DNA of 47,098 nucleotides, filler included, from Candidatus Woesearchaeota archaeon (GTDB lineage: Archaea; Nanobdellota; Nanobdellia; Woesearchaeales; DATGWN01), in the NCBI GenBank assembly GCA_047603125.1. It is 2 parts of 2 records of this genome, joined end to end, with 100 filler letters (N's around TTAATTAATTAA, not from the genome) between each part and the next. Parts side by side here need not be neighbours in the genome. Positions count along the whole stretch, not along the records: positions 1 to 23,749 come from JBLKOU010000016.1; positions 23,850 to 47,098 come from JBLKOU010000017.1. One strand, 5' to 3'. Made by a program: the position numbers and the translations under genes. The notes below the pieces were generated by a model. It was not told the DNA's origin. It saw only the letters and a program-made list of their open reading frames with translations, and searched no databases. Shown here piece by piece: positions 1 through 47,098 of this stretch (the stretch's first letter is position 1; every line of letters begins with the position of its first letter).

Positions 1-124
1 ATCTGTGTAAGGAATTCAAAATTGCGGCTCAATTCTACAAAGTGGAAAAGATCAATTAATAATTATCCGACACAGCAGAAACAAGTGAGAACATTTAAAT
101 ACTACGACTATTGAGCCTCTCAAG

Positions 125-619
125 ATGGAGCTACAAGAACAATTATTCAAAGCGTTTGAAAAAGAAAAAAACCGTCTAGGTTTTACACCAACATTCGAAC
201 AACTTGATGAAATTTTCTTTCTCAAAGATCATGTTTTACAAGAAAAATATGTCAGCGAGCAATATTCTCGAATGCTTTGTAGCAGAATTACACAAACATA
301 TTCATCATGGGTCTCATATTTACATAGTTTTATTATGCCAAACCCGCATAGCTTTATTGATACAAATCAAGTTCAAGCAATACAAGAAAAAGATCGCCAT
401 AATATTCAAATTTATATAGGAAAACTCATGCAGGTTATTCATACAAACACATACATAGGAATCAAAAAAGATGCACAACTAGAAAAACAATTCATTGATG
501 AATCATACACACTCTGGTTTGAATTCAAAGATCATATTCTTCCCATATTAGAAAAAGTTGGTGAGTACTGGAAACAGCCACCGATTGTTGAGCCGGATGA
601 TAAGCCCGTGTATCATTAG
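125..619 (+). CDS. hypothetical protein (164 aa)
   Basis: Clean ORF with a TATA-like TTTAAATA about 25-30 nt upstream; no family motif recognised. Confidence 0.8.
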   Translation: MELQEQLFKAFEKEKNRLGFTPTFEQLDEIFFLKDHVLQEKYVSEQYSRMLCSRITQTYSSWVSYLHSFIMPNPHSFIDTNQVQAIQEKDRHNIQIYIGKLMQVIHTNTYIGIKKDAQLEKQFIDESYTLWFEFKDHILPILEKVGEYWKQPPIVEPDDKPVYH

Positions 620-624
620 GGACA

Positions 625-1188
625 TTACCAGCGTTGAATTTGTAAAATATTTGTTTCTTGTGCTCGTAAATATAAAGCATTTGTTAATTCCAAATCTTTT
701 TGTAAATAAGAGCGAATAATATCTTTTTTTCCTTCTTTATGCCACTGTGCAACCATGGAACCGTCTTCAGTTACGTCAAACCCAATAAGTTGTGCAAATT
801 CTTTTAGCTTACCCCTTGTTGGGCCATAGCGAAATGCATGAATTTTTTCTCGTAAATCGATGGTATGTTTTAAGATAAATGGCGTAATTTGTACTCCAAG
901 AATAAAACTTCGTGCTGTGAGAAATGGCAGGTCAAATTGTGCACTATTAAACCCGACGGGATGCGCCCCTACTCGAACACACTCATCCCATTTGCTCCAA
1001 AATTGTCTGAGGAGTTGTTTCTCATCATCATCATCAAAAATAAAGGTTTCTTCGTTAAAATAAATTCCCACTGCAACGATTTTTGAATCTATTGGATTTA
1101 AGAGTTCTCGCTGTTCTTGCTCGTCTAATGAATGATAGGTTTGTATTTGCACCGGTGCTGTTTCTATGTCAAAGATAAAATGTGCCAT
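625..1188 (-). CDS. stand-alone DEDD 3'-5' exonuclease (PolB-exo/RNase H-like)
   Basis: ExoI FDIET, ExoII GFNSAQFDLPFL, ExoIII YLQKDL motifs. Confidence 0.85.
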   Translation of the reverse strand: MAHFIFDIETAPVQIQTYHSLDEQEQRELLNPIDSKIVAVGIYFNEETFIFDDDDEKQLLRQFWSKWDECVRVGAHPVGFNSAQFDLPFLTARSFILGVQITPFILKHTIDLREKIHAFRYGPTRGKLKEFAQLIGFDVTEDGSMVAQWHKEGKKDIIRSYLQKDLELTNALYLRAQETNILQIQRW

Positions 1189-1396
1189 GCATTCTTAAAG
1201 ACAGAATAGGCTTAAAAATATTTGTGTTTTGAGATTGGAAAAATGGCAAATCTGAGTGAAAATATAAGGGAATTTACACCACTTGGCATCCATAGAGCAT
1301 ATTATGATCAGAGTTAGGTAATCTTTGTTTACCCTTTATTTTCAAATACAGTTTTCACGGGAAATCTTTAAAAAGACCGTTTTCTAAAGTTTATGT

Positions 1397-2563
1397 ATGA
1401 CTGATGTACAGGCATACCAGAAAGCAAAACAACTCTTGTATGATTGCTCAACAGCACATGGTTTTATTGCCGCAAAAAAACAAAAAAAAGGAAATTATAA
1501 TCGTATCTGGGCAAGGGATTCGATGATTTGCAGTCTGAGTGCATTTATGAGCGATGATAAGAAACTCATTCATACAGCCAAACAATCTCTACTCACACTT
1601 TTGTGCCATCAACATGAACAAGGTGAAATTCCAAGTAATGTTGATCCAAAAAAAAAGAAAATTAGTTTTGGCGGGACATCCGGGCGTGTTGATGCACAAT
1701 TATGGTTTTTAATTGGCTTTGGGCAATATGTCAAAAAAACACAGGATGTCGCTTTTGCAAAAAAGTATTTTGAGCAATTTAAAAAAACCATCCAACTCGT
1801 TCGTATTTATGAATTCAATCATAAAAGTCTTATTTATGTTCCTCAATCAGGTGATTGGGCTGATGAATATATTCAAGAAGGTTATGTGCTCTATGATCAA
1901 TTACTTTACTATCAAGCATTTACTGAGTATGCGTATCTGCAAAAACTTCTTGGTATTTCAAATACTGAAACAAATCAAAAAAGCAAGCGTATTAAAGAAA
2001 CCATCCAAATTAATTATTGGCCTGTTAAAAAAAACGTGCCAAAATCGTTTCACAGAAATTTATACGAACAATATATTGATAAAAAAAAGCCATATTTGTT
2101 AGCGTTCTTTCATCCAGGGGAATATGGGCTGCATTTTGACTTGTTTGCAAATAGTTTAGCTTTGCTTCTTAATATTACGACACCACATCAGAAAAAACAA
2201 ATCACAGCATTTGTCAAAAAGTCATTTGACCTTCCACCATGCTTTTCTCCTACAATTACCAAGCGAAACTCACTGTATAAAAAACTCGAGCTTAATTTTG
2301 GACATTCTTTTCGAAACTATCCACACCACTACCATAATGGAGGAATTTGGCCAATGATTCTGGGGTTTTACATAAGCGCACAACCTGATGAGGCATTATT
2401 TGAAAAACTCACCACGCTTGTGTCTGAACCAAACTGGGAATTTAATGAAGTCTATCATGGAAAAACGCATGAACCCCATGGAACTCCTCTGCAAGCATGG
2501 AGCGGAGCCGGTGTGATTTTTGCATATCAATCGCTCAAAAATAAACGAAAGGTATTTTTATGA
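1397..2563 (+). CDS. glycoside hydrolase family 100-like (alkaline/neutral invertase-like)
   Basis: NYNRIWARDS, GRVDAQLWF, GDWAD, YHNGGIWP, EFNE and QAWS motifs of (alpha/alpha)6 GH100-like enzymes. Confidence 0.85.
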   Translation: MTDVQAYQKAKQLLYDCSTAHGFIAAKKQKKGNYNRIWARDSMICSLSAFMSDDKKLIHTAKQSLLTLLCHQHEQGEIPSNVDPKKKKISFGGTSGRVDAQLWFLIGFGQYVKKTQDVAFAKKYFEQFKKTIQLVRIYEFNHKSLIYVPQSGDWADEYIQEGYVLYDQLLYYQAFTEYAYLQKLLGISNTETNQKSKRIKETIQINYWPVKKNVPKSFHRNLYEQYIDKKKPYLLAFFHPGEYGLHFDLFANSLALLLNITTPHQKKQITAFVKKSFDLPPCFSPTITKRNSLYKKLELNFGHSFRNYPHHYHNGGIWPMILGFYISAQPDEALFEKLTTLVSEPNWEFNEVYHGKTHEPHGTPLQAWSGAGVIFAYQSLKNKRKVFL

Positions 2564-3357
2564 AAATAATTGCAACCGATTTAGATAGAACCTTACTTCC
2601 AAATGGTTCACAAAAAAAAGATGCACATATTTACAAAAAGCTTCGCACCTTTTTAAAAAAACATGACATTGGCGTTATTTATGTGACGGGAAGAAGAAAA
2701 GAACAAATTCCTTCAGTTATACAGCGATACAATCTTCCCAGACCCTTATATTGTATTACAAATGTTGGTACACAAGTATATGCCTATTCTCGAGGAAAGT
2801 TTATTCTCGTTGATGAGTGGGAAAAGCAATTGCATAAACAATGGAAGCCAGGTGTGGCCGAAATGGTTGAACAAAAACTGACAGATTGCACACTTTTACG
2901 ACCACAAAGTCCCGTCACACAAAATCAATTTAAAAGAAGTTATCTTGCAGATCCAAACATTGCAAAATCAAGAATAGAAAAAACTGTTGCAAAGCGACTA
3001 CAAACTATTTCGTATCAGCTCACATATAGCATTGATGCAAATCGAAATATTGCACAAATTGATATTATGCCACCAAAGGCAAATAAAAAAAACGCACTGC
3101 AATTTTTATTAAAACATCTTCACCCAACAGATGTATTAACAGCTGGCGATTCAGGAAATGATTTATCCATGCTCACCCATACTTGGAAAAGCGTCCTTGT
3201 CAAAAATGCAAAAGGGCAAGTAAAAATGGCATACAAAGAACACGAAAAACCCACACGTCGATATATAGCTACAGGAGTATATGAAAAAAACTCCGGAAAC
3301 TATGCATCCGGTATTATAGAAGCACTCCTGCACTATGATTGGATTAAGAGATTCTAG
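2560..3357 (+). CDS. HAD-IIB hydrolase, sucrose-phosphate phosphatase-like
   Basis: ATDLDRTLLPNG, VTGR, DIMP..ANK, AGDSGND and NYASGIIEAL.HY motifs; ATGA overlap with the GH100 gene. Confidence 0.85.
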   Translation: MKIIATDLDRTLLPNGSQKKDAHIYKKLRTFLKKHDIGVIYVTGRRKEQIPSVIQRYNLPRPLYCITNVGTQVYAYSRGKFILVDEWEKQLHKQWKPGVAEMVEQKLTDCTLLRPQSPVTQNQFKRSYLADPNIAKSRIEKTVAKRLQTISYQLTYSIDANRNIAQIDIMPPKANKKNALQFLLKHLHPTDVLTAGDSGNDLSMLTHTWKSVLVKNAKGQVKMAYKEHEKPTRRYIATGVYEKNSGNYASGIIEALLHYDWIKRF

Positions 3358-3403
3358 AAGGTTCTTTCACCATGTTTTTAAACGAGGGCATTTTTCTTCA
3401 CAT

Positions 3404-4282
3404 ATGGCAATAAAAGGATTCCATCACATAACAATAAACTGCTCAGATGCACACACGATCGTTGATTTTTACAGGGATGTTCTCGGATTTTTTCTTGTCA
3501 AACAAACCGTTAATTTTGACGACCCATTTACATATCATATCTACTTGGCTGACAAAAATGGAACACCAGGGACACTGCTGACTTTCTTTCCTTTTGCAGG
3601 GTTACCAAAAGCACACCACGCAAACAATGAAATTCGACTTCTTGGTTTTGCTAGTTCCAAAGAGGGAAAAGACTACTGGAAAAAAAAGCTCGAAAAACAT
3701 GCAATACAATATGAACATAAAACTCTTTTTGGCATTGAAACACTTGTCTTTTGCGACCCTGATGGTCTTGAACTTGCTATTTTTTTCACGGATTCCACAT
3801 TGCCAGCATGCACAAATGATACCTATCCCTTGCAAGGGCTTTATAGTATACAACTCCATGTGCATACCAATCAGTTTTTAGAGCCGCTCCTACAAGCGTT
3901 TTCATACAAAAAAACACAAGAAAATACTGGTCTTACTCGATACGAACATGATGGCTCTTTTGTTGATGTGTATGTCTCAAAAGAACATCCACATCAAGGA
4001 GGGTTTGGAAGTGTGCACCATCTTGCATTCCATGTTACAAACGAACAACACAAAAACATGCAAGAGATGGTTGCAAAACTCGGATATCAGGTAACGCCCG
4101 TTATTGACCGGCAATATTTTTATTCAGTGTATTTTCGCACATTTGAAGGGCTGTTATTTGAAATTGCAACAACAAAGCCTGGTATGTATGTTGATGAGAG
4201 TGTTCTTGGGAGTAAACTCTGTATTCCTAAGCAACACAAACTTCTAGAAAAACAAATTCGTGAGAGGTTACCACCATTATGA
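3404..4282 (+). CDS. VOC/glyoxalase-family ring-cleaving dioxygenase (MhqO/MhqA-like)
   Basis: GFHHIT, LVKQTVNFDDP.TYH, GSVHHLAF, DRQYFYSVYFR and LFEIAT motifs; start placed at ATG 3404, downstream of a TATA-like TTTTTAAA. Confidence 0.9.
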   Translation: MAIKGFHHITINCSDAHTIVDFYRDVLGFFLVKQTVNFDDPFTYHIYLADKNGTPGTLLTFFPFAGLPKAHHANNEIRLLGFASSKEGKDYWKKKLEKHAIQYEHKTLFGIETLVFCDPDGLELAIFFTDSTLPACTNDTYPLQGLYSIQLHVHTNQFLEPLLQAFSYKKTQENTGLTRYEHDGSFVDVYVSKEHPHQGGFGSVHHLAFHVTNEQHKNMQEMVAKLGYQVTPVIDRQYFYSVYFRTFEGLLFEIATTKPGMYVDESVLGSKLCIPKQHKLLEKQIRERLPPL

Positions 4283-4851
4283 ACTATTATCAATTCCAAG
4301 GATCAAAAACACTACTCGTACTCTTTCATGGAACGGGTGGTGATGAACATGATCTCGTCCCTCTTGCAAAACAAATTGACCCACAAGCAAGCATCCTTTC
4401 TCTTCGAGGAGAAGTGAGTGAAAACGGGATGAACCGATTCTTTAAAAGAACAAGTTTTGGCGTTTTTGATTTAGAAAATGTCAAAGAAGAGGCAAAGAAA
4501 ATTCACACATTCTTACAAGAAAAAACAAAAGAATACGAGCGCATTATTTACATCGGTTACTCAAATGGTGCCAATATGATTGGAGCAATGATGCAGTTAT
4601 TTGGCAATACGATACCGTATGCAATACTCTTACACCCCATGCAAGTTCTTCCTGATTCTAAACCAATTCAGTCAAGTGTGTGTATTACATATGGCACACA
4701 GGATACAATGATTACACCCGAACAAACAAAAAAATTTATTGAGTTTTTAGAGCAACAAGGAGCAGCTGTCACAACTCTGTCATTTGCACATGGTCATCAA
4801 ATCAGCGTGCAAGAGATTGATTCTGTAAAACGATGGTATGAATCGCTCTAA
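4279..4851 (+). CDS. alpha/beta hydrolase (MhqD-like carboxylesterase)
   Basis: HGTGGDE, GYSNGAN nucleophile elbow, D and GH triad residues; ATGA overlap with the dioxygenase. Confidence 0.9.
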   Translation: MNYYQFQGSKTLLVLFHGTGGDEHDLVPLAKQIDPQASILSLRGEVSENGMNRFFKRTSFGVFDLENVKEEAKKIHTFLQEKTKEYERIIYIGYSNGANMIGAMMQLFGNTIPYAILLHPMQVLPDSKPIQSSVCITYGTQDTMITPEQTKKFIEFLEQQGAAVTTLSFAHGHQISVQEIDSVKRWYESL

Positions 4852-4853
4852 CC

Positions 4854-5747
4854 TTATTGCTTTTTTTGATAATATTCGCGAATGACATGTTCTAGCGGTA
4901 TTTCATGAACAGAAAACTCATCAGTTTGTAATTTTGCAATAACTGATTTGAGTTTTTTCTTCTCGACAGTCTTTTCAATCAATTTACCTCTACTCACATA
5001 GGTTACCCGTACATGTTCCGGCTTCATTGTTTTAATGTCTCCATCATAAACAATTGTCCCATGTGTAATGACAATAATTCGTTTACATAAATTTTCAATC
5101 TCATGTAAATCATGACTTGTCAAAACGACTGTTATCTGCTCTTTTTGGTTTAATTCTTTGAGCAATTGAATAAAGGAGAGCTTTGCAAGTATGTCCATTC
5201 CTATTGTTGGCTCATCTAAAAACAAAATCTTGGGTCTATGTAGTAAGCTTGCAATTAACTCACTTTTCATTTGCTGACCTAAGGAGAGTTTTCGAAACGG
5301 CTGATATAAAAAGTCAACTTCTCCAAGTACTCTTGTTAACTCAGCAATTCTTTTTTGCACTTGTGTTTTTTTGAGTTTGTAAAAAGAGCCAATTAATTCT
5401 AAATTATCCAGCACTGATAATTCAGGCCAAAGACTCTTCTTTTGACCAAAAACTGCACCGATATGATGCAAATATTCTTTTCTTTGGGCAAAGGGGTTGA
5501 AATTATTAATGCTAATTTCACCAGTGTCAGCATGTAAAACTCCACAGAGCATTTTAATTGTTGTTGTTTTTCCCGCACCATTTGGACCAATAAATCCGAC
5601 CATTTCACCTTTTTGAATTGAAAAAGAAACGGAATTCACCGCAAGTATATGGCGATAATTAGGCCTAAACACATTTTGAAAAAAGGTCCCTTGCTGTTTT
5701 ACTTTGTATGTTTTTGCAATATTTTGTACTTCTATGATGGGTTTCAT
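4854..5747 (-). CDS. ABC transporter ATP-binding protein
   Basis: Walker A GPNGAGKTT, signature LSLGQ, Walker B LFLDEPT, H-loop; likely start MKPIIEV at 5747. Confidence 0.95.
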   Translation of the reverse strand: MKPIIEVQNIAKTYKVKQQGTFFQNVFRPNYRHILAVNSVSFSIQKGEMVGFIGPNGAGKTTTIKMLCGVLHADTGEISINNFNPFAQRKEYLHHIGAVFGQKKSLWPELSVLDNLELIGSFYKLKKTQVQKRIAELTRVLGEVDFLYQPFRKLSLGQQMKSELIASLLHRPKILFLDEPTIGMDILAKLSFIQLLKELNQKEQITVVLTSHDLHEIENLCKRIIVITHGTIVYDGDIKTMKPEHVRVTYVSRGKLIEKTVEKKKLKSVIAKLQTDEFSVHEIPLEHVIREYYQKKQ

Positions 5748-5748
5748 G

Positions 5749-6480
5749 TTAATATCCTGCACTCCTATATCTTTTTAATCCTTTTTTAAATAAAATAGTT
5801 GCGATAATGACAATACCTACGAGGTATCCAAAATATAATAGACCCACTAGGGGAAACTTCATACTGAGCACCGGTCCAAAAGTGACTAGGGCTCCTGGAA
5901 ACACAACAAATGAAAAAAATTTTGTTATAGCATTTGTCATATATGTTGGATAAAATAAAAATGTTACAAGTAGATCCCAAAAATGAACATCCGAATTCAT
6001 ATCAATGTAAAAAGGAAGTGTGTTATAAGCGACAATCGTGTAATGAAGTATTACTGCACTACACAGAGAAAAGAAAAATAAGAGCGGCCATTGAGTGACA
6101 GGTACAAGCACGAGAAAGATAATAGCAGTAAGTATTTCAGCTAATGCAAACGGATTTATTTTATGAAACAATATATGTGTGTATGCACTAATTGGACGAA
6201 GTAACAATTTATCAAAATCCCCACTAATGATGGTTTGCTGCATTTTTGTCAAACCCGAAAAAAAGTTTAATGCCAAAATATATGCAATATTACCAACTGC
6301 AAAGGAAAATATAAACTCTTCAAAGGTTAAAAGTCCAAACCCTTCTGTTTGATACGCCAAATATAAAATTGCACCCATGAACAAAAAATTTGTTATAAGC
6401 ATCGTTAGATTTGAAATAATAAAATCTAAGCGAAAGTTCACCATTGCTTTTATATTCATTTTCAAATATGTTCCTATCAT
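5749..6480 (-). CDS. ABC-2 family permease
   Basis: About six hydrophobic segments, GDFDKLLLRP motif, C-terminal GLKRYRSAG. Confidence 0.9.
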   Translation of the reverse strand: MIGTYLKMNIKAMVNFRLDFIISNLTMLITNFLFMGAILYLAYQTEGFGLLTFEEFIFSFAVGNIAYILALNFFSGLTKMQQTIISGDFDKLLLRPISAYTHILFHKINPFALAEILTAIIFLVLVPVTQWPLLFFFSLCSAVILHYTIVAYNTLPFYIDMNSDVHFWDLLVTFLFYPTYMTNAITKFFSFVVFPGALVTFGPVLSMKFPLVGLLYFGYLVGIVIIATILFKKGLKRYRSAGY

Positions 6481-7238
6481 CCGTTCACCTGTATATGTCT
6501 GATTATTTTTCTATAAAGAAGGATATTTATTACTATAAGTAAAAAGATGTACACAAGCCAGAGAGGTAACATAAGCATCTCACCACTGATAATAAAATGA
6601 AGGGGATGATAAAATAAAAACGACGTTGGCAAGTACACAATGAATTCGGGGAGCATACTTAAAGGGATAAAACCACCACCACCAAAAAAGGCAAGCATCG
6701 TGGTTAATGTAAACAATCTCTCCGACTTTTCAACAACAAGTGATAATTGGCAAAAAATTGCAATAATTAAATAAATAAAAAGGAGTGCAAGCGTAAGCCC
6801 CAGTATTGCCCGAAATAACACAAGGGGAGTGAGGACAAAAGAAAAAATTACTGTTATAATTGCTACATACATGAGCAAGGAAATAAAGGCTCGAAATATG
6901 AGTGAGGAAAAATTTTGTATGAGTGTAAATATGATTATATTATACGGCCGAATAAGCTGAACGATTATATTTCCTTTAATAACCTGCTCATCAAAAGTTC
7001 TCACAACTTGGTTTCTTGTGAAAAATAATAAAAAGCCAACTCCAAATATATAATATTGAAGCATTTGTGATTGTGTGTACGTTCCTATTGTTGCATTTGT
7101 ATACAAACCAATAAAGATGGTAATAATCCCTTGCACAAAATATTGAATATTTGTCAAGAACAATTCCCAGATGTAAAATGTCTGTGAGCGAATGGATTTA
7201 TGTAATACTGGAAAAAAGTACATCTCTGTATTAGACAA
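6477..7238 (-). CDS. ABC-2 family permease
   Basis: About six hydrophobic segments, GNI..QLIRP, GGFIPL, C-terminal QVNG; start may be ATG 7223. Confidence 0.85.
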   Translation of the reverse strand: MSNTEMYFFPVLHKSIRSQTFYIWELFLTNIQYFVQGIITIFIGLYTNATIGTYTQSQMLQYYIFGVGFLLFFTRNQVVRTFDEQVIKGNIIVQLIRPYNIIIFTLIQNFSSLIFRAFISLLMYVAIITVIFSFVLTPLVLFRAILGLTLALLFIYLIIAIFCQLSLVVEKSERLFTLTTMLAFFGGGGFIPLSMLPEFIVYLPTSFLFYHPLHFIISGEMLMLPLWLVYIFLLIVINILLYRKIIRHIQVNG

Positions 7239-7369
7239 GCATACTATATAAAGATTTTGGCGAAATGAGTGTTGTATCTATAGCCCGCATCTTCTGAGAA
7301 AATCTCTATTAAACCCACTTTATTTAAAAAGTAACATTTATATACTTGCTTTACCCATATATATATACC

Positions 7370-7747
7370 ATGAGTTTAGGTGAAAAAGCAAATAAATGGG
7401 GTCGAGTTGCGAGAAAATATGAACGCGGCCTAGAATACAAAGAACCAAAGATACAAGCACAGCTTGAAACACAAGCAGAAGAAGAGATAGGAATGGCAAT
7501 GACACGAAGACCATCATATCGAGTTCTCGCGCCAAGGGATCAACCAAAAGGAGTTATTGTATTTCGAACCGATGAACCATTGCTTGATGCACGGCTACTT
7601 GCAGGAACGCCAACAGGGCTTGAACGAAGAGTACGATCTAATTCTGGACCAGACTTAGTTCATGATGAAGTTACTCAAATGTTTTCAACATACGAACAAG
7701 GTCCATATGAGTCTCCTCATCACACACCATTTATGAGACCGTATTAA
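7370..7747 (+). CDS. hypothetical protein
   Basis: ORF with ATG 7370 after TATA-like TTTATATA; stop overlaps the next start (TAATG). Confidence 0.65.
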   Translation: MSLGEKANKWGRVARKYERGLEYKEPKIQAQLETQAEEEIGMAMTRRPSYRVLAPRDQPKGVIVFRTDEPLLDARLLAGTPTGLERRVRSNSGPDLVHDEVTQMFSTYEQGPYESPHHTPFMRPY

Positions 7748-8385
7748 TGACATATGAAACAATTTCACATGCTCGAGCAATTCGTCGATATGGAGTTGCA
7801 AATAGCAGGTGGAATTTGGTTCATATTAAACAATTTCATTTTTCTCAAGATTTACCACCGAGTCAATACCCTCTCGTCATAGATTGCCAGCGTGATATAG
7901 AATCCATACTTATCCAATTATATAAAAAAAATTCTTCCTTAGACATATTTCTTGAAGGGTTTGAAGAGGTATTAACACCAAAACAAGCAAATCAATTTAA
8001 ACAAAATGTCCAAGAACCACTATTATTTGGCGGTGCAATTACCTTTTGTGCAAAAAAAAGAATTTCACTTTATCCAACTGCATGCAAAGACCTTGAATCT
8101 TGTTCTGATACGCAAATACATCATCCTGACGAGTGTGAGCGTAGAAGAAAACTCTTTGCACTTGAATCAATTGCACGAAGGCAGCCCACAACAGATCCCA
8201 TCCTCATCTACGGTGGAATACATAGTTTTGGTGGTGTTCGAAGCTGCGGGTATGCATTTACTGATCCACTCTTGCAATCACACCATGATGCGTTATATGA
8301 ATGGAACGAGACGCATCCTGACCAGAAATTTTCTCTTGTAGAAATAACACCGCAACATTTTCTAGAACTACGCCAAGCTAGTTGA
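7747..8385 (+). CDS. hypothetical protein (212 aa)
   Basis: Translationally coupled ORF; HIKQFH, FLEG and YGGIH motifs. Confidence 0.7.
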   Translation: MTYETISHARAIRRYGVANSRWNLVHIKQFHFSQDLPPSQYPLVIDCQRDIESILIQLYKKNSSLDIFLEGFEEVLTPKQANQFKQNVQEPLLFGGAITFCAKKRISLYPTACKDLESCSDTQIHHPDECERRRKLFALESIARRQPTTDPILIYGGIHSFGGVRSCGYAFTDPLLQSHHDALYEWNETHPDQKFSLVEITPQHFLELRQAS

Positions 8386-9216
8386 AGTATTTTTCTTTCG
8401 TGCAAACCAGTATAGCTGAAGACCAAAGATAAAGCATGCGACTGCAAAAAGTAAAAATGGAATAATAAAGACTTCTTGAATTCCCACACTCATAAGCGTC
8501 AAATATGCAATCGGCGGTATTTGAACGGATTGGCCAATTGTTTGCAGCAAGAATGCAGACGTGTCTGCGTACGTAGATTGTAAGAAAAAATAGGTGAGGC
8601 TATAAACAAGGATTGTAATTGCGCCAAAGCTCACCGAACCTTTTGCGAAAATGCGCAAAAACTCAGATTTTGAAGCAATAAAATACAGACTCACGAGTAA
8701 AAGTATAATAAAAAAGATTTGCAGTATAATTGCCAGAAGGGATGGCGATGCTTGAGTGTCAAAAAAATCATCCAAAAGATCTTGCGCTTGATGCATAGTG
8801 ACATATTCAAAATACGCAACATAGGTTGTTTGATTTTCTTCTAATTGTGAGCAAAATGCGTTTATGTATTGAGCCTGTTCAACAACTTGATCAATTTGAG
8901 CACATTGTTCTAAGAATTGATCTAAATTTGCACAGCTCGGATTTGGATTTGTTGAGCATTGCGCCACTATTTGTTCTTGATTTTGGCATTGTTCAACAAC
9001 GGTGTCTATTGATTGTGCTTGCAAGCATTGCTCATCGATTTGCTGCTCAAATGCGCCCTGTGCTTGTGGCGATGCATAAAGATACATATTTTCTTTTAAC
9101 GTCAGTGTGAGCTGCTCAGGCTCAACGACAAAGCCTGTTGTAAAGATTAAGTGAAAAACCGTTGCTATAATGAGTAATTTACAGACCCAAATAGCGACTT
9201 TGTGAATAAATTTCAT
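8368..9216 (-). CDS. membrane protein with a Cys/Gln-rich extracellular loop
   Basis: N-terminal TM, EQC-rich loop with 6 Cys, then 3-4 TM segments; shares a TTTATAAA box (9243-9250) divergently with the tRNA. Confidence 0.75.
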   Translation of the reverse strand: MKFIHKVAIWVCKLLIIATVFHLIFTTGFVVEPEQLTLTLKENMYLYASPQAQGAFEQQIDEQCLQAQSIDTVVEQCQNQEQIVAQCSTNPNPSCANLDQFLEQCAQIDQVVEQAQYINAFCSQLEENQTTYVAYFEYVTMHQAQDLLDDFFDTQASPSLLAIILQIFFIILLLVSLYFIASKSEFLRIFAKGSVSFGAITILVYSLTYFFLQSTYADTSAFLLQTIGQSVQIPPIAYLTLMSVGIQEVFIIPFLLFAVACFIFGLQLYWFARKKNTSTSLA

Positions 9217-9274
9217 CGTCAAAGTTTTTTCAGAGGAGAAGATTTATAAATGCATGGTTTTTTGCACCACCTAC

Positions 9275-9349
9275 AGCGAGGTGGAGCAGTATGGAGTGCT
9301 CGTCGGGCTCATAACCCGGAGGTCGGTGGTTCAAATCCACTCCTCGCTA
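9275..9349 (+). tRNA. tRNA-Met(CAT), initiator
   Basis: Acceptor AGCGAGG/CCTCGCT with A1-U72, anticodon arm CGGG-CTCATAA-CCCG with three consecutive G-C pairs, T-loop GGTTCAAATCC; CCA not encoded. Confidence 0.97.
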
Positions 9350-9434
9350 TTTTATTCTGTCGTGAATTTGAACATTCTTCGACTATCGTCTCGAACTTTC
9401 TCGTTTTACTCGAAAGAATCCACTCCTCGCTATT
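9334..9434 (+). repeat. 18-bp direct repeat of the tRNA 3' end (att-like core)
   Basis: AATCCACTCCTCGCTATT at 9334-9351 and 9417-9434. Confidence 0.9.
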
Positions 9435-9479
9435 GAGTTTTCTGTAAAAAGCTTTGAGTTTTGGCTGGTTTCAAGGAAT

Positions 9480-10220
9480 TTGAGCGAGTCGTACAAAAAG
9501 TCCCTAATTTCTAAATTACACCAGATTCTGCCCAAAAGTGTGTATAAATTATCCGAGATTGAAGCCCACATTTTAAGCAAAAAGGAGTTTGAAACGTATG
9601 AAATCTATGTGTTTCGTCTCATATGCACATATTTGGAAGAATATAGTCACGAAACGAGCGAATTCATAAAAAAAATACGCAAAAAAATACCATCTCGCAT
9701 GTCCAGACCCGATTCCTATGTACCTTCAACTCAAGAAATCTTAGGGTGTCTTGAAAACATGCACATAGCGCAAAAATTAACGTATAAATTGGCATTATTT
9801 ACGGGTTTAAGGAAGTGCGAATGCAAATACCTTCTGGAGAATTATACGAGCTTAAAAGTCAAATTTACGCCCGATTTTTGCAAAATATATCTTCAGCTTT
9901 ATCGAGGTAATAAGAATAGCTTTATTACGTTCATTCCAACATACCTTCATGACGCTATTCTAGATGGCAAGCTCTGTTCAGTTGATGCTTTAGATAGTTT
10001 TCTTAAACGAAACCGGAAAATCCCTTTAAAGTATGCTCGTAAATGGTTTTACACCCAGTGCCTAAGTGTAGGCGTCCCTGAGAGTATAATAGACTATCTA
10101 CAAGGTCGTAACTCCCCTTCAATCGGTTCTCGCCACTATCTAGGAAAAGAGATGCTTGCAGAAAAGGAGTATAGGGAGAAGATATTGAACACAACTAAAC
10201 TTATAAATAATCTTACATAA
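9480..10220 (+). CDS. int: SSV1-type tyrosine integrase, C-terminal (catalytic) fragment
   Basis: FTGLR, KYAR (KxxR), QGR and HY match the R..KxxR..R..Y signature; the frame is open upstream to 9372, through the att repeat. Confidence 0.85.
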   Translation: MSESYKKSLISKLHQILPKSVYKLSEIEAHILSKKEFETYEIYVFRLICTYLEEYSHETSEFIKKIRKKIPSRMSRPDSYVPSTQEILGCLENMHIAQKLTYKLALFTGLRKCECKYLLENYTSLKVKFTPDFCKIYLQLYRGNKNSFITFIPTYLHDAILDGKLCSVDALDSFLKRNRKIPLKYARKWFYTQCLSVGVPESIIDYLQGRNSPSIGSRHYLGKEMLAEKEYREKILNTTKLINNLT

Positions 10221-10230
10221 AATAACTAAT

Positions 10231-11568
10231 ATGATTTCAGAAACTAAGTATAATGATAAATCAATAAAATCTATTATTAGTTTTGCAAAAAGAATGGAGA
10301 ATAAAACCATTAAAGAATTGACTGGTTTACAAAACATTTCCCATTTGAAGTCAGATACAAATAAAGGGCTCCTTGGAACAATCATAGAAGAATTCTATTT
10401 TAGATATAAACCAAACAATACAAATAAAGCGGATTTTGAAAAAGCAGGTTTAGAATTAAAGACAACTCCACTAAAAAAGACAAAGAAAGGGTCGAGAGCT
10501 AAAGAGAGATTAGTTTTTAGTATTATTGATTATATGTCTCTAATTTACGAAGATTGGGAGTCATGTTCATTTCTTGAAAAAAATAAGCTTATACTTTTAA
10601 TTTTTTATCTGTGGGAAAAAGATAAGGAAATTCTCGAATATATTATAAAATATGTTACACTTTGGAATGTTACTAGCCATGATTTTGAGATAATTAGACA
10701 AGATTGGGAAATAATTGTTAAAAAAGTTAAAAATGGTAAAGCTCATGAAATCTCAGAAGGAGATACTAAATATTTGGCTGCTTGTAGAAAAGGAGCAGGA
10801 GGAAACTCTGATTGGAGAAATCAGCCTAATTCCAGTATAAAAGCATTACAGAGAGCATTTAGTTTCAAGCCAAAATACATGAATGTAATCTTAGACATTC
10901 TTCAAGAAAAAGATGACTTTGATAGAGTGACAAAAACTACTGACTTGAAAAAGACATCTTTTGAAGAAGTTATATACTCTAAATTAAATAAATTTAAAGG
11001 ATTGTCTTTTGATGAAATTTGTATGAAACTTAATATTGGAAAGCCATCTGCTAAACATAAGGCTTATATTTTAACTGCAAAGATGCTTGGAGCAAAAAAA
11101 GGAAAAGTTGAAGAATTTGAGAAAGCAGATATTGAGGTTAAAACGATTACTTTAGAGAAAACTGGAAACTTAAAAGAAGCAATGTCATTTAAGAATTTCA
11201 AATATGTTGACATAATAGAAGAAGCAGACTGGGAAGATTCGCCTGTAAGAGAAATGTTTGAAAAGAAGTTCTTATTTGTTATTTTCAAAAAAGATAATTA
11301 TAATATACCTCGATTTGAAAGAGCAATGTTTTACAATCTTCCATACTCGGATCTGATGGAAGTGAAAAAGGTATGGGCTAAAGTAAAAACTAACACAAAA
11401 AATGGAATTTATACAAACATAAGCTCTCTAGAGAACCCTGTTGCTCACGTTAGAAATAAAGGTGCAGATAGTAAATCTATGTATCCAACACCCGATGGAA
11501 AAACAGCGAAAAAAAGATGTTTCTGGTTAAATAGAGAATATATTTATAAGGTTATTACAAATGAATAA
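10231..11568 (+). CDS. Sau3AI/MutH-family type II restriction endonuclease
   Basis: NKGLLG.IIEE, ADFEKAGLELKTTP, AKERL, ISEGDTKYLAAC.KG, RAFSFK; second MutH-like domain ending CFWLNREYI. Confidence 0.92.
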   Translation: MISETKYNDKSIKSIISFAKRMENKTIKELTGLQNISHLKSDTNKGLLGTIIEEFYFRYKPNNTNKADFEKAGLELKTTPLKKTKKGSRAKERLVFSIIDYMSLIYEDWESCSFLEKNKLILLIFYLWEKDKEILEYIIKYVTLWNVTSHDFEIIRQDWEIIVKKVKNGKAHEISEGDTKYLAACRKGAGGNSDWRNQPNSSIKALQRAFSFKPKYMNVILDILQEKDDFDRVTKTTDLKKTSFEEVIYSKLNKFKGLSFDEICMKLNIGKPSAKHKAYILTAKMLGAKKGKVEEFEKADIEVKTITLEKTGNLKEAMSFKNFKYVDIIEEADWEDSPVREMFEKKFLFVIFKKDNYNIPRFERAMFYNLPYSDLMEVKKVWAKVKTNTKNGIYTNISSLENPVAHVRNKGADSKSMYPTPDGKTAKKRCFWLNREYIYKVITNE

Positions 11569-12208
11569 TTCGAACTTTGAACACGATTTATCACAAGAGA
11601 AAGTAGTTGCTCAATTTTTAGATTTGCACTTTTATCCATTTCTTACTACTGATTTTTATAGATTTACAGAAAAAGATGCTCAACTTCAAGGAAAAGATGT
11701 TCTTTTTACATTGCAAAATCTTCATAAAATAGCTGTTGATGAAAAAGCTCAAACTACATATATTAATCAAAATTTACCGACTTTTGCTTTTGAGGTTTCA
11801 TTTTTTAGAAATAATCAAATTAGGATGGGCTGGCTTTTTGATACTTCAAAAGTAACTAATTTTTACTTTTTAATTTGGATAAAAGCTTCAAAAGAAAAGA
11901 ATATTCGAGTTGAAGATATTCAAGAACTAGATTGTCTTTTAATAGATAGAAAAGATATTCATATCTTTCTTGCAACGAAAAATATTACAGTCGAATCAAT
12001 AGAGGAAGATATTAAATATATTCTTAATAATAAGTTGACTGGAAAAATTAAATATAAGTCAGACGAAGAAGCATATTTTTATTTTACCGAGAGATTGACT
12101 GAGAAACCTATTAACATAGTAATCAAAAAATCAATTTTAAAGAAATTAGCATTTAGACATTTTACAATTACGAAAGAAAAAGTTTCAATTGTATCCAATG
12201 TTAATTAA
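11561..12208 (+). CDS. hypothetical protein, possible PD-(D/E)xK nuclease
   Basis: Q.QGKD...VDEKAQ...TFAFE spacing resembles a PD-(D/E)xK core; overlaps the REase stop. Confidence 0.6.
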   Translation: MNNSNFEHDLSQEKVVAQFLDLHFYPFLTTDFYRFTEKDAQLQGKDVLFTLQNLHKIAVDEKAQTTYINQNLPTFAFEVSFFRNNQIRMGWLFDTSKVTNFYFLIWIKASKEKNIRVEDIQELDCLLIDRKDIHIFLATKNITVESIEEDIKYILNNKLTGKIKYKSDEEAYFYFTERLTEKPINIVIKKSILKKLAFRHFTITKEKVSIVSNVN

Positions 12209-13436
12209 ACTTTCCTTTAATCTGATTAACTAACTCAGCCCCTATTTTCTCAATAACACCTATAACTAAAGCATTTCCCATTAAAAATGCCCGTCTAACA
12301 TCAGAACAACCTTCTGTATGATTATCTGGAAACATGTTTAATCTTTCTAGCTCAACCGGAGTTAATCTACGATATCGACCTGACTCCGTTTTTATCACAT
12401 GTTTAAACCGAGATGGTGATGACCCTCCTTCTCCTGTGACGATTGTTCGAGATGGAGCATCTAATTTATCAGGAAAAATCATGCTTCCTTCGGCGTAATG
12501 ATAATGGAAGTCTCTTTTTGCATTATATCTCTTTTCTTTTTTTGCACCCTTGAGAAATTCCCACTGTTTCCTTTCTCCGTTAATGAAAAAACTTTCAGGC
12601 ACTTCTTTTTCAGAAAGTAATACGTCTCCGAGAGTTATCTGTTTACCTTCATAATGAGGTTTCACTTTTGCAGTAATAAATCTACGATTTTTCATAATTC
12701 CTGCATTTTCAAACGGACTGTTTTTAAATCCTTTATTGAAATTATCTGAAATCGTTAACAAATCTCCTTCTATTTCAGAAGTAAATTCTTTTTCAGATTG
12801 ACTTATGGGGAATGCTCTAGCAAGAGTTCCTTTTTCTTTAAACCAGGAATCCAAACCAATCTTCGATATTTTCTTATAAATTACGGACTTATTTAGATAT
12901 GCCATGATGAAAACTCGTCTTCTTCTCTGAGGCATACCATATTCTGCCGCATTAATGATTCTCCATTCAACAACATAACCTAAATCTGATAAAGATGCTA
13001 GAATTATTGCAAAATCTCTTCCCCTTTGGGTCGAAGGAGACTTTAATAATCGGTCAACATTTTCTAATAACAAAAATTCAGGTCGATGACTTGATTTCTC
13101 AACAATTCGTTTAATCTCCCACCATAGAACTCCTTTTTTGCCTTGAATTCCTGACGATTGTCTTAATGTTTTTGCTACAGAATAATCCTGACACGGAAAT
13201 CCTCCAACTAATAAGTTGTGGTCTGGAACATCCTTAGCGTGTACTTTCGCTATATCTTCATTAGAATGTCCTTTCTCACCAAAACATTTTACGTAGATTT
13301 CTGATGCCACTTGAGCTCTAGTAGCAGGTTCCCATTGATTGCTCCAAACAATATTAAATTTAGGTGAGGCTCTCTCTAATCCAATTCGAAAACCTCCAAC
13401 TCCTGCAAAAAGTTCAGCGACCTTAATTTCTTCCAT
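12201..13436 (-). CDS. dcm: DNA (cytosine-5)-methyltransferase, M.Sau3AI-like
   Basis: Motifs I ELFAGVGG, IV GGFPCQDYS, VI ENV, VIII QRRRRVF, IX RRLTPVE, X MGNA; likely start ATG 13436. Confidence 0.95.
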   Translation of the reverse strand: MEEIKVAELFAGVGGFRIGLERASPKFNIVWSNQWEPATRAQVASEIYVKCFGEKGHSNEDIAKVHAKDVPDHNLLVGGFPCQDYSVAKTLRQSSGIQGKKGVLWWEIKRIVEKSSHRPEFLLLENVDRLLKSPSTQRGRDFAIILASLSDLGYVVEWRIINAAEYGMPQRRRRVFIMAYLNKSVIYKKISKIGLDSWFKEKGTLARAFPISQSEKEFTSEIEGDLLTISDNFNKGFKNSPFENAGIMKNRRFITAKVKPHYEGKQITLGDVLLSEKEVPESFFINGERKQWEFLKGAKKEKRYNAKRDFHYHYAEGSMIFPDKLDAPSRTIVTGEGGSSPSRFKHVIKTESGRYRRLTPVELERLNMFPDNHTEGCSDVRRAFLMGNALVIGVIEKIGAELVNQIKGKFN

Positions 13437-13548
13437 ACTGTCTAACAAAAATAGAGAGTTTATAAATTTTTTGATCGCATTTTTGAAAAATTGAACTAGT
13501 TGTAAGCCAACAAATATATATTTAAACCTTAACTCTTTTTATAAAAAT

Positions 13549-13857
13549 ATGCCCAAAAAAATTGTTGTAGTAAACACTACACCTCAAGACATTGTTATTG
13601 GTAAAATTATAAAATTTACTTTGAAGTATTTATTACTACCTTTTATACTAAGTTTGATTTTTGGAGCTTTTTTAAATTCAACAGCAGCCTTCATAACATT
13701 ATTTGTGGTGTTTACGATATTTTGTGCTATTCTAATAGAGAATTATTCAAATTCTAGAAGCAAAAGAAATTTTCACAGAAGAAGAAAGCAATTTCATAAA
13801 AATAAGCCTGACGCCTTCAGAAACCGAAGAAAATTTCAAAGGAAAAGAAGATTTTGA
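13549..13857 (+). CDS. small 2-TM protein with a basic C-terminal tail
   Basis: Two hydrophobic segments and an R/K-rich tail; TATA-like sequence upstream. Confidence 0.65.
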   Translation: MPKKIVVVNTTPQDIVIGKIIKFTLKYLLLPFILSLIFGAFLNSTAAFITLFVVFTIFCAILIENYSNSRSKRNFHRRRKQFHKNKPDAFRNRRKFQRKRRF

Positions 13858-13901
13858 AGATTCCATCATTCTAATTCTTAATGTAAGCCTCTGTTAAAAT
13901 T

Positions 13902-14747
13902 CTACTCTTTGTTCACTATTCCTTCTAACATAGCACCCCATAAATCAGGGTCATCAACTGTAAAAAAATAAGGTCTTTGGCGATTATCAACATATATTCT
14001 AAACCCGTCAGAGAATAAAATGGTGTCCAGTACTTTATTCATATCAATCTTAATTGTTCTATGTGCACTCAAAAAGTAAATTTTTTTAGCAGTAAGTCTA
14101 AGTGTTCCTTCATCAATGAATCTCATCTCTTGATGTGACTCTGCCTGCCCTAAATGAAATCGAACACCTTTTGCAACTCTCACAGATGAACCTCCGTATT
14201 GACGAACTGCTCTTGGCTCATGTAATTCAGATTCTTCCGACCAAATTAAAGCTTCCTTATTTCTTGCAGAAGAATTTTTTTCTTTAAATTGAGGAAGTTT
14301 ACCTTTTCTAATAGAATCTAGAGTATTCTCCCTTAGCGTTTGTCCTGTAAGATAAATAGTATTCCATTGATAGATATCAAATACTTGCCTCGAATATTTG
14401 AAACTCTTAAACTCAGATATTGTTTTTTTTGTGATTAATTCGTATTTTTGCGCATCTCTCTTCACAAATTCACTATTACAATTATCACATAAAGCAGCTG
14501 TTTCGATTTTTTTGATACTTCCTTTTTTACAAACAGGACATCCTATGAAATCTTTATTTTTTGCTTTCACAGAATAATCAAAATAAGACGAAATTTCAAA
14601 ATTCTCCAACTTAGGTCTTTTTACAATAAAGCCTACAACACTCCCAATTATAAACACTATTCCTAATGGCGGGAAAAGAATTACGAAGAAAAGACCTAAT
14701 ATCAGAAGATACCAACGAGTATAAGCAAGAAATTCTTTTATGGTCAT
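13902..14747 (-). CDS. membrane protein with a zinc ribbon and a PH-like C-terminal domain
   Basis: N-terminal TM hairpin, CPVC...CDNC, GGSSVRVAKGVRFHLG...DEGTLRLT.KKIYF. Confidence 0.7.
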   Translation of the reverse strand: MTIKEFLAYTRWYLLILGLFFVILFPPLGIVFIIGSVVGFIVKRPKLENFEISSYFDYSVKAKNKDFIGCPVCKKGSIKKIETAALCDNCNSEFVKRDAQKYELITKKTISEFKSFKYSRQVFDIYQWNTIYLTGQTLRENTLDSIRKGKLPQFKEKNSSARNKEALIWSEESELHEPRAVRQYGGSSVRVAKGVRFHLGQAESHQEMRFIDEGTLRLTAKKIYFLSAHRTIKIDMNKVLDTILFSDGFRIYVDNRQRPYFFTVDDPDLWGAMLEGIVNKE

Positions 14748-14855
14748 TAACCTAGTTTACATGTTTTTACTTATATATTTTGCTGAAAAGTATTATTTAA
14801 AATAAAGCACATGGTATTTAATGATTAGATAATTGAGTAAAAATTTTGTTATCTA

Positions 14856-16241
14856 TCAATTACTAACCTTTTTCCGAAGCATTTCATTATCCCAAAGTTC
14901 AACTTGATTGCTCTTTGCAAGTTCCTTCGCACTTTTCGTAAAGGTAGATGTTGTCACAACAATAGCCTTTTCGCATTTATAGTGCCTTTTTGAAGCTACA
15001 ACTTCTTGAATTGCTTTATTTGTAACCGGTTTTGTGTATTTTTTAGCCTGTACAACTGTTCGTTCTTTAAATTTCTCAATAACTAAATCAGCTCCTTGGT
15101 CTCCACTTAACTTTGTCCTTTTTACTTTATAACCTAACGAAACAAATAATCTTTCAAGATACTCCTCGAATTCTCCCCCATTTAAATTCTCATAATCAGC
15201 CACCATATACTCATCCTTCATCAAACGTTTCTCATAGTTCTTTACTTCAAGTTTCTCTTTTATATCCAAAATAGTATGTTTTAAGTTATCAACCTGTTTT
15301 AAGAGTCCTCGAGAAAAAAGTTCTAAAGATATTACTGGTAAGTAATTTTGATAATTGTCTCCGTAAAATTCTAGAAATGTTTCGACTACTTGGTTAAGTG
15401 TTATATTTTTTGATTTAGGAAGCTTAGATTTAAACTTATCCAATTCGGATTTTACCTTTACATTATATAAAATAGCGTTCAATTCTGTATAAATTATCGG
15501 AATATCATTATTATCTAGGACAGTTTCTAGCATATCTATGTCTTCGTTAGTGTCATCCAAAAAATTCACATGATTGTTTCTTTTGACAAAATTTTCAAGC
15601 AATTTCACTTTATTTTTTTTGATTATTAAATCAGCGTTTTCTTCAATCTCCAGTTCAAAAGATTCATTCAATTTTTCTAGCACGAAATCATAATTGTAAT
15701 CCTGCTCCTCAGATTCAATATCATCATCCGAATCAGGTAATAATTCTAATTGCAAATCCAAATACATTTTTAGATGCTTTTTCAATATTTTTTCATTATC
15801 GGAATAATGTTTAATAAACCAATTCCCTGAATTGAAACCTATCCCTTTTTTTTGAAAATATTTAAAATAAAACTCCCGGAACTCAATAAAATCTCCAGAC
15901 GAATATTCAAATGAGTTACCCTCTAAATTTTCTTCCAGAATAATATTCCGAGACTCATCATCCTCGCGGTTAATTCTCAAATAATCAGAACTATTTCTTA
16001 CATAGCTCTTAGATTGTATGAACATATTACTAAGGTCTTTGTAAAAAATAATAAATATGCAAACAAATAGATATAACTGCCAGTATTCATATGTGAAGAT
16101 TAATACCGCTTCAGGAGGATTGAGACCGATTCCTAAAATTATTAAAGCAAGAAAAAAACCAAATAGCGGATAAAAAATAAATATTGCTAATAATATAAGA
16201 AAAGATTTAGCCCTATACTTCCGAAGATCTTCTATATCCAT
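14856..16241 (-). CDS. membrane-anchored Mrr-family restriction endonuclease
   Basis: C-terminal Mrr_cat: GGEFEEYL..LF..LGY, GDQGADL, VQAKKY, TTSTFT..A, VELWD; two N-terminal TM segments; start at ATG 16241. Confidence 0.88.
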   Translation of the reverse strand: MDIEDLRKYRAKSFLILLAIFIFYPLFGFFLALIILGIGLNPPEAVLIFTYEYWQLYLFVCIFIIFYKDLSNMFIQSKSYVRNSSDYLRINREDDESRNIILEENLEGNSFEYSSGDFIEFREFYFKYFQKKGIGFNSGNWFIKHYSDNEKILKKHLKMYLDLQLELLPDSDDDIESEEQDYNYDFVLEKLNESFELEIEENADLIIKKNKVKLLENFVKRNNHVNFLDDTNEDIDMLETVLDNNDIPIIYTELNAILYNVKVKSELDKFKSKLPKSKNITLNQVVETFLEFYGDNYQNYLPVISLELFSRGLLKQVDNLKHTILDIKEKLEVKNYEKRLMKDEYMVADYENLNGGEFEEYLERLFVSLGYKVKRTKLSGDQGADLVIEKFKERTVVQAKKYTKPVTNKAIQEVVASKRHYKCEKAIVVTTSTFTKSAKELAKSNQVELWDNEMLRKKVSN

Positions 16242-16242
16242 T

Positions 16243-17214
16243 TTACCCCATACAACAAACTTGACCGGAAGGACAGTCCAACTGACCCACATCCATATAT
16301 TCTCCACAAGATGCTGTACATCTAAATGGCGCATTACACTGATTCATCAAATCTTCCCATTGCTGTTGACTTTGTGTCATTGCATCATCCCAAATAGATT
16401 CAATTTCTTCTTTTTGAGTTGTATCAGCTTCTTTATAGTAAATATTGTCCAAGCTCACACTAATTCTTGTTCTGGATAACCAATCTCCACTGATTTCTAG
16501 AGATAAATCTTCAGAACTAAGAGGAAGTTCAAAAACTATAGCCCCAGTTGTTGATAAGCCTGGTTGTAATTGTCTTCCAAATTCTAGTGCATCCGAAATA
16601 TACATAATGTCATCAGATAAACGGTCATATTCTCTTCCAAGACTGTCTTTTATTCTAAATCTTGGTGTAAACATTTGCTTTGTCTCCATAGCGTCGTTTG
16701 TTATTCGCATAGTGACTTTGATGAATTGACCTTCTGTTTCTTTTGTTAAGAAACTAGAGCCCATTCGTTGAAATGACTCCACGTTAGTTATTCGATAAGT
16801 CAGATAGTCAACTTTAATGTCTTCATTCATAGAATACACAAGATTTTGTGGTTGCGTAGGAGTTGTCTCAGTTCTAACAACTTCCGGAGCAACATCATTG
16901 ACTGCAGCTTGTCTTTCATGTTCAATAGAGTCAAGTGTTGCAGAACCTACTGCTCCTAAAAATACAAAAAAGATAATGACAAATATCTGAAATATTAAAG
17001 GTATACATGCCAATATTAAACCAGCTATTGCTAAACCCTTTCCCGAATAACCGTTTTTTGTTTGATTCAAACCGAGTATCCCGAATAAAATTGCTAGACC
17101 AATAAATAACCAACCAAAAAATGGAATCCAACCAATCGTTATAGAAAGTATCCCCATAATTAAAGCAGTTATTGCCAGTCCTGATGTTCCTTTATCAATA
17201 TGTTTTGCAACCAT
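16243..17214 (-). CDS. DUF4190 plus DUF4352-like membrane/surface protein with a Cys-rich tail
   Basis: GLAITALIMGILS...GKGLAIAG (DUF4190-like); F.IKDS.GREY, LQPG....GAIVFELP (DUF4352-like); terminal 6-Cys motif. Confidence 0.8.
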   Translation of the reverse strand: MVAKHIDKGTSGLAITALIMGILSITIGWIPFFGWLFIGLAILFGILGLNQTKNGYSGKGLAIAGLILACIPLIFQIFVIIFFVFLGAVGSATLDSIEHERQAAVNDVAPEVVRTETTPTQPQNLVYSMNEDIKVDYLTYRITNVESFQRMGSSFLTKETEGQFIKVTMRITNDAMETKQMFTPRFRIKDSLGREYDRLSDDIMYISDALEFGRQLQPGLSTTGAIVFELPLSSEDLSLEISGDWLSRTRISVSLDNIYYKEADTTQKEEIESIWDDAMTQSQQQWEDLMNQCNAPFRCTASCGEYMDVGQLDCPSGQVCCMG

Positions 17215-17449
17215 ACTTTTCACTACCAATATGTAGAATTACATATTTAAAAACTATTTAAATGTTTCTAGGAGATTAACTCCTACAGGAAAAAATAATT
17301 AGTTCTGAAATTTTATTTTGAATTCGGGACAAATATTGTCAGAACCTACACCCTCAGTACCAAACAATTGCCTTGTCTTTTCAAACTCATAGTTTTACAC
17401 AATTCATTATATTCACCATTTGCAATTGACGCACTAATGAAGTTATTTT

Positions 17450-18283
17450 TTACTTAGAACGATACGTATGCGCAAGAAGATGATAAGTCGCTTGAGCTGC
17501 ATCCATATCTTCTGAAAGATTCACCCACTGATTGGCTAAATCATTAAATTCTTGACCTAAACCATGCGCTCGTTTAACCGTAGTAAACAGATCATACAAT
17601 TTCTGTCCAACCACACGTTTATTCTCACCAATGTTTCGATGATCTGCGATTGCAACGCTAACCCTATTCTCTAAATTTGCTATCGCTTCTTGTTCTGAAA
17701 TATCTTTTTTCCGATAAGGCAAAGATGCTTGAATTTTCTCAATATCTCCTGGAAGCGAATCCGTATTAAACGGCTTTGAATGTACTGCTTTATAGAGAAA
17801 CAACGTTGCTTGTGGAGAATATGACCCAGGTAAGCGAATAATAGGAATTGGATTTTTGCTATTTATATAATTGTGATTTTCGAATGAAAGAACGAGATCT
17901 TCTGTTTTTGCTTGCAATTTAGGAATATCTTTAATCGCACTTTGTGCCAAAGAAATTTCCGTTTGTGCTTTTGAAGAGATATCACCACGATATACGGCTT
18001 CAATACCTCGAGTTAATCTTCGAAGAGCAAGCACATAATCACTTTGAGAATCAATTACTGTGATATGATCTGGATCTTGACAGTCTTGCGATATATCAAA
18101 TTGTCTTGCAATAGGAAAACGAGTAAAATGTGGCTGAAAACCTTCAGGTTGATATTGAGCAATTTCTTCTACAATGCGAGATTTTCCAACACCAGGAAGT
18201 CCAACTATCAATTGCCTTGGTTTTTGTTCAATAAAAGAACGTAAACCTTTTTCAAAGTCTTTTTCGAGTATGAAATTCGTCAT
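17450..18283 (-). CDS. hypothetical protein with an N-terminal Walker A-like motif
   Basis: LIVGLPGVGKS; 277-aa ORF with a TATA-like box upstream. Confidence 0.65.
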   Translation of the reverse strand: MTNFILEKDFEKGLRSFIEQKPRQLIVGLPGVGKSRIVEEIAQYQPEGFQPHFTRFPIARQFDISQDCQDPDHITVIDSQSDYVLALRRLTRGIEAVYRGDISSKAQTEISLAQSAIKDIPKLQAKTEDLVLSFENHNYINSKNPIPIIRLPGSYSPQATLFLYKAVHSKPFNTDSLPGDIEKIQASLPYRKKDISEQEAIANLENRVSVAIADHRNIGENKRVVGQKLYDLFTTVKRAHGLGQEFNDLANQWVNLSEDMDAAQATYHLLAHTYRSK

Positions 18284-18432
18284 AAAAGAGTGACACTAAC
18301 TGTTTATTTAAAAAGTTATTCCTTTTATTTATAAACCTCCCCTTTATTTCCTATGGAAGTATCTTAGTATAGTTTTTTGTATATTTATGCGAACACAAGA
18401 TTTTTAAAGGAACTGAAAAGACCAATTTGTAT

Positions 18433-18553
18433 GCCGAGGTCGCATAGCCTGGTATTGCGCAGGATTGCTAAGTGCTGTTTGTGCTTATGAAACCGACAAT
18501 ATCGCAATTATCCTGTCCCTTTGGGATCGTGGGTTCAAATCCCGCCCTCGGCG
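18433..18553 (+). tRNA. tRNA-Ser(GCT) with a 39-nt intron at 37/38 (18471-18509)
   Basis: Acceptor GCCGAGG/CCTCGGC plus G73, anticodon stem CAGGA/TCCTG, GCT at 18467-18469, variable arm TCCC-TTT-GGGA, T-loop GGTTCAAATCC, BHB central helix TTGC/GCAA. Confidence 0.95.
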
Positions 18554-18741
18554 TTTCTTGACGTGTATGTAAACTCCAGCATCGTCGAAAGATTTTCGGA
18601 AAAATTGGCTCTGACGATGCCAAAAAAACGTCCAAGAAAAGGGACGCCACGGGTGGGTTTCTATCGATTAGACCATACGTGTCAGCATCGTCAGAAATCT
18701 CATGTTTTTTTTGTCCCACAACCTTTTTGGAAACCCATAGG

Positions 18742-18787
18742 AGTTAACGTTACAAATAACTAATTTTATAAATACGTAACGTTAACT
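18742..18787. promoter_or_regulatory. 12-bp perfect inverted repeat flanking the TATA box of the Fic gene
   Basis: AGTTAACGTTAC (18742-18753) and GTAACGTTAACT (18776-18787) around TTTATAAATA. Confidence 0.65.
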
Positions 18788-18794
18788 ACTAATT

Positions 18795-19733
18795 ATGCGA
18801 TTCATAACTAAACGGATAAAAAATAAGAACTATTTTTATGCCGAACACTCTTTTAGGCTTCCAAATGGTAAAATCAAGGTTCTATCAAAACGAGTAAACT
18901 CCAAAACTGAATTGCCAAAAGATTATTTCCAAAAAAAAGAAGTTGAATCGTATCAAAAATATGCACAATCATTTTATGTTACGGATTCAATCTACACCGA
19001 GAAAAAAATAGCAGACCTTGAAGAATGTCGCGTAGGGTTTAAGTACTTAAAAAATAAGCTTACAAAAAAACAATTTGAAGATATATTACATAGATTTACC
19101 GTTAACTGTACATATGAAACAAACGCAATTGAAGGGAATTCATTAACACTCAAAGATGTCACACTGTTTTTAGGAGAAAAAATTGTGCCTAAAAATCGAA
19201 ATCTCAGAGAAATATATGAAACAAGAAACACCCATCAAGCACATACATCATTATTTGAGAGAAAATTTGCCATATGTAAAAAAGATATTCTCAAAATTCA
19301 TAGTATTATTGTTAAAGACATGGATATTCACATGGGTTTTAAACAATTACCAAACTACTTACTCATGCGATCAGTTAAAACAACCCCTCCTGAAAAAGTA
19401 GAGTCCGAAATTGATTCTTTGGTCGAATGGTATAACAAAAAAGTACACGAAAAATGGCATCCACTAAAAATTGCAACGCATTTCCATGCAAAATTTGAAA
19501 AAATTCACCCTTTCGAAGACGGGAATGGTCGCGTTGGGAGGATATTATTGAATGTCATTTTATTCCAATTTGGCTATCCTCCACTCATTATTAGAAAAAC
19601 AATGAAAGAAAAATACTTTACTTGTCTAGCTGCCGCAGATAATAATTCTTTTTCCCAATTAGAATATTTACTCATTAGTAAATTTAAAAAAACATACTCT
19701 CACTTTTTTGAGGAATATGTGAAATATGTTTAG
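18795..19733 (+). CDS. Fic family protein
   Basis: Canonical HPFEDGNGRVGR motif and TYETNAIEGNSLT. Confidence 0.95.
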   Translation: MRFITKRIKNKNYFYAEHSFRLPNGKIKVLSKRVNSKTELPKDYFQKKEVESYQKYAQSFYVTDSIYTEKKIADLEECRVGFKYLKNKLTKKQFEDILHRFTVNCTYETNAIEGNSLTLKDVTLFLGEKIVPKNRNLREIYETRNTHQAHTSLFERKFAICKKDILKIHSIIVKDMDIHMGFKQLPNYLLMRSVKTTPPEKVESEIDSLVEWYNKKVHEKWHPLKIATHFHAKFEKIHPFEDGNGRVGRILLNVILFQFGYPPLIIRKTMKEKYFTCLAAADNNSFSQLEYLLISKFKKTYSHFFEEYVKYV

Positions 19734-19750
19734 AAAATATTGAGATTATA

Positions 19751-20095
19751 TCACTTAAAACCACTCGGGCCAATTTTTCTCAGAACGCCTTTAATTTGAT
19801 TGATCGTTCTTTGTTGCTCTTTTTTATTACTCATTCGCACAAATTGGAATAATAAATCTACAATTTTCTTTTCATCAAAAGTTTGCAATGCATATCCATC
19901 AAAAATAAAATAAAATCGAAACCCTTCAAATTTTAATTCTTTAATTGAAATGGCGCCAACAACACCAAGTAATTTCCCTTTGTGTGGATCTATTTTTAAC
20001 GATTCCATTAAGTCAATTGCTTTGTGTGCTTTTTCTTTAGGGAATCGTCTAATCAATTCTTTAATCAACGATTGAGAAATTTTAATTGTAACCAT
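19751..20095 (-). CDS. putative RelE/ParE-like toxin
   Basis: Small basic protein, L..DPHKGKLL, IKELK...FRFYF; overlaps the upstream antitoxin-like gene. Confidence 0.6.
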   Translation of the reverse strand: MVTIKISQSLIKELIRRFPKEKAHKAIDLMESLKIDPHKGKLLGVVGAISIKELKFEGFRFYFIFDGYALQTFDEKKIVDLLFQFVRMSNKKEQQRTINQIKGVLRKIGPSGFK

Positions 20096-20282
20096 CGTCA
20101 ATCATTTGTCTCGCTTTTTTAATTGTAACAGAATCTTTAGAAGAATAGAGAAAATCTCGTAATTGTTCTTTTAATGCCAAATTATACATTCGTTTAATAA
20201 TGTCTTCATATGTTTCATCACGTGTTCCAAAAGTGCTGATTAATTCCTTTGTTTCTTTACTAATTTGAATTGTCGAGTTCAT
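20082..20282 (-). CDS. putative RHH-type antitoxin
   Basis: STIQISKETK.L......ETYEDII.R pattern typical of archaeal RHH antitoxins; 66 aa. Confidence 0.7.
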   Translation of the reverse strand: MNSTIQISKETKELISTFGTRDETYEDIIKRMYNLALKEQLRDFLYSSKDSVTIKKARQMIDDGYN

Positions 20283-20284
20283 AC

Positions 20285-20316
20285 TATAGCAAGTATAGCA
20301 ACTATAGTTTATAAAC
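20285..20316 (-). promoter_or_regulatory. TA promoter with 9-bp-period repeats
   Basis: TATAG(CAA) at 20285, 20294 and 20303 between the TATA palindrome GTTTATAAAC (20307-20316) and the ATG. Confidence 0.55.
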
Positions 20317-20348
20317 TTTTTGTAATAATAGTCGACGACATTAATTTC

Positions 20349-20442
20349 GCATAACTCGGCGATTTCACGACAGTTGTCAAGTTTGCAAAATCAGAGCTGC
20401 ATGAATCGCTCTGATTTTTGATTTTACGCCAAGGAGTTATGC
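20349..20442 (+). repeat. structured intergenic repeat, copy 1
   Basis: Closing stem GCATAACTC/GAGTTATGC, GGC/GCC followed by an AAG bulge, hairpin AAAATCAGAGC-TGCATGAATC-GCTCTGATTTT. Confidence 0.8.
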
Positions 20443-20558
20443 TTTTCTTTTGCCGCTAACTATAATTTTTGGCGCAATTTTTAAAATCACTTTTTTGTCT
20501 CACAACCTCTACTATCTTCCTATTTATATTTCGACAAATTTGACCGCAACATTTTTAA

Positions 20559-20572
20559 GTATCAGTTGATAC
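20559..20572. promoter_or_regulatory. palindromic operator candidate
   Basis: GTATCA-GT-TGATAC directly after TATA-like TTTTTAAG, upstream of the second TA-like pair. Confidence 0.5.
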
Positions 20573-20588
20573 CCATTTGGTTGATATT

Positions 20589-20858
20589 ATGGAAATGCAA
20601 AATAAATATTCACAACAGAGAAGTCCAACACTCAACACTGTTATGATGGTAGAAGAAACTCTTGAAAACCAAGAAGAAATTATTTCCATAAGTCAATTGA
20701 AGAGAATTCTTCCAAAACAGATTATGCATCAGACATTAATGGCTGTATTGAATTATTTGGAATACAGTGGCAAGATAACTATTTCAAATCGTAAAGTTTT
20801 ATGGACTTTCAAACCAGTCAGCAAATTAAAGCAGATGAAAGGCTTAACATTAAAATGA
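20589..20858 (+). CDS. winged-helix protein, putative antitoxin
   Basis: SPTLNTVMMVEE...LKRILPKQIM.QTL..VLNYLEYSGKI pattern; ATGA overlap with the next gene. Confidence 0.7.
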   Translation: MEMQNKYSQQRSPTLNTVMMVEETLENQEEIISISQLKRILPKQIMHQTLMAVLNYLEYSGKITISNRKVLWTFKPVSKLKQMKGLTLK

Positions 20859-21247
20859 AAGTCTTCAAAGGAAAAATTAGAAAAAAAGTTTCGATTAGAT
20901 TAGTAGGAGATGCCGAATTATCTTTTGAAACTCTCAATAAAAAAGTTGGAGAGCAAAAACAAAAAGGAGTCCAGAGTTCTAAAGAAATCACATTACTTAA
21001 CGCCATTGAGAGAATGGTCGATATTTTGGTTGAGAACCCATTTTATGGAGAAAACGCAAAGAAATCTATGATTCCTAAATACTATATTGAAACGTATGAT
21101 GTTTCGAATATTTTCATAGCCGATTTGCCAGACTATTGGCGACTTGTTTATACGTTAGAAAGTGATGAAATTGAGATTATTGCCTTTATTTTAGACATTT
21201 TTGATCATGAGAAATACAATAAAAAATTTGGATTCAAGAAAAAGTAG
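20855..21247 (+). CDS. putative RelE-like toxin
   Basis: L.ENPFYG....K..IPKYY, DLPDYWRLVYTL, ILDIFDHEKYNKKFG. Confidence 0.65.
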   Translation: MKVFKGKIRKKVSIRLVGDAELSFETLNKKVGEQKQKGVQSSKEITLLNAIERMVDILVENPFYGENAKKSMIPKYYIETYDVSNIFIADLPDYWRLVYTLESDEIEIIAFILDIFDHEKYNKKFGFKKK

Positions 21248-21317
21248 TAAGCACTTCAACATACATCAGTCTTAAGTCCAAAAAACTTTTAAGAAAAAAC
21301 TACTTATAACAAAAACT

Positions 21318-22085
21318 GTGATTCCAATTTTGCTAAATCAGGTTTGTGAAATTTATCAACATTTACCAAATTTCCCTATGGATGCATCTAACTTGGAAAT
21401 CGCTCAATCTAAAAAACATTTAGAGTATTACAGTACGAATCCATTTGCCTCACAATTTCCATTTATTAGCTGGCCTATTGATGGAGTGATAATCGAAGTT
21501 TTATTTAGAGATAATCAACGAGCATTAGGACTGTATTCTGGATTTAAAAGTTCTATAGATCAAAAAAGTCTTTTTGAAATAAACATAAAAACGTCTAACA
21601 GATTTGCCGATAGTTACCATGCCACATACAATTTAGATAGATATAACTTGCTTGCAAGAGATATTCAATTCATAGATGTTTTCGTACCTACAAGAAGCTT
21701 TTCAAACATTACTGAATTTTCTGGACTGATGAAGTATTTATCTTCTGAAAGTAATCAACCATTACCCGTTGTAATTGCAGAGAATCACCCGGATTATAAT
21801 CCTGTTTTTTCTAATGTTGGTTATTTGTTAGATATGGATGAAAAACAAATTAAAATCTCACACACTGTAAATAAAGACGGCTCAACAGATGTTTGGCATC
21901 GACCAAATATTCAAGGAATAAATGGAATTTATGAATTCTTTGCCAGTCGTTTTGGAGGAACTAGGGTAAAAAATTGGTACGAAGAATGGCACAGAGACTG
22001 GATACCAACAGAACATTTTGATTCGCTTCATTTATTAAAACGCGTAAATTCAATCCCAAATCCTTTGTTTGACCCTTCTAGGTGA
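21318..22085 (+). CDS. hypothetical protein (255 aa)
   Basis: Long ORF in AT-rich DNA, GTG start with a TATA-like box upstream. Confidence 0.65.
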   Translation: MIPILLNQVCEIYQHLPNFPMDASNLEIAQSKKHLEYYSTNPFASQFPFISWPIDGVIIEVLFRDNQRALGLYSGFKSSIDQKSLFEINIKTSNRFADSYHATYNLDRYNLLARDIQFIDVFVPTRSFSNITEFSGLMKYLSSESNQPLPVVIAENHPDYNPVFSNVGYLLDMDEKQIKISHTVNKDGSTDVWHRPNIQGINGIYEFFASRFGGTRVKNWYEEWHRDWIPTEHFDSLHLLKRVNSIPNPLFDPSR

Positions 22086-22197
22086 GAAAAACACACATTA
22101 TTAAATTTCAAACAATTCTTAAATAAGGTTCAAGTAATGATAATGAATACAAATTTATTCTGACGGATTAGTTTCCAATTTAGAAAATATTTAAATG

Positions 22198-22653
22198 TCA
22201 CTTTGTTGCTTTAAGCAAGTCATCAAAATTAAAAGAATAATTTCCTCCTTTTAAGTAATTTTCTAATCGTATAACAAGTCTTTGTTTATCATTCGTATGT
22301 TTGTATATTTCAGCAGCGACTCTTCCAAGTACATGTATGGGGTAACTACAAGAATCATCATCAATACACTCTGACGCAACAGATGAAACTAACAGACGTG
22401 GTGAACTGAATGCTTGAAACAATTCGGAAGAACTACCTAAGTCATAATTAACGCTTTTTGAAACTTTCTCCCAAAATAAAACTAAAGACGGGTGGGGGCT
22501 ATCTATTGAAATATGCGGATGGAATCCTTTTCTATGTAGTGGCACTATATATTCACAAAATGTATCGCACAGAGTATATTGAGCACTTTTTTTCAGCTCC
22601 CTTTGATCGCAAGCAATTCGCATTCCAATTTCAAGCAGTTTTTCTATTGCCAC
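22198..22653 (-). CDS. hypothetical protein (151 aa)
   Basis: ORF with a TATA-like box about 25 nt upstream. Confidence 0.6.
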   Translation of the reverse strand: MAIEKLLEIGMRIACDQRELKKSAQYTLCDTFCEYIVPLHRKGFHPHISIDSPHPSLVLFWEKVSKSVNYDLGSSSELFQAFSSPRLLVSSVASECIDDDSCSYPIHVLGRVAAEIYKHTNDKQRLVIRLENYLKGGNYSFNFDDLLKATK

Positions 22654-22886
22654 AGAATGGGGAAATGCTTCCTATTTAAAAGAATATTCACGGGAATTTT
22701 TTGCCAATAAAGTGCTTATTTACTAGGTTGCAAAAAAAGAAAAATAAAACTTCCGCCAGAAAATGAATATTTTTAAAGAAAATATCAAATAGAACAGATA
22801 TACGGATGAGAGAAAGGGATGTTTGGTCACAATATTTTTTAAAGGAATATCGTGCAAGTTTAATACCTGCTAAGAGCCAAGAATAA

Positions 22887-23069
22887 CAAAAGTTCGCTGC
22901 TCGAAGCTAATTGAAAAACACAAGTTTTTCAAACCCAGAAAACTAGGACGTTTTCTAGGTATCTCCGCCCTAAAGGGACGGGGTATTACGCTTCTCACCT
23001 AATCGCGAACTTTTGAATTGAGAGTTTGCGGACTAAAGTCCGGGGTATTATACCCGCGAAACTCTCAAT
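22887..23069. repeat. two tandem palindromic elements with IS200/IS605-like hairpins
   Basis: 11-bp closing inverted repeats (22887-22897/23005-23015 and 23017-23027/23059-23069); both contain stem-TAAA-stem followed by CGGGGTATTA. Confidence 0.6.
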
Positions 23070-23595
23070 AGTTATTATTTATCCTAATTTGTGCAATATT
23101 ACTGGATTGAGGAAGTAAAAAACTATCTAAAAAATGGACAGTAATACATTTTAGAACCAATTATAACAATATACGAGCTTATAGCTTGTCAGCACTTAAT
23201 TGACTTTATTCGAAATGCGATTTTGGAGAAGTTTGAGAACGACTCTCAAGGAATTTTCATGAGTTCCAGAAACACATACGACCCACAAAAATGTTGGTAA
23301 AGAAAGTAACGCTCCCGCCGACCAAAAACATGACTAGGAGCATAGTTGATAATCGTCTTTTCAAAACAAAAAGAAGTGTTACTAATTAAATGAACTGCTT
23401 GATAATTTGCGCCATTCAAAGGATTTGAGACCAAAACCGTCACTAAGGGCGGGTGAGGTTAAAGCTCAGTCCATTAACACGAATTTGGGCGATTGGGTAA
23501 AAACCACAGAAAAGCATCATTTAGGGAGGAGCGTTAAACAGGAGGGGGACAAAAAAGTAGAAACATTTTTAATAGTGGGTTTTAATACTTAATAT

Positions 23596-23749
23596 ATGGG
23601 GGCGATATTCTTAGATTTTGACGGAGTTGTTTGTAATAGTGAACTATACTTCCACAAATATGAGTGGGCTCTTTTCAAGAAACTTATTCCAGAACTGGAT
23701 AGTGGTTTAAACACACAGTTTATTGGTCGAAATCTCTCATTCATATATA
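23596..23749 (+). CDS. HAD-IA family phosphatase, truncated at the contig end
   Basis: AIFLDFDGVVCNSE motif I; runs into the N gap. Confidence 0.8.
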
Positions 23750-23849
23750 NNNNNNNNNNNNNNNNNNNNNNNNNNNNNNNNNNNNNNNNNNNNTTAATTA
23801 ATTAANNNNNNNNNNNNNNNNNNNNNNNNNNNNNNNNNNNNNNNNNNNN
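23750..23849. other. artificial contig spacer
   Basis: 44 N, TTAATTAATTAA (stops in all six frames, 23794-23805), 44 N. Confidence 0.95.
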
Positions 23850-26800
23850 TGGGATGTTTCAAAGGTTATATTTATGCACGAAATGTTTCGTGGAGCTATT
23901 TCCTTTAATCAAGATATTAGTAGTTGGAATACTTCAAGTGTTACGAGAATGAATCAGATGTTTCAGGGAGCATCTTCTTTTAATCAAGATATTGGCGGTT
24001 GGAATGTTTCATCTGTGACAGATATGGCTTGGATTTTTTCAAGTGCACACTCGTTTAATCAAGATTTATCGTCTTGGGATGTATCAGGTGCAACTAATGA
24101 TTTTGAATATGGATTACGAGATATGTTTACAAATTCAAATCTTTCAAATGAAAACTATGATAAAGTATTAGTTGCTTGGTCAAATTTACCTTTACAGCAA
24201 AATATTACTTTTGGAGTGGGTTCAACACAATACTCAGAAGGCATCCCTGCACAAGCAAGACAAAGAATTATAGACAATTTCGGATGGACAATCGTAGACG
24301 GAGGATCCACAGGATTCCCATTCATAGGAGAAATTGATGCCCCATTACATTATTGTACAAACATAATATTCCCTGGAACATATACGCTCCAAAGAGATTT
24401 GTCATCCACACAAAATTGTATAGAAATACAATCTGACAATGTAACCATAAATGGAAATGGTTTTAGAATAAATGCAACAACAAATCCAATCGTATTTTCA
24501 AATGTGACAAATATAACTATACAAAATGCAATAATAACGTCACATGATTATGCATTTGCATATAATTACACAAATACAAATATCACACTTACAAACACAA
24601 CAATAGATACAATTAATTTCATAGACTATAATTCACAAGCAAATCTTCAATTTGATATCAGAGATTCACTAGTCTTAACACCGAATTTAACTGTTTCACA
24701 TAATGAAAGAGTTAATTTCTTCAACACAACATATATTGGTGACATTACACCAACTTCAACTGGCTTTATTGATGTCTATAATTATCGAACTATTAACTTC
24801 ACAGACATTTTAGATAGAGACATAGATGGATTGAATATAGACATATTCTCAGCAAATAATTCGTTATTTAGTTCACGAATAATTCAGAATAGTCAAATTT
24901 CAGATTATTTCTTAGAATATCAATTAACGCCCGAAGGTAAATTTTTCACACCCTATATACGAGATGCAGAATTAATCAATATTGATATAAACCCTATTCT
25001 TTTACAAAATATGACTGATGAATCTTTTTATAGCAGTCTGAGAGCACATTTCACTTTTGATCTAGATAATAAAACTCATATGAAAGATTCAAGCAACAAT
25101 AAAATTCATTTTATTTACCAGGGCATTCCTCATTATGAAGATTATTTGTTTGGACGTTCATTAGACATAGGTAATTTTAGTTTTTTTAATAGTCCTAGCC
25201 AGGGAATCATTAGTGTTTTTTCATATAATGATTTGAACCTATCAGATGATTTTACGTTTAGCCTCTGGACTAAGTATACTAATTCTAATTCTCGAGGGAT
25301 TTTCAATCAGATATCTTCAAGTGACTCACAAAGAGGCTTTAGTTTGAGTTGGACTCTCGGTCCTCGATTACGCATTTCAGATTCCAATTCTGATTTTGTA
25401 GCACAAACTGATTCTCTGTCTCCAGATGAGTGGTATCATGTTGTTTTTCAATATAATTCAACTCATTTTAATATATATCTAAACAGTGTTTTAGTCGATT
25501 CTGTTTTTCTAAATGGTGTTAAGATAAATTCTACTGAGAATATTTCTTTTAGAAATGCACATAGTGCAGTTAAATCTCTGCTAGATGAGATTATGATATT
25601 TAACACGAGTTTAACACCTTCACAAATTTTAGAAATATATGCTAATCAATCAACACGATTTTTGGAAAAAAGTAACACCTTAGTCTTACCTGAAACTATT
25701 GTTGAATCAGGTTTTGATACAGTCGAATTACAATTACAAGGATTATTAAATAAAACAACGATGAGAGCCCAGATTGAGGTTTTAGATGAAGGAATTTGGA
25801 TGAGAAAACCTTTTCAAACTATGATATATAATGGGACACATCATTCTGCTACATTTACTATTTCTCCTAATGTCACTATGATAAAACCTATATTGGAGAC
25901 GCAAAGTTTAGATTCTTTTATTCCTCAAATAATAAATAGTGCAATATTACGAATGTCAATTTCGCAGAAAATAAATGAATATCGTGTCCGTATTGATGAG
26001 AATAATTTTTACCTTGGTGAGATAGTAAATATCTCGCAAAGTAATTTGCTCCAAATCACCCTCCCACAAGACACAGTACACATCAACGTTACAAACGACT
26101 TTATCCAAAGATACTCAAGACTTTTAGGAACAGAGCATCAAAAAAACATCACCATAACAACAACAAACTCTCCAATTACTGATCTACATATAAGCTTCAA
26201 CCAAACAAGTATTGGACAGCAAAAATACGGCTACACCACATACACAACTAATTGTGAAACAATACAACCAAACCAAGAATGCACTATCACATTCAACCTC
26301 ACAGTCAACCCAGACCTACCCACATCCTACGCCGCAGAACACATAGCAACAATCACATACAGAACATACAATGGCACATACATACAAGAACACATCCCAT
26401 TCTCATCCATATTAGAAACATTCATCGAACTAGAATTCACACCAGACAACCTCATATTCAACCAAACAAACATCCAAAACACACAAATAATCGACATCGA
26501 CTTTACAAACATCGGTTCAAACCCAACCGGACCCATTGCACTCAGTGCAACACACCCATTCATAGACTTTTTATACGAAGAAGTGCCTGAGAGCAACATC
26601 CCATCCTTAGGACCAGCAGCAACAAATAAAATCCAAGCACGACTCCAACTCACCAACCTCACACACCAAACATACCAAGGATACATCACATTCACATTCA
26701 ATGGCATGCAACAAATACCATATACAGTAAACGTCATCCAAAACACTACGTATTCTCAAACACAGTTCATACAACAACATAATACGTCAGTTGAGTATCC

Positions 26801-29800
26801 AATTTACATTAACAACACAGGAAATGTCCAGCTTGTTAATATACTACAAACATATCAAAATTATACATTACCACAGAGTTGGATTTCCTTTGAGCCTATT
26901 GTTGGAACAATAGATAGTGAAGAGTCAGTTATTTCACCAATGACAATAACAGTCCCCGAATATACACCTCCAGGGGAGTATGAAGGAGTGGTACAATTTG
27001 AAGGACAATGGGGCTTTGTGCAAAATCATAGTATTCGTGTAATTGTTCCAACAAATAGAACATGGAGCATTACACCAACACGCCACAACTACGAAATGCT
27101 CATCACAGAAGCACCACAAGAATATAAACTACCAAGTTTTAATATCACAAACGCAGGAAATGTCCCAATCAATTACACAGTCGCGTTCACATACGGTGGA
27201 GATTCATTCAATCTTTTCCCTTCAGCAAGACATGATTCGGGAATTATCTCTTACTTGCAACCAACAACACAATTCACAGTCTACCCTGGACAAACATACA
27301 TATACAACACAAGCGTTCAATCATACGACGATGCAGCAGACGCACCACCAAACATGCGACTTGCCATGAACTTCACAATACAAAACCAAACCGACACAAA
27401 CCAAGCAAGTCAACTTGTTGACTATATCATAAATGTAGTCGATTTAGACCCATTCGTTGATTCTTGGCGATATGAGAACAACCTTCTTTTAGAACCAAAC
27501 GCACCCATTGAAATATATAAACCATTTACCATTCAAGCACGAATCTTTGATGATGGGGGAAATATCAACCTCTCCACCGCACGATTCACCATTGATGACG
27601 GAATCACAAACACAACATATGAACCAACATTTGTCAATGATGCAACAGCAACACTCCACCGATACTACCTCACATTCACCCCACAAACAGACAACCCCCA
27701 CACAATTTGGGTCTATGTTGAAGAAAATAACAACCCACAAAAGGCAGCAAACGAGTCTATACAACTACAAATAATGACACGACCGCAGATTGCATTTTTA
27801 GATACAAGTGCCATACAAAACCGACTAGCAACAAATAAATCAAATCAAACACATAATGTCACACTAGAAGTACCCTTCACCATAACAAGCCAAGGCGGAC
27901 AGAATGCGCAAGGACAATTCTTCACAAATGCGGATGTACTAGTATATAATATCACATACTCTGCAACAGTCCCAGACGGTTGGCAATCACAAATACAATT
28001 TAGCGAAATCTTAAGCCAAGCAAATGAGGCAATCCCAAGAACACTCAATATCACAATCCCCAAAGGAACACCCGTAGACAACTACACTGTCACACTCCAA
28101 GCACAGTTCACAAACCCAGATAGAACACAGACAACAATCACGAGACCAATAACCGTGAAAGTATTACCAAATTATGACTATGAAATATTTGTGACAAATA
28201 ATACAATCACACAAGAACACGGAACACAAAAGATTACAACTATTTTTATACAGCCACGAGGAAATGCGCACACAACAGTCACACTCCAAACACAAAATGC
28301 TCAATATACGACGCAGTTTTTAGATACAACCTACAAAACTGTTGGAGGGCCATATACACTAGAATATAATCGTTTATCACCACTCACTATTTCAATGCGA
28401 ACAAGTGTACCACAGCATGCAAATGAGTCGGGTTCTTTTGACGTTCACGCACAAAATGCACAAGGACAACAACGTTCAATTCCTTTACAACTAACTATAC
28501 CTGAAGATGATACCATTAGCGTGTCAACAAATCAAATAGGAGAAAATGTCATTGCAGGAGACACATATGATATATCATTTATCAACTTTACAAACCTGGG
28601 AAATATTCCAGTACAATTAAACTTCTCTTTAGATGGAGAAATAGTAAATATTGCAGACCCACTCTTTGGTGGGTCAGGTATCACTATACCAGAGAGTGTA
28701 ACACTTATCCCTTCTCAAACATACCCGCTCCCTTTTATCTTCACTGTTCCAAGTACTGAAACAACGATTAGGGGTAATCTTACTTATACACAGAATCAAA
28801 ATGAGACTCTTATCCCTGTTGAATTGAATACGTATTCTTTTTCACTCTCCCTCTCAAATAGAACATCAAAAACAAACTTGTTAGCACAAGACCCCTTCAC
28901 TTATAGAGTATTATTAACGGATGCACTTGGAGAGGCCATTGAGCAAAATATTACTTTTTCAGCCAGAGTAGGGGAACAAAACTGCCCACTCTTAGAAGTG
29001 AACCAAGTGATGGTGGATGATTTAGTGTACCATGACGTTACATGCCAACTCCCCTCACGACCTGATGGTTTAACACATCCTATGTCAATTACTGTTACAT
29101 ATAATAGTCCGATAATAGGCTTAACATCGTTTGTAAGAAATAATATTTTCTCAGTACACTATAAAGATATAACCCCTCCAGAAGTATTAACATTTACAAT
29201 GAACGACACACAAGCAAATCAACCGATTCGCTTTAGTTCAGCAATCACTGACAATGTATATGATTTAGTACCAGTTAAAAACGATTACACAGTACGATTA
29301 CGTGCAACACACACACAAACGCAAACTCAAACTGTTATTCCATTTTCATATAATGTATTGTCCCAAAATTTCCAAGCAACACATACTTTTGCACTTCCAG
29401 GTTTGTACTCTTATATAATTGAAGCAATTGATCCAGCAGGAAATATGAATAATTCGTATCAAGGAACATTTGTTTTGTTTGAAGAGCGCTTATTTACAGG
29501 TAATTTTTCATTCACAAATGAATTTGGAATAGCGCAAATTGTAAATCCACGCTTAGAATTTACAGATTCATCTCAAACTATTTCAATTCAGCCAGTTAAT
29601 GGGCTGTATTCTAGTGTAATTAGAACAGGTATTTTTAATGTGAGTATAATTCACCAAAATAAAAGGTTAACAATTGCTTCAAGTGATCTTTTACAGTATC
29701 CACAAGAGCATCCTATTTCTTATATGCCGCTAGAAAAAGATCGTTATGCAATTTATCCTTTAACAGCATATTCTCAAATGAGTACTGATAAAATATATGA

Positions 29801-32800
29801 TGGATTTGTTTTTTCAGTTCCAACAAGTAGTTCATTTAGAGTCTTTTTTAATTATTCTTCGTACCAAGTGTTGCAACCAAATGGATTGAAAGTCATGGCT
29901 TGTCCAAACTTTAATCTAACAACATATCTACATGGTAATAGACAATTTGCTTGTCAAAGTGGTTGGAACTTTCTTAACACATTAGATATCCCTACTGCAG
30001 TTGATACACAATATTTTGGTAGCGCTGTAGATACAATTGCAGATACTATGTACGCGGTTATCTTTTTTGAGTATTTTACAGAAGGGGATCCTTCAGTTCA
30101 ATTTGGAGAAGATTCTTTATCTTTCACACTTGATCATAATCAAACATATACGCATCCATTCTCAATTCGAGCAAGCTCGAGTGGGGGAAGTCTCATTAAT
30201 GGAGACATTATGTGTGATACATCGAGTAGTTTTGCAGAATTTTGTGATATATTTACAATTTCACCAATAACATTTTCATCAATCTCATCAGGGACAACTC
30301 ATCATACAACTCTTCAAGTTACTGTTCCATATGCACTCGATCCAGGAGAGTATGAAGGGCGATTATTGTATAGAAGTAATTTAGCAACAACAAGGCCATT
30401 GTATCAGTCTATACCCATTACAATAACTGTTTTACCCTTAGCAACATATGATATTACAAGTCAAGAACCAGGCACAATTGTTGCTGGCGCAAATCAAGCA
30501 ATTCGCGTTGACTCCTTTCAAATAAAAAACACAGGTAATGTTGAAAAAATGATATCTTTTGAGTCTGACAGTAAACTCTTGAGTCCGAGCTCACTTTTTA
30601 TACCAAAACAATCCACTATTAATTATCATGTCGACTTACAAGCGCCTTTCCAACGAGGAAATTGGATGCAATCTGTCACGTTGGATCAAGATCATACTTT
30701 CACATATGATATTAATGTCACACATGAAATAGAAATTGTTTCTATTACTCCTTCCCAATCCCTGCTTCCGAATCAAACGATTGATATTTTGTTTAACGTA
30801 TATAATGAGAACGGAATAATTGATACGAATTCTCAATATTTTTCACAATTTCAAGTAAAGATTGGTGGACAAATTTGTACTAGCTCGACAGAGCAATTTA
30901 TACGACGAGTAGGACAACCTGATAGAATAACATGTACTGTTCCAGAACTAATACAAGAACAAGAAAACTATACACTACAATTAGCAATAACTCTTGATGG
31001 GGTCACGCCAACGGGACTTTCTCAGGTAACATATCAGGATGTTTTGCCACCAACATTTGTTTTTGTTCAAAAAACAATCGAGTATGCAAATATATCTCAG
31101 GTGCATTTTAATCTTACAGATATGAGCCAGGTTGAAGATCAGAGCGTTCGTGTGCAGGTAAGAAACTCACAAAATCAGCTCGTTTACGAACACATAGGTG
31201 TAGGAAATTCTTCGCAGGCTAATTTGTCAGTTGAGAATGTCACGTATACTTTTTCGTATGAATTTGCTCAAGCAGACTCGTATGTGCTTACGATTGATTA
31301 TTGTGATACATTTGCAAATTGTGATCGGCGTTTTGTACGAGTAAGTCATTTTCCAGTTATAGAATATATCGCTCCTCCAGGGCAGAGTATCGGTAGAAAT
31401 AGTGCAATTGTCTCTTCTATAATTCATCCGGACTTGCAGCGAGTTACATCGCATTCTCAAGATTCTAAAATTTTTTTCAAAGACCCTCAGACAAGAGAAA
31501 TTCTCTATGACGGATATACGGATACACTTGGAAGATTCTCCCTTTTTGCATTACAAAACAGAACATATGATTTGCAAATACAAAGACCAAATGCAAAATT
31601 CTTATTTGAGAGTATAACCTATACTGGCCAAAGCCTACTTTCATTTGAACAGGTCACGCCTCCAGGACTCAATCATGTAAAAGCGTCCTATGGAATAGAG
31701 CCTGAAGTCGAATTTACACAGGCTCAAGTTCAATTTAATGTCTCCAGTCAGGGTTTAACTCGTTCACAGGCGTATGTGGTTATTTGTCGAGACTTTGATT
31801 ATGCGTCACTGAGCTGCTCTGATCAGCAAGTACAGACATTAACAAATCAACAACTCAATCCACAGACTATCGATGGTCGTTTTATTTTTACATTTAATAC
31901 TTCAGAATTTAGTGTATTTTCACTTGTTATCCCACCACCAATTACTGTGCCGCCGCAAAGTTCACCGCAAAGCCCAATAACAGGTGGAGGAGGAGGAGGC
32001 TCAGGGGGTTCAGGAGCTTCAATTGAGCAAATAAAAGAAGCTTTAAACCTTACATTGCGAAATATTAGTCGTGTGGAGGCAAGCAGGCCGAGAGACATTC
32101 AAGCAAATACACAAAATATTGACCAAACACTTTATTATGGAGAGACTGCAACAATTAATATTGATTTAACAAATTCTGGAAATGCAACGCGAATGGTTCA
32201 AGTAGAACTTACTGATGGTCTTCAAGAAGTAGTTCAAATACAACCGGAACAATTTTCTATATTACCTGGTCAAAACGAACAAATTCAGGTGCAAATAAGA
32301 GCAGATCAATCTGCAACTAAACAAATTTATGATGGGTTTATTTTCATTGAACTTGGTGCGGAAGTTATTAGTATCCCTGTTAAAATTAGACTTCTGGACA
32401 TTCCTGAGCAGCGACCAGCATTGCAATTAAGTATGTTAACTCCATCTGTTTCACCAGGGGGTGTTCTTCGATATACTGTAGAAGTGCGTAATCCATATGC
32501 TCGTGAAATGCCCGCATCAATTTCTTATGAAGTTTACCGCTCTTTAACTGATACATTGGTCTATTCAAATATAGAGCAAAGAAATATCAGTAAAGATAAT
32601 CCTTTGTGGACAATCGCGTTTCCACTAAATTCTTCGTTTTCCCTAGGACCGTATTTTATAATAGTGCGTATGAATTATATTGATATAGACGGTTCTCGAC
32701 AAGAAACAAGTGCGTCTCGACCATTTGAGATATCTGAGAATTGGTTTTTCTACACTCTTTTTACATATGGAATATTTGTTATCCGAGTTTGGCATGTGTT

Positions 32801-34283
32801 ATTGCTTGTGAGTATACTACTACTAGGAATACAGAGTTTTAAAACAGTGAGAAATACATTAGAGAAAAGAAGAAAATATCATTTACCTGTAGAATTTAAA
32901 TTATTACCACGTGCTGGAGAATCGAGTGGTTTTATAGGACATCTAGCCGAAACTCGAATGCGAAGCTTTGTTGAAATGGAGCAGCTAAAGATGCATACAT
33001 TAGTAGCTGGTTCAACAGGTGGGGGTAAATCTTTTGCCTCACAGGTAATTATAGAGGAGGCCCTAAAAAAGAATGTTGCAGTTGTTGTCTTTGATCCAAC
33101 AGCGCAGTGGACAGGATTTTTGAGAAAATTGACGAGTAAAAGGGTCCTAAATTTATATGATAAATTCAGAATGAATCCAAAAAAGGATCCACAAGCATTT
33201 AAAGGAAATATTCGCAGAGTAGAGAACCCTCGAGAAATAATTGAACTAAAAGAATATCTTAAACCTGGAGAAATAACGGTTATTGACATGCATAAAATGA
33301 GATTAGAGGATATAGATTTATTCGTTGCAAATACGGTGAGTCAAGTCTTTTTAAATGAATTAGAAGAAAAAGAAGATTTAAAATTACTCATGGTTTATGA
33401 TGAAGTACATCGATTACTTCCAAAATTCGGTGGAAGTGGTGCTGGTTTTATGCAAATAGAGCGTGCTTGTAGAGAATTTAGAAAGTGGGGTATTGGACTT
33501 GTATTAGTATCTCAAGTTTTAAGCGATTTTATAGGTCAAATTAAAGCAAATATTAATACGGAAATACAAATGAGAACAAGAGATGAGGATGATTTAAAAC
33601 GCCTTAGCCTCAAGTATGGAGAACAATTATTTCAGGCAGTTATTAAGGCCGATGTTGGAACAGGTATGATTCAAAACTCTAAATTTAATAAGGGTCGACC
33701 GTATTTAGTTTCATTTCGCCCAGTACTTCATGAAATTGAACGTTTGAGTGAACAAGACCTTAAAAAATATGATCACTATAATAACCAAATTTTAGACATT
33801 AAATATATGCTTGAACAATTATCACAAAAACAAGACATTATGGACTTTCAAGTAGAAGTTGATTTGGCAGTTGATAAATTAAAAGAAGCAAGATTTGATG
33901 TGGTCGATATATATCTGGATGAAATAAAAATAAAAGTACAACGTGCTTGTGAAAAACACGGACTCACATGGCAGAAGAGAGAAATAAAATTAATCGATGA
34001 GGCAGTCTTGCAAAAGTTCATTAGTTTAGCTCATCATGAACATAAACAAGCTGTTAAAGGAAAATCAGAACAACCGGTAGAGGATGCTATTGAGACATCA
34101 GCCACAAAAACAAAAGAAGATTCCCAATCACAAGTAGGAGAAGAAAAAGTAGAGCAAACAAAAACTACAAAAACAAAAGAAGAACCACAGTTGCAAGTGG
34201 AAAAAGAAAAATCCGTCGAAACAAAACAACCGACTGAAAATAAGCTTGATAAATTAAAAAAATTATTAAATGACGATGATTAG
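23850..34283 (+). CDS. giant surface protein (DUF285 repeats, beta-helix-like, LamG, many Ig-like domains) fused via TM to a HerA/FtsK-type (DUF87) ATPase; 5' truncated
   Basis: Frame open from the contig edge (WDVSKV..M..MF); FNQDISSWNTSSV repeats; LamG WYHVV/LDEIMIFN; repeated N.GN and VP....PG.Y.G motifs; TM about 32742-32840; Walker A GSTGGGKS (33009-33032); Walker B MVYDEVH; REFRKWG...SQ. Confidence 0.9.
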   Translation, partial: WDVSKVIFMHEMFRGAISFNQDISSWNTSSVTRMNQMFQGASSFNQDIGGWNVSSVTDMAWIFSSAHSFNQDLSSWDVSGATNDFEYGLRDMFTNSNLSNENYDKVLVAWSNLPLQQNITFGVGSTQYSEGIPAQARQRIIDNFGWTIVDGGSTGFPFIGEIDAPLHYCTNIIFPGTYTLQRDLSSTQNCIEIQSDNVTINGNGFRINATTNPIVFSNVTNITIQNAIITSHDYAFAYNYTNTNITLTNTTIDTINFIDYNSQANLQFDIRDSLVLTPNLTVSHNERVNFFNTTYIGDITPTSTGFIDVYNYRTINFTDILDRDIDGLNIDIFSANNSLFSSRIIQNSQISDYFLEYQLTPEGKFFTPYIRDAELINIDINPILLQNMTDESFYSSLRAHFTFDLDNKTHMKDSSNNKIHFIYQGIPHYEDYLFGRSLDIGNFSFFNSPSQGIISVFSYNDLNLSDDFTFSLWTKYTNSNSRGIFNQISSSDSQRGFSLSWTLGPRLRISDSNSDFVAQTDSLSPDEWYHVVFQYNSTHFNIYLNSVLVDSVFLNGVKINSTENISFRNAHSAVKSLLDEIMIFNTSLTPSQILEIYANQSTRFLEKSNTLVLPETIVESGFDTVELQLQGLLNKTTMRAQIEVLDEGIWMRKPFQTMIYNGTHHSATFTISPNVTMIKPILETQSLDSFIPQIINSAILRMSISQKINEYRVRIDENNFYLGEIVNISQSNLLQITLPQDTVHINVTNDFIQRYSRLLGTEHQKNITITTTNSPITDLHISFNQTSIGQQKYGYTTYTTNCETIQPNQECTITFNLTVNPDLPTSYAAEHIATITYRTYNGTYIQEHIPFSSILETFIELEFTPDNLIFNQTNIQNTQIIDIDFTNIGSNPTGPIALSATHPFIDFLYEEVPESNIPSLGPAATNKIQARLQLTNLTHQTYQGYITFTFNGMQQIPYTVNVIQNTTYSQTQFIQQHNTSVEYPIYINNTGNVQLVNILQTYQNYTLPQSWISFEPIVGTIDSEESVISPMTITVPEYTPPGEYEGVVQFEGQWGFVQNHSIRVIVPTNRTWSITPTRHNYEMLITEAPQEYKLPSFNITNAGNVPINYTVAFTYGGDSFNLFPSARHDSGIISYLQPTTQFTVYPGQTYIYNTSVQSYDDAADAPPNMRLAMNFTIQNQTDTNQASQLVDYIINVVDLDPFVDSWRYENNLLLEPNAPIEIYKPFTIQARIFDDGGNINLSTARFTIDDGITNTTYEPTFVNDATATLHRYYLTFTPQTDNPHTIWVYVEENNNPQKAANESIQLQIMTRPQIAFLDTSAIQNRLATNKSNQTHNVTLEVPFTITSQGGQNAQGQFFTNADVLVYNITYSATVPDGWQSQIQFSEILSQANEAIPRTLNITIPKGTPVDNYTVTLQAQFTNPDRTQTTITRPITVKVLPNYDYEIFVTNNTITQEHGTQKITTIFIQPRGNAHTTVTLQTQNAQYTTQFLDTTYKTVGGPYTLEYNRLSPLTISMRTSVPQHANESGSFDVHAQNAQGQQRSIPLQLTIPEDDTISVSTNQIGENVIAGDTYDISFINFTNLGNIPVQLNFSLDGEIVNIADPLFGGSGITIPESVTLIPSQTYPLPFIFTVPSTETTIRGNLTYTQNQNETLIPVELNTYSFSLSLSNRTSKTNLLAQDPFTYRVLLTDALGEAIEQNITFSARVGEQNCPLLEVNQVMVDDLVYHDVTCQLPSRPDGLTHPMSITVTYNSPIIGLTSFVRNNIFSVHYKDITPPEVLTFTMNDTQANQPIRFSSAITDNVYDLVPVKNDYTVRLRATHTQTQTQTVIPFSYNVLSQNFQATHTFALPGLYSYIIEAIDPAGNMNNSYQGTFVLFEERLFTGNFSFTNEFGIAQIVNPRLEFTDSSQTISIQPVNGLYSSVIRTGIFNVSIIHQNKRLTIASSDLLQYPQEHPISYMPLEKDRYAIYPLTAYSQMSTDKIYDGFVFSVPTSSSFRVFFNYSSYQVLQPNGLKVMACPNFNLTTYLHGNRQFACQSGWNFLNTLDIPTAVDTQYFGSAVDTIADTMYAVIFFEYFTEGDPSVQFGEDSLSFTLDHNQTYTHPFSIRASSSGGSLINGDIMCDTSSSFAEFCDIFTISPITFSSISSGTTHHTTLQVTVPYALDPGEYEGRLLYRSNLATTRPLYQSIPITITVLPLATYDITSQEPGTIVAGANQAIRVDSFQIKNTGNVEKMISFESDSKLLSPSSLFIPKQSTINYHVDLQAPFQRGNWMQSVTLDQDHTFTYDINVTHEIEIVSITPSQSLLPNQTIDILFNVYNENGIIDTNSQYFSQFQVKIGGQICTSSTEQFIRRVGQPDRITCTVPELIQEQENYTLQLAITLDGVTPTGLSQVTYQDVLPPTFVFVQKTIEYANISQVHFNLTDMSQVEDQSVRVQVRNSQNQLVYEHIGVGNSSQANLSVENVTYTFSYEFAQADSYVLTIDYCDTFANCDRRFVRVSHFPVIEYIAPPGQSIGRNSAIVSSIIHPDLQRVTSHSQDSKIFFKDPQTREILYDGYTDTLGRFSLFALQNRTYDLQIQRPNAKFLFESITYTGQSLLSFEQVTPPGLNHVKASYGIEPEVEFTQAQVQFNVSSQGLTRSQAYVVICRDFDYASLSCSDQQVQTLTNQQLNPQTIDGRFIFTFNTSEFSVFSLVIPPPITVPPQSSPQSPITGGGGGGSGGSGASIEQIKEALNLTLRNISRVEASRPRDIQANTQNIDQTLYYGETATINIDLTNSGNATRMVQVELTDGLQEVVQIQPEQFSILPGQNEQIQVQIRADQSATKQIYDGFIFIELGAEVISIPVKIRLLDIPEQRPALQLSMLTPSVSPGGVLRYTVEVRNPYAREMPASISYEVYRSLTDTLVYSNIEQRNISKDNPLWTIAFPLNSSFSLGPYFIIVRMNYIDIDGSRQETSASRPFEISENWFFYTLFTYGIFVIRVWHVLLLVSILLLGIQSFKTVRNTLEKRRKYHLPVEFKLLPRAGESSGFIGHLAETRMRSFVEMEQLKMHTLVAGSTGGGKSFASQVIIEEALKKNVAVVVFDPTAQWTGFLRKLTSKRVLNLYDKFRMNPKKDPQAFKGNIRRVENPREIIELKEYLKPGEITVIDMHKMRLEDIDLFVANTVSQVFLNELEEKEDLKLLMVYDEVHRLLPKFGGSGAGFMQIERACREFRKWGIGLVLVSQVLSDFIGQIKANINTEIQMRTRDEDDLKRLSLKYGEQLFQAVIKADVGTGMIQNSKFNKGRPYLVSFRPVLHEIERLSEQDLKKYDHYNNQILDIKYMLEQLSQKQDIMDFQVEVDLAVDKLKEARFDVVDIYLDEIKIKVQRACEKHGLTWQKREIKLIDEAVLQKFISLAHHEHKQAVKGKSEQPVEDAIETSATKTKEDSQSQVGEEKVEQTKTTKTKEEPQLQVEKEKSVETKQPTENKLDKLKKLLNDDD

Positions 34284-34300
34284 GTGAAAGGTACAAAAGA

Positions 34301-35272
34301 ATGTTTCATTTGAAAAAAAAAGAGGAGTCGCAAGAAACCACGCAAGTTCATGACAATCAAAATACTGATTTTGCTAAGCAAATTCAATTACTTCAAACAA
34401 AGGTGGAAACGCAAGAAGCAAAATTGGCTGCTCAAGCAGAGCTTCGTCAAGTAACTGATGGGAAGATATCTCGATTACAAGAACAGATTGGTGAAATTAA
34501 AGAATTATACCAGGTTTTAAGTGTTGAAAAACAAGATTTAGTTAAACAAATCGAAATCACAAAAAAACTCATTGAAACTGCCAAGCCTTTAGAATTATTT
34601 AAAGAAGTTTCTAAGATACAGAATAAACAAACAATTCTAGAAGGAAAATATGATTTAGCGATACGAAAACAAAATGCATTTCAGAGTTCATTTGATGAAT
34701 TCTCTCAAAAGTTGCGAGCATTTAAGGGTGCAGATCAGTTAATAAAAATACAAGAAGAAACGAAAAAAGATTTGTTTGAAGTAAAAAAGATGAACTCTAA
34801 AATCGTTGCACATGCAGAAAAAATTGAAAATCATTATATTGAAATAAAATCAAAAGTAGAACATGTGGATACACAAATAAATCAAATGACGAATTTGCAT
34901 GCTGAACTATCAAAATTAAAAGAGGACATGAATAAATTGTTAAATGATCCTGAATTTGATAAAAAAACATATGAGAGCTTAAAACAAGCTCATGACACAT
35001 TGACTGACTTGGTTGCTCAAACATTTTCCAAACTAAAAGAAAAACAAAAGCAAATAAAAGAAGATTTAGAAAAGCATAAAGATCATCATCAAAATACTAT
35101 TAATTCATTAAAGCAAACAACTGACTACCATATCACCCGGTTTTCTGATTCTTTTGAAAAAATTCATACACAATTGTCGCGTACGGACTTAGAATCAATA
35201 GACAAATTGAAAAAATGGGTTGTGTATCTTATAAAAACGGATCCAAAGCATGCACATTTACTGAAAAAATGA
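34301..35272 (+). CDS. coiled-coil protein (323 aa)
   Basis: K/E/Q/L-rich heptad pattern throughout, no TM; SD-like AGGTGA upstream; starts 17 bp after the giant gene. Confidence 0.85.
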   Translation: MFHLKKKEESQETTQVHDNQNTDFAKQIQLLQTKVETQEAKLAAQAELRQVTDGKISRLQEQIGEIKELYQVLSVEKQDLVKQIEITKKLIETAKPLELFKEVSKIQNKQTILEGKYDLAIRKQNAFQSSFDEFSQKLRAFKGADQLIKIQEETKKDLFEVKKMNSKIVAHAEKIENHYIEIKSKVEHVDTQINQMTNLHAELSKLKEDMNKLLNDPEFDKKTYESLKQAHDTLTDLVAQTFSKLKEKQKQIKEDLEKHKDHHQNTINSLKQTTDYHITRFSDSFEKIHTQLSRTDLESIDKLKKWVVYLIKTDPKHAHLLKK

Positions 35273-37140
35273 AAACAAAACTGCTGTTCTTATTTTTAAT
35301 CTTTCTTTTGCCAACAGTAGCCTTTTCCTACATACAAGCACAAGAACTCATCATTGAGCAAACAATACGCGGTGGGGTGCAAAGTCAAAGTGATATTTCT
35401 CATCTGCAAGCAAGATTGACGTATGTGCCATTTGACACCTTCTCGCAACAGCTCTTACAAGAACGCTATTATCCAGATACGGCTACGCGTTTGGAGCAAG
35501 AGATTCTTTTTGAGTGGCCTGGTTTAGTAAATTATGTCAATTATGAGTATCAGTATACAATTCATACGAAAAATCGCTATGCGCCAGTTACGAGTAAAGT
35601 AACTTATCCTTTACAGGTAACTCCTGAACTCTTAGAATATGTTGAATTTACCCATTTGATGGATAGTAATATGGAAATTATTGAGAAGGCACAAGAACTT
35701 GCACAGGGTAGTGATGATGTATTTGTTATCGCCTCAACAATTGCTCATTGGGTAACACAAAATATTGAATATGATTTAAACACGCTTACTGTGGAGGCTT
35801 CAAATCCGGCAACATGGGTGTTTGAAAATCGTTTTGGTGTGTGTGATGAGTTATCGGTGTTATTTGTTTCCATGATGCGCTCTTTAAATATTCCTGCGCG
35901 CGTTGTGACGGGGATTTCATATACAACGAGTGATTTATTTGATCAGCCTTGGAATGCACATGCGTGGGCGCAAGTGTATATGGGAGAATATGGTTGGGTT
36001 CCATTTGATCTGACGTATCGACAATTTGGGTATGTGGATGCAACGCATATGCAAATTTCAGAATCGTATGAAGGTGATCAGACTGCCGTTCAATTTCAAT
36101 ATAGAAGTTTGGATTCGCAAGTTTCTTTAGATATTTCCCCTTTAGAATTTCAAACAAGGGTTCTTAATCAATCAGATGATGTGTCGCTTTCGCTAATAGC
36201 TGAGATAGACGTAGCTCGCGAAAGTGTTGGTTTTGGATCATATCAGCGTATACTTGCAACAATAACAAATACGCAAAATCATTATATTGCTGCTTTTATT
36301 GATTTGAGCACTCCTGAAGCGGTTGAGGGAGAAAAAAAGCAATTTGTTATTTTAGAGCCGCATCAAACAATTAAGCGTTCATTTTTAGTAACGACACCGA
36401 TGAATCTGGATTCTCAGTATATTTATACCTTTCCTGTGGCATTATACACGCAAGGAATAGAATTAGCACGAACGAATTTTACAAGTACGCATCAATCAGC
36501 CGTGTACCAACCATCTGATATACCATTTGTTGAGTCGCAAACATCGAGTGCTCCGTTTTCGTGTGACACACAATCAACCACGCATTATAGCAATGAGACT
36601 ATTTTCTTTTTGTGTGAAAACACTGAGGATGTACAAATTGAGCTGTGTTTTATTGAGCAATGTGCATCCATATTACCTGGCGAGAAAGAAACATTTGAAG
36701 CGACATTTGAACGACCAGGTATTTATGATCGTCTTATAGAATATGAAAGTCAATCCTTTGCATTAACATTTGTCGTTCGGGATCGAGCAAGATTACAAAT
36801 TTCTGACCTGACATATCCAAGAACAGTTGAAAAGAATGATTCACCGGTAATCTCTTTTACTTTAGAGAAAACAAGTGTTTCTAACCCGCAACATGCAAGA
36901 GTGACACTCACAAGAAAGCAGCCACAAGTTTGGTCGCTTCCTTTAATCACACAGGATCAAGATTTTGTATACGAGCTTTCACATCGACTGTTAAAACCGG
37001 GTTTAAATGAGTTTACTTTGGCATTAGAATATCATGATGGGGAAAGGAGGCAAGTAGAGATTCAGACTATAGAAATTGAGTTTGTTGGACTCTCTTTTTT
37101 TGAGAGAATGTGGTTGTATCTTCGAGATTTACTTTTGTGA
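35269..37140 (+). CDS. secreted transglutaminase-like (Cys-His-Asp) protein with C-terminal Ig-like domains
   Basis: Signal peptide MKTKLLFLFLIFLLPTVAFS; GVCDELS, IPARVVTG, HAWAQVY, WVPFDLT; ATGA overlap with the coiled-coil gene. Confidence 0.9.
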   Translation: MKTKLLFLFLIFLLPTVAFSYIQAQELIIEQTIRGGVQSQSDISHLQARLTYVPFDTFSQQLLQERYYPDTATRLEQEILFEWPGLVNYVNYEYQYTIHTKNRYAPVTSKVTYPLQVTPELLEYVEFTHLMDSNMEIIEKAQELAQGSDDVFVIASTIAHWVTQNIEYDLNTLTVEASNPATWVFENRFGVCDELSVLFVSMMRSLNIPARVVTGISYTTSDLFDQPWNAHAWAQVYMGEYGWVPFDLTYRQFGYVDATHMQISESYEGDQTAVQFQYRSLDSQVSLDISPLEFQTRVLNQSDDVSLSLIAEIDVARESVGFGSYQRILATITNTQNHYIAAFIDLSTPEAVEGEKKQFVILEPHQTIKRSFLVTTPMNLDSQYIYTFPVALYTQGIELARTNFTSTHQSAVYQPSDIPFVESQTSSAPFSCDTQSTTHYSNETIFFLCENTEDVQIELCFIEQCASILPGEKETFEATFERPGIYDRLIEYESQSFALTFVVRDRARLQISDLTYPRTVEKNDSPVISFTLEKTSVSNPQHARVTLTRKQPQVWSLPLITQDQDFVYELSHRLLKPGLNEFTLALEYHDGERRQVEIQTIEIEFVGLSFFERMWLYLRDLLL

Positions 37141-37776
37141 GATCACGCCAATTTTAGGACAAAGTTTTTGTAATGGGCACGAATGACATTGAGGATTTCT
37201 TGGTGTACAAATGGTTTGACCGAGTTTTATGATATTATTATTATACGAAACCCATTCCTTTTTTGGAAGTGCTTTTTCAAGTGCGATTTGACTTTGTTCT
37301 CTTGTTTTTGTGCGAATAATCCCCAGCCTATTTGAAATTCTATGAGCATGTGTATCAACAATCATTGCAGGTATTTGAAATACTTCTCCAAGTATGACAT
37401 TTGCTGTTTTCGGTCCTACGCCAGGCAAAGAGGTGAGTTGTGAAAATGTGCTTGGAACCTTTGCATCGTGTTTACTTATGAGGATGTGACATGTTTGTAA
37501 AATATGTTTTGCTTTTGTGTGATAATAGGTAATGGGAAAAATTTTTTCTTCCAATTCTTCCTGGCTGAGTGTGAGAAACGCTTGTGGCGTTGCATAATTT
37601 TCAAATAATTTTGCACAAACGGGTGCAGTTATTTTGTCTTGGGATTGTGCTGAGAGCATGGTTGCAATAAGTGATTTAAATGGATCATTTTGTCGTACTG
37701 CTTTGAGATCGTCAATAGGTGTATGTACTGAGTCTGCATAGTTTTTGAGTTTTTCAAGTATTTTAGGAATTGTCAT
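37129..37776 (-). CDS. nth: endonuclease III
   Basis: LIATMLSAQ, HhH LPGVGPKTA, VDTH, 4Fe-4S motif CTPRNPQCHSCPLQKLC. Confidence 0.95.
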   Translation of the reverse strand: MTIPKILEKLKNYADSVHTPIDDLKAVRQNDPFKSLIATMLSAQSQDKITAPVCAKLFENYATPQAFLTLSQEELEEKIFPITYYHTKAKHILQTCHILISKHDAKVPSTFSQLTSLPGVGPKTANVILGEVFQIPAMIVDTHAHRISNRLGIIRTKTREQSQIALEKALPKKEWVSYNNNIIKLGQTICTPRNPQCHSCPLQKLCPKIGVISQK

Positions 37777-38533
37777 AGTCTAACATACCGCACGCTGCTT
37801 GTATATCTTCGCCCCGCGATTGACGAATAAAACATTTGTATCCATTTTGTATGAAGGTGTCTTTAAATAATTGCATATTCTTACTTTTTTGAAACGACTT
37901 TTTTGGATTGCGCTCGATCAGATTGATATGAACATTTTTGGGTAATTCTAAATCTAAAATTCCTTGAAGATGTTTTTCTGTGTCATTTACTCCATCAATG
38001 AGTGTATATTCAATCATGATTCCATGTTTTTTTCCTTGGCAATACGTCTGAATAAAGGTAAGTATTTTGGAGAGGGGTGGTGTGAGAGGGATGAGTTTTT
38101 TTCGCTCATCCTCGAATGGTGTGTGTAGAGAAAAGGCTCCTTGGCAAGGAAGTTGTGCAAGTTTATGGATATGCATACCACTTGTTGAGACCGTAATTTT
38201 GTTATAGGGAATATGAAATTGTTGATGTATTTGCTCTACTGCCTGTTGTACTTGTGAGAAATTCGTGAGTGGTTCACCTATACCCATAAATACGACGGAC
38301 GTTGGAGTTGTGCCTATATGTGTCTTTGCATCTTTAACTTGTGTGATAATTTGCTGACTTGTGAGATTTTGTTTAAATGTGCCTGCATAACAAAAGGTAC
38401 AACCGATTGGACAACCAATTTGACACGAAACACAGACAGTATATTTCTTATTTTTTGTTGGGATGATGACGCTGTGATACTTGTTATCGTATGAGATTTT
38501 TACTGTTTTATCCTTTGCTGTGAGAATATTCAT
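37763..38533 (-). CDS. rlmN: RlmN/Cfr-family radical SAM RNA methyltransferase, short form
   Basis: CVSCQIGCPIGCTFC, FMGIGEP, SLH, EYTLIDGVND, RGEDIQAACG. Confidence 0.85.
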   Translation of the reverse strand: MNILTAKDKTVKISYDNKYHSVIIPTKNKKYTVCVSCQIGCPIGCTFCYAGTFKQNLTSQQIITQVKDAKTHIGTTPTSVVFMGIGEPLTNFSQVQQAVEQIHQQFHIPYNKITVSTSGMHIHKLAQLPCQGAFSLHTPFEDERKKLIPLTPPLSKILTFIQTYCQGKKHGIMIEYTLIDGVNDTEKHLQGILDLELPKNVHINLIERNPKKSFQKSKNMQLFKDTFIQNGYKCFIRQSRGEDIQAACGMLDYDNS

Positions 38534-38967
38534 TTTCGATAGATGGAGTCACCATAATAATGAATCATTTTGATGACTTTTCCTTTTTGCATATCTGTTA
38601 TTTCTTTTTGTGAAAATAATGCTTTACCAATTGCCAGATTCATGTTTGATTCATGGTCGCATATGAGTATGAGATCATTTTTTTCAAATTCTTGCGTGCT
38701 GACAATACCTGGGCGCATGATGTCTGCACCTTTGACAACATAGGGGACTGCTCCTCTATCCACAGTAATTATTGGAAGTGTTGGTTTTGCATGAAGAGTG
38801 GGGTAGAGCGTGTTGTCTTCGAGAAAAAGGATGCACTTTTTTTCTTTGAAGTAATATATGTTATCGACAAGAATAATCAAATCTTTTTTGGAGAATTCCA
38901 GACCGAATGGCTCGCAAGCTTTTGAGAGTTCTTTTATTTGAGATTTTGAGAGTGGGACTTGCTTCAT
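38530..38967 (-). CDS. PUA-domain RNA-binding protein (MCT-1/Tma20-like)
   Basis: PTL, VDRGAVPYVVKGADIMRPGI, KGKVIK..HYYGD. Confidence 0.9.
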   Translation of the reverse strand: MKQVPLSKSQIKELSKACEPFGLEFSKKDLIILVDNIYYFKEKKCILFLEDNTLYPTLHAKPTLPIITVDRGAVPYVVKGADIMRPGIVSTQEFEKNDLILICDHESNMNLAIGKALFSQKEITDMQKGKVIKMIHYYGDSIYRK

Positions 38968-39041
38968 ATGGGAATTTGAAAGTCTTTTGTTTTAAAACTC
39001 TTATGTATACCTTTTTAAAGAAAGAATTTTCTTTTTTTTCT

Positions 39042-39932
39042 ATGCATACAAAAGAAGATAAACTTCGTGCAGGGAAACTTGCAAGAGAGACACTTGATTA
39101 TGGACTCACACTTATTAAGCCTGGGGCGTCGTATTTAGCGGTATATAAGGCGATAATACAAAAAATACATGATTTAGGTGCAAAACCTGCATTTCCGCCG
39201 CAAATGGCCTGTGATGACGTTGCAGCGCACTATATTCCTGGTCTGAACGAAGATATTATTTTTGACAAACAACTCGTTTCTTTAGACGTTGGTGTCTGTG
39301 TTAATGGGGCTATTGGCGATTGTGCTTGCTCAATTGATTTATCGGGAAAACATGAAAAGTTACTCGTTGCAGTCGATGATGTTCTCAAACAAGCAATTTC
39401 TCATATAAAAGTCGGAGTGACACTTGGCGAAATTGGCCAAATTATTGATCAAACGGCGGCAAAATACGGATTTATGGCTATTCGTAACCTCTCGGGACAC
39501 GGGTTAGGACATAATCAGGTGCATACGCCTCCAAATATTCCAAATTACAATAATCATAGTCAAATTACAATAACTAACGATATGCATTTTGCTATAGAAC
39601 CCTTTATTACAACGGGTTGTGGGACTATCTATGATGCGGGAAATCCGCAAATATTTTCTTTTGTGCAAAAAAAACCTGTACGTTCATTGTTTGCACGAGA
39701 GTTGCTCAAACACATCAAACAATTCGAGACATTGCCGTTTTCTATTCAAGATATTGCACATACTATGCCTGCGGCAAAACTGCAACTTGCACTTCGAGAA
39801 TTGCTGCAAGCGGGAATTTTACAAGGTCATGCGCCGCTTATTGAGCAAGAGCATGGAATTGTGGCACAAAAAGAGCATACAATTTATGTGGATGAATCTG
39901 GCGTTGTTCATGTAACAACAGATTCGAAATAA
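39042..39932 (+). CDS. map: methionine aminopeptidase type II
   Basis: PAFP, VAAHY, LDVGV..NG.IGD, NLSGH, AIEPF, VAQ.EHT with the type II insertion; start ATG 39042. Confidence 0.95.
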   Translation: MHTKEDKLRAGKLARETLDYGLTLIKPGASYLAVYKAIIQKIHDLGAKPAFPPQMACDDVAAHYIPGLNEDIIFDKQLVSLDVGVCVNGAIGDCACSIDLSGKHEKLLVAVDDVLKQAISHIKVGVTLGEIGQIIDQTAAKYGFMAIRNLSGHGLGHNQVHTPPNIPNYNNHSQITITNDMHFAIEPFITTGCGTIYDAGNPQIFSFVQKKPVRSLFARELLKHIKQFETLPFSIQDIAHTMPAAKLQLALRELLQAGILQGHAPLIEQEHGIVAQKEHTIYVDESGVVHVTTDSK

Positions 39933-40103
39933 TAGTGTTTAGATTATTCCGACAATTAAAACTATTAGCTTTTTCTTAATTATTTTAGAACTATAAACAA
40001 CTTGTTTCTTTTACATCATTCGTACTTGATTTTTTCTATTTTTGCTTACTTTTTTTAAAAATCACAACATTTATATATTTCTACGTCACTATTATATCTA
40101 ATT

Positions 40104-40610
40104 ATGTCGGAAAAATTTACTATTTCGTTGGGGGTGATAGAGGCACCACCAGGTTCGAGCGCGGATCAGTTGGCCAAGGTTGTTTTAGAACGTCTAGGTT
40201 TACAGCCGAAAAAACGCGGTTCTACCGAGCATATGCATAAAACGCTTGTGGAGTTTTACGAGCGTGCAAAACATGCAACAGCGAAAAAAGACCAGAAATT
40301 AGCAGTTTTGACAGTGGATGAAATGGCGCTCTTTGCAAAAATTAGTAGGCAAACGATGTATGAATATCTCTCTCGTTGGACTGCGATAGGTCTTATTCAA
40401 AAGGTTACGTATATTGATGATCAAAAAAAAGTGATTATTGGGTACAAATTGAGTGGTTCGAGTTTGTCGGATGCATTCGCGAAAGTCAAAAGTGTTGTTG
40501 CTGAACAGCTTGAACAGACAAGTCAATATATTGATGCATTGCAGCGATCGCTCAAAAATGAAAAGATTGCTGAGAAGATGCGTCAAAATAGAACTGAAAA
40601 TTCTGAGTAA
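40104..40610 (+). CDS. winged-helix DNA-binding protein with a C-terminal coiled coil
   Basis: LTVDEMALFAKISRQTMYEYLSRW..IGLIQK HTH pattern. Confidence 0.75.
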   Translation: MSEKFTISLGVIEAPPGSSADQLAKVVLERLGLQPKKRGSTEHMHKTLVEFYERAKHATAKKDQKLAVLTVDEMALFAKISRQTMYEYLSRWTAIGLIQKVTYIDDQKKVIIGYKLSGSSLSDAFAKVKSVVAEQLEQTSQYIDALQRSLKNEKIAEKMRQNRTENSE

Positions 40611-40655
40611 AATCAAAAGATTTTAGGCTTAATGTATTTAAGCATTACCTGAATT

Positions 40656-41213
40656 TTAAAGTCGATTAATTGTGCGATAATTAGAGAATAAGCATTCGTC
40701 AGGAACTTGTTGTTGAAGATTGGCGCGCACGTTTTTAGGAAATCCTGTTTCTTTTCGTAATCTATCTTTTCTTAAGAATGTGGGTGTTTCGTTGCCATTA
40801 TAAATTGCTGCAGCTTGAATGGTGCATGGTGCAATTGATGGCATGTGTCTTTTCGGTATGCCGTTTGTTAATCGTAAAAATACCCCTTCGTAGTGATTTT
40901 CACTTTTATCTTGTCTGTTTACTCCGTATCCTCTTTCAAAGAAAAGAAATCCGCAATCAGTACTTTTGCCAAATTCTTGTATGTTAAGAGTGCGAAATTG
41001 AATCGATGCAATGGAACGCGGTTGTGAAAAATAGTCATCGATCCAAGGAAATTGGCGTTGATTAGTTTTTTTTTTCCTATAAGACTCAAAAGGGATCGTT
41101 CCGTAAGTGTTTGAGATGAACCAACTTGTAGGCTTGTAATTGGAAACATGTCTTGCTTGAGAAAATAAACGAGTGTATTTGGCGTAATCACAAGTGGTGT
41201 TACTCGAAAGTAC
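40656..41213 (-). pseudogene. 185-codon open frame lacking an in-frame start near its 5' end
   Basis: Frame of ORF 40656-40844 stays open to 41213; overlapping ORF 40919-41191 supplies a GTG in another frame; A10 run at 41066-41075. Confidence 0.45.
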
Positions 41214-41233
41214 TTAAAAAACTTTCTTTTCTG

Positions 41234-41384
41234 GACAGTGTTTGAATATCGTTATAAGCACTATTTCCTTGGTGAAATGTCAGAAATCGAGTGATTCATG
41301 CAACGAAGATTTCGCGAATAGACAGCCGTCGCAAAATCACCGAAATAGTGCGTTTTATGTATCGGACTAAGTTCAAACACTGTC
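41234..41384. mobile_element. MITE, IS1595-family-like
   Basis: 13-bp perfect TIR GACAGTGTTTGAA/TTCAAACACTGTC and 8-bp direct repeat CTTTTCTG (41226-41233, 41385-41392). Confidence 0.75.
41258..41351 (-). repeat. structured intergenic repeat, copy 2 (inside the MITE)
   Basis: Minus strand reads GCACTATTTC-GGT...TGCATGAATC...ACC-AAG-GAAATAGTGC; 94 bp, same length as copy 1. Confidence 0.8.
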
Positions 41385-41801
41385 CTTTTCTGGCTAAAAC
41401 TGTTCCCTTTATTTAATAATTGCTAAAAACTTTCTAGCATATTTGGATATTTGCGTTATGCGAACATTTATCTTCTATCTGATACATTTACCTATCTAAA
41501 AAAAGGTATCTGGATGAGTTTTTTTGCAAAATCGGAAAAATCTCGAATGACTGCTTTCGGAAAAAAGTTTGAAATTCTGACATTATTCCGAATTTCTCTT
41601 TATTTGCTTGAAGCTTCTAAGCTTTCTGATATAATCCCGAATATTTAGTGGAAACTAGTTTTTGATCCTTTGAATGGTCAATGGGGGTTCAACATGAAAA
41701 TGTATGAATCGAAGGGGTTTTGTATAAGTTGGTGGTGCGAATTTGGTATTATGCCGACACCTTATTTGTCGCTAGAAATTTTTGAGCGTTTCTATAAACT
41801 T

Positions 41802-43046
41802 TCAATTTTTTTGAGTATGCTTTTTGTAGCTTTGTTTTTTCGAATAATTTGATTTTTGATTAAAACTTTTAGAATTTCGTTTTTGATCACGATTTTGTTT
41901 ATATTCTGCAAATGATGTCTCTTTTGGAATGGGTGAATCTTTTTTTCTCACGTAGCCTGTTTTTCCTTTAAATTTATCTTTCGAGTCTTTTGGTTTAGAC
42001 GTGTACTCTCTTTTTACAAATGACGATTTACTGTCATCGCGCTTAAAACCAGGTTGTTTAGAATCATATGTGTCTTTTCGTTCATATCTTCTTTTCGGAC
42101 GGTCGGCAGTAACATCTCTTGGCTTAGAAACAAAATTTCTTCGACTGCTGCTTTTGTCTTGAGAATTATCATTTCTAGATTCGAATCTATTCGAACGAGG
42201 TGAATTCTGACTTTTTGAACGCGTTTTATGCGTTGTTGTTTCACAAGTTTCGGATTTTCTAAACTTTTTATCGATGCTAAAAGATTTCGCCTTTGCTTCT
42301 TTTGATTTAAAATCACTTCTTTTTACTAATTTTGGAAGTGGTTTTTTACTAATTTCTTTGAGAGCTGAAATCTCTGTTTCCTTTAGTTCTCGAAATTCTC
42401 CTGGGCGGAGTTTGTTAACATGAATTGACCCTATTTTTACACGAACAAGGCGATGAACGCGATAGCCAAAATGCTTGAAAATTCGCTTGACAATTTTATG
42501 TCGTCCGACATGAATAGTTATTTCACATTCATTGTTTCGTACATTGCCAATCGAGATATTTGTAACAGGGCCATCGTCTAATTCGATGCCTTGGTGCATT
42601 TTTGCTATATCGCTTTTTTTGAGTTTTTCATCAAGTGTTGCCCGATATGTCTTAGTCATCTCAAAGCGAGGATGCATAACTTTATTTGCAAATTCTCCGT
42701 CATTTGTGAGTAAAATAAGGCCTTCCGCGTCTTTATCAAGTCTTCCGATAGGATAAATTCGTGTGTTTTTTAGTTCTTGCGGGAAAAGATCATTGATTTT
42801 TTTTGCTGCAAATTCGTCTTTAAGTGTTGTCACATACCATTTTGGTTTGTAATGAGCATAATATTTGAATTTTGGGAATGAAATAGGTTTGTCATGGACG
42901 AGAATAGTGTCTGAGCGGGATGCTTTGTCACCTATAGTGATTGTTTTTCCATTTACTGAAACGACTCCTTTTTTAATGAGCTCTTCGCATTCTCGTCGAG
43001 AAGCGATGCCTGCACTGCTAAGGAGTTTTTGTACTCGTTCTTGCAT
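41802..43046 (-). CDS. rluB: RsuA/RluB-family pseudouridine synthase with a long basic tail
   Basis: S4 domain ERVQKLLS.AGIASRR, KP..YVTT..D, catalytic GRLDKDAEGL, KTY, L.RV.IG; exact subfamily uncertain. Confidence 0.88.
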   Translation of the reverse strand: MQERVQKLLSSAGIASRRECEELIKKGVVSVNGKTITIGDKASRSDTILVHDKPISFPKFKYYAHYKPKWYVTTLKDEFAAKKINDLFPQELKNTRIYPIGRLDKDAEGLILLTNDGEFANKVMHPRFEMTKTYRATLDEKLKKSDIAKMHQGIELDDGPVTNISIGNVRNNECEITIHVGRHKIVKRIFKHFGYRVHRLVRVKIGSIHVNKLRPGEFRELKETEISALKEISKKPLPKLVKRSDFKSKEAKAKSFSIDKKFRKSETCETTTHKTRSKSQNSPRSNRFESRNDNSQDKSSSRRNFVSKPRDVTADRPKRRYERKDTYDSKQPGFKRDDSKSSFVKREYTSKPKDSKDKFKGKTGYVRKKDSPIPKETSFAEYKQNRDQKRNSKSFNQKSNYSKKQSYKKHTQKN

Positions 43047-43198
43047 GGTGATGAAAATATTCGGTGATTTATAATATCTCTGTTTTTTAGAGTGCGAATT
43101 GTATTGTTTTTGATAGGATGTTTTCGATTCTAAATTTAAAGGAATTGCTAAAATATATTAGTTGTCGGAATAATTTAAACATCGTTTTGTCGAATACA

Positions 43199-43642
43199 TT
43201 ACACATCTATAACACAGGTAAATGCAATCTTGCCTGAATCAAGTGCTTCAATACTCATTTGATGGTATGTGACTGACTTAAATGGCTGGCTTTCTATATA
43301 CGCATCCGCAAGTATGAGATTTGCTTGTGCGGTGATGGTAAAGTGTGTATGCGTCTTTTTTATAGCGATATTTGTGCAGTTTGTTACCATGTTTTTTGTA
43401 TCCAGAATGTAGAGGCATTGTTCGAGAAAGTCAAATATAGCGCCCGTTAATGTCTGTGCCCGTGTTGTTATCGTTTCTTGTTTGTTTGTTTGAGGGTCTG
43501 TGTTTTCTTTTTTTACCGTGGCAAACATTGCTTCAATGTAATTGACAAGTGCGTCTTCTAACGTATCTCCAAAACTTTGAATTTTTAGATCAGTCGGATG
43601 TTCCAAGTAGACATATTTTTCAGGCTTATCAATAAAGTTCAT
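43199..43642 (-). CDS. archease
   Basis: YLEHPTD, GDTLEDA, KSVTYHQM, terminal VIDV. Confidence 0.9.
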   Translation of the reverse strand: MNFIDKPEKYVYLEHPTDLKIQSFGDTLEDALVNYIEAMFATVKKENTDPQTNKQETITTRAQTLTGAIFDFLEQCLYILDTKNMVTNCTNIAIKKTHTHFTITAQANLILADAYIESQPFKSVTYHQMSIEALDSGKIAFTCVIDV

Positions 43643-43708
43643 ACATTTTGAGAGAGGTGTTTGTTTATGAGTTTTTTGTTTTTATGTAACAAAAAGTTAA
43701 GTCAATAA

Positions 43709-43853
43709 AAAGAGCACGCAGATTTTGCTCAAGAGTCCCGCTTTGAGAATCATGCGAAAATCCGCTTGTCTGTTTTCGGATTCCCATCCTCAAATTTGAA
43801 AGCTTCTTTCAAACAAGCAGCGAATTTTCTGATTTTACTGCAAGGTGCTCTTT
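43709..43853 (+). repeat. structured intergenic repeat, copy 3 (expanded apical loop)
   Basis: AAAGAGCAC-GCA...TGC-AAG-GTGCTCTTT; close homologue of 46924-47032. Confidence 0.85.
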
Positions 43854-43876
43854 CTTTTTTTGGTGAAAGTGTTTTC

Positions 43877-45829
43877 TCAAACCATCACAATATCCTTTGA
43901 AGTTCGTCTGCCGTACACAAAAACATAACTCCAGAATAATCGTTTTCTCTTGCGTATGTGAACAGAAAAGCCACATTCGCGAAAGACTCTTTCTATATTT
44001 CTTTCAGAACTCATCCAGTATTGATTCGGAAGTACTTTAAAAAAATCAGTGAAATCAAAAAAACACACCGGTGCGCCTTCTGGAACAAGTGTGGCAAGTT
44101 CTTTTAAGAGTTTGTGTGGGTCTTGAACGAGACTTAATGTATCAAGTGAAACAATCGCATCAGCAAGCATTTTTTTACTATGTACATTTTGTGTGTAGGA
44201 CTCGTGATGAATAACATCAAGTGTTCCTTTGAGTTGTTCTAGAGATTTCCAACGAGGACGCGCGACACGATCTTGAAGAATTTTTAGTTCTGTTGAAGAA
44301 TCATTTATAGCAATAACTTTTCCGTCACGTCCTACAGAATAAATGAGATGCTGTGTTAATGTTCCTACACTTGAACCATATTCGAGAATTGTTTTTCCCT
44401 CAACAGGTCCTAAGTAAGAAAAAATTTCTTCTTGTATATGTTTTGGTATAAAAAAATTTTCAAAAAAGACAGTTATATGTGCAGATTTATCCTTTATTTT
44501 TGTTGCAAACGCACGATTATTATAGAGTTCTACAAGTAAATAAACTGGTATTCCCATCAATAAAAATGAACCCGCTAATAATAAAAGACGCACAGCCCCG
44601 TCATCTAAAAATGCCCAAAAGACAATCATGCTGAGAAAAAAAATGACAAGCATATATGCGCCGTATGGAAGAAAAGGTGCATGAAAATATCGAGGATGAT
44701 CAGGTTTTGTTTTTCGCAAAATTGCAGCAGTAAGCATGATGGATGAGTAGAGTATTAATACAATGGGAACGAGCATGTGAAGGAGTGTGTAGTATGAGCC
44801 GGCCCCTGCAAGAATAAATATGCTTATGAGAACTGTTTGAAAGAGAATGGCATATGAGGGCGTATTGTATTTAGGTGAAATATGTGCGAATTGCTTTACA
44901 AATAATCCATCTTGAGCTAATGTAAGAATTAAACGCGGTGCGCCAACAATCCAACCTGCAACAGAACCGATGATGGAAAGATACACAAGTATGGAAAAGA
45001 TTGAACCTGATTGTTCTCCAAAGAGTGCAACCCCGAGATCAAATAATGGTTTTGTACTTTCTCCAAAAATAGCTGGATGAATGGCTAAAATGGATGCGAT
45101 GACAAGAAGAATGGAGATGAGTGCAATAAAAACTGTTGCATGAACAAGTGCACGGGAAACGACACGTGCGCCATTTTTAGTTTCTCCTGCTAAAAATGTT
45201 GCAGTTTCCCAACCAAAAAATGTTTCTGCAATGCCAAAAAGTGTGAGTAAAAATAAAAATACAAATGCTGTTTCACTTACGGGAAAAAAGGGTTCAAAAT
45301 GGTGTAAGTTTTCCGGAAAAGGTTTGATAAGACCGCTAAATGTCAAAAAGGTAATGGTTGCTATTGTTAGTAGAGAAAAAGTCATTAACATGGTTGCACT
45401 TGTTTTTAGTCCCGAATAAGCGATGTAATTGAGAAGCAGCACGAATAAAATGGCAATTGCAATAACCCACCACGAGGTTTGAGATTCTTGCGGGAGCAAG
45501 TAATACATTGCACCAATAATGAGCATGGCGATGGTCACATACCCGACGATTAACGTTGCCCAGCCAATAAAAAATGAAATTGTTCTGCCATATGCTTGCT
45601 TTGCAAATTCATAAATTCCCCCACTTGTTGGAAACATACTTGTCAGTTCTGCAAAAATCATACTTGTATAAATGGCAATTAATCCCATAATAAGCCATGC
45701 TATGAGTGATGCAGGTCCGCTGTAAGCAATTCCTACTGCGGGAAGAAAATAAATACCAGTTCCCATAATCGCAGTAATCGCAATCAATAAAATTGCAGGA
45801 TATCCTAAACTGCGTTCGAGTTCTGCCAT
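43877..45829 (-). CDS. APC-family amino acid permease fused to a class I SAM-methyltransferase-like domain
   Basis: IMGTGIYF, GPAS, AEL.SMFP.SGG.Y, FGWE, about 12 TM; C-terminal GKTILEYGSSVG, GKVIAIND, ADAIVS. Confidence 0.88.
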   Translation of the reverse strand: MAELERSLGYPAILLIAITAIMGTGIYFLPAVGIAYSGPASLIAWLIMGLIAIYTSMIFAELTSMFPTSGGIYEFAKQAYGRTISFFIGWATLIVGYVTIAMLIIGAMYYLLPQESQTSWWVIAIAILFVLLLNYIAYSGLKTSATMLMTFSLLTIATITFLTFSGLIKPFPENLHHFEPFFPVSETAFVFLFLLTLFGIAETFFGWETATFLAGETKNGARVVSRALVHATVFIALISILLVIASILAIHPAIFGESTKPLFDLGVALFGEQSGSIFSILVYLSIIGSVAGWIVGAPRLILTLAQDGLFVKQFAHISPKYNTPSYAILFQTVLISIFILAGAGSYYTLLHMLVPIVLILYSSIMLTAAILRKTKPDHPRYFHAPFLPYGAYMLVIFFLSMIVFWAFLDDGAVRLLLLAGSFLLMGIPVYLLVELYNNRAFATKIKDKSAHITVFFENFFIPKHIQEEIFSYLGPVEGKTILEYGSSVGTLTQHLIYSVGRDGKVIAINDSSTELKILQDRVARPRWKSLEQLKGTLDVIHHESYTQNVHSKKMLADAIVSLDTLSLVQDPHKLLKELATLVPEGAPVCFFDFTDFFKVLPNQYWMSSERNIERVFRECGFSVHIRKRKRLFWSYVFVYGRRTSKDIVMV

Positions 45830-45884
45830 GAAACTGTGTCGTCGTTTATCTTTTTAAAGAAGTGTTTTCATTTTTAAAAGACAA

Positions 45885-46808
45885 CTAGGTGAATATAACA
45901 GGTGACTGGAAGAATGTTAAAGTCATTGGTTGGCGCATGTACCCAAACAAAATATCAAAAAAAGTTGGCGCATCACTATATTCAACAACGCTGACACGTT
46001 TATTTAATCTATTCTCCAAGTATTCTTGGGCTTGTGCTCGACCACCAAGTTGATCAACTAAGCCATTTTGCGATGCTTGTAAACCAGAAAAGATTGAGCC
46101 ATCTGCAAGTTCACGAACATGCTCAACTGATAAATTTCTGTTTTGTGCAACTTCAGTTACAAAAATATCATGCATTTGATCAAGTAAAATTTGAAATTGT
46201 TCTTGTTCTTGCTCTGTTGGTGAGCGAAATGGAGAACCAAAGTCTTTACTTTCTCCTGAAACAAAACGCTGATAGGTAACATTGTAATTTTCAATAAAAC
46301 CTGAAAAATCTAAGTATGATGCGATAACGCCAATAGAGCCAACTGTTGACATACGATTTGCAATAACATAATCTGTTGAGGATGCAACCCAATAAGAACC
46401 ACTTGCTCCGACTTCTCGAATATATGCGACTGTTGGCTTATCAATTGCTCGAATTGCTTGTGCAATTTCATCTGTTGCAACGCCACTTCCGCCAGGGGAA
46501 TTAATTTCAATCATTATTGCTTCAATGGACGAATCTCTTGCAAGTGAATCGAGACGTTTAACAACTCGCTCTGATGAGACAATTCCTGATGAACCAAATA
46601 AATTTTGTTGCGATTGTGTCATAATGGGTCCATCAATTCGTATTAATGCGACATTTCCTCTGCCACTTGCTCCGTCTGATGAAAACGAGCTTGTAACTGA
46701 GACAAAAAGAGCAACGATAAAAAAGAAAAAGACAAATAGTAAAAGTACAAGACCAATACCGATAAAAACAGGTGCACGTGATGTCTGTTGTGATTGTGAT
46801 TTACTCAT
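45885..46808 (-). CDS. sppA: signal peptide peptidase SppA (S49)
   Basis: INSPGGS, GASGSYWVAS, GSIGV, G..KD, GLVDQLG; N-terminal TM. Confidence 0.95.
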   Translation of the reverse strand: MSKSQSQQTSRAPVFIGIGLVLLLFVFFFFIVALFVSVTSSFSSDGASGRGNVALIRIDGPIMTQSQQNLFGSSGIVSSERVVKRLDSLARDSSIEAIMIEINSPGGSGVATDEIAQAIRAIDKPTVAYIREVGASGSYWVASSTDYVIANRMSTVGSIGVIASYLDFSGFIENYNVTYQRFVSGESKDFGSPFRSPTEQEQEQFQILLDQMHDIFVTEVAQNRNLSVEHVRELADGSIFSGLQASQNGLVDQLGGRAQAQEYLENRLNKRVSVVEYSDAPTFFDILFGYMRQPMTLTFFQSPVIFT

Positions 46809-46923
46809 AGTGTAAGGGTATGTGAAACTATTTTTAAACTTTGTGATAGACTTTTTTCATAGGAACCTTTTATTTATATTTTGCCCCGATTAATAATCAG
46901 TCTTTATCCAATAATTATTTTTC

Positions 46924-47032
46924 AAAAAAGAGCACGCAAACTTGGCTCAAGAGTCCCACTTTGAGAATCGTACGAAAATTTGCCTGCATGAATCGCCAAA
47001 TTTTCTGACTTTGCTGCAAGGTGCTCTTTTTT
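46924..47032 (+). repeat. structured intergenic repeat, copy 4
   Basis: AAAAAAGAGCAC-GCA...GAAAATTTG-CCTGCATGAATCGC-CAAATTTTC...TGC-AAG-GTGCTCTTTTTT. Confidence 0.85.
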
Positions 47033-47098
47033 ATTTTTTAAATCAGCTCTAGAATCTGATAATTTTATAAACTCACCTTACTTGGCTAGTTTCTATGA

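Follow-up and report, generated by a model that had tools for sequence, protein, structure and literature searches.

A conserved, covarying fold inside a family of miniature transposons of a Woesearchaeal archaeon

Four elements and their ends

The window (the whole stretch of DNA analysed, 47,098 nucleotides, filler included) comes from the 1.1-Mb Woesearchaeal genome of a small lake archaeon, G000 in comparisons. An initial annotation had described a four-copy element on both of its contigs. The copies are indeed there: covariance model R1 recovers all four, at 20349-20442, 41259-41350, 43709-43853 and 46927-47029, with one Y-shaped fold in common and no further match in the window. For the genome, however, four is a considerable underestimate: at least 109 copies score E ≤ 0.01, a total that is a lower bound, 150 of 859 first-look candidates having been scored. 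The features are listed below; the helices of the core fold (P1 to P4 and, in the long form, P5 and P6) are described in the next section.

20326..20328, no strand: TAA target-site duplication, left, of copy 1 (same 3 bp at 20463-20465)
20329..20348, + strand: A-type left flank, terminal repeat starting TAGTCGACGAC, identical in 15 near-identical copies
20349..20442, + strand: core fold of copy 1, A type, short form, with P1, P2, P3, P4 and AAG bulge (R1, 101.3 bits)
20443..20462, + strand: A-type right flank, a T-rich tract followed by the terminal repeat ending GCCGCTAACTA
20463..20465, no strand: TAA target-site duplication, right, of copy 1
41226..41233, no strand: 8-bp target-site duplication of copy 2, CAGAAAAG on the - strand, repeated at 41385-41392
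41234..41258, - strand: C-type 3′ flank with terminal repeat TTCAAACACTGTC on the - strand
41259..41350, - strand: core fold of copy 2, C type, short form (R1, 81.0 bits)
41351..41384, - strand: C-type 5′ flank with terminal repeat GACAGTGTTTGAAC on the - strand
41385..41392, no strand: second copy of the 8-bp duplication of copy 2
43709..43853, + strand: core fold of copy 3, B type, long form, with extra hairpins P5 and P6 at ∼43771-43814 (R1, 70.6 bits)
46927..47029, + strand: core fold of copy 4, B type, short form, near the contig end (R1, 82.5 bits)

Copy 1 is a complete miniature transposon (MITE) of 134 bp with a 3-bp duplication, and its similarity to other copies ends at the boundary of the left flank; copy 2 is also complete (151 bp, 8-bp duplication). 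A third class, characterized by 9-bp duplications, includes copies 3 and 4 as older members with decayed ends: the outer flanks of copy 3 are reduced to a remnant of the right terminal repeat at 43854-43871 (best 9-bp duplication 4/9), while the terminal repeats of copy 4 are partly decayed, its best duplication (6/9) lying inside the control range. Across the genome, perfect 3-bp duplications flank 17 of 18 A-type copies (0/18 in mismatched-flank controls), perfect 8-bp duplications flank all four C-type copies and perfect 9-bp duplications flank 10 of 42 B-type copies, with a further four at 8/9; the controls gave no perfect duplication for any of the three types. Each subfamily has its own terminal repeats and, within G000, P1 type is strictly coupled to end type. 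A survey of MITE size classes in G000 returned full elements and internal deletions only: no core-less MITE was found.

The four elements are members of a family of more than 100 gene-less MITEs. This replaces the free-standing ncRNA gene that had been considered: the elements form the inner part of MITEs of the cut-and-paste type, which have terminal inverted repeats and target duplications, and of one insertion sequence with a DDE transposase. A match to a described Rfam or REP/MITE family had been expected to remove novelty; this holds for the carrier, which is a MITE, but not for the shared core. A comparison with Rfam matched no family, neither at gathering scores nor at E ≤ 10.

The core fold

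The layout proposed earlier holds with one correction. A closing stem of at least 9 bp (P1) is followed by a short stem (P2) of 4 bp rather than 3, on whose 3′ side lies an invariant AAG bulge; a small hairpin (P3) and a long hairpin (P4) with the cap TGCATGAATC complete the structure, and the linker after P4 opens with TGA. The two-hairpin insert at ∼43771-43814 takes the place of the cap in copy 3: far from being a peculiarity of that copy, this is the standard long form, present in 24 of 42 B-type copies. Lengths hardly vary: in virtually every one of 75 aligned copies from seven genomes, P2 has exactly 4 bp and the bulge exactly 3 nt.

The claim that the stems covary is upheld by the same 75 copies: 89.7% of cells pair, a share that drops to 55.3% on shuffling and to 35-42% with slid partners, 25 of 27 base pairs have changed on both sides, and the top 22 column pairs by mutual information are all modelled pairs, figures from an alignment that had been fitted to the model and whose first seed was chosen for a perfect P1 plus 3 bp of P2. 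The minimum-energy fold of copy 1 contains the proposed stems (z = −4.08). The fold is well above chance.

Several unpaired letters are fixed: the AAG bulge (96-100% across the seven genomes), the C directly before P4 and the U directly after it (both 100%), the U-G-A that this U opens, and the loop UGCAU..AAUC. With pairing kept and a few unpaired letters constant, selection on structure plus loop sequence, as first suggested, stands. P3 type and P4-base type sort independently among lineages.

Whether the structure acts as RNA or as DNA had been left undivided, and here the evidence points both ways. G.T and A.C mismatches are balanced (12 versus 11 in P1, 5 versus 6 in P2, 42 versus 51 over all helices), a symmetry that speaks against a single functional RNA strand. 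A run of at least four T, on the other hand, comes after the + strand in 81 of the 109 copies and after the - strand in 13, which speaks for one; the asymmetry holds with one copy per P1 type (20/31 versus 6/31).

B-type copies with perfect duplications are, because of that perfection, taken as young. Among them the junction linkers and the P4 tip vary freely and P1, P2, P3, the P4 base and P5-P6 are invariant. Over all 42 B copies, core positions differ in 0-1 tenths of copies, against 2-5 tenths for the terminal repeats, and cores are still perfect in old B copies whose ends have decayed, copy 3 included.

Occurrence, gene context and a probable parent insertion sequence

The covariance model finds matches in six of nine sister genomes, in none of 31 genomes from other families of the same order and in none of 42 candidate viral contigs. 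Sister genome G008 has 35 matches, whereas none occurs in G003, of the same genus and 94% complete; G004 and G009 (90 and 70% complete) also have zero copies. Such patchy occurrence fits a selfish element. The core is dispensable, since it is absent from these three genomes while a congener of one of them has 35. In G008, flanking inverted repeats exceed chance in 0 of 20 copies; P1 and P4 pair perfectly in these copies, each with a different sequence, and the T-run asymmetry persists (10/20 versus 2/20). Neither of the linked proteins suggested at the outset tracks the element: three of the 10 family genomes have a Y1/HUH transposase, including one that is copy-free, and one of the 10 has a reverse transcriptase.

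Orientation is random in every comparison: 27 same and 25 opposite relative to neighbouring genes in tandem spacers, 27 same and 33 different relative to neighbouring copies, 59 versus 50 relative to the local gene-strand majority, and 17 upstream versus 19 downstream relative to TATA boxes. At 85 of 118 facing gene starts a TATA-like motif is retained between element and gene; therefore the majority of copies sit upstream of promoters and are not part of those transcripts. Among 38 well-bounded elements, 29 have a TATA-like heptamer no more than 35 nt away, where random intergenic points give 13.6 ± 3.1; divergent spacers are enriched (32/87), convergent ones are depleted (3/87), and overlaps of more than 30 nt with a called ORF are limited to 7 of 109 copies. 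An apparent in-gene copy, at Dph2 of G008, occupies the spacer that divides two ORFs, which are separate in 5 of 5 genomes examined: this spacer is 2-6 nt in four genomes and ∼133 nt, core included, in G008.

Contig C6 of sister genome G007 (locus L246, 1118-2387) holds an intact 1270-bp insertion sequence with a 15-nt, 100% complementary terminal inverted repeat. Its transposase ORF (2313->1141, 390 codons) matches Pfam DDE_Tnp_1 at 58.8 bits (cut-off 23), and its best NCBIfam match is ISH3 (5e-31, 107.9 bits, profile positions 30-295 of 298). On the strand of the ORF, the core spans 1256->1155 (66.8 bits): because it covers the last 38 codons of the gene and ends 22 nt inside the right terminal repeat, we regard the fold as the right-end module of the parent. 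A decayed copy in G005 (contig C28) has the same layout. In both transposase-bearing copies, which have diverged, the conserved part of the protein ends at IVSSF and the core comes directly after it; the + strand of the fold is also the coding (sense) strand, and the stop falls 3-15 nt past P1, at a T-run. What is new is an intact parent insertion sequence, in one sister genome, with an ISH3-like DDE transposase whose gene ends in the fold.

The right terminal repeat of this parent also ends the H-type cores of G000 and the cores of G001, and a transposase remnant in G000 (C58, 2-271) joins residues 22-64 to residues 301-351, an internal deletion. The MITEs are most likely internal-deletion derivatives of such parents, and the three end types may descend from related ones. 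The parent link is known for one end type (H), through one intact and one decayed copy, which amount to a sample of one because they are homologous. No transposase for the A, B or C types was found in G000, which has no DDE_Tnp_1 match and no terminal-repeat pair around a gene; searches of the sister genomes for A/D-type repeats gave MITE-sized pairs only, and the fold occurs in 0 of 30 loci with more distant transposase homologues in the same class.

Possible roles of the fold

We tentatively favour, as a possibility somewhat short of an even chance, that the fold shared by these more than 100 MITEs is the right-end module of an ISH3-like insertion sequence and a putative folded DNA site required in cis. 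The module would fold as single-stranded or cruciform DNA, a transposase or helper protein would have to recognize the folded module in cis, and only elements that keep the fold would multiply; we infer both that the fold is read as DNA rather than RNA and that mobilization requires it. Balanced G.T and A.C mismatches, random orientation and, for most copies, a position outside the transcripts of the facing genes argue for DNA, and the pattern of constant and variable parts in young B copies lends support by tying selection to propagation. At its left end the G007 element has a hairpin and then GCATG; a 14-nt stretch there is identical to the P4 tip and loop start of the G005 core, and judging by this match the left end may carry a second site. 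Other observations count against a DNA site: a strand-specific T-tract is expected of RNA and not of a cruciform, cores remain perfect in old, end-decayed B copies, and the end-less G008 copies with their copy-specific paired cores fit selection at each locus, or another form of mobility, better than recognition by a DDE enzyme. Duplications of 3, 8 and 9 bp would usually imply different transposases; they count against a shared one, and the relatedness of the types is putative.

The main rival, an unlikely one in our estimate, is that the fold is the 3′-terminal RNA domain of the transposase transcript, and of transcripts entering the MITEs, followed by an oligo-U terminator; it would stabilize, terminate or regulate the transcript, or bind the transposase, and the MITEs would inherit it. 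The match of + strand and sense strand in both gene-bearing copies, the stop at a T-run and the T-tract asymmetry are in keeping with this, oligo-T being an established archaeal termination signal, as are the constant unpaired letters at the three-way junction, which are typical of structured RNAs. TnpB omega RNA and IS110 bridge RNA are structured RNAs made from element ends that act as partners of transposon enzymes. They set a precedent for end-encoded RNA partners. Yet G.U is not in excess over A.C on either strand, no conserved promoter is visible by eye in the flanks, MITE orientation is random relative to genes and TATA boxes, gene-less lineages keep the fold with matched changes for which a role in the mRNA alone gives no reason, and in the parent the ribosome translates through the whole fold. 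An intron-like RNA is considerably more doubtful: P1, P2 and the AAG bulge together would imitate the bulge-helix-bulge (BHB) site of the tRNA-splicing endonuclease, which would excise the core and leave a stable, perhaps circular, RNA. The constancy of P2 and bulge lengths agrees with this, and the polarity (outer helix, 4 bp, 3′ bulge beside the outer helix) is that of the genome's own tRNA-Ser intron (window 18433-18553). One defining feature fails, however, as the second 3-nt bulge with its inner helix is absent: beyond P2 the 5′ strand leads straight into the open junction, and the two linkers share no covarying pair. The genome encodes just one such endonuclease (173 aa), and short single-subunit enzymes are those known to need the full motif. 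Nor would excision restore a gene, because P1, both flanks and one duplication would stay in the transcript; few copies overlap ORFs, the seeming exception at Dph2 is an inter-ORF spacer, and orientation is random.

Two further explanations appear improbable, each to about the same degree. Under the first the host would keep the core locus by locus, perhaps as a site next to promoters used by a regulatory or chromatin protein, and the transposon ends would be no more than its delivery vehicle. This would account for cores that are intact despite decayed ends or duplications (copy 3, the G005 element, all 20 G008 copies), for a B-type core far less variable than its terminal repeats, and for the proximity to TATA-like heptamers and divergent spacers. 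Target preference explains promoter proximity equally well, though; three sister genomes lack the core altogether, no partner protein was identified, and young copies already show the variable and constant pattern, which points to selection among source copies and not at insertion sites. Under the second the core would itself be mobile, REPIN-like or hairpin-targeting, and would have moved bare in some genomes, landed in several unrelated MITEs and one insertion sequence, and hitchhiked. G008 copies stop at P1 and lack terminal repeats, two of them are ∼88% alike (by eye) with unrelated flanks, the Dph2 spacer has gained a core, and P3 and P4-base types assort independently. Against such mobility stand the lack of core-less MITEs and the strict coupling of P1 and end types in G000, the failure of either Y1/HUH transposase or reverse transcriptase to track the element, and the position of the core after IVSSF in both diverged transposase-bearing copies. 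Least probable of all, and very much so, is that the fold has no function and that template switching during replication keeps the stems paired, one arm being copied from the other within imperfect palindromes. Such quasi-palindrome correction is an established mutational process, and as a DNA-level process it would be expected to leave balanced G.T and A.C mismatches; but it would erase asymmetric features, and the AAG bulge, the one-sided P3, the C and U beside P4 and the loop are kept across seven genomes. This conservation of unpaired letters points toward purifying selection.

Comparison with known systems places the carrier among prokaryotic MITEs with folded interiors, such as Correia/NEMIS, RUP, ERIC and the Sulfolobus SM-type MITEs: like these it is small, gene-less, intergenic and present in many copies, with terminal inverted repeats, target duplications and folding into long hairpins. 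It differs in that the ends vary by subfamily (3-, 8- and 9-bp duplications) while the interior is conserved, with covarying stems and constant unpaired letters, in seven genomes; our literature search found no description of a MITE family with variable ends and a conserved covarying interior. The density, ∼100 per 1.1 Mb, resembles that of a Woesearchaeal genome which a MITE census places among the MITE-densest archaea, at 105 per Mb (PMC11602168). Archaeal BHB introns share the outer helix, the 4-bp helix and a 3-nt bulge on the 3′ strand, in the same polarity as in the tRNA intron of this genome, but possess the second bulge and inner helix missing here, where the elements lie outside genes in random orientation. 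Integron attC sites are likewise sequence-variable, structure-conserved hairpins with extrahelical bases; our elements are dispersed rather than arrayed, are randomly oriented, have transposon ends and duplications, and show no R/L-box consensus across subfamilies (by eye). REPINs, and REPs with their RAYTs (PMC3116915), are also dispersed intergenic hairpins of ∼100 nt with paired changes and population-like evolution, and the end-less G008 copies resemble them; here, by contrast, no Y1/HUH gene tracks the element, and three subfamilies have the terminal repeats and target duplications that REPINs lack. The G007 transposase is like ISH3 in its profile match, in passing DDE_Tnp_1 and in the terminal inverted repeats of its element, and unlike it in scoring below the curated cut-off (225 bits) and in an extra tail of ∼89 residues, the last 38 of which the fold encodes. 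From the TnpB omega and IS110 bridge RNAs the system is set apart by its enzyme, a DDE transposase, a class for which we know of no RNA partner, and no guide-like match to targets or ends was found. It is like them in its variable stems and conserved architecture, and in a structured part that runs over the 3′ end of the mobility gene and nearly as far as the end of the element.

A paired and covarying fold in many copies

The two parts of the window correspond to contigs C57 (1-23749) and C60 (1-23249) of the Woesearchaeal genome under study (G000; 1.12 Mb, 70 contigs), with the N spacer at 23750-23849. A covariance model, built on a seed of 21 copies from this genome, has four matches in the window, and these are the four copies that the initial annotation had located. 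Sorted by type, that is, by the MITE subfamilies that their terminal repeats define, they are:

20349-20442, + strand: copy 1, type A
41259-41350, - strand: copy 2, type C
43709-43853, + strand: copy 3, type B
46927-47029, + strand: copy 4, type B

One further feature of the window is a long open frame that begins just past the contig junction:

23874-34283, + strand: open frame of 3469 codons

The layout first proposed – a closing stem, an AAG bulge, a small hairpin and a capped long hairpin – was borne out, but the second stem (P2) is exactly 4 bp and not 3 bp. It lies within a closing stem (P1) of at least 9 bp, and the AAG on its 3′-strand is invariant. The three-way junction bears the small hairpin, P3; P4 is an 11-bp hairpin with the cap UGCAUGAAUC, and the linker that follows it opens with U-G-A. 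Folding is comparable on both strands, with z scores from -1.7 to -4.1 for the plus strand and from -2.8 to -5.4 for the minus strand. No Rfam family matches at any of the copies, whether the gathering scores or a threshold of E≤10 are applied.

Pairing was assessed in an alignment of 75 copies from seven genomes, which was fitted to the model and so favours pairing: 89.7% of cells are paired, as against 55.3% in shuffled and 35–42% in slid controls. Changes on both sides are seen in 25 of the 27 pairs, with all four Watson-Crick pairs present at most P1 positions, and the top 22 column pairs by mutual information are all modelled pairs; the same scan of the alignment revealed no additional helix. 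Unpaired letters are fixed as well. Across the seven genomes the C before P4 is found in 100% of copies and the U, G and A after it in 100%, 85% and 95%, while the AAG bulge is kept at 96–100% and the loop at 81–99%. A pseudoknot in which the P4 loop would pair with the first linker appeared plausible by eye and gains no support from mutual information. K-turn, box C/D, H/ACA and hammerhead motifs were also set aside: judged by eye against their consensus, the copies lack the GA/AG pairs, the ACA box or the core letters that these motifs need.

A long form, of which copy 3 is an example, carries a two-hairpin insert of ∼42 nt in the P4 cap. It accounts for 24 of the 42 B copies and is shared by types A, E, F, G and I; C-type elements have an insert alike in shape and of other sequence.

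Copies are dispersed across 50 contigs of G000. The model matches at least 109 sites there (E≤0.01; 150 of 859 first-look candidates were scored), and a simple string search that demands a perfect P1 and 3 bp of P2 on either side of the AAG returns 76. Beyond this genome, six of nine further family members, each from a different genus, have matches, whereas the other families of the order, represented by 31 genomes, have none. The remaining three family members (G003, G004 and G009) have no copies even at E≤0.1. G008 has 35 matches and G003, of the same genus, has none. A scan of 185,579 species genomes used a loose pattern, real in just 9 of 80 genome-contig loci: it gave at least 80 loci with DNA, and among the matches listed the model confirmed nine, seven titled Woesearchaeota and two uncultured Methanosarcinales. 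None of 42 pattern matches in candidate viral contigs was confirmed by the model.

Gene-less elements with ends and target duplications

The fold sits inside gene-less elements of 134–194 bp that are present in many copies. In G000, types A/D, B and C are bounded by terminal inverted repeats, as are other types in the sister genomes G005, G006 and G007; in G008 flanking inverted repeats were found in none of 20 copies. Copy 1 belongs to a set of 15 near-identical elements whose similarity ends 20 nt outside the core on both sides, with imperfect terminal repeats and, around each, its own 3-bp direct repeat. Overall, A-type elements have perfect 3-bp target duplications in 17 of 18 cases and C-type elements (copy 2) perfect 8-bp duplications in four of four. 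B-type elements (copies 3 and 4) show perfect 9-bp duplications in 10 of 42 cases and 8-of-9 matches in four, the other 28 falling within the control range; copies 3 and 4 themselves are old members, with flanks mostly decayed and cores intact. Sister genomes have both an A/D-type repeat with a 3-bp duplication and another type with a perfect 16-bp repeat and a 9–10 bp duplication. Duplication length differs among related DDE families. The terminal repeat and the sequence of P1 are both subfamily-specific, and no core-less MITEs were found in G000. In sequencing runs in contig form, no empty-site joint was seen at copies 2–4, and joints within copy 3 are cross-mapping of short-form copies.

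Elements lie close to promoter-like motifs. A TATA-like heptamer occurs within 35 nt of 29 of the 38 well-bounded A, B and C elements of G000 (including those at window 20326-20465 and 41226-41392); random intergenic points give 13.6 ± 3.1, with a maximum of 23. The heptamer stands 4–18 nt from the duplication, upstream in 17 cases and downstream in 19, and this proximity is common to subfamilies with unlike duplication lengths.

Several variants of the elements were observed. In five B/D elements the T-rich 3′-flank is interrupted, at one and the same point, by a palindromic repeat of ∼52 bp with terminal repeats of its own, and composites of ∼380 bp (B/D element plus this repeat) are themselves repeated at 88–92% identity. 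In a D-type sub-subfamily an additional two-hairpin module of ∼100 nt separates the core from the left terminal repeat. Three B copies of 73 nt lack the 3′-half of P4 and have a common deletion junction at a short direct repeat (loop start matching the P2 3′-strand plus bulge start), which suggests recurrent slippage. Because the junction is one and the same, these copies are no guide to the transposition of a truncated core.

Variant elements in G000
C55:~3250, C21:~2320, C69:~1640, C43:~12200 and C43:~10880: insertions of the 52-bp repeat
C45:31113, C25:6514, C25:55387, C16:55241 and others: D-type elements with the 100-nt module
C25:7908, C69:1556 and C66:7980: 73-nt B copies

The interior of the elements is better kept than their ends. 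Among the 42 B copies the terminal repeats are more variable than the core; in young B copies, those with perfect duplications, the linkers and the tip of P4 vary freely while P1–P3, the P4 base and P5–P6 are identical. In G008 the 20 copies, all without flanking repeats, differ from one another in the sequence of P1 and of the P4 tip, yet both are perfectly paired in every copy. These data show that the fold is under strong constraint, acting either on source copies (during propagation) or at each locus.

The fold at the 3′-end of a transposase gene

A transposase-coding parent that shares its ends with core-bearing elements was found for one type, H. It is an element of the sister genome G007; a decayed copy in G005 (contig C28) has a like layout, with stop codons, a degraded repeat and an intact core.

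Parent element and related loci
G007:C6, 1270 bp: parent element; inverted repeat of 15 nt, 100% complementary; ORF of 390 codons
L246 (G007:C6 locus) 1141-1256: frame open through the entire fold
L247 (G005:C28 locus) ~1140-1255: frame open through the entire fold, same frame
L246 ~2325-2350: left end of the G007 element; 7-bp hairpin, then GCATG
G000:C58:2-271, - strand: ISH3-like transposase remnant at contig start; residues 22-64 adjoin 301-351 (internal deletion)

The parent ORF passes the Pfam family DDE_Tnp_1 (58.8 bits, cut-off 23). Its best NCBIfam family is ISH3 (5e-31, profile positions 30-295 of 298), at 107.9 bits against a cut-off of 225. The core of the G007 element (66.8 bits, coding strand) spans the final 38 codons of the transposase ORF: it begins directly after the last residues conserved between the G007 and G005 copies and stops 22 nt short of the terminal repeat on the right; the stop codon of the ORF falls at a T-run. 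In transposase-bearing copies the loop reads L-H-(Q/E)-S and the bulge CAAGG reads Q-G; MITE copies do not hold the transposase frame, as seen from a stop in copy 1. The right repeat is common to the parent, to both H-type cores of G000 and to the cores of G001. The remnant in G000 looks like an intermediate between parent and MITE. At the left end of the G007 element, a 14-nt stretch is identical to sequence of the G005 core, where it makes up the tip of P4 and the beginning of the loop, and not to G007's own core; this sequence likeness hints that both ends of the parent may carry matching sites.

The initial annotation had described a four-copy intergenic element and considered a non-coding RNA, a ribozyme or an ssDNA-mobilised element. 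The structured element is real, but it is no four-copy non-coding RNA. We conclude that an ISH3-like insertion-sequence lineage and its many MITE derivatives carry the fold as their conserved right-end module, and that the MITEs arose from such parents by deletion; for types A/D, B and C we infer this. Searches of G000 turned up neither a DDE_Tnp_1 match nor IS-like long repeats of 350 bp or more nor an A/D, B or C terminal-repeat pair enclosing a gene, and five sister genomes yielded no gene-bearing parent for the A/D repeat. More distant homologues occur in 37 of the 401 genomes of the class, and the core was present at none of 30 such loci; none of 117 pattern matches in a metagenome scan with the transposase is a relative, and DDE_Tnp_4 (Harbinger type) occurs in none of the ten family genomes. 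Two of the enzymes that the initial annotation had envisaged as linked partners do not fit. Of the family genomes only G000 (a 67-aa fragment), G002 and G004 have Y1_Tnp, the HUH transposase domain; G004 is without copies, and G005, G007 and G008 hold copies without Y1. The reverse transcriptase domain RVT_1 does not track the element.

Possible roles of the fold and comparison with known systems

For the role of the fold we lean, tentatively, towards a cis-acting folded DNA site. A 3′-RNA domain appears rather unlikely. In favour of DNA, G·T and A·C mismatches, counted in that order, are balanced in P1 (12 versus 11) and P2 (5 versus 6) and depart in opposite directions in P4 (12 versus 32) and P3 (13 versus 2). 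An A·C excess in P4 (43 versus 14) was discounted as a signal, as it stems mainly from the loop-closing pair and shared ancestry and shows no consistent bias across genomes. Copies are oriented at random relative to genes (27 versus 25), to adjacent copies (27 versus 33) and to the local gene-strand majority (59 versus 50), and most of them lie upstream of the adjoining promoter, not within its transcript; the 14 nt shared between the left end in G007 and the core in G005, which hint at sites at both ends, also count for DNA. What speaks for RNA is that the core is sense with the transposase gene and that, of the 109 copies, 81 have a T-run after the plus strand and 13 have one after the minus strand, an asymmetry repeated in the end-less copies of G008 (10 versus 2 of 20). 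No replication-strand or clustering bias of copies was detected (GC skew, p = 0.16), nor one relative to promoters beyond the element (19 same, 14 opposite). RNA library X8 includes a 314-nt contig with a long C-type element from another locus; being in contig form, it does not show transcription.

It is very improbable that the core is an intron-like RNA recognized at a bulge-helix-bulge (BHB) site by the tRNA-splicing endonuclease. A 4-bp helix is present, with a 3-nt bulge on the 3′-strand beside the outer helix, and the polarity of P1, P2 and bulge is that of a native tRNA intron of G000; yet there is no second 3-nt bulge on the 5′-strand and no inner helix to close it, and the linkers neither have covarying pairs between them nor pair in sequence. 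The copies are intergenic, with 7 of the 109 overlapping a called ORF, and randomly oriented, and the sole endonuclease gene is of the 173-aa form. An intron splitting the Dph2 gene of G008 was considered and rejected: in all five genomes examined the two halves are separate ORFs (∼98 aa and ∼250 aa), so that the core lies in a spacer. The spacer is 2–6 nt long except in G008, where it is ∼133 nt because the core sits in it. In the window, a tRNA that Rfam detects and ARAGORN at default settings misses has a canonical BHB; by reading, it is Ser(GCU), and its intron identifies the host as archaeal.

tRNA and Dph2 loci
18433-18553, + strand (window): tRNA with a 41-nt intron
L030 (G008), L233 (G003), L234 (G005), L235 (G000) and L236 (G007): Dph2 loci

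MITEs are usually defined by their ends, the interior being treated as filler; here it is the interior that is conserved, through matched base changes, across seven genomes and three end classes. Its place in a parent element is now known: the 3′-end of a DDE transposase gene. If transposition requires the fold, whether as DNA or as RNA, this would be a cis or trans requirement of a new kind among DDE transposons and would explain why such repeats make up ∼1–2% of tiny, streamlined archaeal genomes. Insertion within about one helical turn of TATA boxes bears on the effects of the elements on DPANN gene expression. Genome annotation should treat the family as mobile DNA to be masked, rather than list its members as non-coding RNA genes. 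We found no published description of the core; a MITE census reports a MITE-dense Woesearchaeal genome, and its supplementary lists may include such elements (PMC11602168).

Among known systems, integron attC sites form co-oriented arrays between cassettes. The present copies form no such arrays – they are dispersed, and neighbours have the same orientation in 27 cases and different orientations in 33 – and a reading as an attC array was rejected. IS200/IS605-derived PATEs and REPINs have a linked Y1/HUH transposase and no target duplication, whereas here Y1 does not track the element and duplications exist. By analogy with the omega RNA of TnpB and the bridge RNA of IS110, a lineage of ISH3-like DDE transposons might need a structured nucleic-acid cofactor from the 3′-end of their own transposase gene, the fast-changing and always-paired P1 and P4 tips setting which elements a given transposase moves. 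We regard this as improbable; were it so, it would account for the retention of one fold by gene-less derivatives with three kinds of ends. Like the present fold, omega and bridge RNAs are encoded at an element's end and overlap the 3′-end of the mobility gene, but they are expressed RNAs with guide segments, and their partners are TnpB/IscB or the IS110 recombinase, whereas the enzyme here is DDE_Tnp_1/ISH3-like.
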